The notes under the pieces: model-generated
What the model saw: the letters and a program-made list of their open reading frames with translations, nothing else
Databases searched by the model: none
What the model was told of the DNA's origin: nothing
Source of the DNA: a virus
Lineage: Duplodnaviria; Heunggongvirae; Uroviricota; Caudoviricetes
Length of the DNA: 64,000 nt
IMG/VR virus record: IMGVR_UViG_3300020158_000005
Span: 1 to 64,000 of that record
Direction: 5' to 3' (one strand)
Position numbers and translations under genes: made by a program
Shown here: positions 1 through 64,000 of the stretch, piece by piece
Layout: each line of letters starts with the position of its first letter
Numbering within the stretch: position 1 is the first letter of the stretch

Positions 1-74
1 TCTAAAGATTGTCCTATATAAATTCTATCAGAGGGAGAAGTTATTTTATATATACCGCAAATTTTATCCATACA

Positions 75-1637
75 CTAAAAATAATAAATTTCTGGTTTAG
101 ATACAAGTTTTTCTGTAATTGATTTTGTAGAATTAACATTTGTATCTATTAATGTTATATTCTCTTTCTGCATAAGTTCTTTTTTAGGTGAAAGTCCTAA
201 ATATTCTCTTAATGCCTTTTTGTCAAAATCATCTGGTATAGATGCTTCTCCTACAGGAATTAGTTCTGGTATCAATATAGGAGCAAAGCTTATTCTATCT
301 TCAGAAATACCATTTAATCTACCTTCTACACCTGTACTTTCTACAACATAAAAATGAGTGTCATATCTATATTCTGAGGATATTACTATAAATTCACCAT
401 CATGAATATCAACTCTCACTAAATCAAGATATTTAAATTTAGGTGTAGGTTTAGTTGTAGGATTGTACACATTAGGAATAGGTTGTTCTTTTGTAGTGGT
501 ATTGATTTTTTGCAGCCCTCCTTCTGTGACCCAATTACCATAATCTACTAATTTATACCAAAAATGCCCATTTTCATAGGTAAATTCTTCTATTATATAC
601 TCTATAATACCATTATTAGTAGGAAATCCTATACAATTTCCTTGACTAGTCGGTTCACAATATTGAAATCCTCCTTGTTGGATTAATACTTTATCAGTTA
701 TTTTAAACTTAGGTTTAATGTTCTTACTAGATTCAAAATCCACTTGTGGGGCAGGTTCTTTGGGAGCTAGTCCTATAATTTCTGTATATAAACAATATCC
801 ATCCTCTACTTTTACTTGGTATTTATATTTACCATTATCACAAATACTCACTACAGTTCCAACATTACCTTCCCAACCAACAGCACTTACATTAGATTCT
901 CCAACAATCACCCTATCTCCTATTTTATACACTTTTTCTGTTTCTATAGCTTCTACAAGAGAAATTTCATTTTCTGCCCAATTAGTAAATTGACTTCCTT
1001 GGTCTGACAGTCCTCCATACATGAATTGTTTAACCTCATCATCATAAGTTATACGATTTACATTAAAAACACTTCCTAATTTAGTTTTTACTTTCTCATA
1101 TAACTTATATTTAGATGTTTTTTTTGAGAAAGGTTCCTCTATTTTAGGCATTCCTAATTTATATAAATCTTCAAATGGTGCATATATATCTGTATATATA
1201 GCACATTCAAAATGAAAATTATCACCAATACTACTTATAAACAAGTAATTATATTGTTTATCTGTAATATCTTCATTTTCATAAACAGTAGTTTTTCCAA
1301 GAGATTTTAACCATTTTGTAACATGAGGAATGTATTCTTTTTTAGGAATTTTGTAATAACTTTTAAATGTTTTTAAAATGGTAGGCTCTATATACACCTC
1401 ATATTCATCTTCATAAATAAGTGTATATAAATCATTATCATTATAATCTTTTCTACCTGTAGGAACAACTCTAATATTTGTATCAAAACCATACGTAAGA
1501 GCTATACAAATATCTCCTGGGTTAGGATTAAATTTCCATTTACCTACATTTTTGATTTTTTTGGTTATTTTTATCCTGTCCCCTTCTTTAGCCTTAAACA
1601 TTTTATTTATATTTAACTGAGAAATACTCCCAAGCAT
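75..1637 (-). CDS. hypothetical protein with four K-x-GD-x-V (KOW/SH3-like) repeats; true start may be an internal Met
   Basis: 520-aa ORF; repeated motifs KEGDRIKI, KIGDRVIVG, KITDKVLI, KYLDLVRV; the 5' end overlaps ORF 1603-1815 in another frame. Confidence 0.5.
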   Translation of the reverse strand: MLGSISQLNINKMFKAKEGDRIKITKKIKNVGKWKFNPNPGDICIALTYGFDTNIRVVPTGRKDYNDNDLYTLIYEDEYEVYIEPTILKTFKSYYKIPKKEYIPHVTKWLKSLGKTTVYENEDITDKQYNYLFISSIGDNFHFECAIYTDIYAPFEDLYKLGMPKIEEPFSKKTSKYKLYEKVKTKLGSVFNVNRITYDDEVKQFMYGGLSDQGSQFTNWAENEISLVEAIETEKVYKIGDRVIVGESNVSAVGWEGNVGTVVSICDNGKYKYQVKVEDGYCLYTEIIGLAPKEPAPQVDFESSKNIKPKFKITDKVLIQQGGFQYCEPTSQGNCIGFPTNNGIIEYIIEEFTYENGHFWYKLVDYGNWVTEGGLQKINTTTKEQPIPNVYNPTTKPTPKFKYLDLVRVDIHDGEFIVISSEYRYDTHFYVVESTGVEGRLNGISEDRISFAPILIPELIPVGEASIPDDFDKKALREYLGLSPKKELMQKENITLIDTNVNSTKSITEKLVSKPEIYYF

Positions 1638-1815
1638 AAGAATTTAGGTCCACTTTAAAACCAAATTCATTTCTTACGTTGTTCAGCCCTGTCTCGCTGA
1701 ATTCTAATTCATAACTGTATTCTGTTCTGTGTTTCTTATATTGCTCATCAAAATGTGTGAAATGCAATTTTTCGATTTTAATTTCCATAATTTTCTGTTG
1801 AAATAACGTTATCAA
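1603..1815 (-). CDS. hypothetical small protein
   Basis: 70-aa ORF on the same strand as the surrounding block; overlaps the N-terminus of the 520-aa ORF. Confidence 0.3.
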   Translation of the reverse strand: MITLFQQKIMEIKIEKLHFTHFDEQYKKHRTEYSYELEFSETGLNNVRNEFGFKVDLNSYAWEYFSVKYK

Positions 1816-2038
1816 TTGGGTTTAATACATCTAATAATTCTTCTGTTGTAAAATCTGAGAGTGTTACTTTTTTACAAGGTGTTACACCTCTTTTAAGAGA
1901 TTTAGCCATTGCTATTCTCACATCTCTATCAAATAGTGGGTCTAACCTTAATAACTCATTGATGTAAAACACCTTAGTTATTTGTTCGCTACTATTTACA
2001 TCTTCTTGTTTTGTCTCTATTGCTTCTTGCAAAGTCAT
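1778..2038 (-). CDS. hypothetical protein
   Basis: 86-aa ORF in the leftward block. Confidence 0.4.
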   Translation of the reverse strand: MTLQEAIETKQEDVNSSEQITKVFYINELLRLDPLFDRDVRIAMAKSLKRGVTPCKKVTLSDFTTEELLDVLNPIDNVISTENYGN

Positions 2039-2053
2039 AACTAAAATTATTAT

Positions 2054-2087
2054 ATCCTGTTATGCTTAATTAAAAACATAACAGGAT
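2054..2087 (-). terminator. intergenic hairpin, perfect 11-bp stem ATCCTGTTATG/CATAACAGGAT with a 12-nt loop; possible terminator or processing site
   Basis: perfect inverted repeat 7 nt downstream of the stop of ORF 2095-2307 and before the start at 2038; weak T-tract on the minus strand. Confidence 0.3.
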
Positions 2088-2094
2088 AAGTTAA

Positions 2095-2307
2095 TTACTT
2101 ATTTCCTAGAAAGGGAATATATACCGATAATACAGCTACTGCTGTTTTGAATAGGTTTGCCCATCTGTAACGGGAAATACCTAGTTCTAATTCGTGTCTT
2201 CTAGAGCACACTGTATAGTGTCTCTCATGATTAACTACTTTGATGTGTTCATCATCCATAAAACGAACAGAACATACTTTTTTTGCTGTGCCAATACGAC
2301 TACGCAT
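2095..2307 (-). CDS. hypothetical protein
   Basis: 70-aa ORF. Confidence 0.35.
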   Translation of the reverse strand: MRSRIGTAKKVCSVRFMDDEHIKVVNHERHYTVCSRRHELELGISRYRWANLFKTAVAVLSVYIPFLGNK

Positions 2308-2313
2308 TTTAAT

Positions 2314-2505
2314 TTATTTAATGTGTATATAATCTGAATCTACCCCAAGTTCTTCGAGATAGTCCAGGAGTTCTTTTCTTGTACCATCTTTTTCATGAGT
2401 GTAATTACCTTGTTCATAAAGATAATATTCCAAATCATGATGGCTTATGATGTAATAAGCTGTTTCTTCTCCCATTTCATGAGAGAATAATGAATGATTT
2501 TTCAT
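2314..2505 (-). CDS. hypothetical protein
   Basis: 63-aa ORF; its start abuts the stop of the next ORF. Confidence 0.35.
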   Translation of the reverse strand: MKNHSLFSHEMGEETAYYIISHHDLEYYLYEQGNYTHEKDGTRKELLDYLEELGVDSDYIHIK

Positions 2506-2786
2506 TAGAAATATAATTTAATGTACCCTTCATGAATAGTTGCTTTCTTGTATTCTAAGTTTAATTCAAAACCTAAAGGCAATTGAATTCCTTTTGTTTG
2601 TTTAGCAGCTTCTCTTTTAGGTGTAACACCACTTTTAATTTCATACATTTTGGCTGTTACTCCAGCTAATGGTCTTCCTAATCTAGGAGCTAACCATTTA
2701 GCAGCTTTAGATACATTACCAATTTTTTCTATTGCTGTTGTAGCAGCTTTGATTTCTGATTCTTTCCAAAAGTTAATTGTAGACAT
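2505..2786 (-). CDS. hypothetical protein
   Basis: 93-aa ORF, stop/start coupled to its neighbours. Confidence 0.4.
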   Translation of the reverse strand: MSTINFWKESEIKAATTAIEKIGNVSKAAKWLAPRLGRPLAGVTAKMYEIKSGVTPKREAAKQTKGIQLPLGFELNLEYKKATIHEGYIKLYF

Positions 2787-2787
2787 T

Positions 2788-3339
2788 TTATTTGATTTTA
2801 GCTATACAACACATGGCTGATGTGTCGAAATAGGGTGTATAAATATAGGTTCCTTTTGCTGTTTTGAATATTGTGTGCAATACAGGCTCATTTACATCTT
2901 TAATTTCTATAATAGATTCATCTCTATCTTTAAAAAATTTTCCTAGTGTAAAGCTTGTGCCTGCTCTTAAAGAAAAAGTCATCATAAAGTTATTTTTAAA
3001 CTTTATAAGATGCTCTGTCATAAATTTAATTGTACAACAATAATCGAGGTCATATATAGTATTAGGTAGGTCAGGGGTAGCTTTTAAAATATCCCCAAAC
3101 ATTAACTTAATACCATGACCTTTTATTTTAGAAAGTTGTAAAAGTAAGGTTTTACTATCTCTTTCCCATACTTCAATGTTTTTATAACCTTTAATTTTAT
3201 AATTATCTAAACATTCTTGAATATCAGGACCACCTAAACCTACTATATTAGTATATTTAGGCATTTTAGAAAATAAAAAATCTCTCACTTTATGTTTATG
3301 TATTCCCATTTCTCCTAAATAAGTGTCTTTTAAGCTCAT
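2788..3339 (-). CDS. hypothetical protein, possible SAM-dependent methyltransferase-like fold
   Basis: 183 aa; glycine-rich IVGLGGPD (motif-I-like) about 60 aa before DLDYCC (weak motif-IV-like); assignment tentative. Confidence 0.4.
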   Translation of the reverse strand: MSLKDTYLGEMGIHKHKVRDFLFSKMPKYTNIVGLGGPDIQECLDNYKIKGYKNIEVWERDSKTLLLQLSKIKGHGIKLMFGDILKATPDLPNTIYDLDYCCTIKFMTEHLIKFKNNFMMTFSLRAGTSFTLGKFFKDRDESIIEIKDVNEPVLHTIFKTAKGTYIYTPYFDTSAMCCIAKIK

Positions 3340-3580
3340 TTTATATGTTATTGATTAATAATATTGTTTAAGGATTTCCTGGAAGGAAAATACATACTAA
3401 TACCACTACAATAGCCCAAGCTATGTAAATGTGGGTTGCTTTAAGTTTCATAATTAATGTGTTTGAATTATTAATGCACTATTATTTTTGTTCCATTTAC
3501 TTGCTCCTACATATAAGTAGGATGTAAAGAAAATTGCTTGGTAAATTAATACACTACAAATGTTTTTCATTTGATTAAGT

Positions 3581-3907
3581 TTAATATCTGTATAATTTAA
3601 GTGCCTCATCATCACATGGTACAAGAGTTCTAATAGTACTCTCACCATATATTTTAGTACCTAATTCTGCTACTGTTTTATTTTTTCTTTCTTCAGTAGA
3701 TATATAATCAGGTTCCACAGATACATAAATAGCCCAATCATTAATGATACCACGTTTGGCTACCCATCTTAGGTCTCCATCTATAGCAAGAGTGTACAAT
3801 TCATTATCACATGGAAGTACTCCACATGCAAATATTGTATTCTCAGGCATAGAGTCTAATATTGATTTAGTTATCATTTTGTATCTTTTATAGCTTGAAT
3901 AATCCAT
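3581..3907 (-). CDS. hypothetical protein
   Basis: 108-aa ORF. Confidence 0.4.
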   Translation of the reverse strand: MDYSSYKRYKMITKSILDSMPENTIFACGVLPCDNELYTLAIDGDLRWVAKRGIINDWAIYVSVEPDYISTEERKNKTVAELGTKIYGESTIRTLVPCDDEALKLYRY

Positions 3908-4164
3908 TTAATACGAGTTTCCCAACCTGCATATGTTGTTGGTGCAAAATATACAGGGTATTTATATCTAGTACCTTTAAACATTTCTATAGGTTTGTGT
4001 TTATTTAATTCAGGAAACTCATGTATTTCACAATCCCAATAAGTTCCACTCACCCTATTTAAATAATAACAAAGTCCTTCATTTGTAGATGAATCTTTGC
4101 ATACAACTTTTAATAATCTCTTATAGATTTCATGTCTTTGTTTTTTTGAATACACTCTTTTCAT
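3874..4164 (-). CDS. hypothetical protein
   Basis: 96-aa ORF. Confidence 0.4.
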   Translation of the reverse strand: MKRVYSKKQRHEIYKRLLKVVCKDSSTNEGLCYYLNRVSGTYWDCEIHEFPELNKHKPIEMFKGTRYKYPVYFAPTTYAGWETRIKWIIQAIKDTK

Positions 4165-4349
4165 GTTGTAACAGATTTGTTGTAGATGGCATTATCTACG
4201 GCACTAAATAATGTTTCCACACTTTCCCAAGGAGTTGTGTCCCAATGCCATAAGGCACATAATCCTATTAGTATTATTACAGGTAGTAAGCATACAAGTA
4301 CGCAAACGGCTAAAAACCAGTAACACACTTCATTTACTATTTTTTTCAT
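4161..4349 (-). CDS. small membrane protein
   Basis: 62 aa with a hydrophobic core LAVCVLVCLLPVIILIGLCAL; ATGA overlap with the downstream ORF. Confidence 0.4.
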   Translation of the reverse strand: MKKIVNEVCYWFLAVCVLVCLLPVIILIGLCALWHWDTTPWESVETLFSAVDNAIYNKSVTT

Positions 4350-4585
4350 ATTTTTTAATTAAAGTATAAGTATTTCGTCAGTATTAAATACATTCATTTG
4401 ATTACAAGTGTTTTCTATAGAGTCTTCGTTATAGAATCCAATATAACATATTCCTGTTATTAAACTCTTAATGTAACGCTTTCCATTAGGTAATTTATAT
4501 ATTCTATACATAACAAAGTTTTTAAAAAACATCACCAATTCACGATATGTATTCCCCTGTTCTCAGGATATGATGTTTTTATGTT

Positions 4586-4810
4586 TTAAAGAAATCTACC
4601 TATTTTAGCACCAATGAACATTAATTCCTCTGGTGTTTGAGCTATTTTAGCTCCTGCAGCTAGTAATTCTGCTACAGTAACATTATTAGATTTGAGAAAT
4701 TTTAACATCTCTTCTGCTAATATGCCAGCGATTTCTAATACTCTTTCTTTTGTGATTCCTATAGCTATTGCATAGTCATCATTTTCTACCACTTTAAATT
4801 CAAAGCTCAT
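4586..4810 (-). CDS. hypothetical protein
   Basis: 74-aa ORF. Confidence 0.4.
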   Translation of the reverse strand: MSFEFKVVENDDYAIAIGITKERVLEIAGILAEEMLKFLKSNNVTVAELLAAGAKIAQTPEELMFIGAKIGRFL

Positions 4811-4892
4811 GATTTTTGTTTTTTAATTGATAAATACATACACCCTATAACTATAAAGTATAGGATGTATGCTGTAATTACTGATGTTTGTA

Positions 4893-5117
4893 TCATTTTC
4901 CTTCTATTTCAGGTTGGTCTTCAGCTAGTCTTATTAATGCAAAGAATAACACTAAAAATACAGCAGTGAGATATATAAATCTAGCTCCTAATATACAGAA
5001 GAAATTGTATATAAACTCCCAACTGGCTACTAAAAAAGCCCAAAATAGAATTCCTGTCATCCAAATTCCTATTATGGATAGTAGAATTGTCACTATCCAT
5101 TCTAATATATTTTTCAT
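4893..5117 (-). CDS. small two-TM membrane protein
   Basis: 74 aa, strongly hydrophobic; preferred over the overlapping + strand ORF 4888-5130 by strand context. Confidence 0.4.
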   Translation of the reverse strand: MKNILEWIVTILLSIIGIWMTGILFWAFLVASWEFIYNFFCILGARFIYLTAVFLVLFFALIRLAEDQPEIEGK

Positions 5118-5258
5118 GATTTTTAATTAATTTGTACTACAATACCCTTTTGACATTTATCAGCTTCAGTATCAAATAATAAAGGAAATCCAGAAATTAT
5201 ATCAACTATAATATTTGGATAATATGGGTCAAAAGTTTCAATTACTATATACATAATA

Positions 5259-5750
5259 TTACATTTCAAGTTGTTTAATTACTGTTCTTAATGCTGCTAT
5301 TCTTTCTTCTTTATCTTTAAACCATACAGCCTCTTGCCAAACAGTTCTCCATTTATGAAGTTCTGGTAATAACTCATGACAAGCATATTTATCACCCAAT
5401 TTCATAAATTCTGAACAATTATGAGCTATAGCAAAACATGTCCAATTTTCTTTACCTGATTCTATTTTTTCTAAAGCTATTTTATACCATCTAAGTCTTC
5501 TTTGTATATCTGTTTCAGGTATTACAATAGCTTTTCTACCTTCAGCAAATACTAAATAAGCAAAAATAAAACCAACTGCTGATAACATACAAACAAATAC
5601 TAATCCTCCTATACTTGGTTCAAAGTTATAGAAGAATGCAACTATTCCTATCCAAGTAGCTGTTGCTAATAGGATGGATAAACTGATTAATAATATACTT
5701 TTTTTCATATAATTTTTTTTATTGTGGATAATGATTTCGTAACCAAGCAT
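5259..5750 (-). CDS. membrane-anchored hypothetical protein
   Basis: 163 aa with two N-terminal hydrophobic helices and a soluble C-terminal domain. Confidence 0.45.
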   Translation of the reverse strand: MLGYEIIIHNKKNYMKKSILLISLSILLATATWIGIVAFFYNFEPSIGGLVFVCMLSAVGFIFAYLVFAEGRKAIVIPETDIQRRLRWYKIALEKIESGKENWTCFAIAHNCSEFMKLGDKYACHELLPELHKWRTVWQEAVWFKDKEERIAALRTVIKQLEM

Positions 5751-6399
5751 CTATTCTTTCTTTATACCATTCTTTAGATTTCTCTTTATAACCTGACATT
5801 CTCATTTCATAATCAGTTATAATATCTAATAGCTCATCTTTAGAATACATCTTCTCTACTACAGGACTAATAATAACTGTACCATTAGAGCGAAGTTTAG
5901 GACGGTAGTTCTCACGAGATGTGTGACCTATCCATTGTTTAACTGCATCAAATGTATAGTCTAACATTACTTCAGTAATAGGATGTCCTTCATTATAAGC
6001 TTTAATATAAGCCTCTACAAAGTCATCACCTATTCTTGGTATTAGTATAGGTGATTCAGCTCTATGAAGAGCATTAAACCAACTATTTTTAGCCATATCC
6101 ATGTTATACTTAGTATTCTTAAATAACTCAGGATTAGTAGTAGCTACTATCTTTTTACAAGTAGAAACATATATCCAATTAGATGCTTGTTTTACAGTAT
6201 TATATAATAGATTAATAAACCAATCACCTTCTTTTATCTCTTCATCTGATGTGAAGTATAGATGTTTATAAGAATCACCCATTTCTTTCATAGGTGAATA
6301 ATGTTCTGATTTAAACAATCCACCATACTTAGATGTACTAAATACTAATTTACTTGGTTGTTCTGTATCTAATAAAATACATTGTGCTTTCTTCTTCAT
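5719..6399 (-). CDS. hypothetical protein
   Basis: 226-aa ORF. Confidence 0.5.
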   Translation of the reverse strand: MKKKAQCILLDTEQPSKLVFSTSKYGGLFKSEHYSPMKEMGDSYKHLYFTSDEEIKEGDWFINLLYNTVKQASNWIYVSTCKKIVATTNPELFKNTKYNMDMAKNSWFNALHRAESPILIPRIGDDFVEAYIKAYNEGHPITEVMLDYTFDAVKQWIGHTSRENYRPKLRSNGTVIISPVVEKMYSKDELLDIITDYEMRMSGYKEKSKEWYKERIDAWLRNHYPQ

Positions 6400-6402
6400 A
6401 GA

Positions 6403-6654
6403 TTAAGATTTAGATGGTTGACCAAAATATATCTTATTCTCATAGTCTTGTTCAGGCAAATCTTCTCGCTTAACATCTATAAGACAACAAGAAGGTATAT
6501 GTCTTTCTTTACCATCTGAACAATCTGCTATTAATATGCCTGGGTCATTACTCCAAGCTTTGAACTGAGCTGTATAATTAGCTTTACCAGCTTTGCTCTG
6601 TACCATAAATCCGTTGTAGTTAAAATTCTCTACATCATAAACTTTCCTTGTCAT
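6403..6654 (-). CDS. hypothetical protein
   Basis: 83-aa ORF. Confidence 0.45.
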   Translation of the reverse strand: MTRKVYDVENFNYNGFMVQSKAGKANYTAQFKAWSNDPGILIADCSDGKERHIPSCCLIDVKREDLPEQDYENKIYFGQPSKS

Positions 6655-7117
6655 ACTAAAATGATTTTAAGGTGATTAAATAATTATTAGCACCCTTCTT
6701 ATTTGACCTAGCGTTATCAGTGCTGTCCTTATAAGTTAGGGTCTTTGCTGAGAACGAACTTGTGTTGTTGTTATTCATCTTATTCTGTGCTTTTAACAAT
6801 GCAGATTTTCAGGATATATTCCTTTCTCAAGGGAACAACACCATCTTATATTACTATAAGCATCCAATTTTTAAAGTGGCTTTCATTCTTAGTCCACTAT
6901 CCGTCTACCTATACAAACGGATAAAGAAAATTAATCCTGTGGTTAATCAATGTCCACATCTCCTATATACAATTATAGGGTTCTATCATACTCTTTCGAG
7001 GTTAGCACTAATTACTTCCCGCATAACGGTATCTTAAATGGATATTTAAACTAAAGATTAATAAGTTGAAAAGCAAGGAATATGTAAACCTTGCTTTAGT
7101 GTTGTTAGTACATATTT

Positions 7118-7333
7118 TTAGAGAATATCTTTAGTTGCAACATAATAATTATCTAATATATGTTGACAATTCTGTTGCTCTTTAATAATAAGGTCAAGAT
7201 ACATGATTAATGTATTATCCTTATCACAATCACATGTTAACTCTTTCTTAATTAGTTTACATACTGCAATTGTGTTATTTAATGGATGAGCTGTGTCATG
7301 CATTAAACCTAATAGTGATGTTGACAGTGCCAT
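7118..7333 (-). CDS. hypothetical protein
   Basis: 71-aa ORF. Confidence 0.35.
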   Translation of the reverse strand: MALSTSLLGLMHDTAHPLNNTIAVCKLIKKELTCDCDKDNTLIMYLDLIIKEQQNCQHILDNYYVATKDIL

Positions 7334-7832
7334 AAAATATATTTAATTGTTAATAACAAGTTAATGCCCTCTGCATTCAGTTGTAATAGTCCTATTATAT
7401 TCCAAACAGGTATTAGGATACTTTTATAATCTCCCTACTATTACAACTGCTACACCTTGGGAGCTGATTAAAATCTGTAGATATTCACATTGTTTATCAT
7501 TAGTAAGTAATTAGCTTAATAATTCAGATACTCTGTATTTAATCAGGTGGTTTCACATCTTAGTCTATACTAACAAAAGCTACTTGCAGGGTTAATAGAA
7601 TAGCCCAACTCGTTGCAACGCTTAAACTTGTTTCTAAGAAGTCTTCATATCCACTGTAGAATGATGCATTATAGAGCTCCAATGTAGAAACATCAGAGCT
7701 TTGTTCACTGTTCCCATTCGTCTTTCGTTGCTAATTTACTTAACATGAATAAACACAAGAAATAAGCTGCAATGCAACTTATTACACCAATAGCTAGACG
7801 ATGGTGGATTAAAAATTGCATGACAATTTATT

Positions 7833-8042
7833 TTAAAGTGAAGCTATGTCAATAGACATAAGTTTATGCTCTTCTAGTCCTTTCTCAAATATTTTGTCAT
7901 CGCAATTACTACAAACAAATACCATCCCATTCTCAAGGGATAATACTGGAAATGCACCACTACAGGAAACACCACAAATGTGGCATTTCTCTGTATTGAT
8001 GTCAATTAAATGTTCTTCTGGTATGATAATTTCTTCTGGCAT
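7833..8042 (-). CDS. Cys4 zinc-ribbon protein
   Basis: CHICG...CSNCDD motif; start placed at the internal Met (MPEEII); the listed ORF extends to 8075. Confidence 0.4.
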   Translation of the reverse strand: MPEEIIIPEEHLIDINTEKCHICGVSCSGAFPVLSLENGMVFVCSNCDDKIFEKGLEEHKLMSIDIASL

Positions 8043-8264
8043 AAAATATAGCTTTAAGTAAATATATAAAAACACAAATAGATATAGTATTCACAAGGGA
8101 TGTATTGTATTGTTATGCAAGGATTTCATTTAAGGAGTGTATATCCTCCAGCCCTTGAACCGTATATTACGTCATAACCAATAACATCAATCACTCAATA
8201 CTCTTTAAGATGATTCACAATCCTAAAGCTATTAGTTCATCTATTATAAGAGAAAAGAGCCCTT

Positions 8265-8489
8265 TTACAGGCTCTTATAATTATAATCTTCCCACTCCCA
8301 AACAACCTCATTATATCCATTCTCACTACTAATAAAAGGAACTTTGATAGTATTACTATATGTACTAATAATAATAATCTTATCCCCATTATTCAATAAA
8401 TCTTCTACATTAGGGAAATTACCTTCTACAATAGAACGAGTGTTTTTTGTTTTATTAATAATAATATACATAATAATACATTTAATCAA
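8265..8489 (-). CDS. hypothetical protein
   Basis: 74-aa ORF; a hairpin overlaps its stop. Confidence 0.4.
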   Translation of the reverse strand: MIKCIIMYIIINKTKNTRSIVEGNFPNVEDLLNNGDKIIIISTYSNTIKVPFISSENGYNEVVWEWEDYNYKSL

Positions 8490-8618
8490 TAAGAAGAATA
8501 TAACATTAGTTTCCTTCTAATGCTATAATAATATATGCCAATAACGTTTTAAGACGTTAGAATATTCGTTTAATTTAGTGAGTATAGGTACACTCCCATA
8601 TTATGTTCCACGTGGAAC

Positions 8619-8664
8619 CTTTTGTGAAACAAATAAAAGGGAACATACGTTAATACATTCCCTT
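8619..8664 (-). terminator. putative rho-independent terminator, minus strand
   Basis: 7-bp stem AAGGGAA/TTCCCTT followed on the minus strand by TTATTTGTTT. Confidence 0.4.
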
Positions 8665-8855
8665 AATTCTCTTCTATATGTAGGATTATTTAAAATCCCA
8701 CTCTCTAGCATCTTCAACAGATACTAATGTTCCGTATATAATAGCCATAATATGTTGGTTATTAAGGAGTTATGAAATATTGTTGTATATAAAATTGAAC
8801 TAAGAAGTCCAATGAATTTAATATATTGTCCCACCCTTATGTAATACGTACATCC

Positions 8856-8895
8856 CACCCTTGAATAAATAAAACAATCCCAATTAAGGGATTGT
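8856..8895 (-). terminator. putative rho-independent terminator, minus strand
   Basis: 8-bp stem ACAATCCC/GGGATTGT with loop AATTAA, then TTTTATTTATT on the minus strand, 15 nt after the stop of ORF 8910-9371. Confidence 0.5.
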
Positions 8896-8909
8896 CTTAT
8901 TCGTTAGAA

Positions 8910-9371
8910 CTAATTAACTGCAACAGCTCCAATAGTAGCAAACACTGCTGCAAAAGGAACAAGTTCAGATTCAGGAAGTTCACCTGCTTTACCGAAAGAA
9001 AACCAATTACCATTAGTAGAGGTTCCTGTGTAGATAACATAATCTTTCATTAAGTTAGTCATCTTCTCTTGAGTGTTATTACCTTCAAGAACAACAGTAG
9101 CACCTAAACCAATTGGAAAGTAAGTACCATCAGCAGCCACAAGGTGCAAATAGTTCTTATCAGTTTCCTTAAAATTCACGAGTCTAAGGTTTACAGGTTC
9201 AATTACTGCAGCGATTTCACTGATTGATACACGATTTACCTTAGAAGAAGACGCACTTCTTAAATGTGATTTGTAGTCCATAAAATAGATTTTATTGGTT
9301 GAATGGCGGAGATATACCGACACTCGGAAATTATAGTGGGGGTTGAAGGCTGAAGAGGTCCATTTTCCCAT
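8910..9371 (-). CDS. hypothetical protein; alternative start at the internal Met (MDYKSHL, about 9281)
   Basis: 153-aa ORF, last gene of the leftward block. Confidence 0.45.
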   Translation of the reverse strand: MGKWTSSAFNPHYNFRVSVYLRHSTNKIYFMDYKSHLRSASSSKVNRVSISEIAAVIEPVNLRLVNFKETDKNYLHLVAADGTYFPIGLGATVVLEGNNTQEKMTNLMKDYVIYTGTSTNGNWFSFGKAGELPESELVPFAAVFATIGAVAVN

Positions 9372-9632
9372 TCACATAAAACGTTTGAAAAAATAAAAAA
9401 AAATTTCAATATCCCACTCTTTATTACAACATTACCTTGAAATACCCCTCTCTTTGTTCCCAGAATGTTCCCAGATAGAAATAATCTCCTGCATATGTAG
9501 GGAATATGTTATAGCTTTGGGGTAAATTAATTGTATGGCAAAGTTTATAAAATGGTGGTCTTTAGAAAGATTAATTGCCTTGGGATTATTAATTGGGTTA
9601 ATTGCCCTTCATGTAGATAGATATTTTAATAA
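9372..9632. promoter_or_regulatory. divergent control region between the leftward and rightward blocks, with direct repeats
   Basis: ORF-free; tandem GTTCCCAGA-AT-GTTCCCAGA (9448-9468) and three TTAATTG(CC/GG) repeats (9571-9606). Confidence 0.4.
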
Positions 9633-9824
9633 ATGATGTTATATAAAGGGTATTGGTATAGGTATAGGATAGATGATATGGATAATCCCATGTGGGATAT
9701 TTCTATAGATGAGAATAGAAAGGGGTCTACATGGAGTTTTCCTGCTAAGAGATATTCTCTCGATGAGTGTTATAATTTAATTAAGGGGTTGTCTAATTAT
9801 AAGGTGGAAATTAAAACAAATTAA
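9633..9824 (+). CDS. hypothetical protein
   Basis: 63-aa ORF, first rightward gene. Confidence 0.3.
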   Translation: MMLYKGYWYRYRIDDMDNPMWDISIDENRKGSTWSFPAKRYSLDECYNLIKGLSNYKVEIKTN

Positions 9825-9935
9825 TATGGATAAGATAAGAGAATTAGAAGGAAGAATATTGGGATTTCGTACTCTCATTAAGATAGAGAGTGTTCACACT
9901 CCTGAAATAGCTTTGTTGCTAGCATTATATGATGA

Positions 9936-10184
9936 TTGGTTTGGTATTACGTCAGAGAGGGAGGAGAGAGTATGATAGTAGACTTCTTTATTAGTATTAC
10001 AATATGGCATATTCTTTCTTTTTGTATGGGGTGTGTTATGGGATGGATGACAAAAATCCCTTTTATGCTTTCTGTATATAAGGAGATAAAGGAAACGGAT
10101 GAGTACAAACAAAGAAGGAGTGACGCTTATGTAGAAGAGATTCAAAGAGTTAAGGACCAATATAGAAATTTAAGACATGATTAA
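9936..10184 (+). CDS. small membrane protein
   Basis: 82 aa with a hydrophobic segment ISITIWHILSFCMGCVMGWM. Confidence 0.35.
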   Translation: MVWYYVREGGESMIVDFFISITIWHILSFCMGCVMGWMTKIPFMLSVYKEIKETDEYKQRRSDAYVEEIQRVKDQYRNLRHD

Positions 10185-10629
10185 AAGATTAAGTATATTA
10201 GGATTGTTAATAATGGTGTTTAGTTTACTCACCGCTTATTTAATATGGGACAACAACCTCATAGAGAAAACTACACAACCAAGAAAGGTGTTCATTCCTA
10301 CTCCTGTTAAAAAATACATAGAAATGGATGGTGGAACATTTGACGTTTCTATTACAGTATTCATTACAAAGGATACTTCTTTAGTTAGAGAGTATAGTAG
10401 TACAATGGATTTTAATTCCTCTGCTTGTACGGCAGATGAAGATGGGGTGATAATGGTGTGGTTTCCTTCATATCCATCCCAAGACTTGCTCACACATGAA
10501 ATGACACATGTGAATGAATTTATTTTACATGATGTGGGAGTTCCACATTCAGAAGATACAGATGAAGTGTATGCTTACGAAATGGGGTATTTAATTAAAG
10601 AATTCTATAAAAAGACAAAACATGACTAG
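10177..10629 (+). CDS. membrane-anchored HExxH (zincin-like) protein
   Basis: 150 aa; N-terminal TM helix; LTHEMTHVNEF contains HEMTH. Confidence 0.45.
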   Translation: MIKRLSILGLLIMVFSLLTAYLIWDNNLIEKTTQPRKVFIPTPVKKYIEMDGGTFDVSITVFITKDTSLVREYSSTMDFNSSACTADEDGVIMVWFPSYPSQDLLTHEMTHVNEFILHDVGVPHSEDTDEVYAYEMGYLIKEFYKKTKHD

Positions 10630-10861
10630 TATTTTAATTATTTTTGGCATTTTAGTGTTAGTTGGAATTACTTCTGGGTATTTTAATTCTACACAATGGG
10701 CATTTTCTATTGGTATTAATACATTTAAATATCCTACGTTTGACTTTGGAGTGTCCTCTAGGTGGGAATCTAATGAAGATGGGGAAACAATTCAAGTAGT
10801 CACTATAGGTATGGTGTTAATCATATTGGAGTTTGAATTTCTATTACACGAGACAGAATAA
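10622..10861 (+). CDS. small membrane protein
   Basis: 79 aa with hydrophobic N- and C-terminal stretches. Confidence 0.4.
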   Translation: MTSILIIFGILVLVGITSGYFNSTQWAFSIGINTFKYPTFDFGVSSRWESNEDGETIQVVTIGMVLIILEFEFLLHETE

Positions 10862-10961
10862 CTAAACAGGTGTGTTTTTAATATAGCATTAACTATATAA
10901 ACTTTTTTAATTAGTCATTTGGAATTGATATTAAATATGTAGCTTTGCTTTTTAACTAAAT

Positions 10962-11318
10962 ATGGAAACAATAATTCAAAAGATTAGAAAAGAGCTCTCA
11001 AGGGAAGATGTAGCATATTCTTACTATTCTATTATATCTAGTATTAACAAGCTAGGATTGACAGATAGGGAATTACAGCTATTATCTTTTACAGCTTTGA
11101 GGGGTGGAATAACTAATCCTGCAGCAAAGAAGGACTTCTGTGAGAAATACAATAGTAGTTTAGCCACTATTAATAATATGATAAGCAAGCTTAGAAGACT
11201 AGGAGTGTTTATTAAAAGAGGAAATAAAATATCTATTACACCCTCTATTAGTTTAGATTTTAATAAGAACATTATATTACAATTATGTTTGATGATAAAC
11301 CAACCACCCTCAGCCTAA
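10962..11318 (+). CDS. hypothetical protein, possible HTH DNA-binding protein
   Basis: 118 aa; LTDRELQLLSF ... SSLATINNMISKLRRLG resembles a LuxR/sigma-region-4-type HTH; tentative. Confidence 0.35.
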   Translation: METIIQKIRKELSREDVAYSYYSIISSINKLGLTDRELQLLSFTALRGGITNPAAKKDFCEKYNSSLATINNMISKLRRLGVFIKRGNKISITPSISLDFNKNIILQLCLMINQPPSA

Positions 11319-11626
11319 GAGATTATATTATTAGGAAGATGAGTGTGAAGATGAGAAGGGATGAAAATGACATACAGGAGATTATCAATCATCAGTTTAA
11401 ACATCTGAATGAAAGCATGAAAGATAATAACTCTTTGGAAATCAGTGGGTTTGGTAAGTTGATGTTTAGGGTGAGTGTAGCTAAAAAGGAAGTGGTTAGG
11501 TTATATAAGAAGATAGAAACCCTTTCTAACTTAGAACATCCCACACAATCTCAGAAGAATGCCATTGAACTTATAAAGGAAGATATAGCTTATTTAGAAT
11601 ATAAAATTGGATTAGATGGAAATTAA
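11285..11626 (+). CDS. HU/IHF-like DNA-binding protein (tentative)
   Basis: 113 aa; EISGFGKLMFRV resembles the HU arm motif (GFGxF-V); sits in the capsid-proximal early region. Confidence 0.4.
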   Translation: MFDDKPTTLSLRDYIIRKMSVKMRRDENDIQEIINHQFKHLNESMKDNNSLEISGFGKLMFRVSVAKKEVVRLYKKIETLSNLEHPTQSQKNAIELIKEDIAYLEYKIGLDGN

Positions 11627-11900
11627 TATCGGACATATATTGCAAGGATGGAAGAATCTAGCCTTTCCTGCTAAGGAGGCTTCAAAATACTTACAGGAAC
11701 TAGAAGATAGAAGACTTACTATATGTAGAGAATGTGAATTTGGGGAGAAGGAAATTACCCTCACGTCCAGATGTAAGGATTGTGGATGCTTTTTAAAAGC
11801 TAAAGCAAGATGTACAGATTGTGGATGTCCTCAAGCAAAATGGTTAGCAGTGGCTAATTACGAACAAAGTATTGAAATAGAATCACTTATAAACGAATAA
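11616..11900 (+). CDS. Cys-rich zinc-binding protein
   Basis: 94 aa; CREC ... CKDCGC ... CTDCGC. Confidence 0.45.
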   Translation: MEINIGHILQGWKNLAFPAKEASKYLQELEDRRLTICRECEFGEKEITLTSRCKDCGCFLKAKARCTDCGCPQAKWLAVANYEQSIEIESLINE

Positions 11901-11901
11901 T

Positions 11902-12099
11902 ATGTTTGAGTTAGAATATATTAAAGAAAGAGTGGTGGTGTATCAAGAGAAGATGAAAACTAATATTTTCCCTTCCTCTTATGCAAACATGCAAAAAACT
12001 ATAACAGGAGAGGTATTAAACGAGGAACCGCCACACGAATATTTAGTGTTTAACTGTTCTGAACTACCCGACCTAAAATTTTCACTTATAAAAGAATAA
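11902..12099 (+). CDS. hypothetical protein
   Basis: 65-aa ORF. Confidence 0.4.
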   Translation: MFELEYIKERVVVYQEKMKTNIFPSSYANMQKTITGEVLNEEPPHEYLVFNCSELPDLKFSLIKE

Positions 12100-12100
12100 C

Positions 12101-12289
12101 ATGCAACAACATGAACTTACACAACAATGCTTTGCTGCAATGGCTCAATTAGGAGCTTTAGTTGCCACACCAGGTATTGATGAAGAAACTAATAAAAAAG
12201 CAAATGAAAATATTAGATTATTAATAGATGTTCTTACCCCAGAGTTTAAGAAACTGTCAGCTAAATCTAATGGAATTTTGATAAACTAA
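12101..12289 (+). CDS. hypothetical protein
   Basis: 62-aa ORF. Confidence 0.4.
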   Translation: MQQHELTQQCFAAMAQLGALVATPGIDEETNKKANENIRLLIDVLTPEFKKLSAKSNGILIN

Positions 12290-12576
12290 TGGGTATGAAA
12301 AAGAATAACTACAAGGAAGCTTTAAAAGTATTGGAAGAACTCCATGAGGACTATCCTAGTTTTACTATGGCTAGACACATTGCTACAGCAACAATAGACT
12401 ATGGGGATATTTGGGGTATGTCAGGGAAGGAATTTCTTTTTGCCCTACAGAAGTACCAAACAGAACTATCTCTAGACACAACCCCTATTGAAGATGATAG
12501 GTATATAGATGAATTGTTAAAGGATAGTGAACACCTGTTAGATAATCAACAAGAAGACGAAGATGGCTACCAGTAA
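12289..12576 (+). CDS. hypothetical acidic protein
   Basis: 95-aa ORF. Confidence 0.4.
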   Translation: MGMKKNNYKEALKVLEELHEDYPSFTMARHIATATIDYGDIWGMSGKEFLFALQKYQTELSLDTTPIEDDRYIDELLKDSEHLLDNQQEDEDGYQ

Positions 12577-12874
12577 GAAAGTATTTATCGAAATGGAGCT
12601 GGAATGGGCTGAGGAACAATTACAATCCTGGAGAGCTTATGTAGATGCAAATCCTTTACATGAATTAAAGGACCGTGTAGAAATGAAACCTACAGCTAGA
12701 GGGGGGATGATGCCTATGGTAATTGCCTCTATAGAACAACAGGGTAAATTCATACAAGATACAATGAAGAACTATCTCTCCTTGTTAAAAGAAGTTGATT
12801 TAATGAGGGAGAAAGAAGAAACTAAAAAAGAAGCTAGGGGGAATTCAACAATTCCTCATAGGATGCAAAGTTAA
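12563..12874 (+). CDS. hypothetical protein; small terminase candidate by position only
   Basis: 103 aa; its stop overlaps the TerL start (TAATG). Confidence 0.4.
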   Translation: MATSKKVFIEMELEWAEEQLQSWRAYVDANPLHELKDRVEMKPTARGGMMPMVIASIEQQGKFIQDTMKNYLSLLKEVDLMREKEETKKEARGNSTIPHRMQS

Positions 12875-14898
12875 TGGAACTAACTACAACAGAATTCTTT
12901 AAGAACATTAAAAAGCTTCCTCCTCCAGGAAGTAATGAGTTTAAACAATTAATTGATTGGGAAGTAGAGAAAATACAAGGTGGTATCACTGTTAATGGTG
13001 TCTTTATTTCTGGTTGGTTATATTGGCATTTAAACCATTGGTGGATTCGTATAGATGATGTAGATAATTTTGGTAATGATATTCGTGTTAAATCTCTACC
13101 TGAGTTAAGAGATAATGAGTGGATAAGAGCTGAACATTTGGAAAAATGTAAGTTAGAAAGAAAGGGATATATAGAAGTAGGTGGTAGACAAGGAGGTAAA
13201 TCTGAAATGGAGGCTTCCTATTTTGGTTTAAACGCTATTAGTTTTGAGAATACACAAAACGTAATTGTCTGTGGTAATGACAATGACTTATCCCTGTTAA
13301 AGGATAAAGTGGACTTCGGTTTAAAATCTCTTTGGGAAGGAATTAATATTCCTAGATTGGATAAAACCTGGAGGTCAAATCAGATTAGATTAGGATATAA
13401 AACTACAGATGGGGAAGACCAAGTGTGGAGTTATATCGTAATTCGTAATGCTAAAGATGGTAATAATACAGAGGTAGCTGCAGGTACTACAGCAAAGTCT
13501 TTTATTATGGATGAGGTGGGTAAGTATTTATTTGCCTCTGCATTCAAAGCTGCTGAACCAGCGTTCAAAGGTAAAAATGGTTGGAGAGCTGTTCCTATTC
13601 TAGTTGGAACAGGTGGTGCTTTTGACAATGGAAAGGATGCTGAGAATTTCTTTTACAATCCAGAAAGTAATAACTTTCTAGCTATATTAGATGAACAAAC
13701 AAATAAAAAGACAGGGTTATTCCTATCAGGTTTGTATAGACAGGATTGTAAATATAAAACCACTTTAGATAAATGGTTAATTGATGTTTGTGGCATGCAG
13801 ATTGAAGATGTCACAGAACTATCTAAGATAGAAATCAATGTAGCGGATAAGGAAAAAGCGGAAGCTTTAATTGATAAGGAAAGAGAAGACGCTAAAACAA
13901 ACCCAGACAGAGAGCTTTATTTAAAGCAAATCATGTACTACCCTAAAACGGTAGAGGAATGTTTCCTATCTTCTCAATCAAATATATTTGATGTTACATT
14001 AGCTAAGTCGCAGAAAGCCAAGCTTTTAGCATTAGATAGAGTGGGTACACCTGTTAAATTATCACATAATGGGGAAAGAGTGGTACATGAGTTTACTAAT
14101 GAAATTCCCATTAGTAATTTCCCATTAAGACCCTCTGATAGTAAAGATGCTCCTGTAGTGATATATGAGTTTCCAATTTCTGAAACTCCGCCTTACGGAT
14201 TGTACGTAGCTGGAGTGGACCCATATAGACAAGGAAAGTCTGCTTACAGTAGTTCTCTTGGAGCTGTATATATATATAAAAGGATGCATGAAATCAACTC
14301 AGAGAAATATCAGGATATGTTTGTAGCTAGTTATGTAGCTCGTCCAGATAAACAGGAAACATGGAATGAACAAGCAAGATATTTGGTGAAGTTCTATAAT
14401 GCTCGTACCTTGTGTGAAAATGATGAGATGTCTTTTATCAATCACATGATAGCTAAAGGAGATGCTCACCTGCTTGAAAAGCAACCAGATTGGATAAAGG
14501 AAATTACTCCTAATACAACACAGAACAGGGAATATGGTGTTTCTCGTTCTGCAGAAAAGGTGAGAACATTCTTACATGGTGCTTATAAGAAATACATGGA
14601 AGAACTATTACATAGGGATGTGGATGAGAATGGAAGTGTTATAAGAGAAGTGTTAGGTGTTTCAAGAATATTCGACCCTGTTCTATTAGAAGAAACTATT
14701 CAATACACAGATGATTTGAACGTGGATAGGATAGTAGCTGCTGAAATTGCAATAGCCCAGGCTTTAAAAATGGACCCTTTAATGGGTGCTGTACAAGAGG
14801 AAAGAAAATCTGTTTATAGTAAAAGAGGTAAAAGAAGCAAACTCTTTTCAGGAGATTCACAAGTATTTACAAAAAGAAAATCTAAATTATTTACATAA
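12874..14898 (+). CDS. terL: terminase large subunit
   Basis: 674 aa; Walker A VGGRQGGKSE; Walker B-like FIMDEVG; C-terminal RNaseH-like nuclease region VAGVDPYRQGKSAYS. Confidence 0.85.
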   Translation: MELTTTEFFKNIKKLPPPGSNEFKQLIDWEVEKIQGGITVNGVFISGWLYWHLNHWWIRIDDVDNFGNDIRVKSLPELRDNEWIRAEHLEKCKLERKGYIEVGGRQGGKSEMEASYFGLNAISFENTQNVIVCGNDNDLSLLKDKVDFGLKSLWEGINIPRLDKTWRSNQIRLGYKTTDGEDQVWSYIVIRNAKDGNNTEVAAGTTAKSFIMDEVGKYLFASAFKAAEPAFKGKNGWRAVPILVGTGGAFDNGKDAENFFYNPESNNFLAILDEQTNKKTGLFLSGLYRQDCKYKTTLDKWLIDVCGMQIEDVTELSKIEINVADKEKAEALIDKEREDAKTNPDRELYLKQIMYYPKTVEECFLSSQSNIFDVTLAKSQKAKLLALDRVGTPVKLSHNGERVVHEFTNEIPISNFPLRPSDSKDAPVVIYEFPISETPPYGLYVAGVDPYRQGKSAYSSSLGAVYIYKRMHEINSEKYQDMFVASYVARPDKQETWNEQARYLVKFYNARTLCENDEMSFINHMIAKGDAHLLEKQPDWIKEITPNTTQNREYGVSRSAEKVRTFLHGAYKKYMEELLHRDVDENGSVIREVLGVSRIFDPVLLEETIQYTDDLNVDRIVAAEIAIAQALKMDPLMGAVQEERKSVYSKRGKRSKLFSGDSQVFTKRKSKLFT

Positions 14899-17495
14899 TG
14901 TCAATCATACGTTATACAAAAGATAGTACCATTAGGTATGCCTACCTAAACATCTTCCCAGACCAATTTAAAACTGAGAAGGAAAAAGAGGATGAAGGAT
15001 GGATTAAAAACACAATGGATTACTTTGGTAATAAAGCTTACGCAGAGTATACAAAGAATCGTGAAACATTTGTTAAAAACTACGATTTAGTGAAAGGTAT
15101 TCTAAGACCAGAAGATTTCTATGAAGAACCTCAAGTGAGAAGCTTTACAGAAATGTTGTCTGCAGAACTAGAACTACCTAAGTATGTTAAGCACTATTCT
15201 ATTCTTACTCCTCCTATTAACACTTTGTTAGGAGAACTTACTAAACGTCCAGATATTCATAGAGTGAAAGCTTTTGATGATGATAGTAAGTCTGAAGAAT
15301 TAGAAGCTAAAACACAGGTGCTACAGCAGTATATTATAAACCAGGCTAAACAAGAAATCTTAGCTAATGCTGCACAACAAGGACAACAGATTGACCCTCA
15401 ACAACTTGACCAACTTACAATGCAACAAGTGCAAGACTATATGGCAAGTTATACCACTATGGCAGAAAGATGGGCTAACCATGTACTAGAATGTCAGAAG
15501 GTAGATTTCACCATGAAGGAAAAAGGAGAAGATTCATTCAGAGACTTACTTATTTCTTCTAGGGAATTTTTCCACATATATGAGGATAACTCAAAGCTTG
15601 GATTTAATATTGAGGTAGCTAATCCTAAGAACGTTTGGTTCCTTACTACTCCTGATAGAAAATATACATCTGACAATACTAATAGAGGTATGGGTGCATA
15701 TGCTGCAGGTACAGTGGAAGTAATGGAACTATCTGAGATAATAGAAAAAGTTCCAGACCTTTCTAAGGAAGAGATAGACCACTTACGTACTTCTCTACAA
15801 GACTACGGTTTAATCAACGTAAGAGAGTCTAATCTAGGTAATCCAAATGTGGACCCAGGTATTAACTCTGTTACATATGATACTTACGACCCATTGGTAT
15901 TGAAAGAAAGGATGATGATTGAAAGTAGCATGAAAGAAAACAATGATGGATTAAAAGACTTCTTGGGGCTTTCTTCTAACGTTTCAGCCTTTGGTTATAA
16001 ATACGTTGTTATTAGAGCTTACTGGATTAGTAAAACTAAGATAGGTAAGGTGGATTATATTGATGAAGTGGGTAACCCTCAATCTATGTTTGTAGATGAA
16101 AACTATAAACAAGGAGATATTCCTACTCAAATAGGTAAGACACAATGGGGATGGATAAACCAATGGTATCAAGGCACTAAGATAGGACCAGATATTTATT
16201 TCGTTAAACCATTTAAATTACTACCTTATTGCCCTATTATAGGACAAACTTTTGAAATTAAAAATACAGAAACTCGTTCTCTTGTAGATATGATGAAACC
16301 ATTCCAAACTATCTACAATGTTTGTATGAATCAATTATTCAAACTATTAGAGAAGGAGATTGGTAATGTGGGTGCTGTAAACATTCGTAGAGTACCAAGA
16401 GTGAAGGATGGAGATGCACAGGATGATATTGATATGTGGGAAATGGAAGCTAGGGAAAGAGGTATTATGTTTGATGACGATAGTCCTGAGAACACAAAAG
16501 CTCCTGTTACCAATCAATCTGTTGTAAGAAACGTAGATTTAACAAGAAGTAGTGAAATACAATCTAGATACAATCTTGCTGTACAGATGAAAAATGAGTG
16601 TTGGGAACTAGTAGGTTTGAACAGACAAAGACTTGGTGCTGTACAAGCTACAGAAACAGCTACAGGAACAAACACAGCCCTCACTCAATCTTATGCTCAA
16701 ACAGAACCTATATTTGCTGCCCATGAGTATGTGATGAATCAAGTATATCAATCTATTATAGATGCAGCTCAATACGTTGAGAGTCATAAAGAAACTTCTA
16801 CATTGTCTTACATTACATCTTCGGGGGAGTCTGCTTTCATTGAAGTAAATGGTAACGACTTGAAATTCAGAGACTTAAAAGTATTTGTTACATCTCGTCC
16901 ACAGGATACTCAAGCATTTAACGAATTAAAAGCTCTAGCACAACCTCTATTACAGAACGGTGGTAGCTTCTCTGATGTTATTGAATTGTACTCTACCCAG
17001 AGCATGCGTCAGATGAAACAAGTGTTCGCTACGCTTAAGAAGAGACAAGAAGAAATGCAGCAACAAGAGCAAGAGCAGAAACAACAACAGCTTGACCAAC
17101 AGCAACAGCAGTTTGAACAAGCTCAACAACAAGCTCAACAAATGCATGAACTTGAACAAGAGAATGAAAATTATAATAAGCAGATGGATAGACTTTCTAA
17201 GGAAAGGATTGCTATCATCCAAGCTTCTGGATTTGGTAAGGTACAAACAGAAGATGCTGATAATAATGGAATTCAAGATATTCTAGAAACTAGTAAGCTT
17301 GCTGCAGCTCAACAAAAAACTGTAAAGGATTATGATATTAAGATGGCAGAACTAGCTCACAAACAAAGTGAGGTGCAACAAAAGATGTCTGTAGAAAAAG
17401 ATAAAATAAAAATGAACTATGCTAATATGGCAAATGACCTTGCTATAGCAAAAACTAATGCAAAGAATAGGGCTTCAAAAGCTAAAAAGAAATAG
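14898..17495 (+). CDS. portal protein (positional/size inference) with a Gln-rich coiled-coil C-terminus
   Basis: 865 aa immediately after TerL with a TAATG overlap; poly-Q/E low-complexity tail. Confidence 0.55.
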   Translation: MSIIRYTKDSTIRYAYLNIFPDQFKTEKEKEDEGWIKNTMDYFGNKAYAEYTKNRETFVKNYDLVKGILRPEDFYEEPQVRSFTEMLSAELELPKYVKHYSILTPPINTLLGELTKRPDIHRVKAFDDDSKSEELEAKTQVLQQYIINQAKQEILANAAQQGQQIDPQQLDQLTMQQVQDYMASYTTMAERWANHVLECQKVDFTMKEKGEDSFRDLLISSREFFHIYEDNSKLGFNIEVANPKNVWFLTTPDRKYTSDNTNRGMGAYAAGTVEVMELSEIIEKVPDLSKEEIDHLRTSLQDYGLINVRESNLGNPNVDPGINSVTYDTYDPLVLKERMMIESSMKENNDGLKDFLGLSSNVSAFGYKYVVIRAYWISKTKIGKVDYIDEVGNPQSMFVDENYKQGDIPTQIGKTQWGWINQWYQGTKIGPDIYFVKPFKLLPYCPIIGQTFEIKNTETRSLVDMMKPFQTIYNVCMNQLFKLLEKEIGNVGAVNIRRVPRVKDGDAQDDIDMWEMEARERGIMFDDDSPENTKAPVTNQSVVRNVDLTRSSEIQSRYNLAVQMKNECWELVGLNRQRLGAVQATETATGTNTALTQSYAQTEPIFAAHEYVMNQVYQSIIDAAQYVESHKETSTLSYITSSGESAFIEVNGNDLKFRDLKVFVTSRPQDTQAFNELKALAQPLLQNGGSFSDVIELYSTQSMRQMKQVFATLKKRQEEMQQQEQEQKQQQLDQQQQQFEQAQQQAQQMHELEQENENYNKQMDRLSKERIAIIQASGFGKVQTEDADNNGIQDILETSKLAAAQQKTVKDYDIKMAELAHKQSEVQQKMSVEKDKIKMNYANMANDLAIAKTNAKNRASKAKKK

Positions 17496-17497
17496 AT

Positions 17498-18019
17498 ATG
17501 TTAGATGGATTGATTCGGTTACTCCAGTGGTTAGCAGAAGTATGGTTTCAACACCTATCTCCCTTTATAGTACTTTGTGACTATGAAGAGGGTGTTATAC
17601 TTAGAATGGGAAAGTATAAAAAGAATCTAGTAAAAGGTATTAATTTCAAAATACCTCTAATGGATGCTACTATGACTACTATAGTAACTAAGGATACCTA
17701 TCATGTCGCTAATGTGAATGTTACAACAATTGATGGTAAGACAATTTCTGTAGGGGCTATAGTAGAATTTGAAATCACTGATATTAGAAAATTCTTTATG
17801 GACATCAATGAAGCTCATAGTAATGCACATGATATTACAAGAGGTGTTATAGCTGACTACATATCTGATATAGAATGGATAGAAGTTAAAAAGAAAACAA
17901 CATTAACACAAATAAAAAATAAATTAAAACCCCAAATGGAAGCAATGGGAATGTCCGTTACACAAATAATGTTCGGAGATATTGCACAATCAAGGGTATT
18001 TACAGTCTTTAAAGAATGA
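17498..18019 (+). CDS. SPFH/band-7 (stomatin-prohibitin-like) domain protein
   Basis: GVILRMGKY ... GINFKIPLMD ... TKDTYHVANVNVTTIDGKTISVGAIVEFEITD matches the SPFH core pattern. Confidence 0.55.
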   Translation: MLDGLIRLLQWLAEVWFQHLSPFIVLCDYEEGVILRMGKYKKNLVKGINFKIPLMDATMTTIVTKDTYHVANVNVTTIDGKTISVGAIVEFEITDIRKFFMDINEAHSNAHDITRGVIADYISDIEWIEVKKKTTLTQIKNKLKPQMEAMGMSVTQIMFGDIAQSRVFTVFKE

Positions 18020-18138
18020 TTTTAATATGAATATGAAATGGTAATGCCATATTAAAGTGCTTAACAGCCTATTTATATATTAAAGTGTTTGTTAATAGAA
18101 AAAGTCAATCTAATTTTACATTTTAAATAACTACATTT

Positions 18139-19356
18139 ATGTCTGATAATCTCGATGTATCGAGTATCTCTTTTGGTATTCAAGATACAATTGCAACGTC
18201 TTCTCAACAGTTAATAGACAGTTTTTTAGAAGGTGATGCTGCTACAGCAAAACCTGATGAAATAAAAGATATTAACGAACCAGCTCCTACTCCCACCCCT
18301 GTTAAAAAACCAACAGCTAAAGTAGCAGAAAAAACAGAAGACACTCCACCTGCAGAACCAGAAAAACCATTTGACCCTCTAGCTGAAATTGATGAAGAAG
18401 CTACAGATGATGATGATGATGCTGCTAAACCAGTAGTAAAGAAACCTGAAGGTGATGTAACAGAAGAAGGAGAATTTAACGCTTTTGAATCTTTTTCAAA
18501 AGAATTATATAACTTAGGTGCTTTTAGTACTGATGAAGGTGAAGAACCTACCATACCTAAAACTCCAGAAGAATTCCTTGAAGTATTTAATGAGCAGTTA
18601 GGAAAGAAAGCTGAAACAGCTATTGATAATTTCCTAGAGAGATTTGGTGATGAACATAAAGAAGCTTTTGATGCTATCTTTGTTAAAGGTGTTAATCCCA
18701 GAGAATACTATCAGACTCAGAATAAAATACAAAACTTCCAAGAACTAGACCTTACTTTAGAGCATAACCAAGAAAATGTTATCAAACAAGCTCTTACAGA
18801 TTTAGGCTATGATGAGGAAGATATTACTTCTGAACTTGAAAGAATTAAAAATTATGGTGATTTAGAAGCAACAGCTCAGAAACATCATAAAGTGTTGGTG
18901 AAAAAAGAACAAGCTGAACTAGCTAGACTTACAGAACAAAAGCAAGCAGCTCTTCAACAAAAAGCTTTAGAAAAGAATCAATACGTAAATTCAATAAATA
19001 CAATCTTACAAGATAAATTAAAGGCAAAAGATTTTGATGGTATCCCAATTAATCTACAGTTAGCAAAAGAAGTTCAAGATATGCTTACTACAGAAAGATG
19101 GAAAACAAGTTCAGGAGAAGCTTTAACTGATTTTGATAAGGAAATTCTAGACTTAAAAAGACCTGAGAACTACGCTACAAAAGCAAAGTTAGCTGTTCTT
19201 TTAAAAATCTTAAAACAAGACCCTACTTTAAGTACAATTAAAAAGGCTGGTGTTACTAAGCAGACAAATCAATTGTTCTCTGAAGTAGTTAAACAAAAGC
19301 CCAAGACTTCAGTAGGTACACAAAGAGCAACATCGCCTTCTTGGGGTGGATTATAA
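18139..19356 (+). CDS. acidic coiled-coil protein, scaffolding-protein candidate
   Basis: 405 aa; D/E-rich N-terminus (EEATDDDDDAAKP); lies directly upstream of the capsid gene. Confidence 0.4.
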   Translation: MSDNLDVSSISFGIQDTIATSSQQLIDSFLEGDAATAKPDEIKDINEPAPTPTPVKKPTAKVAEKTEDTPPAEPEKPFDPLAEIDEEATDDDDDAAKPVVKKPEGDVTEEGEFNAFESFSKELYNLGAFSTDEGEEPTIPKTPEEFLEVFNEQLGKKAETAIDNFLERFGDEHKEAFDAIFVKGVNPREYYQTQNKIQNFQELDLTLEHNQENVIKQALTDLGYDEEDITSELERIKNYGDLEATAQKHHKVLVKKEQAELARLTEQKQAALQQKALEKNQYVNSINTILQDKLKAKDFDGIPINLQLAKEVQDMLTTERWKTSSGEALTDFDKEILDLKRPENYATKAKLAVLLKILKQDPTLSTIKKAGVTKQTNQLFSEVVKQKPKTSVGTQRATSPSWGGL

Positions 19357-19377
19357 TAATAAATAAAATCATATAAA

Positions 19378-20931
19378 ATGGCAATTCAAACAATTCCAGG
19401 TCTTTCTGGGTTTACCTACGCAAGGGTAGCCTCAATGGACAAACGTGCCGTTGGTAAATTAACAGATACCAACCACTTAGAAAGTTTTCACAACACCGAG
19501 CCTGCTGATTACGATAAGAAAATCATTAGCTTGTATACCCAAAGTTCATTGTACTCCAATGATTTCTTGGATATGATTAACAAGAGCAAGCCTTTCTATA
19601 TCAGCAACAACAGTGATGCATGGAAGTGGGACGTACAAGTTCCTTACAAATTCCCTAAAATCATTGAAGTACCTACACGTACTACTGACTTAAGCAAGCC
19701 TGGTATTGATGGTCAAGAATTCTGGTTAGTATTAGACACTAACGAATTCAGCAAAAATAGCGTTGTTTCTGTAGGTACTCGTCAATACGGTCCTCGTTTC
19801 TATGCTATCGCTGACCCTGTTCCTTTTAACGCAGGTTTCTTATACACCTTTACTTTAGTATCTGAGAATCCTACAGTAGATTTCGTTCCTGCTAAGTTCT
19901 TACAAGTTGGTTTGGAATTGGAATTGATTGACGGTGTTATCGGTGAGTTCGACCAAGATTTGTTAGGTTTACCTCGTCTTGGTGAGAAAATCACAATGTT
20001 TGAATCTTTATCTTCTGGATATGGTTTCGAGCACAAAATTACAGAATGGGCTGATGACAGAATGATGAAAGATGCTTCTGGTAAAGCTTTGGATATTTTA
20101 GTATATGCCCCTCAACGCAGAAATGAAATGCCTCTTACTCGTAACGATGTTAAGTGGGAACCATTTATTGAGTTCTGGATGCGTAAATCTATGCTTGAAT
20201 TAAAAGTTAAGCGTATGATTTGGGGTAAACCTGGTACTGTTAAATCTAGCGGTAGCAAGCAAGAAGTTAAACGTTTATCTGCTGGTGTATATCACAGAAT
20301 GCGTAATAATGGTAACTTGGTACAGTACAATCGTGGTGAGTTCTCTGCTAACTTGTTACGTTCAGTGTTTGGAGATTTGTTCTACAGACGTGTGGATGTT
20401 AAAGACCGTAGAGTGAAAATGTACACTAACGAAGCTGGTTTTGACGTGTTCCAACAAGCTTTGAAATCAGATGCTTTAAATTCTGGTTTAACTATTATGG
20501 CTGATGGAAGTCCTAAATACATTCAAGGTGAAGGACAACATCTTACTTATAACTGGGCTTTTGATAGCATGGTTACAAGAGAAACTGGTAAGATTGAGTT
20601 GGTTCACTTGAAAGAGTTGGATTTACCTCAGACTAACCTAGAGTTCGGTCAGAATAAAAAATCTACTCCTGTATTCTTCGTGTTTGACGTTTCTCCTACA
20701 AGCGATGGCTCTATGGTAAACAACATTCGTGAAGTAAGAATGGAGGGTGCTCCTTCAATGACTTGGGGATATATTGACGGTACTCGTCACCACTTAGGTT
20801 TCGCTAAATCTCAAGGTATGAGCTCTGCGAGCAAATTCCCTGGATACGAAATCTGGATGAAAGACCGTTGTGATGTATTCATCGAAGACTTGTCTCGTAC
20901 AGTGTTAATCGAAGAAATTCCTCAATTCTAA
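19378..20931 (+). CDS. major capsid protein candidate
   Basis: 517 aa; higher-GC, high-expression-type codon usage (cgt/ggt/gct/tct); followed by a strong terminator. Confidence 0.55.
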   Translation: MAIQTIPGLSGFTYARVASMDKRAVGKLTDTNHLESFHNTEPADYDKKIISLYTQSSLYSNDFLDMINKSKPFYISNNSDAWKWDVQVPYKFPKIIEVPTRTTDLSKPGIDGQEFWLVLDTNEFSKNSVVSVGTRQYGPRFYAIADPVPFNAGFLYTFTLVSENPTVDFVPAKFLQVGLELELIDGVIGEFDQDLLGLPRLGEKITMFESLSSGYGFEHKITEWADDRMMKDASGKALDILVYAPQRRNEMPLTRNDVKWEPFIEFWMRKSMLELKVKRMIWGKPGTVKSSGSKQEVKRLSAGVYHRMRNNGNLVQYNRGEFSANLLRSVFGDLFYRRVDVKDRRVKMYTNEAGFDVFQQALKSDALNSGLTIMADGSPKYIQGEGQHLTYNWAFDSMVTRETGKIELVHLKELDLPQTNLEFGQNKKSTPVFFVFDVSPTSDGSMVNNIREVRMEGAPSMTWGYIDGTRHHLGFAKSQGMSSASKFPGYEIWMKDRCDVFIEDLSRTVLIEEIPQF

Positions 20932-20995
20932 TAACTACTAACCTATGAAAAAAGGCGGAAAAAAAGGTGGCAAAAAAGGCTGCTAAATACCTACC

Positions 20996-21050
20996 GAAGA
21001 GAGAGGCACTATATCCCTCACTTGTGTCTCTCTCTTCAAATTATTTTTCA
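20996..21050 (+). terminator. rho-independent terminator after the capsid gene
   Basis: 10-bp stem GAAGAGAGAG/CTCTCTCTTC with a 22-nt loop, then AAATTATTTTT. Confidence 0.55.
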
Positions 21051-21138
21051 CAGAGATGGTAATAGGGTAATAACCTATTGACAGGGTTTCAACACTCACT
21101 TCTCTGCTAATAGTCTTAAAAGACACAATAAACTACAT

Positions 21139-22116
21139 ATGGGCAAAATCGTAAAGATTTCTACAATCAAGAAAGAACTCTCTAATAGAGACGGTGTACA
21201 AACAATGCAACATGGGTTAGCCGCTAAAGGTTTAACTCGTACTCCTGGTACTGGTGTTTTTAAGTTTCCTTACAAAATTACTGGTAATAAGTATCAAACT
21301 GGTCTAGACGAAAACGCTGAATATATTAAGCGTATTCAAGACCCTGCTGAAAGAGAAGCAGAAAAAGAAAGAGTAATTAAGTGGCGAAAAGAAATTGCTG
21401 ATGAATTGGGTATTGATGAAAAAGACCTAGCTCCTACAAGCAAATTCTGGAACTACACTCTATATCAGGAAGGTATTGATGAAATGCATGTTACTCCAGT
21501 AAAGTTAATGGATGGAGATAACTTCTACAACCTTGATAACATTAAAGAAAAAATCGCATTTGCTTGGCTACGTGTACATCCTACAATAGCATCTTCTTTC
21601 CAAGCTTACGAAAGAGGAGACTTTGGACCAGATGTTTTATTCTATGTAGCTGACGATGAAATTGATAACACTGTAATGTTTAAGAAGAAACAACTTGTCA
21701 ACAAAGCAATCGCTGAGTGGGATGACATGGTTCCTTCTAAACGTAGAAAAATTGCTAGGTTAATGGGATTACCTGTTAGTGAAGATAGTAAAGATGAGAT
21801 TGTTTACAACTTAGTAGACAACGTTATTAAAACTTCTGAAATTAAAACAGGGGAATACAAAGGAACTAATCCTGTAGCACTCTTTAACAGATTCTCCCAT
21901 ATGAAGGAAAACCTTTTAGAGACCAATGACTTAGTAGAACAGGCTATCGCCCATAACATCTACCGAATTAAGCAAGGTAATAAGATATACGAAGGCGAAT
22001 ACAAAGTAGCTGATAGTAAAGCTGAGTGGGTGGAATTCCTTATAGACGATGATAATCAAGAAGACTTATTAGCTCTTAAGGATAAATTAAAAATGAAAAA
22101 ATTAGCATCTGTATAA
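21139..22116 (+). CDS. virion structural protein (hypothetical)
   Basis: 325-aa ORF in the capsid/tail module. Confidence 0.5.
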   Translation: MGKIVKISTIKKELSNRDGVQTMQHGLAAKGLTRTPGTGVFKFPYKITGNKYQTGLDENAEYIKRIQDPAEREAEKERVIKWRKEIADELGIDEKDLAPTSKFWNYTLYQEGIDEMHVTPVKLMDGDNFYNLDNIKEKIAFAWLRVHPTIASSFQAYERGDFGPDVLFYVADDEIDNTVMFKKKQLVNKAIAEWDDMVPSKRRKIARLMGLPVSEDSKDEIVYNLVDNVIKTSEIKTGEYKGTNPVALFNRFSHMKENLLETNDLVEQAIAHNIYRIKQGNKIYEGEYKVADSKAEWVEFLIDDDNQEDLLALKDKLKMKKLASV

Positions 22117-22844
22117 TGATTCCAGTAGATAGTATATTATATAAAATTGACCAAAAATTAAATAAACTATCTTCCAACGCACATCAACAGATACCATTAG
22201 AAGATAAGATATTAGCTGTCAATGAAGCACAAATCAAACTCATAAAACAAAAGTTAGATAGTAACAATGTTTTAGGGGGCGGATTTGATGCTTTCAAGAA
22301 AAGATATGAAGATTTACAGAGATTGGTCGAAAGTTATAACGACCACTCTCTTAAATTAAAGCTGACAGATAAATACTTAAATAAGTATGTAGCGAGCTTA
22401 GAAAAGCTAACTCCTGCTTATATGTTTTATGTCGATAGTTACATTATTGCTGATAAGGGTGAGTGCAAAGACAGGTTAATCTGGGTGAATAAAGACCTAG
22501 CTAAACATGCTGATGTAGGTGTTATTTTAAACACAACTCATTTCAAACCCAGCTTTGAATATCAAGAAACGTTTTGTATACTTTCTTCAGATGAAATAGG
22601 TGTATATACAGATGGAAGTTTTACACCAAAGGAATTAAAAATATCATACATACGCTATCCTAAATACATTGATAAAGAGGGATACGTTAAATTAGATGGT
22701 AAAGATTCCGTAAACCAAGATTGTGAGTTAAAGAATTACCTGGAAGATGAACTAGTGGACCTCACTGTACAAGCTTTAGCTATGTACACAGAAAATCAAC
22801 CTGCTGCTCAGTCTGCACAAGTAAGAATTAACACAAACGAATAA
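22116..22844 (+). CDS. virion structural protein (hypothetical)
   Basis: 242 aa, start overlaps the upstream stop. Confidence 0.5.
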   Translation: MIPVDSILYKIDQKLNKLSSNAHQQIPLEDKILAVNEAQIKLIKQKLDSNNVLGGGFDAFKKRYEDLQRLVESYNDHSLKLKLTDKYLNKYVASLEKLTPAYMFYVDSYIIADKGECKDRLIWVNKDLAKHADVGVILNTTHFKPSFEYQETFCILSSDEIGVYTDGSFTPKELKISYIRYPKYIDKEGYVKLDGKDSVNQDCELKNYLEDELVDLTVQALAMYTENQPAAQSAQVRINTNE

Positions 22845-22883
22845 CTATCCATAAACCTTTTTAAACATATAAAATAATAAATA

Positions 22884-24200
22884 ATGTCTGATTATTCTCT
22901 TACAACCCTCTTCGTTGTCCCTGTGGGCAACTCATTACCTACCACTGGCGGTCCACAAGATTTGGCTGCTGGACAGTTTGGTATTTTCTTGGACACATAC
23001 GCTGTTGCCAACGCTGGTAACATTGCTGCTGCTCCATATTTTTACTTAGCTCAAGGTAGAACTAATACTTATTTACAAGGAAGCAAACGTTCTGATAAGA
23101 TTTCTGCTGCTGGTGTTATTAACTGGTACAAATCTTCTGGAAGTTCTGCTGTAGCAACTACTCAAGCAACTACCACCACTGGGGTTACTTCAGGAAGTGC
23201 TTCTGTTACATTAGGTGCATCTAACTCTAACATCGTAGTTGGACAGATTGTAACTGGTACAGGTATCCCTGCAGGTACAATTGTTAGTGCTATTTCTGGT
23301 ACTGCTCTTACATTGTCTCAAAATGCTACTGCTTCTGCAGGTGGTGTTGCTGTTACTTTGACTTTTGCAGGTACAGAAATTGTTCAACTCTCTAGTTTTA
23401 GTGTTCAGCCTGGTGAAGATGTGTCTTTGACACTTCGTGCTCACTCTAGCTATATCGACACATTATACTTCAATGGTTTCACTCGTTCAGTGACTGTTGC
23501 TGCTGCTTGTTTAGATTGTGGTGGAGACCCTTGCACTGATTTAGATGCTCAAGCTTTCGTAGATAGTTTAATTGTAGCTCTTAATGCAGGTGCTCCTGGT
23601 ATTAACCCTGATAATATTAGTTTAGCTAAGTTCTTCTATTTCAACCGTGTTGGAACAGGCTCTAGCTCTAAATTGATTATCACTGCGAAACCACTTACTG
23701 CATATGGTCAACCATGTGACGTAGCTGCTTTCCCTTATGAGTATGACAGACTTTGGTTCAGAGCTTTCATCTATGCTGGTCCAGCAACAACTGCTGACTT
23801 CATCGTAGCTGACAACTGTAACCTAGTAGCTACTGTTGCTTATTTGCAACGTTCTTTCTATCCTCAAGGAACTTCTGACCAAGTTAAACAATTAGAGAAA
23901 AACTTGTATAGCTATCAAGCTGGTTACTTGAAGCACTTATACAGAATGGCTGGATTTAACGAGAACTTCGAGTCTTGGGTAACTGATGGCACTGTATATG
24001 ATATTTTCTATGTGAAATATAAACCTTATGGCATTAACTATGCTTGGGGTGAATATATCCAAGAAGATGCTATGGACATTATCGCAGTACCTACTGCAAT
24101 AAGTTCAGGAGTACAAACTGTATTGGCTGCTGCTTTAGGAACTCCTCCAAGTTATTCTGGAAGTGTGCCTCCAATAAATTCTTCTCCAATTATTCCTTAA
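22884..24200 (+). CDS. abundant structural protein (Ala/Thr/Ser/Gly-rich)
   Basis: 438 aa; high-expression codon usage like the capsid gene; followed by a very strong terminator. Confidence 0.55.
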   Translation: MSDYSLTTLFVVPVGNSLPTTGGPQDLAAGQFGIFLDTYAVANAGNIAAAPYFYLAQGRTNTYLQGSKRSDKISAAGVINWYKSSGSSAVATTQATTTTGVTSGSASVTLGASNSNIVVGQIVTGTGIPAGTIVSAISGTALTLSQNATASAGGVAVTLTFAGTEIVQLSSFSVQPGEDVSLTLRAHSSYIDTLYFNGFTRSVTVAAACLDCGGDPCTDLDAQAFVDSLIVALNAGAPGINPDNISLAKFFYFNRVGTGSSSKLIITAKPLTAYGQPCDVAAFPYEYDRLWFRAFIYAGPATTADFIVADNCNLVATVAYLQRSFYPQGTSDQVKQLEKNLYSYQAGYLKHLYRMAGFNENFESWVTDGTVYDIFYVKYKPYGINYAWGEYIQEDAMDIIAVPTAISSGVQTVLAAALGTPPSYSGSVPPINSSPIIP

Positions 24201-24226
24201 TAATAATTTTAGTTAAACTATCCATA

Positions 24227-24270
24227 GGGGAAAAGGAAATATCTAATTCCTTTTCCCCTTTTTTGTTTTT
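24227..24270 (+). terminator. rho-independent terminator
   Basis: 11-bp stem GGGGAAAAGGA/TCCTTTTCCCC followed by TTTTTTGTTTTT. Confidence 0.75.
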
Positions 24271-24285
24271 AAATTAATTACCTTT

Positions 24286-24819
24286 ATGGCAGATTTCAAT
24301 ATCTACTTCCCTATAGAAGTAAATTTAGAAGGAGCAGCTTACGAAAATGTTCCTGGTGATTCTGGAGGCTGCACTAAGTTTGGATTAACTCTTGATGATA
24401 TTAGAGAATACCATGTAGATATTAATCATGATGGTGTATTTGATTGTAAGGATGTAGCTTCACTAGATAGACCTTTAGCAGGTAAAGTATTAAAAGCTGT
24501 ATATTGGGACTATTTTAAAGCTGACCAAATTCCTGACCAAGAGTTAGCAATGTATATTGTAGACTCAGGATTAAATCAGGGAAGGGTATTAATAGTGAAA
24601 TACATTCAGGGTATTATAGGTGTTGAAGTAGATGGTCATTATGGACCTCAAACATTTAATACGTTATTAGAACATATCAAAAGAGATAGTGGAAAGGATG
24701 AATATGATGCTTTATATCAGAAAAGATTAGATAGATACAATGCTATTGTAGCAGCTAGACCAGACCAAGCTAAGTTCTTGAAAGGTTGGATGAATAGACT
24801 AAATGCAATAAAATATTAA
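24286..24819 (+). CDS. GH108-family N-acetylmuramidase with a PG_binding_3-like C-terminus (lysin)
   Basis: NLEGAAYENVPGDSGGCTKFGLT matches the GH108 EGGY...DxGGxTxxGIT signature; C-terminal GVEVDGHYGPQTFNTL is peptidoglycan-binding-like. Confidence 0.7.
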   Translation: MADFNIYFPIEVNLEGAAYENVPGDSGGCTKFGLTLDDIREYHVDINHDGVFDCKDVASLDRPLAGKVLKAVYWDYFKADQIPDQELAMYIVDSGLNQGRVLIVKYIQGIIGVEVDGHYGPQTFNTLLEHIKRDSGKDEYDALYQKRLDRYNAIVAARPDQAKFLKGWMNRLNAIKY

Positions 24820-24821
24820 AA

Positions 24822-25367
24822 ATGGCAGTTACAACACCGATATTAGATTTACTACTTATAGATACGCATAGTGCTAAAAGTATAGGTATTTCTGATTTCT
24901 CACAATACCCAACAAACTATTCGATTATTTCTCCTACATTAGAAATAACAGCTTCAGGATTTTCTCCTGTTACAATTCCATTCACTGTTAATAGCATTAA
25001 CATTTTTACTTCTTTAAACCTTAACATCACATGTGGTGGACAAGAAATAGAAGACCTTCCTGATGGAATCTATACAATTAAATATTCTATAGCTCCTGCT
25101 TATATAAATAATGTTACACGTAGCTTTATTAGAATAGAAAAGTTACAAGAGAAATTTGATACAGCTTTTATGAAATTAGACATCCTTCAATGCGATGGTC
25201 CATTAAGAGCCCAAAAAGAAGAGGAGTTAAACAGTATTTACTACTATATTCAGGAAGCTGTAGCTTGTGCAAATAAGAATGCTCCTGACCTAGCTTTAAA
25301 ATTATATAAGAAAGCAGATAAAATGCTAAATTATTTTATACAACATAAATGTAATTGTCATGGCTAA
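24822..25367 (+). CDS. hypothetical structural protein
   Basis: 181-aa ORF. Confidence 0.45.
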   Translation: MAVTTPILDLLLIDTHSAKSIGISDFSQYPTNYSIISPTLEITASGFSPVTIPFTVNSINIFTSLNLNITCGGQEIEDLPDGIYTIKYSIAPAYINNVTRSFIRIEKLQEKFDTAFMKLDILQCDGPLRAQKEEELNSIYYYIQEAVACANKNAPDLALKLYKKADKMLNYFIQHKCNCHG

Positions 25368-25466
25368 TTGTAAAGTGTGTGATGCTCCTGTAGGATGCTC
25401 ATGCAATCTTATCCAAGGAATGTGCCCTTCTTGTTATAGTGTTTCACTACAAACTAACAAACCATA

Positions 25467-25733
25467 ATGCTCACTGTACGTATAACATCAAATTCTAGTT
25501 GTGCTAACATAATTGATTTACTATCTGAAATAGATGGTAAATTATTTTATTATGGGAAGAACCATTGGAATAACATTAGTTTATTATTAAACTTAAACTA
25601 CGATAAGGTAGCTATTAATAAACTATTACACTACAAAAGAATTCTAACAAAGCGTCTGTACAATCCAAACTATGCATGCGATGTGGAATTAAACCAAATT
25701 ATATCTCAGATAAAAATCTATTTAAATAAATAA
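25467..25733 (+). CDS. hypothetical protein
   Basis: 88-aa ORF. Confidence 0.4.
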   Translation: MLTVRITSNSSCANIIDLLSEIDGKLFYYGKNHWNNISLLLNLNYDKVAINKLLHYKRILTKRLYNPNYACDVELNQIISQIKIYLNK

Positions 25734-25735
25734 TT

Positions 25736-26770
25736 ATGCCTTGTACAGACTGCTTTAACGGATGTGCAGAAGTTATATCAGACAAATGTGTTAAATATAC
25801 AGGTGCTGATAATCCTGCTTTACCTATATGCCAAGGTGATTCTCTCTATCAATTAGAGCAAGTTATCATCACTAAACTATTAGCAGCCGCTAATGGTACA
25901 GGAATTGTTCTTGACACACCACTTAGTTGTACTTTCCTTACTACTTTGTTAAATGGTGCTGATAAAACCCTAGCTACTTTGTTAGATGTTTATCAACAAG
26001 CCATTTGTTCTTTAAAGTCAGACGTAACTTCTTTGCAAGCTGTAGTGGGAACTAGTACTTCATTCAACACTAGTTGTTTGACAGGATTACCTGCATCTCC
26101 TACAAGAGACCAAATTATCCAAGCATTACTTACAAAAGTGTGCACAATGGATACACGTCTCACTGCAATAGAGGTAGACTATGTTAAAGCTAGTCAACTT
26201 AATAGTTTAATTTCTTCTTATATTAGTGGTAATGTATCTAGTGTACAACAAAATACCAAAATGGTTCCTTATGTAGCTCTGCCTTATTTTGGACCATTAA
26301 GTAATTTTGATAACTCTGGTAAAGGATTGTCAAGTACAGGATTTGATAAAGTGTATATTTGTAATGGTAGTAATGGTACTCCTGATTTAAGAGGACGTAC
26401 TATTGTAGGTGCTATTCAAGGAGTTCCTGGGGGAGCATTAGACTCAGCAGTAGACCCAGCATTACCTGCTAATGCAGGAAACAATTATGTTCTCAACCAA
26501 AAGTTTGGAGCATCTTCTATTGTTTTAACATCTTCTCAAATGCCAGCCCATACGCATAGTATTACAGACCCTGGACATACTCATGATGTAGTAGGATTAG
26601 AGAAAGGAGCAGGGGATGGAAGTAATGTAGTAGGAGCTGAACCAGGTACAAAAGTAAAAACAACAAATTCTTCTATTACTAATATTTCTATTGGTTCTGC
26701 AGGAAGTTCTCAAGCACATGATAATAGACAGCCTTCTTTAGCTGGATATTTCATCATGTATTTACCATAA
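25736..26770 (+). CDS. tail fibre protein with a phage tail collar C-terminal domain
   Basis: 344 aa; C-terminus has PDLRGRTIVGA...PAHTHSITDPGHTHDV (collar-domain pattern); N-terminus MPCTDC...KCVKYTG is paralogous to the next gene. Confidence 0.65.
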   Translation: MPCTDCFNGCAEVISDKCVKYTGADNPALPICQGDSLYQLEQVIITKLLAAANGTGIVLDTPLSCTFLTTLLNGADKTLATLLDVYQQAICSLKSDVTSLQAVVGTSTSFNTSCLTGLPASPTRDQIIQALLTKVCTMDTRLTAIEVDYVKASQLNSLISSYISGNVSSVQQNTKMVPYVALPYFGPLSNFDNSGKGLSSTGFDKVYICNGSNGTPDLRGRTIVGAIQGVPGGALDSAVDPALPANAGNNYVLNQKFGASSIVLTSSQMPAHTHSITDPGHTHDVVGLEKGAGDGSNVVGAEPGTKVKTTNSSITNISIGSAGSSQAHDNRQPSLAGYFIMYLP

Positions 26771-26794
26771 TAATAACTTTTTAAAAATATACAC

Positions 26795-29062
26795 ATGCCT
26801 TGTCAAGATTGCAATAATAATACACCCTATCAGGTATATAATAACCAAACAACTTATGCTAACAGTTGTATACCTTCAGAATGTGGTGGTAAATTAACAA
26901 ATGCTAAATGTGTTTACTATTCAGGACCTACCTTACCATGTACTGGTGTAGCTGTAAATGATAGCTTAGAATTAGTTTTACAGAAGATGGATGAAAAAAT
27001 ATGTACTACTGCTGGGGATTATTCTACTTATAACACATATTGTTTAGCCCCTATTTCTACACAAAGAGAATTTGTAGAAACTATATCTTCTTATGTTTGT
27101 ACTAATAAAGCTTTGTTTGATACATTCGTAGGAACCACATTTACAGCTTATCAAGCTTCTGTAAACTCAAGATTCTTAGCTATTGAAATTCCTCTTATCA
27201 CATGTTCTTTTGCAGGAGTTACTACAGCAGATAGTTTACAAGATGTTCTTAATAAATATTGTACAGCTTTTGGTACATTGAATTCTGCCATTTCTTTAAG
27301 TGGAGTAAACTGGAGTCAATGTTTCACTATTACAACTCCACCTGCTACAATAGCTAATGCTTTCTCTTTATTAGTAGACCAAATCTGCCAAGTTAAAGCT
27401 CTATCTAGTACTCTCCCTGTATTTAACAATACAGGAAGTTGTCTTCCTAGCCCAGGCACTTCTGACACATTAGTATCTACAATAGAGAAGATTAAAACTA
27501 GACTTTGCCAAACAGGTACATTTGACTATACAGCTCTTACATTTGGTTGTGTTACCCCTCAAACAAGCTTACAAGATACTGTTCAACAAATACTTTCAAG
27601 AGTAGATGATTATATTAAAAATAAACTTACCTTCTCTGCAGATTTTGTTGTAACACAAACAGATAGTGGAAATGCATGCTTAGGTAAAACTGTAGCTCTT
27701 ACTACCCCTATAGTAGGAAATGATAAACTTGTAGCTACTTCTGCCACAGATAATACTCCTGGATACTTATTAGATAAACTTGTAGGTACGGGTGTAATCA
27801 CTGTAACAGAAATTGGTAGTAATCCTACTAAGCAATTACAAATTTCTTCTTCTGCTATTTCTACAGTGGCACATACAGATAGTTATTCTATTGCTCTTAC
27901 AGGTAGTGGAACTTCTGGTTCTCCTTTAATAGCTAATGTTAAAGTATCTGCTACAGCAGGTAATCAACTTAGTATTAATTCAGATGGTTTGTTTGTAGCT
28001 ACTTTAGCTACAACTTACACTTTTAATACAACAAATAGCATTACATTAACAAATGCAGTTAATACAATTACTGCAGATGTTAAAGTGGATAATTCAGTAC
28101 CTAACCTTATTACAGTAGGTGTTAATGGATTAGTAGTTACTCCACAAACATTTACACAAACTCCTATTTCAGTAGTAAGTACGAATAGCTTATCTTTAGC
28201 TGTAAGTGGTACTGATAATCATACTCTTACAGGTAATGTTGCTATTTCTTCCACAGTAGGTAATGCTATTACAATTAACTCTGATGGGTTATTTGTTCCT
28301 GGAGCTACAGCAATTACATTAACTACTACAGGTACTTCAGGAGCGGCTACATATGTAGGTAGTGTATTGAATATTCCTAATTATACTTCTAATGCTTACA
28401 GTGGACTTACTCAAACAGGAGTAAACATTGTACTTGGTGGTTCTTTAGCTGCTAATACTACTATTGATTCAGGTACAACTTATAGTTTTGTTGTTAAAGC
28501 TACTTTACTTTCTGCTAACCACAATGCTTGGGGAATTAGAGGTCAAGGTGTTTTGGGTTCTAATGGAACTGAAACTCAACAATTTGCTGTTACAGGTGTA
28601 TATGGACATTTAGATGTAAAAAATACAGGTGGTACATTTACAGCATATGCTCTTAGTAAACATGGTGCTTTATCAGGTACAGTATATAAATCAAGTACAG
28701 GACATTTTACAGGAATTTTATCTTCTGTAGTAGGATGTACTGAATTCCAAGATTCAGGTAATGTAACTACAGTGGCTTCCTTTAGAGCTATAGCTCCTGA
28801 ATTAACAGAAGCTACTACTTATACAGGTGCTATTACAAATGCTGTAGGTCTTTATATTGATGATATAAGTACTTCAACTGTAGTTGCTCAAATTACAAAT
28901 AAATATTCTATTTATCAAGTTGGTGCTACAGATATTAATTTACTTAATGGTAAGTTAATTATGGTAAACCTTCCTGTATATGCAGATAATACTGCTGCTG
29001 CTAGTTTACCAACAGGTCAATTCTATAGAACAGCAACAGGTGTAGTTATGGTTAGATATTAA
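26795..29062 (+). CDS. tail fibre protein (paralogous N-terminus, distinct distal domain)
   Basis: 755 aa; N-terminus MPCQDC...KCVYYSGPTLPC; periodic Cys-containing repeats; Thr/Ser/Gly/Asn-rich beta-rich C-terminus. Confidence 0.6.
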   Translation: MPCQDCNNNTPYQVYNNQTTYANSCIPSECGGKLTNAKCVYYSGPTLPCTGVAVNDSLELVLQKMDEKICTTAGDYSTYNTYCLAPISTQREFVETISSYVCTNKALFDTFVGTTFTAYQASVNSRFLAIEIPLITCSFAGVTTADSLQDVLNKYCTAFGTLNSAISLSGVNWSQCFTITTPPATIANAFSLLVDQICQVKALSSTLPVFNNTGSCLPSPGTSDTLVSTIEKIKTRLCQTGTFDYTALTFGCVTPQTSLQDTVQQILSRVDDYIKNKLTFSADFVVTQTDSGNACLGKTVALTTPIVGNDKLVATSATDNTPGYLLDKLVGTGVITVTEIGSNPTKQLQISSSAISTVAHTDSYSIALTGSGTSGSPLIANVKVSATAGNQLSINSDGLFVATLATTYTFNTTNSITLTNAVNTITADVKVDNSVPNLITVGVNGLVVTPQTFTQTPISVVSTNSLSLAVSGTDNHTLTGNVAISSTVGNAITINSDGLFVPGATAITLTTTGTSGAATYVGSVLNIPNYTSNAYSGLTQTGVNIVLGGSLAANTTIDSGTTYSFVVKATLLSANHNAWGIRGQGVLGSNGTETQQFAVTGVYGHLDVKNTGGTFTAYALSKHGALSGTVYKSSTGHFTGILSSVVGCTEFQDSGNVTTVASFRAIAPELTEATTYTGAITNAVGLYIDDISTSTVVAQITNKYSIYQVGATDINLLNGKLIMVNLPVYADNTAAASLPTGQFYRTATGVVMVRY

Positions 29063-29684
29063 AATAATTTTGTAGTTTATTTATAAAGAATTATATTTGT
29101 GCGGCATCTGCAATAGATTTCTTTCTTGGTCGAAAGAATTATTTGGAAGATATAATTAAATATCTTATCTTTGAGTTCTACTAAATTTCTTTCGACCAAT
29201 AAAAAGCCTCTGTAGCAATGCAGAGGTTTTTTTATTTACCCATGTAAATAAACCAATTTTTAACCCTCCGCATAATTAAAAATTAGCTCTTAAAGTAACT
29301 ACAATACAGTTGGATGAAAAACCTTGGGTATTGTAGGTATAGGAAGTGATAAAAAAGTTGCTCTGTCTTACTCTGTGACAACAACTACCTGCAAACTAAA
29401 TAAACGGTGCAAAATCACTTACCTCCAACGTTGGTAGAGAATACTGGTAAACGCACTGTTTATCTTTAAAAACAGTATTCTCCAGGTAGTTGGGAGCTTT
29501 AGGTGAGTTGGTCCTCTTGTTAGCTAAGAGAGGAAGTCCAAAGAGCTAAACTCTTGCAGGTAAAAACAGAGGTGTGTCTAATCACTGAGGTTAATAAATA
29601 TAATTAAAAAAGTTAGATTTATTTGGATATATTGTAAATAGTATTTACTTTTACATTAGGTTTTTTAATGCTTAAAATTAAAAC
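29063..29684. other. 620-bp structured non-coding region (terminator, attenuator-like alternative hairpins, possible ncRNA)
   Basis: no ORF; multiple perfect inverted repeats (listed in findings); locally elevated GC. Confidence 0.35.
29201..29236 (+). terminator. rho-independent terminator after the tail-fibre operon
   Basis: AAAAAGCCTCTG-tagcaatg-CAGAGGTTTTTTT. Confidence 0.75.
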
Positions 29685-30992
29685 ATGGTCAATCAAATTT
29701 TAGTAGACTATTTTATTAAGAACCCAAAACAACTAAAAAGAAGTGCTGGGAAATTTGTTAGAGGAGAAAGAGGTGGTAGTATATTTAGAAATACTACAGT
29801 AGAAGAAGTAAATGCAGCGAAAGGAGAGGCTAGAAAAGTCTTAGATGGTGTTATAAACATTGATTTCTTACAAAGAGATGATGTTAAAGTAAGTGATAAT
29901 TATACAATTACTACTACTTCTACAGGAAAAGTATATAATTATAGTACAAAAGTAAATAATGATAGTGGGGATATGTCTAGTGAAATAGAGCTAGATTTTG
30001 AACCAAAGGATATAGAAGAGTTAGCAGAATTACATAAGATAGATTTAAGTAGATACAAAATATCTACGTATTGGAGTAAGTTAAAAAGTAATGGTAAATT
30101 TACTTCTTCTGTTTTAGCTAGTTTAATTAAGGTAGAATCACCTCAATTTATCACTAAAGAATTTACTGAGTTTCTTAAAACCTATAGACCCTCTAGTGCT
30201 ACAATAACTAAAGTATTTCCTATAGTTAAAAATAGTAATATATCTTTAATATTACCTAAACAAGATGCCCATTACAATAAATATGATATTTATGGTGATA
30301 ACTATATAAATAAAAGATTTAGTAGAGAGCAAGAATGTGTGCTTAATATGTTAATTAAAGCATCTTCCACTAATAATATTAGAGAAGTAGTATATGTAGT
30401 TGGTTCTGACCAGTTTAATTCAGAATGGACTAATTTAACAACTAAAGGAACTCCGCAACAAAATATACTTGATTATCAATCAGCTTTTCAAGCTATTTGT
30501 AATCATGAAATTGAAATAGTAAATACATTATTACAATATTCAGATACTATAAAAATAGTGTATATCCCAGGTAATCATGATGAATATGTGGGTTGGCATT
30601 TAATAAATTGGTTAGAGATGTATTTTAGAAATCAATCTAATATACATTTTGATTCTTCTACAGAGAATACTAAATACCATAAATTTGGTAATTCAGGTAT
30701 TATGTTTAATCATGGAGATGCTATTAAACCAAGAGATTTAGCAGCTAAATTCCCTATTGGATTTAAAGAGCATTGGTCTAGTTGTGATAACTATATGATA
30801 TTTTCTGGAGATAAACATACAGAATTATCAATTGACCTACATGGTATTAAATATTATAGAGTAGCACAATTATCAGGAGCTACATCTAAATGGGATGATA
30901 AAAATGGATATACGGATAGTAAAGCAGAAATGACTGCTTTCGTCATAACAGTAGAAAATGGTATGTCTGATATATATAAAGAATTAATATGA
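29685..30992 (+). CDS. calcineurin-like metallophosphoesterase (divergent)
   Basis: 435 aa; motifs QDAHY, VVGSDQF, IPGNHDE, FNHGD, SGDKH in the canonical order; markedly AT-rich. Confidence 0.5.
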   Translation: MVNQILVDYFIKNPKQLKRSAGKFVRGERGGSIFRNTTVEEVNAAKGEARKVLDGVINIDFLQRDDVKVSDNYTITTTSTGKVYNYSTKVNNDSGDMSSEIELDFEPKDIEELAELHKIDLSRYKISTYWSKLKSNGKFTSSVLASLIKVESPQFITKEFTEFLKTYRPSSATITKVFPIVKNSNISLILPKQDAHYNKYDIYGDNYINKRFSREQECVLNMLIKASSTNNIREVVYVVGSDQFNSEWTNLTTKGTPQQNILDYQSAFQAICNHEIEIVNTLLQYSDTIKIVYIPGNHDEYVGWHLINWLEMYFRNQSNIHFDSSTENTKYHKFGNSGIMFNHGDAIKPRDLAAKFPIGFKEHWSSCDNYMIFSGDKHTELSIDLHGIKYYRVAQLSGATSKWDDKNGYTDSKAEMTAFVITVENGMSDIYKELI

Positions 30993-31840
30993 TAGTTGAT
31001 AATGGCAGATATTATCTATATAGATATATTAGATTGGATAGCGGTCAACCTTTTTACATTGGCATAGGTACTAAGAGAGTAAGACTAAATAGTTTTAAAT
31101 CTAATAAAAGTGAATATCACAGAGCTTACTATGGTAAGCGAACTCATATTTGTAAAAATATACAAAATAAAACTATTTACAAGATAGAGATACTACTAGA
31201 ATCAAATGATTATGAATTCATAAAAGAGAAAGAAAAAGAATTCATTAAGTTGTATGGTAGAATTGATTTAAAAACAGGTTGTCTAGCAAATATGACTGAT
31301 GGAGGAGAAGGTACTACAAATATAGTTGTATCTAAATCAACTAAGACTAAAATAAGTAATAATAGTTTTAATAAAGGTAAATTTGGTGTTTTAAGTCCTG
31401 TTTCTAAGAAATTATATCAGTATGATTTAGAAGGAAATTTTGTAAAGGAGTGGGTTTCTGGAACTGAGGTAAAAAATCATTTTAAAACTACCTACGAACC
31501 AAGTTCATGTGCTAGAAATAGAACTAAAAGTTATAAAGGTTACCAATGGCGTTATTATAAAGTAGAAAACATAGGAAAAATAAAAGAAATACCATCTTAT
31601 AAAACTATACCTGTATATCAGTATAACTCTAATGGTTGTCTTATACAGAAGTATAAGTCTACTAGTGAAATCTATAATAAATTAAAATATACAAAGTCTA
31701 CAATATATGAGGCTATGCGTAGTGAAAGCCACTATGCATATGGGTCTTTCTGGTTTTCTAGTAAACAAGACATTACATTTACTGCCATAGCAGTAACTCA
31801 ACACAAACATAAAATTTGGAAATTAAAGTATGGCAACTAA
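30989..31840 (+). CDS. GIY-YIG homing endonuclease (free-standing)
   Basis: 283 aa; N-terminal YYLYRYIRLDSGQPFYIGIGT (GIY...YIG); C-terminal repeated NUMOD-like DNA-binding motifs; AT-rich; ATGA overlap with the upstream gene. Confidence 0.65.
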   Translation: MIVDNGRYYLYRYIRLDSGQPFYIGIGTKRVRLNSFKSNKSEYHRAYYGKRTHICKNIQNKTIYKIEILLESNDYEFIKEKEKEFIKLYGRIDLKTGCLANMTDGGEGTTNIVVSKSTKTKISNNSFNKGKFGVLSPVSKKLYQYDLEGNFVKEWVSGTEVKNHFKTTYEPSSCARNRTKSYKGYQWRYYKVENIGKIKEIPSYKTIPVYQYNSNGCLIQKYKSTSEIYNKLKYTKSTIYEAMRSESHYAYGSFWFSSKQDITFTAIAVTQHKHKIWKLKYGN

Positions 31841-32558
31841 TAGACATCTCATTTCTACTATCAGAGCAAGTCACCGCCTATTAAGCGGTGATTCTGTGCT
31901 TAATGACCGTTCTATACTATCAGAGTTAAACAACATTGCTAAGGTGTTAATTCGTAGAGAATTAAACCTACGTAAGTTAGTAGCTACAGATAGTATTTAC
32001 ACTGTTATTCCTTGTTTGGAACTCATTGAAGTACCATTATCCGAATGTTGTGATTATGTAGAAGAATGCACTATAGCAAGAACTAAATTACAACTTCCAA
32101 GAATTGAGGAGTCTAACTATCTGAATGCTATCCAAGCTGTATTCTCTATTAACCAAAAGAAAAAGTTAAAAGAAATAACCCCTTCTCGCTATATTAACAT
32201 TTTAAATCTTCCTGTAAAGAAGAATGAAGTGTATTATTGGTTACAGAATAACTACTTATATGTAACTGACCCAAATGTAGAGATGGTAAAATTGATTGCT
32301 TGGTTTTCTGAAGAAATCCCTGTAGAGGTATTATACCCACAAGGATGCGATAGTTGTAAATGTAAGACAGTAGAAAACAAGGAGTTGTGTAAGAATCCTT
32401 TAGACAATGAATTTAAAGCTCCTGGATACTTACATCAGAACATCATAGAAATGACTTCTAAATATCTTCTTTCTACATATTTCAATCTATCTCAAGACAC
32501 TACAGATAATAACCAAGATAATCAAGCTAGGAATACACAACAACAAACTAAAGACTAA
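31830..32558 (+). CDS. hypothetical structural protein
   Basis: 242-aa ORF. Confidence 0.5.
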   Translation: MATNRHLISTIRASHRLLSGDSVLNDRSILSELNNIAKVLIRRELNLRKLVATDSIYTVIPCLELIEVPLSECCDYVEECTIARTKLQLPRIEESNYLNAIQAVFSINQKKKLKEITPSRYINILNLPVKKNEVYYWLQNNYLYVTDPNVEMVKLIAWFSEEIPVEVLYPQGCDSCKCKTVENKELCKNPLDNEFKAPGYLHQNIIEMTSKYLLSTYFNLSQDTTDNNQDNQARNTQQQTKD

Positions 32559-32560
32559 AT

Positions 32561-33040
32561 ATGAGAGTAAAGGTAGATGTGCGTACAGGTTCTCCAGAGT
32601 GTTATAGAGATTTTAAAGCTAAACATCCTCACATAGATATTAGCTTACAAGAATGGACAGAGATTATCTATCAATTTAACGAATCATTCAGAAATTACTT
32701 ATTAGAGACAGGAGATAGAGAAAAACTACCTTGGGGATTTGGTAGTTTTGCAATTACAAAAAAGAAAAGAAAAGCTAAGAAATTAGCTCCTAACGGTAAA
32801 GAGTATATTAATCTTCCTATAGATTGGGTGAAAACTAAAGCAAAAGGTAAGGTGATATACAACTTTAATTACGATACAGATGGGTATTTCTTTGGTTGGA
32901 AATGGTTCAAGGAAGATGTAAGGGTGAAGTTTACAAAATTATGGTGGTTTAAACCTTCTAGAGTAAGTAGCAGAATGATAGCCCATTACATTAAAACTAA
33001 TAAAGAACAACAACACAAATACCATGAATGGAGAGAATGA
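32561..33040 (+). CDS. hypothetical basic protein
   Basis: 159 aa, Lys/Trp-rich. Confidence 0.5.
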   Translation: MRVKVDVRTGSPECYRDFKAKHPHIDISLQEWTEIIYQFNESFRNYLLETGDREKLPWGFGSFAITKKKRKAKKLAPNGKEYINLPIDWVKTKAKGKVIYNFNYDTDGYFFGWKWFKEDVRVKFTKLWWFKPSRVSSRMIAHYIKTNKEQQHKYHEWRE

Positions 33041-33142
33041 TAATATTATCTGGGACTTCTTAGATGCTATACAAAAATATCTTCCCTACATAATAATATC
33101 CTTACTCATGCTATCCCTATTCTTACAATAAAAATACCAATA

Positions 33143-34030
33143 ATGTCATACTATTATAAATACGATTTTATTTCTCCAGAACCCATCTATGCTACTATCA
33201 AGGAAGAGCTTAAGAGTTACTTTGATACAGGTGCTATAGATGATGTTTTATTTGAAACATGGACAGATAAATGTTTAAGGAAGTTGGGTAAATCTAGTTA
33301 TAGTATTGCTAATACAATATTACACCTAGACCAATTTGAAGCAAGACTACCTGATAATTTCTATAAGGTGAGAGAAGCTTGGTTGTGCACACAAGTAAAA
33401 GGACTACCTTACAGAAGTGCTGCTTCTTTCTATTCTCAAGCTGCCTCTCTTTCTACTATAAAAGTATCTCCAATGACAACTAGCGATAGTTGTGGGGAAG
33501 ATTGTCTTCCTGGTATAATTCAAGCTGTATATAAGACTAACAACGAAATGAATCAGTCTTTCACTAGACAGTATTTACTAAGACCAGGAAATATTAATGC
33601 TGAACAGGGTTGTGCTTCTGATTGTGCTAATTTTGGTTCTTCTAGTGCAGAAACATTTGATATTCATGGTAATAAGTTTCTTACTAACTTTAAGGAAGGA
33701 ACAGTGTATTTATTGTTTTATGCTAAAGATACAGATGAATCTGGTTATCAACTACTTCCAGATAACTATCGTATAAGGGAATACATTGAAGCATTTATTA
33801 AATATAAATGTTTTGAGATGCTTTCCAATCAGATAGTTGATGAAACATTTAACCAAATACAGCAAAAGCTTGTTATGTACAAGCAACAATCTGACGAAGC
33901 TTATATACTTGCAGAAAGTGAAATCAAAAAACAAACTAGTCAGCAAAAAATAATGGCTATTAAGAAACAGAGAAATTCTCTAAATATGTATCAATTACCT
34001 GATAGGACTAAATCAATCTGGAGAAGATAA
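33143..34030 (+). CDS. hypothetical structural protein
   Basis: 295-aa ORF. Confidence 0.5.
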   Translation: MSYYYKYDFISPEPIYATIKEELKSYFDTGAIDDVLFETWTDKCLRKLGKSSYSIANTILHLDQFEARLPDNFYKVREAWLCTQVKGLPYRSAASFYSQAASLSTIKVSPMTTSDSCGEDCLPGIIQAVYKTNNEMNQSFTRQYLLRPGNINAEQGCASDCANFGSSSAETFDIHGNKFLTNFKEGTVYLLFYAKDTDESGYQLLPDNYRIREYIEAFIKYKCFEMLSNQIVDETFNQIQQKLVMYKQQSDEAYILAESEIKKQTSQQKIMAIKKQRNSLNMYQLPDRTKSIWRR

Positions 34031-34032
34031 TT

Positions 34033-37000
34033 ATGGCAGACCAAGAGAATATAAATTTCGGTGCATTAGGTCTTAATTTAGAGACAAGTATTTCCCAAGT
34101 TAAAAAGGGTCAATGGACATATGCTTTAAATGCTATAGCAGAAGGCTTTGACGGTCAATCTGTAAACTTACAAAATGAACCTGGAAGTCAGTCTTGCATA
34201 GAGTTTCCTGAAGGGTTTAAAGTAATAGGTAGAAGACCTGTGTACGAGAAGAATATTATTATTTGGTGGTTAGCTAATCCCACTACAAAAGAAAGTCAGA
34301 TAGGATGGTCTGATATAGATGGTTGTACATATACAAAAAGAATAGACCCAAGTTGTCTTAATTTAAGTATTGAACATCCAGTGTTACAATCCGCACATAG
34401 AATCTCTAATTGCGGATTTGAAATATATTGGGTAGATGGTTATAATCCTGACAGATTTTTAAATTGGGATAATCTACCTTATAAAGAAATACCTGCTACA
34501 GGACAAGCATGCGGAACTACTATACTACCTGAGATTGATTGTAATAAATTAAACATCAATCCATCTTTTGCTATTCCTAAGATAGACGTTATAGCAGTAG
34601 ATAGTGATGGGGAGATTAAATCAGGAACAGTACAGTTTGCTATTCAATATTCTAATGCTAATGGAGAAGGATATACATCCTACTACTCTATTACCAATCC
34701 TGTGCCTATTTTTAGTATTTCTAATGTAACATTAGATTTTAATGCTCCAGTAACAAAATCTGTAACATTAAGTATTTCTAATTTAGACACTATAGGATAT
34801 TATGATTATTTTAACTTAGCTGTTATAAATACAGTGAATGGAGTGACAACTCCTTCATTAATAGGTACTTACCAAATTAATAAAGCTACAGAAACAATAG
34901 TGTACACAGGACAAAATACTACACAAAAAGCTCTTTCTTTAGTAGAGATTGCTGAGAAATATCCTGTTTACGAAACTTCTAAAATCATCACCACTGCTAA
35001 TGATATTCTTATCAGAGCAGATGTTAAAACTGTAGAAAGACTTTCTTATCAAGAAATAGCTAATAACATCCATTTACAATGGTGTAGATATAGACTACCT
35101 GCTATTGGGTTTAATGACCCACTTAACGTGGTTAATTTTAAAGGATATATGAGTGATGAGGTGTATGCTTTTGAACTTGTATTCCAACTTGCTAAAGGAA
35201 TAGAAACAGATGGTTTCCATATTCCTGGAAGAAAATATAACGCTAATGACCTTACAGTAGTATCTAATAATGATACTAATAATATTCCATTACCACAATG
35301 GAGAGTGTATAATACAGCTTCAAAAACAGCATTTAAAGACGAATGGTTAAATTCTACAAAAACTAACACTTATAAAGGACCTTTTGACTTTGGAGAATTT
35401 GCTTATTGGGAGTCTTTAGAGACCTATCCATGTGAAGACCAATATGGAGAGTTAAAAGGACAACCTATTCGTCATCATAAATTCCCTGATAATACAGTGA
35501 TAGATATTAATGATGACCAAGGAAACATATATCCATTAGGTGTACAAGTAGATGTTAAGCAAATACAACAGTTAATTGCTAATTCTAATTTAACACAAGA
35601 ACAAAAGGATGAGATAGTTGGATTTAAAATTATCAGAGCTAATAGAGTGAATAATAAATCTATTGTAGCTAAAGGTATTTTAAGAAATGTTGGTCAGTAT
35701 GATAAAGATGGAACAACTTATTTGTTTCCAAACTATCCTTACAACTCTGTACAACCAGACCCATTTATTTCTAATACATCATATCCAGAAGCTAGTAAAT
35801 CTAGATTTACATTCCAATCCCCAGATACTTCTTTTTTCCAACCTACAGTAGGAGTGGGAGAAATATTAAAATTAGAAGCTGCTCTTTATGGAACATCTCA
35901 AGGACATTTCCAACAAGTAAAAAATCATGCTAGATATAAAATATATACAGCAGGATTGTATTTAACAGCTATGGGATTAGGTGCTGCCGTAGGTTTATTA
36001 TCTGCTACAATAGGATTAACAGCAGTAAATATATTTGATGGTACTGCAGCTTTTACTACGTATCAAACTTTAGTGGATATTTTTGAAAGAACTACCCCTT
36101 TTGTAAATTATGCTTATCAATATAATTCTGTTGGTAATTATAATAATAGTAAAGTGATACCAAATAATGGTAATAAACTTCGTATATTAGAAAGTAATCA
36201 ATATGTTATTGATGGGTTTGCTAACGTAAACGATACGTATACATTAAATAATTATAACAGGGAAAGTAGTATTTTTGTTAAAACAAATATAACACTTCCA
36301 TTACCTAGTGAAGTTTCTGGGGTTCCTGTAGATGATAGTAGGTACACATTAGGATGTAGTCCTGTTACAGAAATAGTAAATAAAAATATAAATTGTTATT
36401 ATGGCAGTATTAAAAAAGCTAATCTCCAACAGTATAATCAGCTTTATTCTTACGAAACAGTTGATACGGGGTTTCAAATCACCATTTCGCAAGTAGATAA
36501 ACAATACTACCAAATTTTTGGTGGGGATATTTTTATTAATAAATTCTCATTTAAAACTAAGCTAAGATTTTTCTTAGATGATGGTATTAATAAACCTGAT
36601 GGTACTGATATATTCTATAATGAAATAGGAAATGTTGGTAGTCCTAATTTTTGGTATAGTGCAAAAACAAATGATGGTTCAGAAACAACAGGTATAAATT
36701 CTATATTAGCAGCTATACTAGGTACATTTTTTGGAACAAAAAAACATCAATTAGATTGTGACAGAAGTCAATTCTTTTACAGAACAGGTAGGATGTATTT
36801 GTTTGCTTATGGAATTCCTACATTCTATTGTGAGTCTGAAGTAAATGTAGATAATAGACAAGCATTTAATAATAAAGAAGGAGATTTCTATCCTCATATA
36901 GGAACAGGAATTCCTGATGATTGGTTACAAGCTGTTAATGTACCTATAACATACGACAACACTTACTACTATAATAGAACTTATTCTAAACAGAATAAAG

Positions 37001-38478
37001 AAAACGTATTTACACATTTACCATTAGGATGGGTTCCATCTGAGTGTAAAACACATCTTCCTTATAGAGCAGTGTTTTCCGAAGACCGTACAAATAACCC
37101 ACTTACATTAGAAAGAAACAACTGGTTAATATATAAACCATCTTCTTATTTTGATTTCCCTCAGAATTATGGAAAACTTAATTCCCTAGATGGTATTGAG
37201 AATAGACAAGTATTGGCAAGATTTGATAATAAAACATTTGTATATAATGCTCTATTAACAGCTCCAACATCTCAAGCTCAGCTATACTTAGGACAAAGTT
37301 TATTTAATTCTTCTGTACCTCCTTTAGACCTGGCTAACACAGACCAAGGATTTATCGGCAGTAGGCATAAGTTCTTAGAAAGAACAGAATATGGTACTGT
37401 TACAGTAGATGATATAAGAGGACAAGTTTTCTTGATACAAGGTAACAGACCTAAGAACTTAACAGGGTCAGATAGTGGAGTAGAACAGTTCTTTAACAAG
37501 AATTTAGAAGTACAACTTCCTAAGTATTTCCCTGGTTTGCCAATAGATAATGCTTTCAATGGTGTTGGTATTACAGGTGTGTATGATGCTAAATATAACA
37601 GATTGATTCTTACTAAGTTAGATTATGTTCCTTTAGATAGTAGCATTATTTATGATGGAGGTAAATTTTATATTCCTACCATATATAAAGAAATATACAC
37701 AACTAACAGTTCTTCTAATAGTTCTTATAGAACAGAAGTAAGTTTAAACGACCCTAAATATTTTTGTAATAAGTCATTCACAATGTCCTATGACTTTGAC
37801 ATGCAAACTTGGATAAGTTTACATTCTTACATACAAAACTTCTACGTAGGTAGCAGTAATTTCTACCTTTCAGGGTTGAATAGTGGAAATAAAACTATTA
37901 CATACAATCACTTATTAAATAACCAAAAATATAATAGCTACAATGGAACTATTGCTCCTTATATAGTAGAGTATCCATTCGCTTATAAATTACAAGATGA
38001 GATTTTACAAAATATCAAAGATTACAGCAAGGTATTTAAATACAACGAGGATGACACATTTATTGAAACAAACGATGTTTACTTTAATAAATGCATCCTT
38101 TACAACAATCAACAATCTTCTGGTATACTTAAATTAGAACCAAAGCCATATAGAAATATGGCAGAGGTAATGAAATATCCTAAGTATAATGCAGATAGTA
38201 AAACTATCACTTATACTAAGTCAGATAATTTCTATCAAATAAATACATTCTGGTCTTTAGTAAGAGATGTTAAAAAACCGTTATTCATTAAAACTTGTAA
38301 GTCTTTGTCTTACGACAAAGAGATAAATCAAGATAATATGAACTATGGTAAACTATCTTTTGGTAAAGCTCCTTTAAGAGCTAAGGATTTAAGAGTTAGA
38401 ATGATATTAGATGATAGAGATGATTCTAGGGTAGTAAGTCAATTTATTATAAGCCCAACTATAACAAGTTATAAATAA
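34033..38478 (+). CDS. large tail structural protein (1481 aa; muzzle/baseplate-like by position)
   Basis: long ORF in the tail module; no catalytic motif recognised. Confidence 0.6.
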   Translation: MADQENINFGALGLNLETSISQVKKGQWTYALNAIAEGFDGQSVNLQNEPGSQSCIEFPEGFKVIGRRPVYEKNIIIWWLANPTTKESQIGWSDIDGCTYTKRIDPSCLNLSIEHPVLQSAHRISNCGFEIYWVDGYNPDRFLNWDNLPYKEIPATGQACGTTILPEIDCNKLNINPSFAIPKIDVIAVDSDGEIKSGTVQFAIQYSNANGEGYTSYYSITNPVPIFSISNVTLDFNAPVTKSVTLSISNLDTIGYYDYFNLAVINTVNGVTTPSLIGTYQINKATETIVYTGQNTTQKALSLVEIAEKYPVYETSKIITTANDILIRADVKTVERLSYQEIANNIHLQWCRYRLPAIGFNDPLNVVNFKGYMSDEVYAFELVFQLAKGIETDGFHIPGRKYNANDLTVVSNNDTNNIPLPQWRVYNTASKTAFKDEWLNSTKTNTYKGPFDFGEFAYWESLETYPCEDQYGELKGQPIRHHKFPDNTVIDINDDQGNIYPLGVQVDVKQIQQLIANSNLTQEQKDEIVGFKIIRANRVNNKSIVAKGILRNVGQYDKDGTTYLFPNYPYNSVQPDPFISNTSYPEASKSRFTFQSPDTSFFQPTVGVGEILKLEAALYGTSQGHFQQVKNHARYKIYTAGLYLTAMGLGAAVGLLSATIGLTAVNIFDGTAAFTTYQTLVDIFERTTPFVNYAYQYNSVGNYNNSKVIPNNGNKLRILESNQYVIDGFANVNDTYTLNNYNRESSIFVKTNITLPLPSEVSGVPVDDSRYTLGCSPVTEIVNKNINCYYGSIKKANLQQYNQLYSYETVDTGFQITISQVDKQYYQIFGGDIFINKFSFKTKLRFFLDDGINKPDGTDIFYNEIGNVGSPNFWYSAKTNDGSETTGINSILAAILGTFFGTKKHQLDCDRSQFFYRTGRMYLFAYGIPTFYCESEVNVDNRQAFNNKEGDFYPHIGTGIPDDWLQAVNVPITYDNTYYYNRTYSKQNKENVFTHLPLGWVPSECKTHLPYRAVFSEDRTNNPLTLERNNWLIYKPSSYFDFPQNYGKLNSLDGIENRQVLARFDNKTFVYNALLTAPTSQAQLYLGQSLFNSSVPPLDLANTDQGFIGSRHKFLERTEYGTVTVDDIRGQVFLIQGNRPKNLTGSDSGVEQFFNKNLEVQLPKYFPGLPIDNAFNGVGITGVYDAKYNRLILTKLDYVPLDSSIIYDGGKFYIPTIYKEIYTTNSSSNSSYRTEVSLNDPKYFCNKSFTMSYDFDMQTWISLHSYIQNFYVGSSNFYLSGLNSGNKTITYNHLLNNQKYNSYNGTIAPYIVEYPFAYKLQDEILQNIKDYSKVFKYNEDDTFIETNDVYFNKCILYNNQQSSGILKLEPKPYRNMAEVMKYPKYNADSKTITYTKSDNFYQINTFWSLVRDVKKPLFIKTCKSLSYDKEINQDNMNYGKLSFGKAPLRAKDLRVRMILDDRDDSRVVSQFIISPTITSYK

Positions 38479-38867
38479 TGAATAATTGGTTAGATAAATA
38501 TAATAAAGCTCCTGATGGTGTACAACTTAAGTTTTTACAACCTAACAGTTATAAACTTCCTAGTGCTGTAGCTATTCCTAATAGACCAGATATTAAAAGT
38601 AGTGAATTAGCTACTTCTATTGGTGGTGAAAATGGAGAACCTGCTTATTTAATACCTTCTTTTAAAGGTGGTAAAAGAGTAAATGCTTTAAAAGAGTTTG
38701 ATAAAACAGGAGAATATTTAGGCGGTCCATTTAAAACATGGCAAGAAGCGGATAAATGGGAAAATGAAGTGAGACATCCTTATGTAGAGAAAGGTCAATC
38801 AATTCCTTCCCCTTTAAAAACATGGGGAGAGATGCCTGATGGTGGTTGGTTAAACAAATATAAATAG
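38478..38867 (+). CDS. hypothetical protein
   Basis: 129 aa, TAATG overlap. Confidence 0.45.
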   Translation: MNNWLDKYNKAPDGVQLKFLQPNSYKLPSAVAIPNRPDIKSSELATSIGGENGEPAYLIPSFKGGKRVNALKEFDKTGEYLGGPFKTWQEADKWENEVRHPYVEKGQSIPSPLKTWGEMPDGGWLNKYK

Positions 38868-38873
38868 TAGGTC

Positions 38874-39302
38874 ATGATAAATAAAATGTTAAAATTAGCA
38901 GGCGTAAAAGATGAGAAGAGCTTTTACAAGAAGTACCCTTCAGAGGAAGCTTTTATGCAACAACATGGTGAAGCCTTTAATAAACTTGTTAATGGTGGAA
39001 GTTTGAAAAAACAAGCTGAACAATCTGGTCTTATAATGGATTATGGAGCTAATGGCATTCATATTAATCCTGCTAACAAAGGTAAGTTTACAGCTACTAA
39101 AAAAGCTACAGGTAAGTCTACTGAAGAACTTACTCACAGTAAAAATCCAGTTACTAGAAAGAGAGCTATCTTTGCACAAAACGCTTCTCACTTTAAACAC
39201 GAAAATGGAGGTAACTTAAAATATATAGAAGGTATGGAATATGACTTACCAATAGAAGAAATTAAAAAATTAGAAAAAATAGGTTATAAATTAGAATACT
39301 AA
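38874..39302 (+). CDS. hypothetical protein
   Basis: 142-aa ORF. Confidence 0.45.
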   Translation: MINKMLKLAGVKDEKSFYKKYPSEEAFMQQHGEAFNKLVNGGSLKKQAEQSGLIMDYGANGIHINPANKGKFTATKKATGKSTEELTHSKNPVTRKRAIFAQNASHFKHENGGNLKYIEGMEYDLPIEEIKKLEKIGYKLEY

Positions 39303-39835
39303 TGTCAAAAAGATTAAGAACTAAATTTGAACAAAAAGATATTAAGGGTAATTTAATATGTTACTGCTGTAAACAATATAAACCTACTAACAATTTTGAT
39401 ATAAATAAAGAAAGGTGGTTTAGAGAATTTAAGGATTATAGATGTAAAGAATGTAAAAGTAAACAAATTAAAAAGCGTAAAGAAAATAACAGAGGTAAAA
39501 AAGATTTAGATAGGTTACTTTTAGAAAGATGGCATGGTGTAAAAGATAGAGCAAAAAGAAATAGTTTAATTATAGATTTTGATTGGTTATTTTTGAAAGA
39601 TTTATGGGATAAACAAAATGGTGTATGTGCTATATCAGGTATTAACATGACATTTGAAATGGATAATGGTAGAGTGTATACAAATTTAAGTGTTGATAGA
39701 AAAGATAGTAATATAGGTTATATAAAAGATAATATACATTTGGTTTGTATGGCAGTTAATCAAATGAAGAGTGATTTAACATTAAATGAACTTTTATACT
39801 TTTGTGAAAGTATAATTAAAAATAATAAGCTATGA
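39302..39835 (+). CDS. HNH-family (His-Me finger) endonuclease-like protein with an N-terminal zinc ribbon; putative homing endonuclease
   Basis: 177 aa; CYCC...CKEC; C-terminal LSVDRKDSNIGYIKDNIHLVCMAVNQMK resembles the HNH_3 core but has Arg where the catalytic His is expected; very AT-rich. Confidence 0.45.
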   Translation: MSKRLRTKFEQKDIKGNLICYCCKQYKPTNNFDINKERWFREFKDYRCKECKSKQIKKRKENNRGKKDLDRLLLERWHGVKDRAKRNSLIIDFDWLFLKDLWDKQNGVCAISGINMTFEMDNGRVYTNLSVDRKDSNIGYIKDNIHLVCMAVNQMKSDLTLNELLYFCESIIKNNKL

Positions 39836-42800
39836 AAGTTAAAATAATAAAAGGACCAAAACAGAACGCTAAGAAATGGCATCATGCTCTTAATGGTGCA
39901 TCAGTAATAGACCCTAATGAACCTTTTGACCCAACTAAACCAATTGATTTAAGTAAGCTCCCTAATATTTCTGCTAAAGAAGATGTTGTACCTGAATTAA
40001 ATTTTAGCCCAGCACAATATCTTACAGATGCTAAAGTAGCACAACAAAGTATTGGTAATACTAATTTTCAACCAACAGGAAATATAATGGGAGATAATCA
40101 ATCTCTTCCCACTACCAAAATGATTAAACAACCAAAACAAAAGAAAAATTTTGATTTAGGTAAAACTGTAGCAGGTGGATTATTAGCTATAGATATGATG
40201 ATGCCTTCAGAGCAAATTAAGATGAACTATCCTAGTCCTGCTAATGCTCCTTATTATAATCCTTACCCTTCAGGTACAGGAAGTAGTGCTTTAATGGAAG
40301 ATGGTGGACAAATATCTCCAGAGAAAGCTAAACAGATTTTACATGATGGTACAATAAGAGGAAAGAGAATAACAAATAAACAGCGTAAGTATTTTGGTGC
40401 TATGTCAAATATGGCAGATGGTGGAGATATAGCTGGGGACCCTACTAAACCTAAACCTCTTTCAAGAGAAGTAGTAGATTCTTCTATAGCAGCTCGTAGA
40501 GAAGCGGGATTACCATTAAAAGGATTTATGCTCACTGCTAATGAAAAGGGTGAACCTACATGGATAACTAAAGAAGACTATGAAAAAGCACATCAACCTG
40601 TGTTAAAATCAGCAGAAACTCCTTCTACACCTACAACAGAAGCACCTTCTAAAAAACTTAGATTTATAGACACTAGAGACATACAAGATGCAACAGGACT
40701 CCCTGTTAAAAAGGGTGGAAAACCTGTTGAAGTTGAAGAAGATTATATTCGTAATATTGTTAAAAAAGCTAAAAAAGCAGGTGTGGACCCATACAATGCT
40801 TTAGCTATGGCTTATCAAGAATCTAGATTTGGTAATAGTGAAGGTGGTAGAGAGAATCCTTTCCATATTAGCAGAGAATATGATGATGATTATAGTAAAC
40901 TAGAAAAGAAACATGGGGGAGATGAAGTAGCTATGTTTATGGATATGTTAAAATCTAGAACAGATTATGCTGCTAAAAAACTTCATAAAAAAGGAGACGC
41001 AGAACTATTACAATCTTATAATGGATATGGTAAATTAACACCAAATAGTGAAGATAAAAGTGATTACTACTATGGTATTAATGTTAGAGAGCATCCTATA
41101 GATATGGCTAAAAACCCTATTTATGGTAAAACAGTAGTAGATATTAGAGATAATATTATTAAAAAGAATCCTGATTTAGTTAATATTATAAATGAACCTA
41201 TACCTCAAAGTGCAGGACTTGGTTCTCCTTTAATAACTACACCACCACCTCCAACAGATGATAAATTAGCTTTAGGTGGTGGACTTCCAGGTGCTAATGG
41301 TATGTTTTATCAAAGAGGTGGGGGAGATTGGCAACCTAAGTCTATGAGAATGGGTGGGCATTTCACTACAGCTTACGCTGATGGTGGAGATATAGGTAAA
41401 AAACCTAGATATGCTGCTATTCAAGTAGGAGACCCTAGTGCTATGCAAGCTACTTATACAGTAGATTTAAATAGCGGTACTAAAGTAAAAAGAGGAGATG
41501 GAAAAGGTACAACCACTTTATATAATTCAGTAGATGCAAATGGTAATAGACAGATGTTATCTGAAGAACAAGTAGCTCCTTATTTAAATAGTAAGAATAA
41601 CTATGGTATTACTAACTATAATACTAAAGGAAAACCTGCAGGGACAGATAGTTTGTATTTAGCACCAGGAGCTTCTCCTTCTTCTATACATATGTTTGAA
41701 CAAGGTGGTAGTGTTTATGAGCAAGGTGGTGAATTACAGTTGTATTCTCCAGATAGCCAAGCTGCACATCTATCTCCTTCTATTGTTAAATTCCAAGGTA
41801 AAGAACATGGGGAAAGTAATGCTATAGGAAGTGAGGGTATTCCATTACAATATGGAGGTAATCCTGTAGAAGTAGAGAATGATGAAACAGGATATTCTAC
41901 TGAAGATGGTGGATTTACTGTTTTAGGTAAAATGAAAAATCCTCTTTCAGGGAGAATGTTTAAAAATGATGGTAAGGTATTAGCTGCTAAAGAAGCAAAA
42001 GCTTCTAAACAGTTAGTTAGAGGAACCAACCTAATGGATAGTGCCGATACACAAAACCCATTTGAATTATTAAAATTCAATTCAGGTAAAGCCAAAACCA
42101 TAGGTGCTAAAGCTAAAGCTGAACAAGTAAATCAAGAAAAAGAAACATTAGCAGCTCTACAACAACATATGTTAGATTTTGCTGAACAAAATAATTTAGA
42201 CCCAAATGCTATGTCAAAAGGAAAAATAAAAACAGCTAAGTTTGGTATTCGTATGCCAATAGCAGAAAATGGTATCACAACACCAAGACACGGACAAAGA
42301 GATGTAGACCCTAGTGGTAATACATTTGTTTATGATGGTAATGCAAAAAAATGGTTAGATGATGCTACCTTTATGAAAAATAATAAAAAGTTTGGTAAAG
42401 GTTATGGCACTATGAGTGATGAAGATTTAGTAAAAGGACTAAAAAAGATAGGACCTGCAAAAATGCCTTATTTTAAAGCTCCTGGGGAAAACTATGATTT
42501 AAGTGCTCCAGCAGGGTATGAAGATAAACCATTTACAGACAGAGGTGCTGATATAGAAGGTATAGAAAATACTCCTATATTTTCTCCTACAGGTGGTATG
42601 AACCAATATGCAGAAGCTACTACAGGTTCTAAAAATGATGAGAGTAAAGGTGTTACATTTAAAAATCTTCCTACTATAGCACCACAAAAGAATGACCTTA
42701 TGTTTAAAGGAGCTGATTGGAAAAACTATATTAAACCAGCTTATGTATTAGCTACTAATAAAAAGCAACCAATTAGAATGGCTCCATTACCTACTCCTGC

Positions 42801-43416
42801 CTTAGAGCAATCTTATCAAGGAGAAGTGGATTTAAACCCTATTGTAGCTAACACTAGAGCAATGCAACAAAGCTTAGGTGGAAACGCTGCTGAAGCTGCT
42901 ACAGCAACAGCATTAGCCAACCAACAAATCTATCAAGCTCAGAGTCAAGGATTTGCAGCTAACCAAGATAGAACAGCAGGTGTGTTTGCTAGAAATAGAC
43001 AAGCTATGAATGAGTATGGAAGAACTGCAGCTAGTGTAGCTCAAACACAAGCTGACAGACAAGCTCAAATGGAAGCTAATACAAGAGCTATGACTAGAGA
43101 TGCTTTAGGACAATTCGGAGAAATAGACCTACAAAATAAGAGAGATTGGAACAACTTTAACGTACAAAAACAAATGTTCCCTACTTATGGAGTAGACCCT
43201 AATTATCAACTTAAAGTAGAAAACCCTTATAATTTTAATATTCCTGAAGGTTATTCTTCAGATGGTAGAGGTGGATGGGTAGATAAACATGGTAATAAAG
43301 TAACATTAAAAGAAACTAAAGATGCTATGGGAAGACCTGTTAAATCAGAAAAAACAACAAAAGTAGGTAAATATGGAATATCTATTAACAGAGAGTTTAA
43401 GTCCTATAAACCTTAA
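39832..43416 (+). CDS. virion protein with a lytic transglycosylase (SLT-like) motif; cargo or peptidoglycan-hydrolase candidate
   Basis: 1194 aa; GVDPYNALAMAYQESRFGN (SLT E-S motif); repeated (M/Y)ADGGDI motifs; Gly-rich. Confidence 0.6.
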   Translation: MKVKIIKGPKQNAKKWHHALNGASVIDPNEPFDPTKPIDLSKLPNISAKEDVVPELNFSPAQYLTDAKVAQQSIGNTNFQPTGNIMGDNQSLPTTKMIKQPKQKKNFDLGKTVAGGLLAIDMMMPSEQIKMNYPSPANAPYYNPYPSGTGSSALMEDGGQISPEKAKQILHDGTIRGKRITNKQRKYFGAMSNMADGGDIAGDPTKPKPLSREVVDSSIAARREAGLPLKGFMLTANEKGEPTWITKEDYEKAHQPVLKSAETPSTPTTEAPSKKLRFIDTRDIQDATGLPVKKGGKPVEVEEDYIRNIVKKAKKAGVDPYNALAMAYQESRFGNSEGGRENPFHISREYDDDYSKLEKKHGGDEVAMFMDMLKSRTDYAAKKLHKKGDAELLQSYNGYGKLTPNSEDKSDYYYGINVREHPIDMAKNPIYGKTVVDIRDNIIKKNPDLVNIINEPIPQSAGLGSPLITTPPPPTDDKLALGGGLPGANGMFYQRGGGDWQPKSMRMGGHFTTAYADGGDIGKKPRYAAIQVGDPSAMQATYTVDLNSGTKVKRGDGKGTTTLYNSVDANGNRQMLSEEQVAPYLNSKNNYGITNYNTKGKPAGTDSLYLAPGASPSSIHMFEQGGSVYEQGGELQLYSPDSQAAHLSPSIVKFQGKEHGESNAIGSEGIPLQYGGNPVEVENDETGYSTEDGGFTVLGKMKNPLSGRMFKNDGKVLAAKEAKASKQLVRGTNLMDSADTQNPFELLKFNSGKAKTIGAKAKAEQVNQEKETLAALQQHMLDFAEQNNLDPNAMSKGKIKTAKFGIRMPIAENGITTPRHGQRDVDPSGNTFVYDGNAKKWLDDATFMKNNKKFGKGYGTMSDEDLVKGLKKIGPAKMPYFKAPGENYDLSAPAGYEDKPFTDRGADIEGIENTPIFSPTGGMNQYAEATTGSKNDESKGVTFKNLPTIAPQKNDLMFKGADWKNYIKPAYVLATNKKQPIRMAPLPTPALEQSYQGEVDLNPIVANTRAMQQSLGGNAAEAATATALANQQIYQAQSQGFAANQDRTAGVFARNRQAMNEYGRTAASVAQTQADRQAQMEANTRAMTRDALGQFGEIDLQNKRDWNNFNVQKQMFPTYGVDPNYQLKVENPYNFNIPEGYSSDGRGGWVDKHGNKVTLKETKDAMGRPVKSEKTTKVGKYGISINREFKSYKP

Positions 43417-43487
43417 TTTTTAAAATTAAACTACCTCCCCATTTATTTGGTAGTTCTAATTAAACACATTAATTTTACAAATCTATT

Positions 43488-46202
43488 ATGGCGAGTTATT
43501 TAGAAAATCCTAATGTACAATACAACGCACCAGTACAGACTGCACCATTGCAGTCTTTGGTGGATGTAGGCATGCGTAAGCAAGCTTTATACAATGAAGG
43601 AGTACAACGAATTCAAAGTCAAATTGACGAGACATCAGCTTTGCCAGTAAGTAGAGATGTAGACGTACAATATCTTAACACCTCTTTAGCAAATCTTGGT
43701 ACAGAGCTTAAAAAGCTTAATACAGCAGACTTTTCTCAAATGCAAGTTACTAATTCTGTAGCTGGTATGACCTCTAAAATAGCTAAAGATAAGAATATCC
43801 AAGCGGCTGTTTATTCCACTTTGCATGACCAAAAGAATCAAGCTGATATGGAAGAAGATAGGAAAAAAGGTACACTTACTCCAGATAACGAATTCCATTA
43901 TCAAAAACAAAAACAAGAATACTTAAATTCTACAGATTTAGGTAGACAATTTAATGGTAAATATGTACCAAATTTTGATATTTTTAAATTTGCAAAAGAA
44001 ACTTTTGATGCTGTAAAACCTGATGGTTACACAATAGAACAAATTTATGCTACTAATGCAGATGGTAGCATACAGGTGGATAAAAATAAAAATCCTATTT
44101 ACTCCCCTCTAATGGTTACAATGACTAAAGAGGGTAGATTTCCTGCAAAAGTAAAAGAAACATTAGCACAAATATTCTCTGACCCAAGAGTAAGTCAACA
44201 ACTTAACATTACAGGTCAATATAATTATAGAAATTATGATGGAGAGTCTTTAGTTAAGTTAGTTGAAAAAAGAAAAAATGAGTCTTTAGCTGCAGTGAAG
44301 GAGAAAATGGCTGAATTAAATCTTCAAAAAAATGCAGGTAAAGATGTTTCAAAAGAAATAGAAACCTTACAAGGTGTATTAAATAATAAATCTACTTACT
44401 ACGACCAATATAAAGAAATAGCTACTACTAACCCAGATAGTATTAGAGGGGCTCTTTATACTGATGATGTTAATGATAGATATACTACTATGTTTGGTCA
44501 AATGAAAGAAGAGCATAAAACAGTAGAGAATCCAGGATGGAATCAAAACTTTAAAATGCTAAAAGAAAAGAATGACCAAGCTAATAATGATAGAAATTAT
44601 CTATTAGCAAAACAAAAAGCAGATAGTGAAGAAAAATGGAGAATGTTGGATTACCAACAAAAAGAAAGACTAGCAATACTTAAGAAAAAAGGAAATGGTC
44701 TTTTAGATGATACTAAAGCTGAAAAAGATGATATTCCAGGGACTTATAACCCTCAATCACAAGTAGAGGATTTAGTAACTACTGCTGTTGATAGCTTTGC
44801 TACTACAGCAGATGAATTTATATATAACACTTCATTTGCTAATTTACCTTCTAATAAAGCTACTTTTGATAGATTAATGGCTAAAAATCCTGGAGATAAA
44901 GCTTTTGTTATTAAAACAATGTTAGATGGTACAGCTAAGGCTAATGGAGAAGACCCTATATCTTTTAGAGCTAGATGGGCAGATAAATCTGCTACTGAAT
45001 ATAATCTAAATTCTTCTACAGCTACTCCTCAAATGAAAAATGCTTACGTAGAAACTATGGAAGCTAAAAGGCAAATGGAAGAAATAACTACAATGCAAAG
45101 CGTAGCTAAGAAAACCGTAGAAGCTAAATTAGAAGAAAAATATGGTAAAAACTCAATAATAAATAGTATAACTCCAATAAAAGGTATAGTTAATGGTAAA
45201 GAGTTAAATCTTACTAAACAAGATATATATGACTTAGCTATAGTTACAAAAGGACTGGGTGGTGGAATTGGTAATGAAGATTTAAAAAAAGCATCTAATT
45301 TAGCTTTAAATAGATTAACAGCTAGAGGTAGAGATAAGGAAACTGTGAATCAATTAGTAACAGAGTTAACAAATGGGGCTAATAGGTCATTTACACAAGA
45401 TAGTTGGCAATATTCATTTGGTGAAGGATTTAAACCTACTAAAATAGATTTATCTAGCATTGCAAGCGTAGCTAGTAAAATAGATAGTGAACAATTTAAA
45501 ACTGAATCAGACGAAGAAAACAAAATATACTCTAAGATATTCCATCTTCAACCTAATTTGAAAATGAATATTATGCCAGTAAAAGCTGAAGAAGCTGCTG
45601 CTCAAAAAGAGAATATAAAAAGACTTGCTACTACATACGATGATAATAATAATAACTTATCCTCTGATTTTAAAACATTCTTTAAAGAGATGGATAGTAA
45701 GGGTGCTATATTTGAAGCCCATGTTATCCCTTCCTCAAAAGGTGGAGCTCCTATGGTAAGTATAAGTGTTGGTGGTTCAAAAATATCACATGGTAATATG
45801 ATAATTACAGAAGATGAAGCTGCTAATATAGGTGTAGATGTAAATAAATTATACGAACCTAAACAAATAACAAGTTTAAAGAATATAATTTCTAGTAGAA
45901 ATGGTTGGTCTTCTCAAGAGGACCCTTCTAAAAAAAGTACTTATACATCTGGTCATGCAACATTTGATTCCCATTTAGGAGATTTTCCTAGTTTAGCAAA
46001 TAGTAAATATAATGTAAAAGTAAATTATATACAATCTTCCAATGGTATGTATTTTCCTTGGGCATATATTACAGATGGTAAGAGAACAGTTTTACAGCAA
46101 TTAGAGGGTAATGAAAATTTACAAGTATCTCTTGAGACTCTTAAACAAATAATGACTCCTGGTATGGCTGAACTAGCTCTATCACAAAATTCTAACAAAT
46201 AA
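43488..46202 (+). CDS. large virion/cargo protein (hypothetical)
   Basis: 904 aa, coiled-coil-rich; stop overlaps the start of the giant gene. Confidence 0.55.
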   Translation: MASYLENPNVQYNAPVQTAPLQSLVDVGMRKQALYNEGVQRIQSQIDETSALPVSRDVDVQYLNTSLANLGTELKKLNTADFSQMQVTNSVAGMTSKIAKDKNIQAAVYSTLHDQKNQADMEEDRKKGTLTPDNEFHYQKQKQEYLNSTDLGRQFNGKYVPNFDIFKFAKETFDAVKPDGYTIEQIYATNADGSIQVDKNKNPIYSPLMVTMTKEGRFPAKVKETLAQIFSDPRVSQQLNITGQYNYRNYDGESLVKLVEKRKNESLAAVKEKMAELNLQKNAGKDVSKEIETLQGVLNNKSTYYDQYKEIATTNPDSIRGALYTDDVNDRYTTMFGQMKEEHKTVENPGWNQNFKMLKEKNDQANNDRNYLLAKQKADSEEKWRMLDYQQKERLAILKKKGNGLLDDTKAEKDDIPGTYNPQSQVEDLVTTAVDSFATTADEFIYNTSFANLPSNKATFDRLMAKNPGDKAFVIKTMLDGTAKANGEDPISFRARWADKSATEYNLNSSTATPQMKNAYVETMEAKRQMEEITTMQSVAKKTVEAKLEEKYGKNSIINSITPIKGIVNGKELNLTKQDIYDLAIVTKGLGGGIGNEDLKKASNLALNRLTARGRDKETVNQLVTELTNGANRSFTQDSWQYSFGEGFKPTKIDLSSIASVASKIDSEQFKTESDEENKIYSKIFHLQPNLKMNIMPVKAEEAAAQKENIKRLATTYDDNNNNLSSDFKTFFKEMDSKGAIFEAHVIPSSKGGAPMVSISVGGSKISHGNMIITEDEAANIGVDVNKLYEPKQITSLKNIISSRNGWSSQEDPSKKSTYTSGHATFDSHLGDFPSLANSKYNVKVNYIQSSNGMYFPWAYITDGKRTVLQQLEGNENLQVSLETLKQIMTPGMAELALSQNSNK

Positions 46203-49200
46203 TGCCTGAAAAAGAAACATTAGTTAATATTCCTGGAGTTGGTCCTTTTATGCCTAGAACTCCATTTGTTCAAAGTCCTCTTGATGATGTTATTCCTGGT
46301 GGTAAAGCAACAGTGTCATTAAATGATGTTTTTGCTAATGCAATGAATCAAACTAAGGCATCAGGTGCTGAATCTATTACACCTAATAGATTTTATCAAG
46401 GTAATCAACTTAATACAAGTAGACCTGACACAGATTGGATGGAAGGAGCTGCACAACAGCAGTCTTCTGCAGATAAAATAGCAAATGGTGTTTTAAAAAT
46501 GGTAGGTACAGCAGGTACAACTTTTGTATCTGGTACTGTAGGTTTAATTCATGGTATTGGAGCTGCTTTAGTAGACCAACGTTTTTCTTCTCTATATGAT
46601 AATGGTACAACAAGATTAATGCAAAAGGCTTCCAATGCAATGGAAGATGCTGCACCTAACTTATATACACATGCAGAACAAGATGCTGCATGGTACTCCC
46701 CTAAAAATTTATTTACTGCAAACTTTCTTGGTGACAAGTTATTGAAAAACATGGGTTTTTCTCTTGGTGCTATGGGTGCAGGTATGGCTTGGAGTAGTGT
46801 ATTACAATCTATAGGTGTTGTAAATAAACTTATACAAGCAGGAAAAGGTATGGAAGCTATTACAGCTACAGAAGAAGCTATGAGTAGTGTTCCTAAATTA
46901 CAAAAATATAATGCTTTCTCTAATAAATTAGCTGAGTTAGCTGATACTTATTTAAAACCAATAGGAGCTTCAGCAGCTAAGAATGCCGATAGAATACTCA
47001 CATCTGCAATGGGTACATTTAGTGAAGCTGGAATGGAAGGTATGCAGAGTATGAATAAATTCAGAAATGATGCTATTCAAGATTATAGAAATAAATATGG
47101 AGTAGACCCAACAGGTAGTGATTTAGAAGATATTAATAATTATGCTTATAAAATAGGTAATTATACCTTTGGTATGAACACCTTATTATTAACAGGAACT
47201 AACTATATACAACTTCCAAAAATGTTAGGAAGTAGTAGAAAGATAGATAAGGCATTAATTAATGATGTAGAAAAAGATGCCGCAACTGGTGTATGGAAAC
47301 AAGCTATACCTAAAACTGCTTTTGGTAGATTTGCTAGTAAAGCTTATAATGTAGCTGGTTTAGTATTTGCTCCTGCAGAAGCTTTTGAAGAAGGTATGCA
47401 AAATGCTATACAAACAGGTACACAAGATTATTTTAATCAAGCTTATAAGAACCATGATAAGGCTAGAAACATTCTAGAAAACACTTATGGTGCAATGAAA
47501 GGTGTGTTTGGTACAGGTATTGAGCAAACTCTTAATAGTAAAGATGGTTTAGAATCTATTCTTATAGGTGGTTTATCAGGAGGCTTACAACAAGCTGGTA
47601 TTATAGGTTCATACAGAAATGAAAAAGGTCAAACAAGAGTAGGATTTTTTAAATCTGGCGAAATAGGAGAAAGAGGTGTATTTGGGACAGGAGGAGAAAG
47701 AGCAGAAAATACTACTGCTGCTTTAGCCAGATTAAATAAAATGACTGCACAGGATGCTTTAAAATCTGCAGTAAAATACATGGCTATTGGAATAGGTAGC
47801 CAAGAAAAAAGACAACAAGCTATACAAAATAATGATGTCCTTTCTGAAAAGGATTATGAGCATGACTATGCTCTTTCCTATGTAATGCCAAGAGTATTAT
47901 ATGGTAAGGAAGATTCTATACATACAGAATTAGATGGATATAAAGCACAAGCAGCAACTACTGTTGGTTTTCAAGAATTACAAAATGCTGGTATAGCACA
48001 TCCAGAAGAAACAAACATTCAATTTATCCAAAGAATTGATTCTTTAAAACAACTTACTAAGGATATTACAGATATTCATGAAAAGGTATCTGATAGATAT
48101 AGTGACTATAGAGATAAAGAGGGTAATAAATTATTCGAGGAGCCTGCTATTGAAAAAATGGTATATGCAGCAGCTAAAATTAAAAACTATGAAGAGAGAT
48201 ATAATAATCTCCTACCTAAGTTAGGTGGAGTTAATACTTATGAGGCACTTACTGATATTATAGATAAAGGTGTTCCTAATAAAGAAGCAACTAAACAAGC
48301 TTTAGAAGATATTGAAAATTTAAAAGTAAACGGATTCCCTGCTACAGAAGAAAAGAAAAATGAGGTAAAATCTGATTTTGAAGATTTAGTAGAATTAGCT
48401 CTTCGTAGAAAACATTTTGTAGATGAGTATAATAGTATTAAAAACACCCCTGAAAAATGGAATGATAAACATACAATTAAAACTCCTCCTTCTGCAGGTG
48501 TATTAAAAAAGGAAGATGTAGTAAAAATCACTACAAAAGATGGGGAAGAAGAATTAAAAACAAATACAAATTATATAGCAGGAGCTAAGGAAATTAAAAC
48601 TATGGAAGGTGTAACAATTCCTGGTTTTATGAGTTTTAGATTATTAGGAGAAGATAAAGACGGTAATATTCAGATATTAATGCCAGATGGTAAAAAACAC
48701 ACTATCTCTAAGGCAGCTTTTGCTGAATATAAATTAGGAGAAACAAATAAATTAAGTCCTAATGCTAGAGTATATATTGCTAATGCTGATAAGAAATTTC
48801 ATTACCAGTTAAAAGGTGGTAAATCAATAGAAGGCAGAATTGAATTTAATAAAAAAACAGGGGAATTAGAATTTCATTCTTTAGAAACAAAAAAGGATGG
48901 TACACCAAAGAATATTATTAAAATTACAAGAGACCAATTAGTAGCTAAAGAAGGATATTCTAAAGCACAAATATATTCAGATGAGAAATTCACTCCTGAA
49001 ACAGAAGCTCTGTTACAAGAAAAACAAACAGAAGAAGAAAAGAAAATAGCTGATAATTTAGCTGCTAAAATAGAAGAAAGAAGAAGAATCATTAAAGAAG
49101 TAGCAGATGAAACTAAAGAATCTCTAGATAGAATTCAAGAAAAGATTCTTTCTAAAAAAGAAGAATTAGCTAAGATAAATGAAGAAATAAAGGAATTAGC

Positions 49201-52200
49201 TAAGTTTTCTAAGAAAGATAGAGTGGGTGGTAATACCATTATTACTAATTTCAATAAGTTACTTTCTACTAACATGAAAGCTCTTAGTAGATTAACCAAT
49301 TTAAAGGTGAATCTAGAGAAAGAGATAGAATTTTTAGAGGGAAACAAAGAAACAATAGAAACTAACCTATCTTATTTTGAAGACTTACAGGATAATTTAA
49401 AAGAACTCCCTGAGAATAGTAAAGAATTTTTAGCTGAATTTAAAGACCAAATAGATAATTTAGAATCTATGTCACTACAAATAGGTAGTGAAATTAATAG
49501 TATTAATAAGTTAATAAAGAGTATTGAAAATACTTTAAAAGACCTTGCTAAATTACTTAAGAGTTCTTTTGAAAAATTCAATAAAGATTACCCACATTAT
49601 ATTAAAACATCATTTGATAGAATGATAGGAACTGGTGTATCTGTACCAGAATTCCAATCTATCAAAGAATATATTGCTGATTATTCTCTTATAGAAGATA
49701 CTAAGAAACAAATCTCAGTAGACTCTGCCATGCTTGAACCTTTGGAAAAAGAGGTAGAGGATTTATATAAGCAATTAGGAGAATTAGATAAGGAAATTAC
49801 AGCTAAAACTGTTATTTATAATAAGTTTAAAGCTATAGCTGATAAATATACTAAAGAACAAAAAGAATTAGAAGCTCTACAAAAATCAGAGGAATATAAG
49901 CAATTACTATTTAAAAGCTACAAAGATGTACAACATGGTGAGAATCAAGTTAGTACAGTAAAAGAGTTTGAAGAACCTCTTAAAGCAGATAATATTATCT
50001 ATGCTTCTACATCAGTACCTTCTAAAGAAGAAGATTTAAAACCACACCATAAGAGAGCTAACTACTTCGGTAGTATATTTTCCACTTTAACTAACAAGAA
50101 TAGTATAAAGGGTATATTGATTACAGAAAACATGGGACCCCAATTTGCTGCTATTATTAAATTAACACAAGGGGATTATGTTGTTAAAGGTGAAGATGAT
50201 GCGTTCATTTTAAACGTATTTGTAGCTGAAAACAAAGATGGTGGATTTGATTATATTAATGAAAAAGGAGAATCTATTGGAGCTTTTGGTAGTGAAATAG
50301 ACCCTAATTTATTAGTGTTCCAAACATTAACTTCTGCTAAAAGTGAAACTTCTGGAGGTTATACCAAAGGAAGAGCAACATCTACTCAAGAAGAATTAGA
50401 TGCTTACCAAGAACAATACAAACAATTTAGAGCTAAATTACTATCTGATGCTGGTATGGAAGGAAGAGTGCAGAATGTATCTCCTTCTTTTGGTCATGTA
50501 AAAGAAATATATAAAACTGACGAACCACAACCAGTTTCTAATATAGTAAGTGAAGAACAACTTGCTACAGAACCACTTATTACTATTTCTACTAATGAAG
50601 ATGGTAGAGTGGAAAATGCTTTTCAATCTATTAAAGTACCTAAAGGGGTTCCTGTTTTAAATACAGGTAATTATATCACTCCTTTAAATAACCGTAAATT
50701 AATAGAGAAAGAAAAGAAAACTTTATTATCTATTTTAACTTCTTTAGCTTCTATGTCAAAAGAAGACTTAAGTGGAGAAACAGCTATGAAGCTATTCTCT
50801 TTCTTAAGAGGTGTAGTGTATTGGGGTATTCCAACTAACGAAGCAGGTAGAAACTCTATTTGGTTTGCTAATGGATATTTACATTTTGGTAATAATGAAG
50901 CAAGAGTACCTTTCACTGCAGATGGTTTAAAAGAATATTCTGGATTAGTAAACACATTCTTAAATGAAATGTATGCTAATACAAATAATGCTTATTTAAA
51001 GCAAAATGAACCATTCTTTGAAATACAAGAAGTTGATTCTAAAGGTGTTGTTACAAAAGAACAAAGATGGAACACTTACCAAGAATATTTACTTTCTGAT
51101 AAAACTCCAGAAGGAGAAAAAAGAAATGCAGAAGAAATCCCTCTCACTACAAAAATACCTTCTTCTACATTAGAAGATGGTAATACTACTAGACAAGGTA
51201 TTTATTTTGTAATGGAAAGCTTGGAGAGTAGTTATGTTAAACCTGAAGCAAAAGCTCCTGTAGTAGAAGCTACTACACAAGCTCCTACTGCTCCTGCAGT
51301 TAAATCCCCTTTATTAAAGCAAGGATTTACTAGTGGTGGAACTAGTGAGTTAGTATCTTTTGCAGATGTAATGGCAGATTTAGCTAAAAGACCTACCACT
51401 CCTACAGAAACAAAACCTGTAGAAGCTGCACCTAAACCTGCAGAAACTGGTAAAGATGAATTAGCTACACAAAAGATGAATTTCCAAATAGGTATTATTA
51501 ACCTAGACCCATCTTTATCTCCATCACAAAAAGAGGCAAAAATACAAGAGGTAAAAAATAAATATTTAGGAGAGGTAAAAGAAGCCCAAGCCCAAGGTAA
51601 GCCTACTGGAGCTGCAGCTCTTATAGCAGAAAAATTTGCCCCTATAGATAGAAATGCTCAAACTCGTATAGTAACTTCTACATCAGTAAAAACTGAAGAG
51701 TGGAATAAAGTGGAGAAATGGTTAGCTAAAAACTTCTCAGGAGTTCCTGTTATAAGAGTAAAGAACATGATACAGCTTGCTAATAATACACAAGCTTATG
51801 GATTATTTGCTGATGGTGCTATTTACTTGTATGAGAATGCTGAGTTAGGTACTGTATATCATGAAGTATTTCATGGTGTAATGTTCCACTTTGCTAGTGC
51901 AGAAGAGAAAGAAGCCCTATTAAAAGAGTTCCAAAACAGAAAAGGTACATTTACTCCTAGAGGTAAAGAGTTTGCTGTAGAATATAATAAAGCTACTTTC
52001 AAACAAATGGAAGAAGCTTTAGCTGAAGAATTTAGAGAGTATGTATTAAAACAAACTAGTGTACTAGGTAAGATAGGTAATTTCTTTAAAGACCTTTATA
52101 ATTTCATTTTCAACCATGCTCAAAATCCTTCTAAAACACAGGAGTTATTTAAGAGTATTAATAACGGTGGATTTAGATATTTTGTCCCAGGATTAGAATC

Positions 52201-55200
52201 TCTTTCTTTTGCTAAGAAAGGTATTATGGATGTGGATTATGTATCTACGGATAAGTTTGGTACATTTGAAACAAGAGAAAAGATTAATGCTGTAGAGGAA
52301 AAAGACATGATTGAGCACATGACTTCTCAAGCTTTCCAATATTTATTTGGAGAGAATAAAAGTTTGTTCAATAGTCAGAAAATCAAGAGAGAAGAGTTCT
52401 ATGATAATATTTATAAATATGTATTAGGAACCTTAATCTCTTCTCCTTATAAAAAGATTACAGAGTTACATAATAATGGTAAACTTACTGATAGTCAATT
52501 TGAGTATGAAACAGCTAAGTTAGATAGACTGTATGAGAAAATTAGTACAAACTGGATAGAAATAGAAGCTAGACATGAAATGTACATGAAAACATTCTCA
52601 TTAGAGTTTGATGAAAATGATGAGATAGTTAATACAGATGAGAATAAAACTGGTAGAGAAACTGGTCAAAATGCTATGCATGTAGACCATATTAGAAAAT
52701 CTAATCATGCTATTAAATTATTATTTGCATCTTTATACGAAGTAACTGCTACATCTCCTAAATATGATGAAGCTTTAGCTACAGTACAACCTGCTAGTTC
52801 TTCTATAGGTGGAGATATTTTATTGTCCTTTGGAAAGAGCTTTGTTCAAACATTGAATGCACTATCCAATAGTGCTAAGTTTGAGGATATGATAAAGAAC
52901 CTAGTGAGTTTAGCTAGGAATAACACCAACTATGTAAATTTATTCCAAAGAATAGGTGGAAGTAGAGTGTCAGGTAAAATACAATGGGATAAGTTAGATG
53001 TGCATGATTTAAGATTGTTAATGGCTTTCTTCAAATCATTCTCTAAACAACAACCAGAAGTTATTAACCACTACATTGGAGAAGATGGAAGCGGATATAT
53101 AGGAAGCGGTAATATAGCAAACGCTACAGAACAGCTTGCAGAGAGATATGAGCAAAATCTTATTAAAGCAGTGAAAAAATCTTCTTTATTCAACTTCTTT
53201 GATAAAAAAGGGTATGCTGTTAATAAAACTGCTCTTAAGCAATGGAACATTGAAAAAGAAGAAAACAAACTTAGATTCTTAAAAGAACTTGGATTAGAAA
53301 TAGAGTTTAATAAGCTTAGTAAGGAAGATAAAGCTATTGTAAGTAATGCCGTAAAAGGTATTTATACAGCTCTTACAAAATCTAATTTAGTAGTAGCTAT
53401 TAATGGTAAAACCTTTGATTTAGAAGGTAGACTAAATGAAATAGCTGCCACTCAAGCTAGATTTAATAGTGAGGGTAGTGATAGTGTATTCTTTAATATT
53501 AATGGAGAATTACAACAAACTTTCGTAGATAAAAACTATGCTTCTAAATTTGCAGAGGTATTAAATAGTTTAAAAAATAGAGACGAGTTACAAAATACTA
53601 ACTTCTCCTATTTAATGGATTATGAAAAAGGTGGGGATGTATTCAGTAGAAATTCTATTGTTATTAATAGAATGTATAATACAAGAGGTGAGAGAGTAGG
53701 TAAAGTGAGAGTGGGTTATGTTAATGGTACAGTGAATAATGATAATGGTAAACGTACCACAACAGATAGACTTACAAAAGGTAGTAGGTTATTACAACAA
53801 ATTAATCTACAATTAAATGGTTGGTATTATACATTATTACCTGCAGATAGTAGTACAGAATGGATGATGTATTTAGGTAAATTAGTTTCTCTGGCAGATA
53901 CTCGTAGTACTTCTGGTGCTGTAGTGCATGATATTTTTAGAGGATATTTACAAGATGAAATAGATTTAGCTAAAGAGAATAGAAAAACAGCTTTAGCTGT
54001 AGCCCCAAGAGCAAACGAATTACGTTTCTTTAAAGCTATTCTTGGAGAAGAAATGTCTAAAAAAGCTGTAGAAGCTGAAGGTGATTTTTATGCAGATAAT
54101 AAAGAAGCTATTGATAAAAAAGTAGATGCCTTCATAGAATCTGTTTCTAAGAACATGCAAGAAGAGCTGTTGAAATATGGAATGATTACTCTTAATACAA
54201 AAGGTACTTTTGATTTCCAATCTTTAGATACAAGTAAATTAGACAATTTCAATAAGAATGGATTTAAGCAAGATGGTTTTGATGCCCTTACGAAATTCTT
54301 AGCTACTAACTATGTTATAGCTAATACAGAAATGTTTAAAACTGTATTTGGAGACCCTTATGAATATAAAGACCCTGTTAAGAGGTTTAAATCTTTCATG
54401 TCCCCTGCAGAAACTACTGTATCAACTAGCCCAGAAATAAACAATCTGCTTAATCAGAAATATAATGTAGGGTTAAAACCTACAGATATTGGCTACAGAA
54501 CCTTTACAGAGAGAGTAAAAACAATAGCATTTAGTGATGTGGAAGTATCCACACCATTATATGAAGATGGATTTGTAGAACCAGATGCTCAAGGTTTAAT
54601 TACAGATGAGGCTAATAGAGAGTTTAGATTAAAATCTAGCTTATGGGAAGATAGTGACGAGTCACAATATCAATATGATAAAGCTTGGGAAAGAAACCAA
54701 AAAGCTGGTAAAAACGAGAAATTTAAAGAGTCTACAGAAAAATATGTTTATACAGACGAAAAATTAGAAAAGAAAGATGAGGAAATCCTTAAGAAAGGTA
54801 ACCCATCTGTCACTACTTCTAATTACATCCTTAAACCTATTGTGAGGGGTAATAAATATGCTAGTAATATTAACTCAGTAATGATTGATAAGTTTTCTCT
54901 AGCACCTATTTCTTATAGGTCTTTAATGGAATTTGCTCCTTCATCTAACATGCTTAAGCTGTATGATAAGATGAAAAAAGAGGGTATTGATTATGCAGTA
55001 TTTGAATCAGGACGTAAGGTAGGTAATGAAGGAAATAATAATCCTTATAAAATAGATGACAAAGGAAATGTTACATTAAATGATGCTAAATTCCATAGTG
55101 TTGTAGATGTACCTTTTGAGAATTTCTCTATTCAAGTACAAACTGTACCACACGAAGAAAACTCACAACCTATTGGTACTCAGCTTACTAAACTTGCCAC

Positions 55201-58200
55201 TTTAAATTTAATGCAAGTTGGTGTTCCTATTGATTTTAAAGGTACACAAGAAGAATGGGGTAAATTAGATAAGAAAGGAAGATTAAAAGCTTCTAAGTTA
55301 TATGAAGAAATAAAACACAACCAGGATTTATTAGAATCTCTAATGAAGCATGGATATAACGTTTTATTAAGAAAATTTGGCATTACTGATAATGGTAAGA
55401 ATTTCTCTAGGGAACAAGTAGCTGAGGTGTTGAGAAGTGAGTTATTCAAAAGAGATGTTAATGATAATATCATTAAAAGCTTAGATTACTTTGCTAAAGG
55501 AGAGATTGCTTTAGAAAGCACTCCTATTTATCAACAATTGAAGAATGCGTTATATTCTATAGTAGATAAAAACATTGCTTCTCAGAAAGTAAATGGTGGT
55601 CCTAAAGTACAAATGGCTTCTACATTCTTTGAGCAAAATAGAATTGTTAAGAAAACAATAAAAGGAAAACCTGTCTACAGTAGTACAGATTTAAAATTCT
55701 ATGAAGATGCTCCAGGAAAGAGATACATGGAAGTATATATTTCTTCTTCTTACATTAGACAACAATTTGGAGAAAATCATCCTGTACAGAAAATGACAGA
55801 TGAGGAATTATTTGAAAAACTCTCTTCTGAAGAATTAGGTGGTATTGGTTTCCGTATTCCTACACAGAATACAAACTCTTCTGATGTATTTATTATTAAA
55901 AAATTCTTACCTAGAGAAATGGGAGACACTGTAGTGGTTCCTTCTGAACTAGTTAAGAAAGTAGGTAGTGACTTTGACATTGATAAATTGAATACATATT
56001 TAAAGAATGTGTATTATGACGGAAAGAATTTCAAAGCTATTCCTTTCTTAGGTATGAATAAGGAAGATTATGCTGATTTTGCTAAAGAAAACTATGATAG
56101 AAAAGACGACAAAGATGCTGAGAAATTAGAGAGTGATTTAGATATGGTGTATAAAAAGGCTTTACAGAACGAATATTTCCGTTCTTTAGAAAGACTTTTG
56201 TCTAATGAATTAAACTTCAAAAACCTTACTACTCCTAATGATGCCTCTGAATTAAAGAAAATAGCTGATGATATTGTTAAATTAAGAGGTTTAGAAACAG
56301 AGAATAGTGATATTGTAAATATGCTTAACCCTATTTACATGAATAGTGTAAGACATGACTTCGTTATAGGTAAATATGCAGTGGGTATTGCAGCTATGAA
56401 CCAAACAAACCAAGCTCAAAATCAACGTTCTCTCACATATTTAGACTTAGATAAAATATCTACTATCCCAGAAGATATGTCTGATTTTTTAGGTGACGGT
56501 AAAATACTACTAGACCATAACACTAGAGAAGTAGAAGTAGGGGGAGTGAAAAAAATGGTTACATCTCTTTCTGAAATATATGATAAGGCAGGAAATGTTA
56601 TATCTAACTGGTTATCAATGTATGTGGATGGATATGTGGACGTAGCTAAAGGTGCTTGGATTATTAACTTAGGTGCTACACCTAACGTTGCTGCTACATT
56701 TATGTTCTTACATAAAATAGGGGTTAAACCTAAAACAGTAGCTTATTTCATGAACCAACCTATCATTGCAGACTATTTAGCTACATTAGATAAAGCTGGT
56801 TATTCCTGGTTATTTATACAAGATTTCGTTGATAATTTAGTAGAGGGTAAATATGCTTCAAATACTAAAGCTCCTGCTACTATAGATGAAAGTAAATTGA
56901 GAGATACTATAGGTAAGAAAGAATTAACAGATAGTGAAAAAGCAGAACAACAATTAATTCTTAATGAATTCTTGAAGTATGCTAAGATGGCTCAACATTT
57001 ATTTCATGTTACACAAGGAAGTAACTATGATACTTATTCTTTTAATGACCCTTATTTGTTATTTAAAAAAGAAGCACAGTTAAATAAAGCTAGAAATACT
57101 ATTATTTATTCTGTAGATAACATATTGAATGATAGTTTTGTAGGGGAAGTTAAGAATAAAATGGAACAAGCTAGAAATAGTGTTGGTGTATTATTTGCTA
57201 CAGAAAGCAATAAAATAAGAAATATTATTCAATCTGTTCTTTATGACTACACTGATTTAAATGACAAAGAGTTCATTAAAGTGTCTAAAAACGTAGTGCA
57301 CTCTTTTATAGATTACACTATTCAAACTGTTTCTAGATTAAATGGTAGAATAGAAGACTTAATGATAGGGGATAAAAATCTTCCTTCTAAAGTAAGAAAT
57401 CTAATAGATAGCTTACCAAAAGATGCGGAATTAAGAAGTAATCCAGTAATTAAATCTATCCTTACATTAGAAAGTCAAAGGAATGGTAAAACAAACAACC
57501 TTAAACTTACTACTAAGAATGCTGAAATCTACCAACAAAATACAATAATTAAAGCTTTCCAAGAGTTAAAAGAGAATGCTTTATTTAAAGACATTTACCC
57601 AGATTTATTAAGGGTGTCTTTATTACAAGGTATTGGTAATTCTCCTATATCATTCACACAATTCCTTCCTGTAGAAGATTTAGTAAATGCAATACAACCT
57701 ATCATAAATCAATTAGAAGTATTGCCTAATCTAGATGCATTTGCTACATTGCACATGTTTGAAAGAAACAATTGGGCTGATAGTAGTATTGTACCTTCTA
57801 TGAAACAATGGAAACGTAACGATAGGGGTGTTCTTAAAATTTATTCTAAAGTGAAGCCATTAGAAGCTATTAGAGCTAAAGGTGGTAATGTAATTGGTAT
57901 TGATAGTAAGTCTAGAATTTCACAAGGAGATATTATTGTGATTTCCCATAATAAAGAGGGGTATACACAAGACCAAATTAATGAAATGCGTAAAGTGGGT
58001 GACTACTCTTATATAAATAAAGGTTTATATCAAAAGGTATATTCTAAACCTGGACAAGAATTATTCTCTTCATATAGTTTTGAGGATAAAACTACAGGTA
58101 AAATGGTAAATGGACGTACTCTTTATTATAGACAAATAAACGCTTTAGGTGATAGCTATCGCCTACAGGAGTATTATGCTAATCCGAGGCAATCAGTGGT

Positions 58201-59413
58201 AGATAATGGATTTACTCCTATAAAAGACGAACTTTCAGATAGTATTGTTACAAGTTTAATAAATCCTTATTTATCTAAACAAAATAACGTACCTTCGCAA
58301 GGTATGAATACTAAAGCTGGGACTATATCTTTTCAAGAAGATAACACAACTGGATATAAAGAACGTACTATTAAAAATGCTTCTGCTGATGCTACTATAG
58401 CTATAGCTCATGATTTTAATAGTGCAGGAGAAAAGCTTACTAAATCTTCTGTATTAGAACAAAACAAGAAATATTTACCTGTTTCTACAGATGTATTTGC
58501 TTCAAAAAGTAGTGTTGAATTAGCAGCAGCTAAGATAGCTCAAGAGTTAAATAGACTTCCTAACAATGAGATTTCTTTAAATATTGCAGGTAATGGTATT
58601 TATACATTAAAAGAAACACTTACTCAGTCTGCTGCAGATAATTATACATTAGAACTATTACAAGAGGTTCAAAAAAGATTAGCTCCTGGAAAGAAAATAG
58701 CTTCTATTAGAACAGGTGGTCAAACAGGATTTGATGAAGCAGGTGCAAAAGCTGGATTAAAATTAGGAATTCCTACTACTATATTAGCCCCAAAAGGATG
58801 GAAATTTAGGGATATTACAGGAGCAGATATTTCTAATGAGCAGCAGTTTAAAGCTAGATTTCAAGCTAAAACTACTACTGTAACTAACACTGTAAGTACT
58901 ACAAAGATTAATATATATGCTGGTACAGGAGAAAATGCTGAATTAAGTAACTTTGCCAACAGACCATTTGATTATAATACTAAAACTTTTCCAAGAGAAA
59001 ATATTAATTTTAAATCTGTAGAACAAGCTTTTCAATTTATGAAACTAGCTTATTCTCCAAGTAGTATAAAAAATGAAAACATTGCTAATAAAATTCTTCA
59101 AACAACAAGTGGTTCAGAGTTAAGAAATTTAGGCAAATCCTTTGATTTAAAAAAAGATGGTTCTTGGGATAAAAACTCTTCAAGGATAATGAAAGAGTTA
59201 TTAAAAGCTTCTTTTGAACAAAACCCAAAAGCTCTTAGAACTTTGTTAGAAACAGGAAATGCTGAACTTACTCACACACAAGACAGAGGTAAATGGGGAA
59301 CAGAGTTTCCTAGGTTATTAATGGAAGTAAGAAACGAATTAGCAAATAACAAAACTACTAAACCAGAAGGATTACCAGGGATTAAAGATAATAACAAAAA
59401 TAACTGCGGATAA
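46202..59413 (+). CDS. giant 4403-aa multidomain virion/cargo protein: zincin HExxH, candidate RNAP beta-barrel motifs, C-terminal SLOG-like + NADAR domains
   Basis: uninterrupted 13.2-kb ORF; HEVFH at 51860-51874; GRKVGNEG at about 55009-55032; DFDID at 55970-55984; GGQTGFDEAGAKAG at about 58715-58760; NADAR-like region 58909-59345. Confidence 0.8.
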   Translation: MPEKETLVNIPGVGPFMPRTPFVQSPLDDVIPGGKATVSLNDVFANAMNQTKASGAESITPNRFYQGNQLNTSRPDTDWMEGAAQQQSSADKIANGVLKMVGTAGTTFVSGTVGLIHGIGAALVDQRFSSLYDNGTTRLMQKASNAMEDAAPNLYTHAEQDAAWYSPKNLFTANFLGDKLLKNMGFSLGAMGAGMAWSSVLQSIGVVNKLIQAGKGMEAITATEEAMSSVPKLQKYNAFSNKLAELADTYLKPIGASAAKNADRILTSAMGTFSEAGMEGMQSMNKFRNDAIQDYRNKYGVDPTGSDLEDINNYAYKIGNYTFGMNTLLLTGTNYIQLPKMLGSSRKIDKALINDVEKDAATGVWKQAIPKTAFGRFASKAYNVAGLVFAPAEAFEEGMQNAIQTGTQDYFNQAYKNHDKARNILENTYGAMKGVFGTGIEQTLNSKDGLESILIGGLSGGLQQAGIIGSYRNEKGQTRVGFFKSGEIGERGVFGTGGERAENTTAALARLNKMTAQDALKSAVKYMAIGIGSQEKRQQAIQNNDVLSEKDYEHDYALSYVMPRVLYGKEDSIHTELDGYKAQAATTVGFQELQNAGIAHPEETNIQFIQRIDSLKQLTKDITDIHEKVSDRYSDYRDKEGNKLFEEPAIEKMVYAAAKIKNYEERYNNLLPKLGGVNTYEALTDIIDKGVPNKEATKQALEDIENLKVNGFPATEEKKNEVKSDFEDLVELALRRKHFVDEYNSIKNTPEKWNDKHTIKTPPSAGVLKKEDVVKITTKDGEEELKTNTNYIAGAKEIKTMEGVTIPGFMSFRLLGEDKDGNIQILMPDGKKHTISKAAFAEYKLGETNKLSPNARVYIANADKKFHYQLKGGKSIEGRIEFNKKTGELEFHSLETKKDGTPKNIIKITRDQLVAKEGYSKAQIYSDEKFTPETEALLQEKQTEEEKKIADNLAAKIEERRRIIKEVADETKESLDRIQEKILSKKEELAKINEEIKELAKFSKKDRVGGNTIITNFNKLLSTNMKALSRLTNLKVNLEKEIEFLEGNKETIETNLSYFEDLQDNLKELPENSKEFLAEFKDQIDNLESMSLQIGSEINSINKLIKSIENTLKDLAKLLKSSFEKFNKDYPHYIKTSFDRMIGTGVSVPEFQSIKEYIADYSLIEDTKKQISVDSAMLEPLEKEVEDLYKQLGELDKEITAKTVIYNKFKAIADKYTKEQKELEALQKSEEYKQLLFKSYKDVQHGENQVSTVKEFEEPLKADNIIYASTSVPSKEEDLKPHHKRANYFGSIFSTLTNKNSIKGILITENMGPQFAAIIKLTQGDYVVKGEDDAFILNVFVAENKDGGFDYINEKGESIGAFGSEIDPNLLVFQTLTSAKSETSGGYTKGRATSTQEELDAYQEQYKQFRAKLLSDAGMEGRVQNVSPSFGHVKEIYKTDEPQPVSNIVSEEQLATEPLITISTNEDGRVENAFQSIKVPKGVPVLNTGNYITPLNNRKLIEKEKKTLLSILTSLASMSKEDLSGETAMKLFSFLRGVVYWGIPTNEAGRNSIWFANGYLHFGNNEARVPFTADGLKEYSGLVNTFLNEMYANTNNAYLKQNEPFFEIQEVDSKGVVTKEQRWNTYQEYLLSDKTPEGEKRNAEEIPLTTKIPSSTLEDGNTTRQGIYFVMESLESSYVKPEAKAPVVEATTQAPTAPAVKSPLLKQGFTSGGTSELVSFADVMADLAKRPTTPTETKPVEAAPKPAETGKDELATQKMNFQIGIINLDPSLSPSQKEAKIQEVKNKYLGEVKEAQAQGKPTGAAALIAEKFAPIDRNAQTRIVTSTSVKTEEWNKVEKWLAKNFSGVPVIRVKNMIQLANNTQAYGLFADGAIYLYENAELGTVYHEVFHGVMFHFASAEEKEALLKEFQNRKGTFTPRGKEFAVEYNKATFKQMEEALAEEFREYVLKQTSVLGKIGNFFKDLYNFIFNHAQNPSKTQELFKSINNGGFRYFVPGLESLSFAKKGIMDVDYVSTDKFGTFETREKINAVEEKDMIEHMTSQAFQYLFGENKSLFNSQKIKREEFYDNIYKYVLGTLISSPYKKITELHNNGKLTDSQFEYETAKLDRLYEKISTNWIEIEARHEMYMKTFSLEFDENDEIVNTDENKTGRETGQNAMHVDHIRKSNHAIKLLFASLYEVTATSPKYDEALATVQPASSSIGGDILLSFGKSFVQTLNALSNSAKFEDMIKNLVSLARNNTNYVNLFQRIGGSRVSGKIQWDKLDVHDLRLLMAFFKSFSKQQPEVINHYIGEDGSGYIGSGNIANATEQLAERYEQNLIKAVKKSSLFNFFDKKGYAVNKTALKQWNIEKEENKLRFLKELGLEIEFNKLSKEDKAIVSNAVKGIYTALTKSNLVVAINGKTFDLEGRLNEIAATQARFNSEGSDSVFFNINGELQQTFVDKNYASKFAEVLNSLKNRDELQNTNFSYLMDYEKGGDVFSRNSIVINRMYNTRGERVGKVRVGYVNGTVNNDNGKRTTTDRLTKGSRLLQQINLQLNGWYYTLLPADSSTEWMMYLGKLVSLADTRSTSGAVVHDIFRGYLQDEIDLAKENRKTALAVAPRANELRFFKAILGEEMSKKAVEAEGDFYADNKEAIDKKVDAFIESVSKNMQEELLKYGMITLNTKGTFDFQSLDTSKLDNFNKNGFKQDGFDALTKFLATNYVIANTEMFKTVFGDPYEYKDPVKRFKSFMSPAETTVSTSPEINNLLNQKYNVGLKPTDIGYRTFTERVKTIAFSDVEVSTPLYEDGFVEPDAQGLITDEANREFRLKSSLWEDSDESQYQYDKAWERNQKAGKNEKFKESTEKYVYTDEKLEKKDEEILKKGNPSVTTSNYILKPIVRGNKYASNINSVMIDKFSLAPISYRSLMEFAPSSNMLKLYDKMKKEGIDYAVFESGRKVGNEGNNNPYKIDDKGNVTLNDAKFHSVVDVPFENFSIQVQTVPHEENSQPIGTQLTKLATLNLMQVGVPIDFKGTQEEWGKLDKKGRLKASKLYEEIKHNQDLLESLMKHGYNVLLRKFGITDNGKNFSREQVAEVLRSELFKRDVNDNIIKSLDYFAKGEIALESTPIYQQLKNALYSIVDKNIASQKVNGGPKVQMASTFFEQNRIVKKTIKGKPVYSSTDLKFYEDAPGKRYMEVYISSSYIRQQFGENHPVQKMTDEELFEKLSSEELGGIGFRIPTQNTNSSDVFIIKKFLPREMGDTVVVPSELVKKVGSDFDIDKLNTYLKNVYYDGKNFKAIPFLGMNKEDYADFAKENYDRKDDKDAEKLESDLDMVYKKALQNEYFRSLERLLSNELNFKNLTTPNDASELKKIADDIVKLRGLETENSDIVNMLNPIYMNSVRHDFVIGKYAVGIAAMNQTNQAQNQRSLTYLDLDKISTIPEDMSDFLGDGKILLDHNTREVEVGGVKKMVTSLSEIYDKAGNVISNWLSMYVDGYVDVAKGAWIINLGATPNVAATFMFLHKIGVKPKTVAYFMNQPIIADYLATLDKAGYSWLFIQDFVDNLVEGKYASNTKAPATIDESKLRDTIGKKELTDSEKAEQQLILNEFLKYAKMAQHLFHVTQGSNYDTYSFNDPYLLFKKEAQLNKARNTIIYSVDNILNDSFVGEVKNKMEQARNSVGVLFATESNKIRNIIQSVLYDYTDLNDKEFIKVSKNVVHSFIDYTIQTVSRLNGRIEDLMIGDKNLPSKVRNLIDSLPKDAELRSNPVIKSILTLESQRNGKTNNLKLTTKNAEIYQQNTIIKAFQELKENALFKDIYPDLLRVSLLQGIGNSPISFTQFLPVEDLVNAIQPIINQLEVLPNLDAFATLHMFERNNWADSSIVPSMKQWKRNDRGVLKIYSKVKPLEAIRAKGGNVIGIDSKSRISQGDIIVISHNKEGYTQDQINEMRKVGDYSYINKGLYQKVYSKPGQELFSSYSFEDKTTGKMVNGRTLYYRQINALGDSYRLQEYYANPRQSVVDNGFTPIKDELSDSIVTSLINPYLSKQNNVPSQGMNTKAGTISFQEDNTTGYKERTIKNASADATIAIAHDFNSAGEKLTKSSVLEQNKKYLPVSTDVFASKSSVELAAAKIAQELNRLPNNEISLNIAGNGIYTLKETLTQSAADNYTLELLQEVQKRLAPGKKIASIRTGGQTGFDEAGAKAGLKLGIPTTILAPKGWKFRDITGADISNEQQFKARFQAKTTTVTNTVSTTKINIYAGTGENAELSNFANRPFDYNTKTFPRENINFKSVEQAFQFMKLAYSPSSIKNENIANKILQTTSGSELRNLGKSFDLKKDGSWDKNSSRIMKELLKASFEQNPKALRTLLETGNAELTHTQDRGKWGTEFPRLLMEVRNELANNKTTKPEGLPGIKDNNKNNCG

Positions 59414-62400
59414 TGGCAAAATGTTTATTAGATATTAAGCTAGATATAATTGATGAAGTGAGAAATACTGCCTTAGATTTAGGTGGTTTTAAACGTTCAT
59501 CTAAAGATACTTTAGAAATAACAGATGCTAAAGAAGCAGCTACTACCTCTAAAAAAATAAATGATGATTTTAAAGAAGATATTATTACACCAAGTGTAAC
59601 TAGTAAAACTCATTATTTTATAGAGCCTTCTGATGAATTATCTCAACAATACCTTAATAAATATAACGAAAATGAATTAGTTGGAGCTAATCAATTAAAG
59701 CAAGATGAGCTTAATAGGGGTGTAACAGAAAATGGGGAAGGTGAATTCTTTCAATCTAAAAATATACCATCTTCAGTAGCTTCAGAAGACACTGTTAAAG
59801 AAGTAAAAAAACTAATGAATAAACTTGGTATTAAACAAGTTGATTTATTACAATATGCTAAGGAAAATGGATTGGATGTTTCTGATGTTAATGGTTTAGC
59901 AGACATTGTTAAAGGTATTGTGGCTATAGCTGATGGAAGAGAAGAACAAGCTCTTACAGAGGAAGCTATTCACATTGCTACAGCTATTTTAGAACAAACT
60001 AATCCTAAGTTAGTTACAGAGATGATTTCTAAAATAGACAGGTTTAGTATTTATAAAGAAGTATTTGATGCTTATAAGGATGTTTACACTACAAAAGATG
60101 GTAAACCTGATATTCGTAGAATTAAGAAAGAAGCTGTAGATAGATTATTAGTAGAGGTGTTAATTAATAACCAAGATGGAAATACAGATTTCCCTGAACT
60201 TTTAAAAGAAGAAAATCTTTCTCTTGTAAGACAATGGTGGAATAAAATAATGGATTGGTTCAGAGGTAGTTATAAAGCTTCTAACATACAAATATTTGGA
60301 GAAGTAGCCAATATATTAAAAAATGATAATATTGGTACTGTAGCAGATATTAAATCTGGGGACGTTTATTTACAACAAGCCACAGAAAAACAAAATGAAA
60401 TATCTTCTAAATTAGAAGCTACCTCAAAAATACTTAACAAAGAATACGCTAAAGATAGTGATGATGATGTTCTTGGTGCAGAAACAGAAGCTAACAACTG
60501 GTATACACTACTAGTAGATGGACAATGGAAGAAAATAGAACATCGTGTTACAGATAGGGTAAAAGAATTTTATAACAAAATCTTTAGAGACAAAGTGTTC
60601 ACTAAAGAAGAACAAGAAAGAAATAATGCTTTAAGAGATTATGGTATTGAAGTGCACGACACTATTGAGGGTATTATTAATAGAATTGTAGACCCTACCA
60701 CACATAAATTTAAATCTGTTATAGACCCAAGACCTACAGTACATACTATTAGAAATGATAGTAATTTTGAGGTGTATGGTAAATTAGAGAAATATGTTTT
60801 TGATTTGTTAAGGACATTTAACAAAGACAGCATCATCATCCCTGAAAAGATGATATTAAATCCTAATATAAAAGCTAAGAAAAAGGATTTTGCTAATGGG
60901 GAAGCAGGTACATTAGACTTAGTTATTGTAGAACCATCTGGTAAAACACATATACTGGATTGGAAATCAATGGGTATTAACAAAGAACAAAAAGATTTAG
61001 CTGCCTATAAACAAAATGGATTTAACATTCAAATTGAAACTTATAAGCAAACATTAAAGAATTTCTATGGTGTAGAGAAGTTCGGTATGACTAGAGCTAT
61101 TCCTTTCATGATGGATGTTGTAAAAGCTCCTTCGGGTAATTGGGTATTAAAGGGATTAACAGTAGCTAGTGCAGACCCTACTAAAATAGAAGAATTAAAA
61201 CTACTACCTGTTCCTACAGAAAGTGAAAGAACTGGTATTGAATCTATAGACTTAGTATTAGATAGACTACAGAAAGTACATTCTAAAATTAAAGGAGAGA
61301 AAGTAGAAGAAGAAATGAAAGCTACTAAGAGAGATAGACTTACTATCTTAAAAAGAGCTATGCGTATTATTCAAACTACACAAAATTTGGAACCCTTACA
61401 TGATGCTATGGAAGTCTATGAAGGTCAATTACTCTCCACTATAGAAAGATATGAAGCTATAAAAGATGATGTATCTAAGCTTACACAAGCAGAAAGAAAT
61501 GAAATTTCTGACGAATTCCTAGATGTGTCTGAATTATTTAATTATTATTCTAAAATTACTATAGAATTAGAAGATGTATTAGATAAAAATGATGCTTTAT
61601 ATAAGAAAATACTTGAATCTCAAGATAATATTAATAAGTATCAGTTTAGACTAAATAGAGCTAAACAACAATACGTAGATAGTATTGGTCAAGCTAATAA
61701 TATTTTCGGACTTCTCTTACCTGAGAAAGTAATTAGAGGTGCTTATAAATTATTTAAATCGTTTGATGAATATTCCAACAGAGCTGCTCAATTAATTGTT
61801 ACTTTATATAATAAAGCTCAGTATGAAGCTGTAGAAAAATCTACTGCTTTTAATACAGAGTTAATGAATATCATTAAAGAAATAAATGATAAAGGTCTAT
61901 CCTATGAGAAAATCCGTACAGAAAAAAACACCCTTGTAAGTAAACTTTCCCCAGAATTTAAAAAAGCTTTTGCTGAAGCTGAAGATAAGGAAAAGTTTGT
62001 TAGAGAAAATATTAGAGATTTAAATGCGTATACAGAAGAAGTTAATAAAATAAAACAAGAAAAAATAGATAAAATAAAAAATAGAACCCGTTTATTTCCA
62101 GGAGAGTATGAAGAAATTAATAAGAAACAGGAAATTGAAGAATTAGAAAATAAATATAATCCATTAAAACCTGTATACATAAATGAAGTTCTTTTAAAAC
62201 ATTTAAAAGAAGAAAAATGGTATTCAGAAGAATACAAAGAGTTAAATAGACCTGAAAATGCTCCTTTATTAGCTTTCTATAATAAAGTGTTAGAATTAAA
62301 TGATATTGCAGAAAAAAGTGGATATATAGAATATAAGGAGAAAAGGAAGTTTTTACCATTTATGGAAAAATCCTTAATGGAAAAAATGGGTACAAATGGT

Positions 62401-64000
62401 TGGGATGTATTTAGTATTCCAGGTCAATTTATTGATAGTTTAAATGCTAGTGAAAAGGCTAAATACCAATATTCAGAAATTACAGGTAAAAGAGTTAGTA
62501 ATTTAGCTAAACCTTTTACAAATAATATAGCCAAAAGTTTTGATTCTGAAGGAAATGTAAATTTTGATTATTCTAAAGTGAGTGGTCAAACAGGACAAGC
62601 TGTAATATTGTATGCTCAAGCTATGTTTAAATATCAAGCTATGTCTCAAATAGACGAGCAGATAGAACTTTTATTACAGGTAGAGCAACTTAAATCCCAC
62701 ATAGAAACTGATAGATGGAATAATGCTGTATTAGTAGAGGATGAAAATACAGGAGAGAAGAAGGCTATGACAGCAGAAGGTAATACAGAAAATGCTAAAA
62801 CTCTTTCTGATTTTGTACAATATCTAATATATAATAACCGTTATCCACTATCTCAGGACGTAAATCTTGGTACTAATGCTGCTATAAACAGTATGAAGAG
62901 ATTTATGAATAAAAATTTTGGTACAGAGTTTATAGAAACTACCACTGCTACATCAATGATACAAACTATTGATGCTATTAATAGGGGGTTCCAATTAAAA
63001 ACACTTGGATTAAGTCCTGTTTCAGGAGTTGTAAACTGGTTTGGTGCTAACATACAAGCTATGGCACAAAAAGATGGTTATTTTACTGTGTTGGAATTCA
63101 TGAAATCCCAAACTAAGCTGTCTAGAATGGCTCAGTTTACAGAAAAAGAAGGAGATGTATTCATAGCCCTATCTAAATTATTCAACCCTTTTACAGAAAA
63201 CCATAATTACCACTTATTTTTAGAGGCACATACAAATGCTCTAGGAAGATTTACGTTTAATAACGTACTAGGTGTGTTTATGCAAAAACCAGAAATGTTA
63301 ATTCAATCAGCTATTTTTGACAGTTTACTTAAAAATACTATGATAGTTAATGGTAAAATTGAACAAATTACTGCGTATGTTAATAGTAAATATAAAGATA
63401 ATAGATATGATATTTCTTTAGGTAAAGAAGGAAGAGATGCTATCAATAAAAAGATAGAAGATGAAATAAACGACCTAAAAGAGAATAAATCCATAGCTGC
63501 TACAGCAGAATATAAAGATGGTAAATTATTAATAGATGGAGAAGAGTTTACTGATAAAGAGCAAATACAGAAACTTTCTATGAAGTCTAAATCTCTTTAT
63601 AAGCGTATTACAGGTAATGTATCAGAAACTTCTGTAAATCAAGCTAAATTGGATATTTTTTCTTCTTCTATGATGGTGTTTAAAAACTGGGTCCCTAAAT
63701 TATGGTATACACGTTTTGGAGAGTTAGCTAAAGTAAATGACCCATTTAATGCTAACGCTTATGATGTAGGTAGGGTGAAAGTATTAATGTCAATTCCTGG
63801 TGGTATTATAGCTAAAATACAAAATATTAACTCTATTCTAAAGGGTACAGATGAGGGTATTAGAACTTTAGATGATATGTATGTAGAATATGCTGCAAAG
63901 TATAAACTAAATACAGGGGAAGATTTTAAAATGGATAAATCTGCTTTCAATGATATGATAATTCAAAATTTATCAAATCAGATGAGGGAATTAGCTATTT
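59413..64000 (+). CDS. further very large virion/cargo protein, 3'-partial (more than 1529 aa, runs off the window); PD-(D/E)xK-like motif
   Basis: the ATG overlaps the giant-gene stop (TAATG); open to the window end, so absent from the ORF track; GTLDLVIVEPSGKTHILDWKS at about 60901-60975. Confidence 0.7.
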   Translation, partial: MAKCLLDIKLDIIDEVRNTALDLGGFKRSSKDTLEITDAKEAATTSKKINDDFKEDIITPSVTSKTHYFIEPSDELSQQYLNKYNENELVGANQLKQDELNRGVTENGEGEFFQSKNIPSSVASEDTVKEVKKLMNKLGIKQVDLLQYAKENGLDVSDVNGLADIVKGIVAIADGREEQALTEEAIHIATAILEQTNPKLVTEMISKIDRFSIYKEVFDAYKDVYTTKDGKPDIRRIKKEAVDRLLVEVLINNQDGNTDFPELLKEENLSLVRQWWNKIMDWFRGSYKASNIQIFGEVANILKNDNIGTVADIKSGDVYLQQATEKQNEISSKLEATSKILNKEYAKDSDDDVLGAETEANNWYTLLVDGQWKKIEHRVTDRVKEFYNKIFRDKVFTKEEQERNNALRDYGIEVHDTIEGIINRIVDPTTHKFKSVIDPRPTVHTIRNDSNFEVYGKLEKYVFDLLRTFNKDSIIIPEKMILNPNIKAKKKDFANGEAGTLDLVIVEPSGKTHILDWKSMGINKEQKDLAAYKQNGFNIQIETYKQTLKNFYGVEKFGMTRAIPFMMDVVKAPSGNWVLKGLTVASADPTKIEELKLLPVPTESERTGIESIDLVLDRLQKVHSKIKGEKVEEEMKATKRDRLTILKRAMRIIQTTQNLEPLHDAMEVYEGQLLSTIERYEAIKDDVSKLTQAERNEISDEFLDVSELFNYYSKITIELEDVLDKNDALYKKILESQDNINKYQFRLNRAKQQYVDSIGQANNIFGLLLPEKVIRGAYKLFKSFDEYSNRAAQLIVTLYNKAQYEAVEKSTAFNTELMNIIKEINDKGLSYEKIRTEKNTLVSKLSPEFKKAFAEAEDKEKFVRENIRDLNAYTEEVNKIKQEKIDKIKNRTRLFPGEYEEINKKQEIEELENKYNPLKPVYINEVLLKHLKEEKWYSEEYKELNRPENAPLLAFYNKVLELNDIAEKSGYIEYKEKRKFLPFMEKSLMEKMGTNGWDVFSIPGQFIDSLNASEKAKYQYSEITGKRVSNLAKPFTNNIAKSFDSEGNVNFDYSKVSGQTGQAVILYAQAMFKYQAMSQIDEQIELLLQVEQLKSHIETDRWNNAVLVEDENTGEKKAMTAEGNTENAKTLSDFVQYLIYNNRYPLSQDVNLGTNAAINSMKRFMNKNFGTEFIETTTATSMIQTIDAINRGFQLKTLGLSPVSGVVNWFGANIQAMAQKDGYFTVLEFMKSQTKLSRMAQFTEKEGDVFIALSKLFNPFTENHNYHLFLEAHTNALGRFTFNNVLGVFMQKPEMLIQSAIFDSLLKNTMIVNGKIEQITAYVNSKYKDNRYDISLGKEGRDAINKKIEDEINDLKENKSIAATAEYKDGKLLIDGEEFTDKEQIQKLSMKSKSLYKRITGNVSETSVNQAKLDIFSSSMMVFKNWVPKLWYTRFGELAKVNDPFNANAYDVGRVKVLMSIPGGIIAKIQNINSILKGTDEGIRTLDDMYVEYAAKYKLNTGEDFKMDKSAFNDMIIQNLSNQMRELAI

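Follow-up and report, generated by a model that had tools for sequence, protein, structure and literature searches.

The question raised by this locus is what kind of protein is encoded by a single open reading frame of 4403 aa, located at 46202..59413 on the + strand of the window, which is the whole stretch of 64,000 nucleotides that was analysed (positions 1 to 64,000 of IMG/VR virus record IMGVR_UViG_3300020158_000005). The analysis identifies it with high confidence as the central cargo gene in the genome of a divergent crAss-like phage. A gp47-like module (A), a virion RNA polymerase (module B), a SLOG domain and a NADAR domain are arranged collinearly in its product, which would be delivered by the route proposed below. 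The fused giant layout is known; the single Cys of the giant exposed a conserved end-to-end cysteine pattern, which may link the injected proteins.

The giant open reading frame and its gene neighbourhood

The giant ORF had an ATG start and contained no internal stops (4403 codons without a stop would be expected by chance, from the base composition, at about 2e-164), and the NCBI product for the source contig, MEI6186872.1, was the same call of 4403 aa. The single uninterrupted 13.2-kb frame reported in the initial annotation was thus borne out, and the concern about frameshifts or introns did not hold for this copy, although frame changes in this region were seen in the relatives L003 and L005. 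The genome had been described as small, which was not so, the source contig being 114.5 kb. This contig was deposited within an Alphaproteobacteria MAG, where the giant carries the name "NADAR domain-containing protein".

Upstream of the giant, the window contained TerL, portal, MCP, tail, and muzzle-like genes. The immediate neighbours were as previously described, with proteins of 1481 aa (34033-38478), 1194 aa (39832-43416), and 904 aa (43488-46202) upstream and a further frame downstream (59413..64000, + strand), which runs off the window and is 1668 aa when complete in the source contig. The latter is the next cargo protein and is referred to as module C. An HNH-endonuclease ORF of 177 aa was located between the 1481-aa and 1194-aa genes. 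A TAATG overlap was found at both ends of the giant, joining the stop of the 904-aa gene to the giant start and the giant stop to the start of module C. The 1194-aa and 904-aa proteins (39832..46202, + strand) were cargo-type proteins syntenic with the crAss001 gp45/gp46-type cargo proteins, and the 904-aa protein was homologous to an 891-aa protein of the relative L004 and an 845-aa protein of Lbo-JY46. Module C was homologous to a 1614-aa protein of L004, and its homologues carry precomputed Pfam domains (PF18760/PF18762/PF18819), GNAT, and His-phosphatase. The gene order around the giant was identical in L004, cr52_1, cr4_1, and cr118_1.

The 1481-aa protein had been suspected to be an RNA polymerase from a 2,289-position PHROG match. 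This was rejected, as the protein has no DFDxD, matches phi14:2 gp71 and a 1654-aa protein of Lbo-JY46 instead, and is Cys-rich, like the co-positioned "stabilization/muzzle" proteins of other crAss genomes.

When 24 kb were compared by megablast with 50,697 phage records, no match emerged, hence at the DNA level the phage is novel. When the whole giant was searched against the PDB with phmmer, NADAR was the sole match, and the three neighbouring giants produced no meaningful match.

Relatives and conservation of the fusion

An exhaustive search showed 663 relatives of the giant. The architecture counts rest on the 148 top cluster representatives among them, and 132 of these were 3,500-5,544 aa long with the module order unchanged. 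The closest representative, P0121, was 4,058 aa and 60% identical. Fused coding sequences were also present in RefSeq Suoliviridae, namely cr52_1 (4,464 aa), cr4_1 (4,491 aa), cr118_1 (4,946 aa), and cr130_1 (~5,801 aa). Giant fused frames are therefore usual in the clade, and the earlier view of this ORF as exceptional did not stand; Drobysheva et al. also mention a "single huge polyprotein" form. Scanning of viral contigs with the junction segment showed no relative, and a word-index search with the same segment was empty despite real homologues, probably owing to swamping by low-complexity words.

A and B were separate genes in L004, phi14:2, crAss001, and Lbo-JY46, which, with the frame changes of L003 and L005, could suggest that two or three adjacent genes were merged by an assembly or annotation error that removed a stop or shifted a frame. 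The chance of such an artefact is next to negligible, as 132 independent cluster representatives, drawn from many samples, have the same continuous architecture, curated RefSeq genomes are fused too, the NCBI gene call is identical, and the junction reads as a regular in-frame linker in which a remnant terminal Cys or start motif is absent. The A-B fusion is real and conserved, and the layout is common in the clade.

Module A and the Zincin-like region

Module A (aa 1-~2040) was similar to the cargo proteins crAss001 gp47 and phi14:2 gp67, with an HExxH (Zincin-like) motif at its end. Its body (aa 1-~1680, 46202..51241, + strand), delimited by gp47/gp67 homology, was Gly/Ala-rich in the first ~600 aa and Lys/Glu-rich in the middle. 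The Gly/Ala-rich N-terminus noted earlier was confirmed, with a G+A content of 21-23% in aa 1-600 vs 6-18% elsewhere. Against crAss001 gp47, phmmer gave E-values of 2.9e-26 (aa 90-282) and 1.2e-9 (aa 306-671), while blastp against phi14:2 gp67 gave 6e-5 and the tblastn matches were genes annotated as "putative RNA-polymerase subunit". A 2110-aa protein of L004 matched aa 11-1682 of the giant, and the homology to this separate A protein stops at 1682. The only strongly hydrophobic stretch of module A in a Kyte-Doolittle scan was GTTFVSGTVGLIHGIGAALVD (aa 105-125, 46514..46576, + strand), a candidate membrane-inserting segment.

Two Pro/Thr/Ala-rich linkers (aa 1679-1703 and 1731-1751; 51236..51454, + strand) separate the conserved A body from the Zincin-like region (aa ~1831-1991, 51692..52174, + strand), which contained HEVFH at aa 1887-1891 (nt 51860-51874). 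In the alignment, Y1886, H1887, E1888, G1915, and E1938 were invariant, and the region matched the C-terminal part of crAss001 gp47 that carries its HExxH (E=9e-6). The putative zincin residues H1887, E1888, and H1891 are present and E1938 fits the downstream third-ligand Glu, with HExxH and E1938 falling on helices 133-145 and 182-201 of the structure model. The second His of HExxH was replaced by Glu in 17 of 22 aligned sequences, and the support for a zincin fold was weak.

The gene boundary around the Zincin varied in place between phages. An A/B boundary at aa ~1950-2030, derived from L004 and L005, was revised, as the L005 "start" proved to be a frame change within the Zincin region and crAss001 gp47 includes the Zincin.

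Module B, a virion RNA polymerase

Module B (aa ~2032-4030, 52295..58291, + strand) was delimited as a two-barrel virion RNA polymerase by gp66 homology and a structure model, with the catalytic DFDID at aa 3257-3261 (nt 55970-55984, + strand). Blastp against residues 1176-1654 of phi14:2 gp66 gave E=3.5e-21 with the catalytic loop conserved, at an identity of only ~23% over 450 aa. This alignment spans the connector, the DPBB with DFDID, the bridge helix, and the trigger loop (limits according to Drobysheva et al.). The GSDFDxDK loop (G3255-K3262) was invariant in 47 divergent sequences, along with ~45 further invariant columns, and DFDxD was found in 140 of the 148 cluster representatives. 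The AF2 model of module B (pLDDT 84, pTM 0.83) demonstrated a global match to PDB 6VR4 in Foldseek, covering the barrels jointly (E=1.3e-30, prob 1.00, TM 0.68, 1,264 columns). A T7-like polymerase fold was not indicated, the Foldseek result for 9PNQ (N4 gp50 RNAP domain) being E=2.5 with prob 0.01.

Module B sits in the late/structural block beside other cargo genes, and gp66 is a DNA-dependent RNAP whose activity in the transcription of early genes has been described (Drobysheva et al.). The comparison with gp66-type and cargo proteins, suggested in the initial annotation, gave both the gp66 match and the crAss001 gp47 homology, and sequence and model together support the presence of a crAss-like two-barrel virion RNAP within the giant itself.

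The C-terminal tail

Two domains follow the polymerase. The first, a cpYpsA-type SLOG domain (aa 4042-4214, 58325..58843, + strand), scored 35.5 bits for Pfam PF12694 vs a cut-off of 26.2 when the tail was searched alone, and matched PHROG 10774 with E=3e-23 over aa 4042-4214. The second, a phage-type NADAR domain (aa 4235-4369, 58904..59308, + strand), scored 61.6 bits for Pfam PF08719 vs a cut-off of 35.1, with E=8.6e-21 for PHROG 1017 and E=2e-5 for YbiA (PDB 2B3W). In the alignment with PDB 8BAU, E4274 was placed at the equivalent of catalytic E43 and H4358 at the E125 position, the register near the D/W (aa 4361-4365) being uncertain by one residue. In NADARs, E43 is catalytic and the E125 position holds Glu/Asp, or His in phage NADARs (PMC11543638). 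The catalytic-looking motifs noted along the protein proved real; they comprise HEVFH (aa 1887), DFDID (aa 3257), and the C-terminal cpYpsA-SLOG and NADAR domains.

NADAR and SLOG domains of viruses have been called "typically standalone proteins" (PMC9503650), and their tandem is the one rare feature of the giant. Across the family, the slot after the RNAP varied and contained NADAR, cpYpsA SLOG, AlkB-type oxygenase, helicases, or DUF7831. These labels were obtained by regex and are rough; cpYpsA and DUF7831 were confirmed by Pfam, while in the same Pfam search of homologue tails DUF4326 and 2OG-Fe(II) oxygenase fell short of the threshold and no confirmation was obtained for the labels "ASCH-like" and "DprA-like". 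The tail was short (median 69 aa) in more than half of the homologues. Phage NADARs have an anti-DarT1 role (PMC11257639, PMC11543638), and the most plausible role of the tail, judging from its domains, would be the removal of ADP-ribose from DarT-type modified phage DNA and/or the destruction of NAD-derived defence signals.

The highly variable slot, the Pfam, GNAT, and His-phosphatase domains of the module C homologues, and the report of NADAR, Macro, and ART domains as virion-packaged effectors (PMC9503650) would also agree with a "polyvalent" carrier of anti-defence effectors, in which the RNAP-like part is a degenerate scaffold and a host enzyme does early transcription. This is very improbable given the invariance of GSDFDxDK and ~45 further columns, the near-universal DFDxD, and the demonstrated activity of gp66 on early genes. 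As most homologue tails are short, the conserved function is that of the RNAP, not of the effector.

Cysteine distribution

The four-gene cargo block (1194-aa protein, 904-aa protein, giant, and module C) contained 2 Cys in 8,169 residues, and the 1194-aa and 904-aa proteins had zero Cys in 2,098 residues. Cys made up 0.02% of the giant vs 0.5-4.5% of the window's non-cargo proteins (~111 Cys expected by composition). Near-total Cys avoidance is a known mark of the ejected proteins of N4-like phages, with a precedent for ejection operons (PMC11445570), and it marks the giant and its three neighbours. It also bears on whether the giant could have a purely structural role in the virion, for instance as a tail or tape-measure-like protein. 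Such a role might be suggested by its place in the structural block, the "structural protein" annotation of relatives, and the TMP-fused virion RNAP of Thermus phage P23-45. That reading is very improbable, since the adjoining muzzle and tail proteins are Cys-rich, the synteny is that of a crAss-type podovirus without a long tail, and the homologues are placed in the capsid cargo zone rather than in ordered virion structure (PMC10172136).

The sole Cys of the giant, Cys4402 (position -2, codon 59405-59407), lies in the conserved C-terminal peptide ...KPEGLPGIKDNNKNNCG (59354..59410, + strand), and module C begins MAKC, with Cys4 (codon 59422-59424) as its sole Cys. A Cys within the last 8 residues was found in 198 of 201 RNAP homologues (0.5% expected by chance). 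At the other end, 113 of 119 module C homologues had a Cys at position 3-5 (0.07% by chance), and in 104 it was the sole Cys. Unfused B proteins had Cys at both termini and unfused A proteins at the C-terminus only. In crAss001 the terminal residues are Cys2339 of gp47, Cys5 and Cys2404 of gp50, and Cys5 of gp49, and in phi14:2 they are C1797 of gp67, C3 and C2179 of gp66, and C3 of gp65. This head-to-tail rule held in 14 of 14 genomes examined, one of them a non-Crassvirales Cellulophaga phage. Because cr128_1 follows the rule though its A lies on the opposite strand, the rule is not a gene-junction artefact. A nucleotide-level cause of the paired Cys codons, such as a junction or translational-coupling motif, was rejected, as the position of the terminal Cys varies (from -1 to -9 for the C-terminal one and from 3 to 6 for the N-terminal one) and A in crAss001 and cr128_1 is not adjacent to B and is on the other strand. 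The literature searched contained no mention of the terminal-Cys rule.

The junction zone was Cys-free in 124 of 132 A-B fusions, and the sole full A-B-C fusion (5,544 aa) had zero Cys. That the junction Cys is lost in fusions suggests selection for linkage and not for separation. It is conceivable, though somewhat short of probable, that the A, B, and C cargo proteins are joined head-to-tail in the virion, the C-terminal Cys of each pairing with Cys3-6 of the next. The link would probably be an intermolecular disulfide reduced by the host cytoplasm, or possibly a shared metal, and a gene fusion such as the 4403-aa ORF is proposed to be its peptide-bond version. Such a chain would explain the recurring fusions of every degree (A-B, A-B-C).

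The giant might instead be a precursor polyprotein that is cut into A, RNAP, and effectors before or after ejection, its own Zincin-like domain being one possible protease and the Pro/Thr/Ala linkers possible sites, and the single ORF being merely a translational convenience. Drobysheva et al. regard fused forms as "likely cleaved" and the Zincin as a possible activator of the RNAP, Pro/Thr/Ala-rich linkers are available at aa 1679-1751, and the gene boundary shifts around the Zincin between phages. Cleavage is nevertheless considered unlikely, although it keeps some weight: no conserved cleavage-site motif was found, Glu usually replaces the second His of HExxH and the evidence for a zincin fold is weak, N4 vRNAP functions as a single chain of ~3,500 aa whose CTD bears an HExxH (PMC13434306), and the junction Cys is lost upon fusion, as a selection for linkage would suggest.

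Proposed mechanism and significance

The block of the giant was syntenic with the virion-protein blocks of crAss001 and phi14:2. Cargo homologues of crAss001, including gp47, were found by virion mass spectrometry and placed in the cargo zone of the capsid, where they do not form part of the ordered structure that was resolved (PMC10172136), and the phi14:2 annotation gives virion mass spectrometry support for homologues of the giant. The earlier idea of a crAss-like ejected cargo protein with a tie to RNAP was supported by the gp66 and gp47 homology, the 6VR4 match, and the Cys avoidance. By analogy with work on phi14:2, crAss001, and N4, we infer that the giant is packaged, ejected, and transcribes early genes.

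In the proposed route, the giant would be made late with the structural genes, the TAATG overlaps coupling its translation to that of its neighbours, and would be packed into the capsid cargo zone. At infection it would pass in a partly unfolded state through the tail and across the cell envelope, either before the DNA or together with it, and this threading is proposed as the reason for its avoidance of Cys. It would then refold in the cytoplasm and transcribe early genes from the DFDID active site, and the variable slot behind the RNAP would here deliver SLOG+NADAR as the DNA enters. The Cys at -2 would link the giant head-to-tail with Cys4 of module C, and the A-B fusion would be the peptide-bond equivalent of the Cys-Cys link present where A and B are separate genes.

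The module map would correct the name of the giant, now "NADAR domain-containing protein", and those of its RefSeq relatives. The C-terminus of the vRNAP may be an exchangeable site for counter-defence enzymes that are made beforehand and enter the cell with the first DNA, and thus a delivery route for anti-DarT or NAD-signal activities not described for the usually free-standing NADAR and SLOG. The terminal-Cys rule offers a testable model in which the cargo proteins are physically concatenated in gene order; if true, the Cys chain bears on the ordered threading of ~0.5-0.7 MDa of protein through a podovirus tail. A 2026 N4 study (PMC13434306) stated that the comparison of the three RNAP-associated proteins of crassviruses with the N4 NTD/core/CTD "warrants further investigation".

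Comparison with known systems

The giant shares with phi14:2 gp66 (PDB 6VR4; Drobysheva et al.) the catalytic loop (TGSDFDIDKMY vs VGSDFDIDKLN), the global fold, the position in the late/structural block, and the C-terminal Cys at -2. However, gp66 is a stand-alone protein of 2,180 aa with an N-terminal Cys3, whereas the RNAP of the giant is preceded by ~2,030 aa of gp47/gp67-like sequence, is followed by SLOG+NADAR, and has no N-terminal Cys. With crAss001 gp47 the giant shares N-terminal homology (E=2.9e-26) and the C-terminal HExxH region, which corresponds to aa 1834-1949 of the giant, and gp47 is Cys-free like module A apart from a Cys at -3. This only Cys and the terminus of gp47, ~180 aa past the HExxH, are replaced in the giant by a direct run into the RNAP.

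The Suoliviridae giants are preceded, as here, by a muzzle gene and two Cys-free proteins of ~600-900 aa and followed by an M-x-C protein of ~1,600-1,800 aa. They also have A-Zincin-RNAP fused and a C-terminal Cys, and cr130_1 has a NADAR as well. They differ in being 23-30% identical and in the use of TAG recoding by some, and their records bear the names "DNA helicase", "nuclear pore complex protein-like", or "DprA-like". The cpYpsA SLOG + NADAR tandem was absent from the sampled Suoliviridae giants (cr52_1, cr4_1, cr118_1, and cr130_1).

The N4-like (Schitoviridae) vRNAPs, gp50 and DEV gp71, are likewise ejected RNAPs of ~3,400-3,500 aa with an NTD-polymerase-CTD arrangement, an HExxH accessory domain, extreme Cys suppression, and an ejection-protein operon. 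Their T7-like single-subunit fold is, in contrast, unrelated, and terminal Cys have not been reported for them. The giant thus resembles N4 vRNAP in delivery logic and is not a member of that polymerase type; the proposed covalent Cys "daisy chain" would be the functional match of the single-chain NTD-RNAP-CTD of N4 vRNAP.

The polyvalent proteins of phages and conjugative elements (Iyer et al. 2017, PMC5512222) and the NADAR/Macro/ART effectors packaged in virions (PMC9503650) are also large multidomain proteins with counter-defence-type enzymes that act at entry. The giant would be polyvalent in this sense, having four enzymatic-type modules in one chain with predicted delivery, but it is built on a polymerase core and not on a MuF/portal-associated scaffold. 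Unlike the standalone NADAR and SLOG proteins of PMC9503650, both domains are fused in tandem to a vRNAP. Finally, T4 AdfN and the DarG1-type NADAR antitoxins have the NADAR fold of the giant's tail, and phage NADARs strip ADP-ribose from DarT1-modified DNA; those proteins are small, free, and expressed post-infection, whereas the NADAR of the giant is predicted from its sequence to be pre-made and injected within the RNAP.

Giant ORF and its gene neighbourhood

The giant ORF (window 46202..59413, + strand) ran uninterrupted for 4403 codons from its ATG start, a stop-free length with a chance probability of about 2e-164 from base composition. The same 4403-aa product was found at NCBI as MEI6186872.1, on a contig of 114,502 bp, with the title 'MAG: NADAR domain-containing protein [Alphaproteobacteria bacterium]' and locus tags WCP46_.... 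Both junctions of the giant consisted of TAATG, its ATG sharing bases with the stop codon of the 904-aa gene upstream and its own stop codon with the ATG of the next gene. The product of this next gene (the C protein) was 1668 aa on the NCBI contig, and its frame was open to the window end. The initial annotation had described an unbroken 13.2-kb ORF preceded by proteins of 1481, 1194 and 904 aa and followed by another long frame; the ORF, these neighbours and the identical NCBI product were all found, and its observation was therefore confirmed, the window copy being clean and without a frame change. Between the 1481- and 1194-aa proteins lay a 177-aa HNH/endonuclease VII-like ORF (window 39302-39835; PHROG 3322, 2.5e-22; 4.5% Cys) that looked like a homing-endonuclease insertion within the structural operon, and no gene was found at its position in the relatives examined.

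PHROG annotation showed that the window encoded terminase, portal, major head protein, tail proteins and virion structural proteins. No nucleotide-level match to the window was obtained among 50,697 phage records. By protein, the closest terminase was that of Leptolyngbya phage Lbo-JY46 (39.7% identity), followed by those of Cellulophaga phages phi17:2/phi4:1 and crAss-like phages (27-30%), and pieces of the giant matched crAss-family genes annotated as 'putative RNA-polymerase subunit', 'putative RNA polymerase' and 'structural protein'. Broadly speaking, the genome belongs to a divergent crAss-like phage. The presence of the phage contig in an Alphaproteobacteria MAG is probably mis-binning, and this placement is no reliable pointer to the phage host. 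The genes switched from the - to the + strand near 9.4-10.2 kb (window ~1-9400 and 10000-64000), where the GC skew also changed sign, presumably the border of divergent early/replication and late modules.

Domain architecture

The giant is a gp47-like cargo protein fused to a gp66-type virion RNA polymerase (RNAP) and a SLOG-NADAR effector tail. The RNAP module (B) occupied aa ~2032-4030. Within it, blastp aligned aa 3070-3522 to residues 1176-1654 of phi14:2 gp66, the virion RNAP of PDB 6VR4 (E=3.5e-21), with VGSDFDIDKLN in the catalytic loop of the giant and TGSDFDIDKMY in that of gp66; GSDFDxDK was invariant in 47 homologues. The AF2 model of aa 2701-3800 (pLDDT 84, pTM 0.83) had 6VR4 as its sole significant structural match (E=1.3e-30, probability 1.00, TM 0.68), while non-virion RNAP subunits of PhiKZ/AR9 were marginal matches and N4 gp50 scored at noise level. 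In crAss-like genome cr108_1 (15371-15662), the catalytic motif was split over two annotated CDSs (...AKAGSD / LYDIDKMY...) with a gap of ~290 nt, which fits the intron or other insertions that Yutin et al. 2021 reportedly described for the RNAP genes of crAss phages.

Module A (aa 1-~1680, or to ~2040 including the Zincin region) was homologous to crAss001 gp47 and phi14:2 gp67, both virion proteins by mass spectrometry (PMC10172136; phi14:2 annotation). In phmmer, crAss001 gp47 matched the giant at aa 90-282 (2.9e-26) and aa 306-671 (1.2e-9), and in blastp phi14:2 gp67 matched its N-terminal part at 6e-5. The Gly/Ala-rich N-terminus claimed initially was real, with a content of 21-23% across the first 600 aa, and the single strongly hydrophobic segment in this stretch was at aa 105-125. 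Linkers rich in Pro/Thr/Ala were located at aa 1679-1703 and 1731-1751. The giant had an HExxH motif at aa 1887-1891 (window 51860-51874). In A2, the alignment of 22 Zincin-like regions, 17 of the 22 had HExxE instead, and the invariant positions were H, E and a Glu located 51 residues further on. The motif is either a metal site of an unusual kind or has a function other than that of a peptidase. The A/B gene boundary varied relative to the Zincin: it followed it in crAss001 gp47, was absent in the giant, and preceded it in many metagenomic RNAPs, with the Zincin at residues ~100-350 of 2,400-2,600-aa proteins.

The C-terminal tail carried a cpYpsA SLOG domain at aa 4042-4214 (35.5 bits, cut-off 26.2; PHROG 10774, 3e-23) and a NADAR domain at aa 4235-4369 (61.6 bits, cut-off 35.1; PHROG 1017). 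Alignment to 8BAU placed E4274 as the E43-equivalent and H4358 at the E125 position, which is His in phage NADARs (Schuller et al., PMC11543638). In the 201 homologues whose RNAP C-domain was complete, the stretch following the RNAP had a median of 69 aa and reached at least 90 aa in 90. Precomputed and re-run Pfam searches found NADAR, 2OG-Fe(II)/AlkB-type oxygenase, PIF1/UvrD-type helicases, His-phosphatase, DUF7831 and cpYpsA in this slot. NADAR was found in ~23 tails of the homologue sample, and in the giant of cr130_1 too; only the window's giant in the sample had cpYpsA SLOG and NADAR together, and this tandem on an RNAP is its rare element. In viruses, NADAR and SLOG typically occur as free-standing proteins, and enzymes of this sort are often packaged in the virion and act early (Iyer et al., PMC9503650); DarT1 is neutralised by phage NADARs, which strip ADP-ribose from DNA (PMC11257639, PMC11543638). 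Judging from these domains, the C-terminus of the RNAP may be a slot through which ready-made counter-defence enzymes are delivered, with putative activity in the giant. Homologues of the C protein (P0302-P0385) also had a variable C-terminal slot, with precomputed Pfam families including PF18760, PF18762, PF18819, PF00583 (GNAT), PF00300 (His-phosphatase) and PF12705, none of which was found on the window's C protein.

Frequency of fused giants

With the RNAP half as query, a word-index search returned 214 homologues of 1,100-2,700 aa, which first suggested that the giant was an unusual fusion, and in the 113-kb metagenomic relative L004 the equivalents were separate genes (2110 aa and 2155 aa, TAATG join). 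This was rejected after 1.84 billion cluster representatives had been searched exhaustively with HMMER, the query being aa 1500-2600, which straddle the A/B junction. There were 663 relatives, and the best 148 had a median of 4,293 aa, with at least 3,500 aa in 132 and at least 4,000 aa in 109; the order N-terminal module, middle, Zincin and RNAP was complete in at least 110 of these 148. Single CDSs with the same synteny were annotated in Suoliviridae: cr52_1 (4,464 aa), cr4_1 (4,491 aa), cr118_1 (4,946 aa) and cr130_1 (~5,801 aa). The proposal that such an ORF is exceptional was thus not borne out, and the giant's kind is well populated and badly annotated. Homologues in the RefSeq/GenBank crAss genomes L007, L010, L011 and L012 were named 'DprA-like DNA recombination-mediator protein', 'DNA helicase', 'nuclear pore complex protein-like protein' and 'hypothetical protein', the whole vRNAP fusion being named after one accessory domain or a spurious match. 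L003, which at 56-59% identity was the closest relative from metagenomes, was collinear over giant aa 692-4046 with two frame changes inside conserved sequence (nt ~392-455 and 7279-7309), and L005 had one just past HExxH (nt ~1396-1408); these may be assembly errors or real/programmed events.

Cysteine avoidance and the terminal cysteine pattern

The giant had 1 Cys in 4,403 residues, with ~111 predicted from composition and 57 and 260 in its two off-frames. The 1194- and 904-aa proteins had none and the C protein 1, giving 2 Cys in 8,169 residues for four consecutive proteins (1194, 904, 4403 and 1668 aa; window 39832-64000). Other window proteins had 0.5-4.5% Cys (neighbouring structural proteins 1-3%), and the adjoining 1481-aa protein had 16 Cys, so Cys avoidance delimits a cargo block from 39832 to past 64000. 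Cargo proteins verified by mass spectrometry (crAss001 gp45-gp50, phi14:2 gp65-gp67) avoided Cys likewise. Cysteine suppression is a published hallmark of the N4-like genome-ejection operon, where it is ascribed to crossing the oxidising periplasm (PMC11445570). The match to such operons gives independent support to the initial reading of the giant as ejected cargo. The initial interpretation was essentially right, with a gp66-type RNAP and a gp47-like part found in the giant.

The remaining cargo cysteines were terminal and head-to-tail, with a C-terminal Cys in protein n and Cys3-6 in protein n+1, in 14/14 genomes (the window, L001/L002, L004, L006 and L008-L016). The sole Cys of the giant was in its last 19 residues (...KPEGLPGIKDNNKNNCG), the end being ...NNC(4402)G (codon 59405-59407), and the C protein (1,668 aa) began MAKC(4) (codon 59422-59424), with no other Cys. 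When A, B and C were encoded by separate genes, A had only a C-terminal Cys, B had Cys3-6 and a C-terminal Cys, and C had only Cys3-6. This was seen in phi14:2 (gp67 C1797, the last residue; gp66 C3 and C2179; gp65 C3), crAss001 (gp47 C2339; gp50 C5, C1334 and C2404; gp49 C5), L004, cr128_1, cr111_1 and Dulem virus 41. The B-C half of the pattern was present where an A-B fusion preceded C (cr118_1, cr52_1, cr4_1 and the window), and it was kept in cr108_1 with its RNAP split in two. In Cellulophaga phi17:2_18, which is not in Crassvirales, proteins of 1957 aa (only Cys last), 517 aa (only Cys4 and Cys516) and 1914 aa (only Cys3) followed one another. In Lbo-JY46 (19992-32898), the nearest cultured relative by terminase, a 1552-aa A-like protein was followed directly by a 2748-aa protein weakly similar to the window's C protein. 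Every gene of this block was annotated 'hypothetical protein', and a search of the block detected no RNAP with DFDxD. The only Cys of the 1552-aa protein was its last residue and that of the 2748-aa protein was Cys4.

Across homologues, 198/201 RNAPs had a Cys within the last 8 residues (chance ~0.5%). The C-protein homologues had Cys at position 3-5 in 113/119 (sole Cys in 104; C-terminal Cys in one) over a background frequency of 0.009%. All 16 unfused RNAPs with a conserved true N-terminus (MSKIKCFD, MGVCPNIK and similar) had Cys4-6, while 0/132 A-B giants had an N-terminal Cys and 124/132 were Cys-free in the junction zone. A by-product of nucleotide signals at gene junctions was ruled out because in crAss001 and cr128_1 A is encoded on one strand and B and C on the other.

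Elsewhere in the crAss001 virion, intermolecular disulfides have been documented, and no mention of cargo-protein cysteines or of the terminal pattern was found in the crAss literature searched. Quite possibly, if still somewhat short of probable, the residue placement reflects consecutive cargo proteins linked end-to-end through their terminal Cys, by disulfide or possibly metal; gene fusion would then be an alternative way to the same link. The terminal-Cys rule is the most interesting outcome, as it offers a simple, testable model of crassvirus ejection-protein organisation and bears on why the giant ORF is fused. The relation of the single-chain NTD-RNAP-CTD of the N4 vRNAP to the three crass proteins has explicitly been called open (PMC13434306). 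P0262, a full A-B-C fusion of 5,544 aa with zero Cys (C homology at 3991-5537, E=2e-145), is the crAss-lineage analogue of this layout, and the N4 single chain parallels the proposed Cys-linked crass cargo chain.

What the first reader, a model, noticed from the sequence alone, without database searches (positions are those of the whole stretch)
55009..55984. Candidate two-barrel RNA polymerase catalytic motifs inside the giant protein
FRIPTQNTNSSDVFIIKKFLPREMGDTVVVPSELVKKVGSDFDIDKLN parallels the beta-prime DPBB catalytic loop. That loop has the pattern R-Q-P-S-L-H...VKVLPG-T...NPAVCTPYNADFDGD, ending in three Asp with 1-3-5 spacing. Here the triad is D-F-D-I-D at 55970-55984, with Ile in place of the usual Gly. 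About 320 aa upstream, FESGRKVGNEG (about 55009-55032) weakly resembles the beta-subunit G-R-H-G-N/Q-K-G lysine loop. The order, beta-like motif before beta-prime-like motif, matches single-chain QDE-1/YonO/crAss-type RNAPs. crAss-like phages package such giant RNAPs for early transcription, which would fit the absence of recognisable sigma-dependent early promoters here.
Basis: inference. Interest (0 to 1): 0.65.

Follow-up and report, generated by a model that had tools for sequence, protein, structure and literature searches.

The report
crAss-type virion RNA polymerase module
The giant 4,403-residue phage protein contains a clear relative of the single-chain RNA polymerase that crAss-like phages package in the virion and inject to start early transcription; this enzyme family is already known, so the find is a correct but ordinary identification in a divergent phage lineage.

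Summary
Both motifs are present, in one uninterrupted ORF (46202-59413, 4,403 aa). DFDID is at aa 3257-3261 (nt 55970-55984, exact). FESGRKVGNEG is at aa 2934-2944 (nt 55001-55033), 318 aa upstream.

A bare DxDxD is expected about 0.7 times by chance in this protein. The context is not chance:
- BLASTP to Cellulophaga phage phi14:2 gp66, the characterised crAss-like virion RNA polymerase (PDB 6VR4), gives E=9e-22, with DFDID on gp66 1361-DFDID-1365.
- Profiles built without gp66 hit 6VR4 at E=2e-27 and 6e-56, with no other credible PDB hit.

Asp2795, Lys2878, Lys2897, Lys2939 and D[FY]D[IV]D are at least 98% conserved, most invariant, in about 150 relatives. Its residue-by-residue equivalence to beta GRHGNKG is inferred, not shown.

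The protein fuses a gp67-like N-terminus, a zincin-like segment, the polymerase, and a variable SLOG+NADAR tail. Such fusions are documented for crAss-like phages.

Verdict: interpretation supported; new member of a known kind.

The parts
46202..59413 (+). Giant ORF of 4,403 aa: a fused 'transcription block' polyprotein
   Evidence: Single ORF. 124 full-length metagenomic homologs share aa ~100-4000.
46280..47626 (+). N-terminal region (aa 27-475) resembling the N-terminus of phi14:2 gp67, the virion protein encoded next to the RNAP
   Evidence: BLASTP E=1e-5 to gp67. tblastn hits genes annotated 'putative RNA-polymerase subunit' or 'structural protein' in crAss-like and Cellulophaga phages, E down to 4e-27.
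51593..52321 (+). Zincin-like segment (aa ~1798-2040) with HEVFH at aa 1887-1891 (nt 51860-51874)
   Evidence: tblastn E=2e-13 to 'RNA-polymerase subunit' genes of Kehishuvirus and cr112_1. The motif is HExxH or HExxE in 114 of 125 relatives. No Pfam match, so a peptidase role is inferred only from the gp65 precedent in the literature.
54299..56881 (+). RNA polymerase catalytic core (aa ~2700-3560), homologous to gp66 residues ~857-1700
54512..55117 (+). First (beta-like) double-psi barrel, DPBB1, aa ~2771-2972, with a helical insertion
54584..54586 (+). Asp2795 (ExDGxG motif): candidate DPBB1 aspartate for the second metal, analogous to QDE-1 D709
   Evidence: D in 146 of 147 relatives and aligned with gp66 'TDAQ'. 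The role is inferred from QDE-1 work.
54833..54835 (+). Lys2878 (LKPIV): near-invariant DPBB1 lysine
   Evidence: At least 98% conserved. Aligns to gp66 K1012.
54890..54892 (+). Lys2897 (LDKF[AS]L): invariant DPBB1 lysine, candidate counterpart of beta K1065 / Rpb2 K979 (GDKxA)
   Evidence: K in 148 of 148 relatives, at the end of predicted strand 124-128. Aligns to gp66 K1027. The equivalence to beta is read from motif order and is an inference.
55001..55033 (+).
   Evidence: K in 149/149, G2941 in 145/149, R2938 in 134/149. Aligns to gp66 1062-GVKVG-1066. Lies in a predicted strand-turn-strand at model residues 162-171.
55247..55579 (+). Helical connector between the barrels (aa ~3016-3126)
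   Evidence: Predicted helices at model residues 247-357. Corresponds to the gp66 Connector 1095-1238 by alignment.
55586..56038 (+). Second (beta'-like) double-psi barrel, DPBB2, aa ~3129-3279
55970..55984 (+). Catalytic Asp triad DFDID (D3257, D3259, D3261)
   Evidence: Aligned exactly with gp66 1361-DFDID-1365, where each D-to-A change abolishes RNA synthesis. D[FY]D[IV]D in 152 of 152 relatives.
56330..56422 (+). Bridge-helix equivalent (aa 3377-3407)
   Evidence: Aligns to the gp66 bridge helix 1529-1559. Predicted as one long helix, model residues 608-638.
56600..56716 (+). Trigger-loop region equivalent (aa ~3467-3505)
   Evidence: Aligns to gp66 1598-1636. Contains the conserved DGYVD..KG motif.
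58328..58591 (+). C-terminal cpYpsA (SLOG) domain, aa 4043-4130
   Evidence: Pfam PF12694, 35.5 bits against a cutoff of 26.2. Absent from most homologs.
58931..59308 (+). C-terminal NADAR domain, aa 4244-4369
   Evidence: Pfam PF08719, 61.3 bits against a cutoff of 35.1. PDB 2B3W YbiA at E=2e-5. Absent from most homologs.
59413..64000 (+). Next giant ORF (at least 1,529 aa; runs off the window), probably another component of the same gene block
   Evidence: Open frame to the window end. No similarity to gp65 by BLASTP and no NCBIfam hit. Assignment rests on position only.

Best explanation
Residues ~2700-3560 of the 4,403-aa protein form the catalytic core of a crAss-type single-chain 'two-barrel' DNA-dependent RNA polymerase.

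Proposed mechanism:
- A beta-like double-psi barrel supplies Asp2795 and the invariant lysines 2878, 2897 and 2939, which hold the RNA 3' end and the incoming NTP.
- A helical connector follows.
- A beta'-like barrel follows, whose loop D3257-F-D-I-D3261 binds the catalytic Mg2+.
- A bridge helix and a trigger loop complete the active site.

By analogy with phi14:2 gp66, the protein is made late and packaged in the virion. It is then injected with the DNA, possibly after cleavage of the polyprotein by its own zincin-like segment, and transcribes the early genes independently of the host polymerase.

Shown here: homology, conservation of the catalytic residues, and the predicted fold. Inferred: packaging, processing, early-gene specificity, and the exact role of each DPBB1 residue.
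For: - BLASTP to gp66: E=9e-22 over ours 3070-3522 = gp66 1176-1654, with DFDID on DFDID.
- tblastn of aa 2801-3500: the 104 matching phage records are almost entirely named crAss-like phages or gut-metagenome phages, among them phi14:2 g066 'Catalytic RNA polymerase subunit'.
- Profiles built without gp66 hit 6VR4 at E=2.2e-27 and 6.3e-56. The only other hit was an allophycocyanin subunit at E=0.05.
- D2795, K2878, K2897, K2939 and D[FY]D[IV]D are at least 98% conserved, most invariant, in ~150 relatives.
- Gene position matches phi14:2: the last block of giant genes downstream of terminase, portal, capsid and virion genes, with gp67-like and zincin-like parts attached.
- Literature: gp66 is a virion RNAP, the Asp triad is essential, position 4 is I or V in the family, and gp65/66/67 are fused in some phages.
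Against: - No experiment exists for this protein.
- Pfam and PHROGs have no model for the core, so they give no independent label.
- Identity to any deposited phage RNAP is only ~23-28%.
- The capsid protein matches only Leptolyngbya phage Lbo-JY46. The terminase is also closest to that phage, and its syntenic giant proteins show no RNAP core. Genome-level membership of the crAss group is therefore not established.
- In the gp66 crystal the DFDID loop is in a conformation that cannot bind Mg2+ and the cleft is blocked, so an unknown activation step is needed.
Confidence: 0.9

Rival explanations
1. The polymerase is genuine but is not virion-packaged. It would be made after infection and transcribe middle or late genes, like the non-virion RNAPs of P23-45, AR9 or PhiKZ.
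Confidence: 0.06
2. It is a homolog that has lost catalysis and serves only as a structural or ejection 'cargo' protein.
For: Giant internal virion proteins can be purely structural. One distant homolog, P0004, on a bacterial chromosome-like contig, has GSGNDGDK in place of GSDFDIDK, so degenerate copies do exist.
Against: Here the three aspartates, Asp2795 and three DPBB1 lysines, plus the predicted bridge helix and trigger-loop region, are intact. The catalytic residues are conserved across ~150 relatives, which implies purifying selection on catalysis.
Confidence: 0.03
3. The motif resemblance is chance, inside a tail or structural protein unrelated to polymerases.
For: A bare DxDxD is expected 0.73 times per protein of this size. 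Family libraries give no RNAP label.
Confidence: 0.01

Closest known systems
Cellulophaga phage phi14:2 gp66, virion-packaged DNA-dependent RNA polymerase (PDB 6VR4)
   Same: Homologous across DPBB1, Connector, DPBB2, bridge helix and trigger loop. Identical DFDID catalytic motif. Same gene position after the virion genes. The neighbouring gp67-like and zincin-like parts are present.
   Different: Only ~20-23% identity. Here the enzyme is embedded at aa ~2700-3560 of a 4,403-aa fusion rather than in a separate 2,180-aa protein. It carries extra C-terminal SLOG and NADAR domains. The phage's capsid and terminase genes are not closest to phi14:2.
Giant fused RNAP polyproteins of gut Crassvirales (e.g. 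Suoliviridae cr50_1, cr52_1, cr4_1, cr114_1, cr130_1; CDS of 4,272-5,801 aa)
   Same: The RNAP core lies deep inside a single CDS of more than 4,000 aa. One of them (cr130_1) is annotated as DprA-like, a family related to SLOG domains. The literature states that gp65/66/67 are fused into one polyprotein in some crAss-like phages.
   Different: 23-28% identity in the core. Several of those phages recode TAG; this window uses the standard code. The closest relatives of this protein (40-66% identity, 4,000-4,900 aa) are known only from metagenomes.
QDE-1 and plant RDR2 (eukaryotic RNAi two-barrel polymerases)
   Different: No detectable sequence similarity, even with profiles. QDE-1 has Gly at position 4 of the triad loop (stated for all earlier RNAPs). 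Its biology is cellular RNA silencing.
Thermus phage P23-45 gp96, tape-measure-fused virion RNAP
   Different: A different lineage. gp96 is clamp-less and fused to a tail tape measure protein; here the fusion partners are gp67-like and zincin-like cargo segments.
Cellular multisubunit RNAP beta and beta' subunits
   Same: Same two-barrel active-site design. R-x-P-T-[LQ] lies 35-39 residues before D-F-D-x-D in both E. coli beta' and this protein. The motif order DK..GxK.G..[DN][MV]P[FY]..VPS is shared with E. coli beta 1063-1110 (direct reading of the sequences).
   Different: Here the barrels are in one chain. Ile replaces Gly in the triad loop. There is a ~33-residue helical insertion between the two lysine motifs. 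HMM comparison with E. coli beta and beta' gives no significant score.

Membership tests
crAss-like phage virion RNAP (gp66 family) | Significant sequence similarity to gp66 across the catalytic core | tested here: met
   BLASTP E=9e-22. Profiles built without gp66 hit 6VR4 at E=2.2e-27 and 6.3e-56 over chain positions ~855-1781 (gp66 ~841-1767 after the 14-residue tag).
crAss-like phage virion RNAP (gp66 family) | DFDxD catalytic motif with Ile or Val at position 4 | tested here: met
   DFDID at aa 3257-3261, aligned on gp66 1361-1365. 152 of 152 relatives have D[FY]D[IV]D.
crAss-like phage virion RNAP (gp66 family) | Two DPBB domains in one chain joined by a helical Connector, followed by a bridge helix and trigger loop | tested here: met
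crAss-like phage virion RNAP (gp66 family) | Gene lies in the block of giant genes after the virion module, next to gp67-like and zincin (gp65-like) proteins | tested here: met
   Terminase, portal, capsid and virion-protein genes lie upstream. The gp67-like N-terminus and the zincin-like segment matching 'RNA-polymerase subunit' genes are fused into the same ORF. The downstream giant ORF shows no similarity to gp65.
crAss-like phage virion RNAP (gp66 family) | Protein present in virions, injected into the host, and responsible for rifampicin-resistant early transcription | not testable with these tools
   Requires virion proteomics and transcription assays. Known only for phi14:2.
Two-barrel RNA polymerase superfamily | Three-Asp metal-binding loop in the beta'-like DPBB | tested here: met
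   DFDID lies in a loop between predicted helix 479-485 and strand 494-498 of the second barrel. Fold hits to beta'/Rpb1-type chains.
Two-barrel RNA polymerase superfamily | Beta-like DPBB carrying the conserved lysine pair (Rpb2 K979/K987) and an Asp for the second metal | tested here: inconclusive
   Invariant K2897 and K2939, near-invariant K2878 and D2795, all in the predicted first barrel. Motif order is collinear with E. coli beta. Which lysine equals which could not be decided: no residue-level superposition is available and the HMM comparison with beta is not significant.
Two-barrel RNA polymerase superfamily | Structural similarity to other members beyond the closest relative | tested here: met
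Order Crassvirales (genome-level membership of the phage) | Hallmark structural genes (TerL, portal, MCP) group with Crassvirales | tested here: inconclusive
   TerL is 27-30% identical to crAss-like and Cellulophaga phages, but its best match is Leptolyngbya phage Lbo-JY46 at 39.7%. MCP matches only Lbo-JY46, at 25.8%. No phylogeny was made.

The most novel reading that the evidence does not exclude
The window may represent a large lineage of phages that is essentially unsampled in culture. At least 150 protein clusters at 50% identity share the same ~4,000-4,900-aa architecture, and no deposited phage exceeds ~28% identity in the RNAP core. The structural genes of this phage are closest to a cyanophage in which no such polymerase was detected.

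In this lineage the injected polymerase polyprotein would double as a delivery vehicle for swappable C-terminal effector cassettes. Here the cassette is a SLOG domain plus a NADAR domain. Elsewhere it is NADAR alone, a DprA-like domain, DUF7831, or nothing. The cassette would enter with the DNA and neutralise ADP-ribosylation- or NAD-based host defences before any phage gene is expressed.
Probability: 0.2. Interest if true: 0.55.

Novelty: new member of a known kind. Interest (0 to 1): 0.3.

Why it matters
It assigns a function to the largest gene in the window and shows how this phage probably starts its infection, with an injected, host-independent RNA polymerase. It extends the crAss-type polymerase to a divergent lineage seen mostly in metagenomes. 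It also gives residue-level targets for mutagenesis: D2795, K2878, K2897, K2939 and D3257/3259/3261. The enzyme class, its catalytic motif and its fusion into giant polyproteins are already published, so the gain is annotation rather than a new principle. The variable SLOG/NADAR tail and the conserved terminal cysteine are the only parts that might lead somewhere new.

Tried and rejected
- **Family libraries.** Pfam, PHROGs and NCBIfam give nothing for the polymerase core. gp66 itself has no Pfam hit, so the silence is uninformative.
- **Single-sequence search.** phmmer of the whole giant protein against PDB found only NADAR proteins. The 6VR4 match appeared only with pairwise BLAST or profiles.
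- **Word-indexed protein search.** It returned only 2-3 relatives for 1,000-aa queries, and only fragments of at most 318 aa for a 171-aa profile. The exhaustive HMMER search was needed.
- **Related loci.** An exact look-up of the giant protein found no contig.
- **First AlphaFold model.** The alignment was deep only around DPBB2, and the model was poor in DPBB1 (pLDDT 66). It was replaced by a second model.
- **Distant sequence comparisons.** Sequence profiles do not reach QDE-1. HMMs of either barrel do not score against E. coli beta or beta'. Links beyond gp66 therefore rest on fold.
- **Literature gap.** The table of conserved gp66 residues is an image in the preprint, and the journal version is not held.
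- **Other ORFs as the polymerase.** The 1,481-aa ORF at 34033-38478, which hits a long 'virion structural protein' PHROG, was considered. It has no DxDxD and no PDB polymerase hit.
- **Downstream ORF as gp65.** BLASTP shows no similarity.
- **Promoter scan.** Uninformative.
Full report
**Observation.** The window carries an uninterrupted 4,403-codon ORF at 46202-59413 on the + strand.
- DFDID is aa 3257-3261 (nt 55970-55984), exactly as reported.
- FESGRKVGNEG is aa 2934-2944 (nt 55001-55033), a few bases from the stated 'about 55009-55032'. It lies 318 residues upstream of the triad.
- DFDID is the only DxDxD in this protein, and the four other large ORFs checked nearby have none.
- A bare DxDxD is not significant. 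It is expected 0.73 times in a protein of this size and composition, and 49% of shuffles contain one. DFD[IVG]D occurs in 0.5% of shuffles. The motif needed independent support.

**Homology.** A tblastn search of aa 2801-3500 against 50,697 phage records found 104 matching records. Almost all are named crAss-like phages or uncultured gut phages. They include Cellulophaga phage phi14:2 g066, annotated 'Catalytic RNA polymerase subunit'.
- BLASTP against gp66 gives E=9e-22 over ours 3070-3522 = gp66 1176-1654. IGFRIPTQNTNSSD...GSDFDIDKLN aligns with IGYRIPNQGQSSND...GSDFDIDKMY, so DFDID falls on gp66 1361-DFDID-1365.
- Profiles built only from the window protein and metagenomic relatives, without gp66, hit 6VR4 at E=2.2e-27 and 6.3e-56. 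The match covers chain positions ~855-1781, which is gp66 ~841-1767 after the 14-residue tag. The only other hit was an allophycocyanin subunit at E=0.05.
- According to the gp66 paper, every crAss-like phage encodes a large virion protein with DFDxD, and position 4 is Ile or Val throughout the family. Each Asp of DFDID is required for RNA synthesis. The enzyme is injected and transcribes early genes.

**Family conservation.** An exhaustive HMMER search found 2,816 cluster representatives at E<=1e-3, of which 1,080 are at E<=1e-30. The best 150 are mostly 4,000-4,900 aa long, with the core at about residue 2,700-3,800. In an alignment of ~150 of them plus gp66:

| Residue or motif | Conservation |
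|---|---|
| D[FY]D[IV]D | 152/152 |
| K2939 (SGRKVG) | 149/149 |
| K2897 (LDKF) | 148/148 |
| K2878 (LKP) | at least 98% |
| D2795 (ExDGxG) | 146/147 |

The gp66 counterparts are D~963, K1012, K1027 and K1065, all upstream of the Connector at 1095-1238.

**Fold.** A first AlphaFold model was confident only around DPBB2 (pLDDT 66). It already retrieved 6VR4 (Foldseek E=1.3e-8), followed by beta'-type chains and expansin-type DPBB folds. A second model of aa 2770-3570, built on 32 sequences, reached pLDDT 83.2 and pTM 0.83. It shows:
- a first strand cluster containing D2795, K2878, K2897 and K2939;
- a helical connector;
- a second strand cluster with DFDID in a loop between a helix and a strand;
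- a 31-residue helix exactly where gp66's bridge helix aligns.

- AR9 beta' at 9.0;
- P23-45 gp96 at 8.7;
- P74 gp62 at 8.2;
- QDE-1 at 8.1 (378 residues);
- RDR2 at 7.1;
- Rpa1, beta' and Rpb1 at 7.5-7.9;
- designed and natural isolated DPBB domains at 5-6.4;
- the beta-like chains of AR9 and PhiKZ at ~5.

**The lysine-loop claim.** FESGRKVGNEG is a real, invariant element of the first barrel. Whether K2939 is the exact counterpart of beta K1073 / Rpb2 K987 is inferred, not shown.

In favour:
- The motif order in this protein is LDK-F-[AS], then a ~33-residue insertion containing a helix, then SGRKVG, then VDVPF, then VP(S/H)...G(S/T)Q.
- This order is collinear with E. coli beta GDK-MA-GRHGNKG ... 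EDMPY ... VPSRMNIGQ (direct reading of the sequences).
- QDE-1 and gp66 are reported to share an extra helix in this barrel.
- QDE-1 has Q736 at the Rpb2 K979 position and a further K767, 31 residues on, that contacts the NTP phosphates.

Against certainty:
- K2878 and K2885 have the 7-residue spacing of Q736/K743 and offer an alternative mapping.
- HMMs of the barrels score nothing against E. coli beta or beta'.
- The tools give no residue-level superposition.

**Architecture.**
- aa 27-475 resembles the N-terminus of gp67 (E=1e-5), and genes annotated 'putative RNA-polymerase subunit' in other crAss-like phages.
- aa ~1798-2040, with HEVFH at 1887, matches 'RNA-polymerase subunit' genes of Kehishuvirus and others.
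- The polymerase follows.
- The last 370 residues carry a cpYpsA SLOG domain and a NADAR domain, both above Pfam's cutoffs.
- Gut Suoliviridae have comparable single CDSs of 4,272-5,801 aa over the same match. [quoted passage not shown]
- Among 124 full-length relatives, aa ~100-4000 is shared, but the SLOG+NADAR tail is shared by only 3-10.

**Genome context.** Terminase, portal and capsid genes lie upstream on the same strand, as in phi14:2. The terminase is closest to Leptolyngbya phage Lbo-JY46 (39.7%) and only 27-30% identical to crAss-like phages. The capsid protein matches Lbo-JY46 alone. Lbo-JY46's syntenic giant proteins show no RNAP core. I therefore file the protein in the gp66 family but leave the phage's order-level placement open.

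**Verdict.** This is a divergent new member of a known, structurally and biochemically characterised enzyme family, in a fusion architecture that is also known. Interest is modest. The possibly new aspects are peripheral: the variable C-terminal effector cassette, the conserved terminal cysteine, and the size of the uncultured clade.

Noticed in passing
window 58328-59308 (aa 4043-4369 of the giant protein): The SLOG (cpYpsA) + NADAR tail is a variable cassette, shared by only 3-10 of 124 full-length relatives. Others have no tail domain, NADAR alone (P0201), a weak DprA-like match (P0187) or DUF7831 (P0001). It may be an injected counter-defence effector.
   Followed up: partly
window 59393-59410 (last residues ...NNKNNCG) and the C-termini of relatives: 122 of 125 full-length relatives have a cysteine within their last six residues, and 51 end in Cys, whatever domain precedes it. 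The role is unknown.
   Followed up: partly
window 51860-51874 (HEVFH, aa 1887-1891): The zincin-like motif splits across the family into HExxE (76 relatives) and HExxH (38, including this protein). No Pfam model matches, so peptidase activity is only presumed.
   Followed up: partly
window 59413-64000: Another giant ORF (at least 1,529 aa) starts at the giant gene's stop codon and runs off the window. It shows no similarity to phi14:2 gp65 and no NCBIfam hit.
   Followed up: partly
L010:10001-14377 (protein P0004, on a 511,802-bp metagenome contig): A distant 1,458-aa homolog of the polymerase core sits among bacterial housekeeping genes (mfd, msrA, mutS, rhamnose synthesis) with no phage genes nearby. 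It has GSGNDGDK in place of GSDFDIDK, so it may be a domesticated or inactivated chromosomal copy.
   Followed up: partly
L009 (Leptolyngbya phage Lbo-JY46, PP438436.1 57272-91251): Lbo-JY46 has the closest terminase (39.7%) and the only capsid match (25.8%), and it carries giant genes of 1,552 and 2,748 aa at the syntenic position. Neither matches the RNAP-core HMM, and neither has a DxDxD in the polymerase-like motif context.
   Followed up: partly
L003, L004, L006, L007 (gut Suoliviridae RNAP segments): These segments have 1-6 in-frame TAG codons inside the conserved polymerase core, consistent with the TAG reassignment reported for some crAss-like phages. The window's giant ORF has none.
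   Followed up: no
L008:428-10836 (contig carrying P0001): In the relative on this contig the giant gene is split into 2,300-aa and 1,166-aa ORFs only 5 nt apart, just upstream of the conserved connector/DPBB2 region. The cause could be a frameshift, a sequencing error or a genuine split.
   Followed up: no
window 29685-30992: A DNA-repair exonuclease-like gene (phrog_704, E=1e-37) lies inside the otherwise structural gene block.
   Followed up: no
window 1-12900: Intrinsic-terminator-like hairpins are enriched (12 found against 4.5+-1.9 expected). Sigma-70-like promoter matches are not (66 against 77+-9).
   Followed up: no
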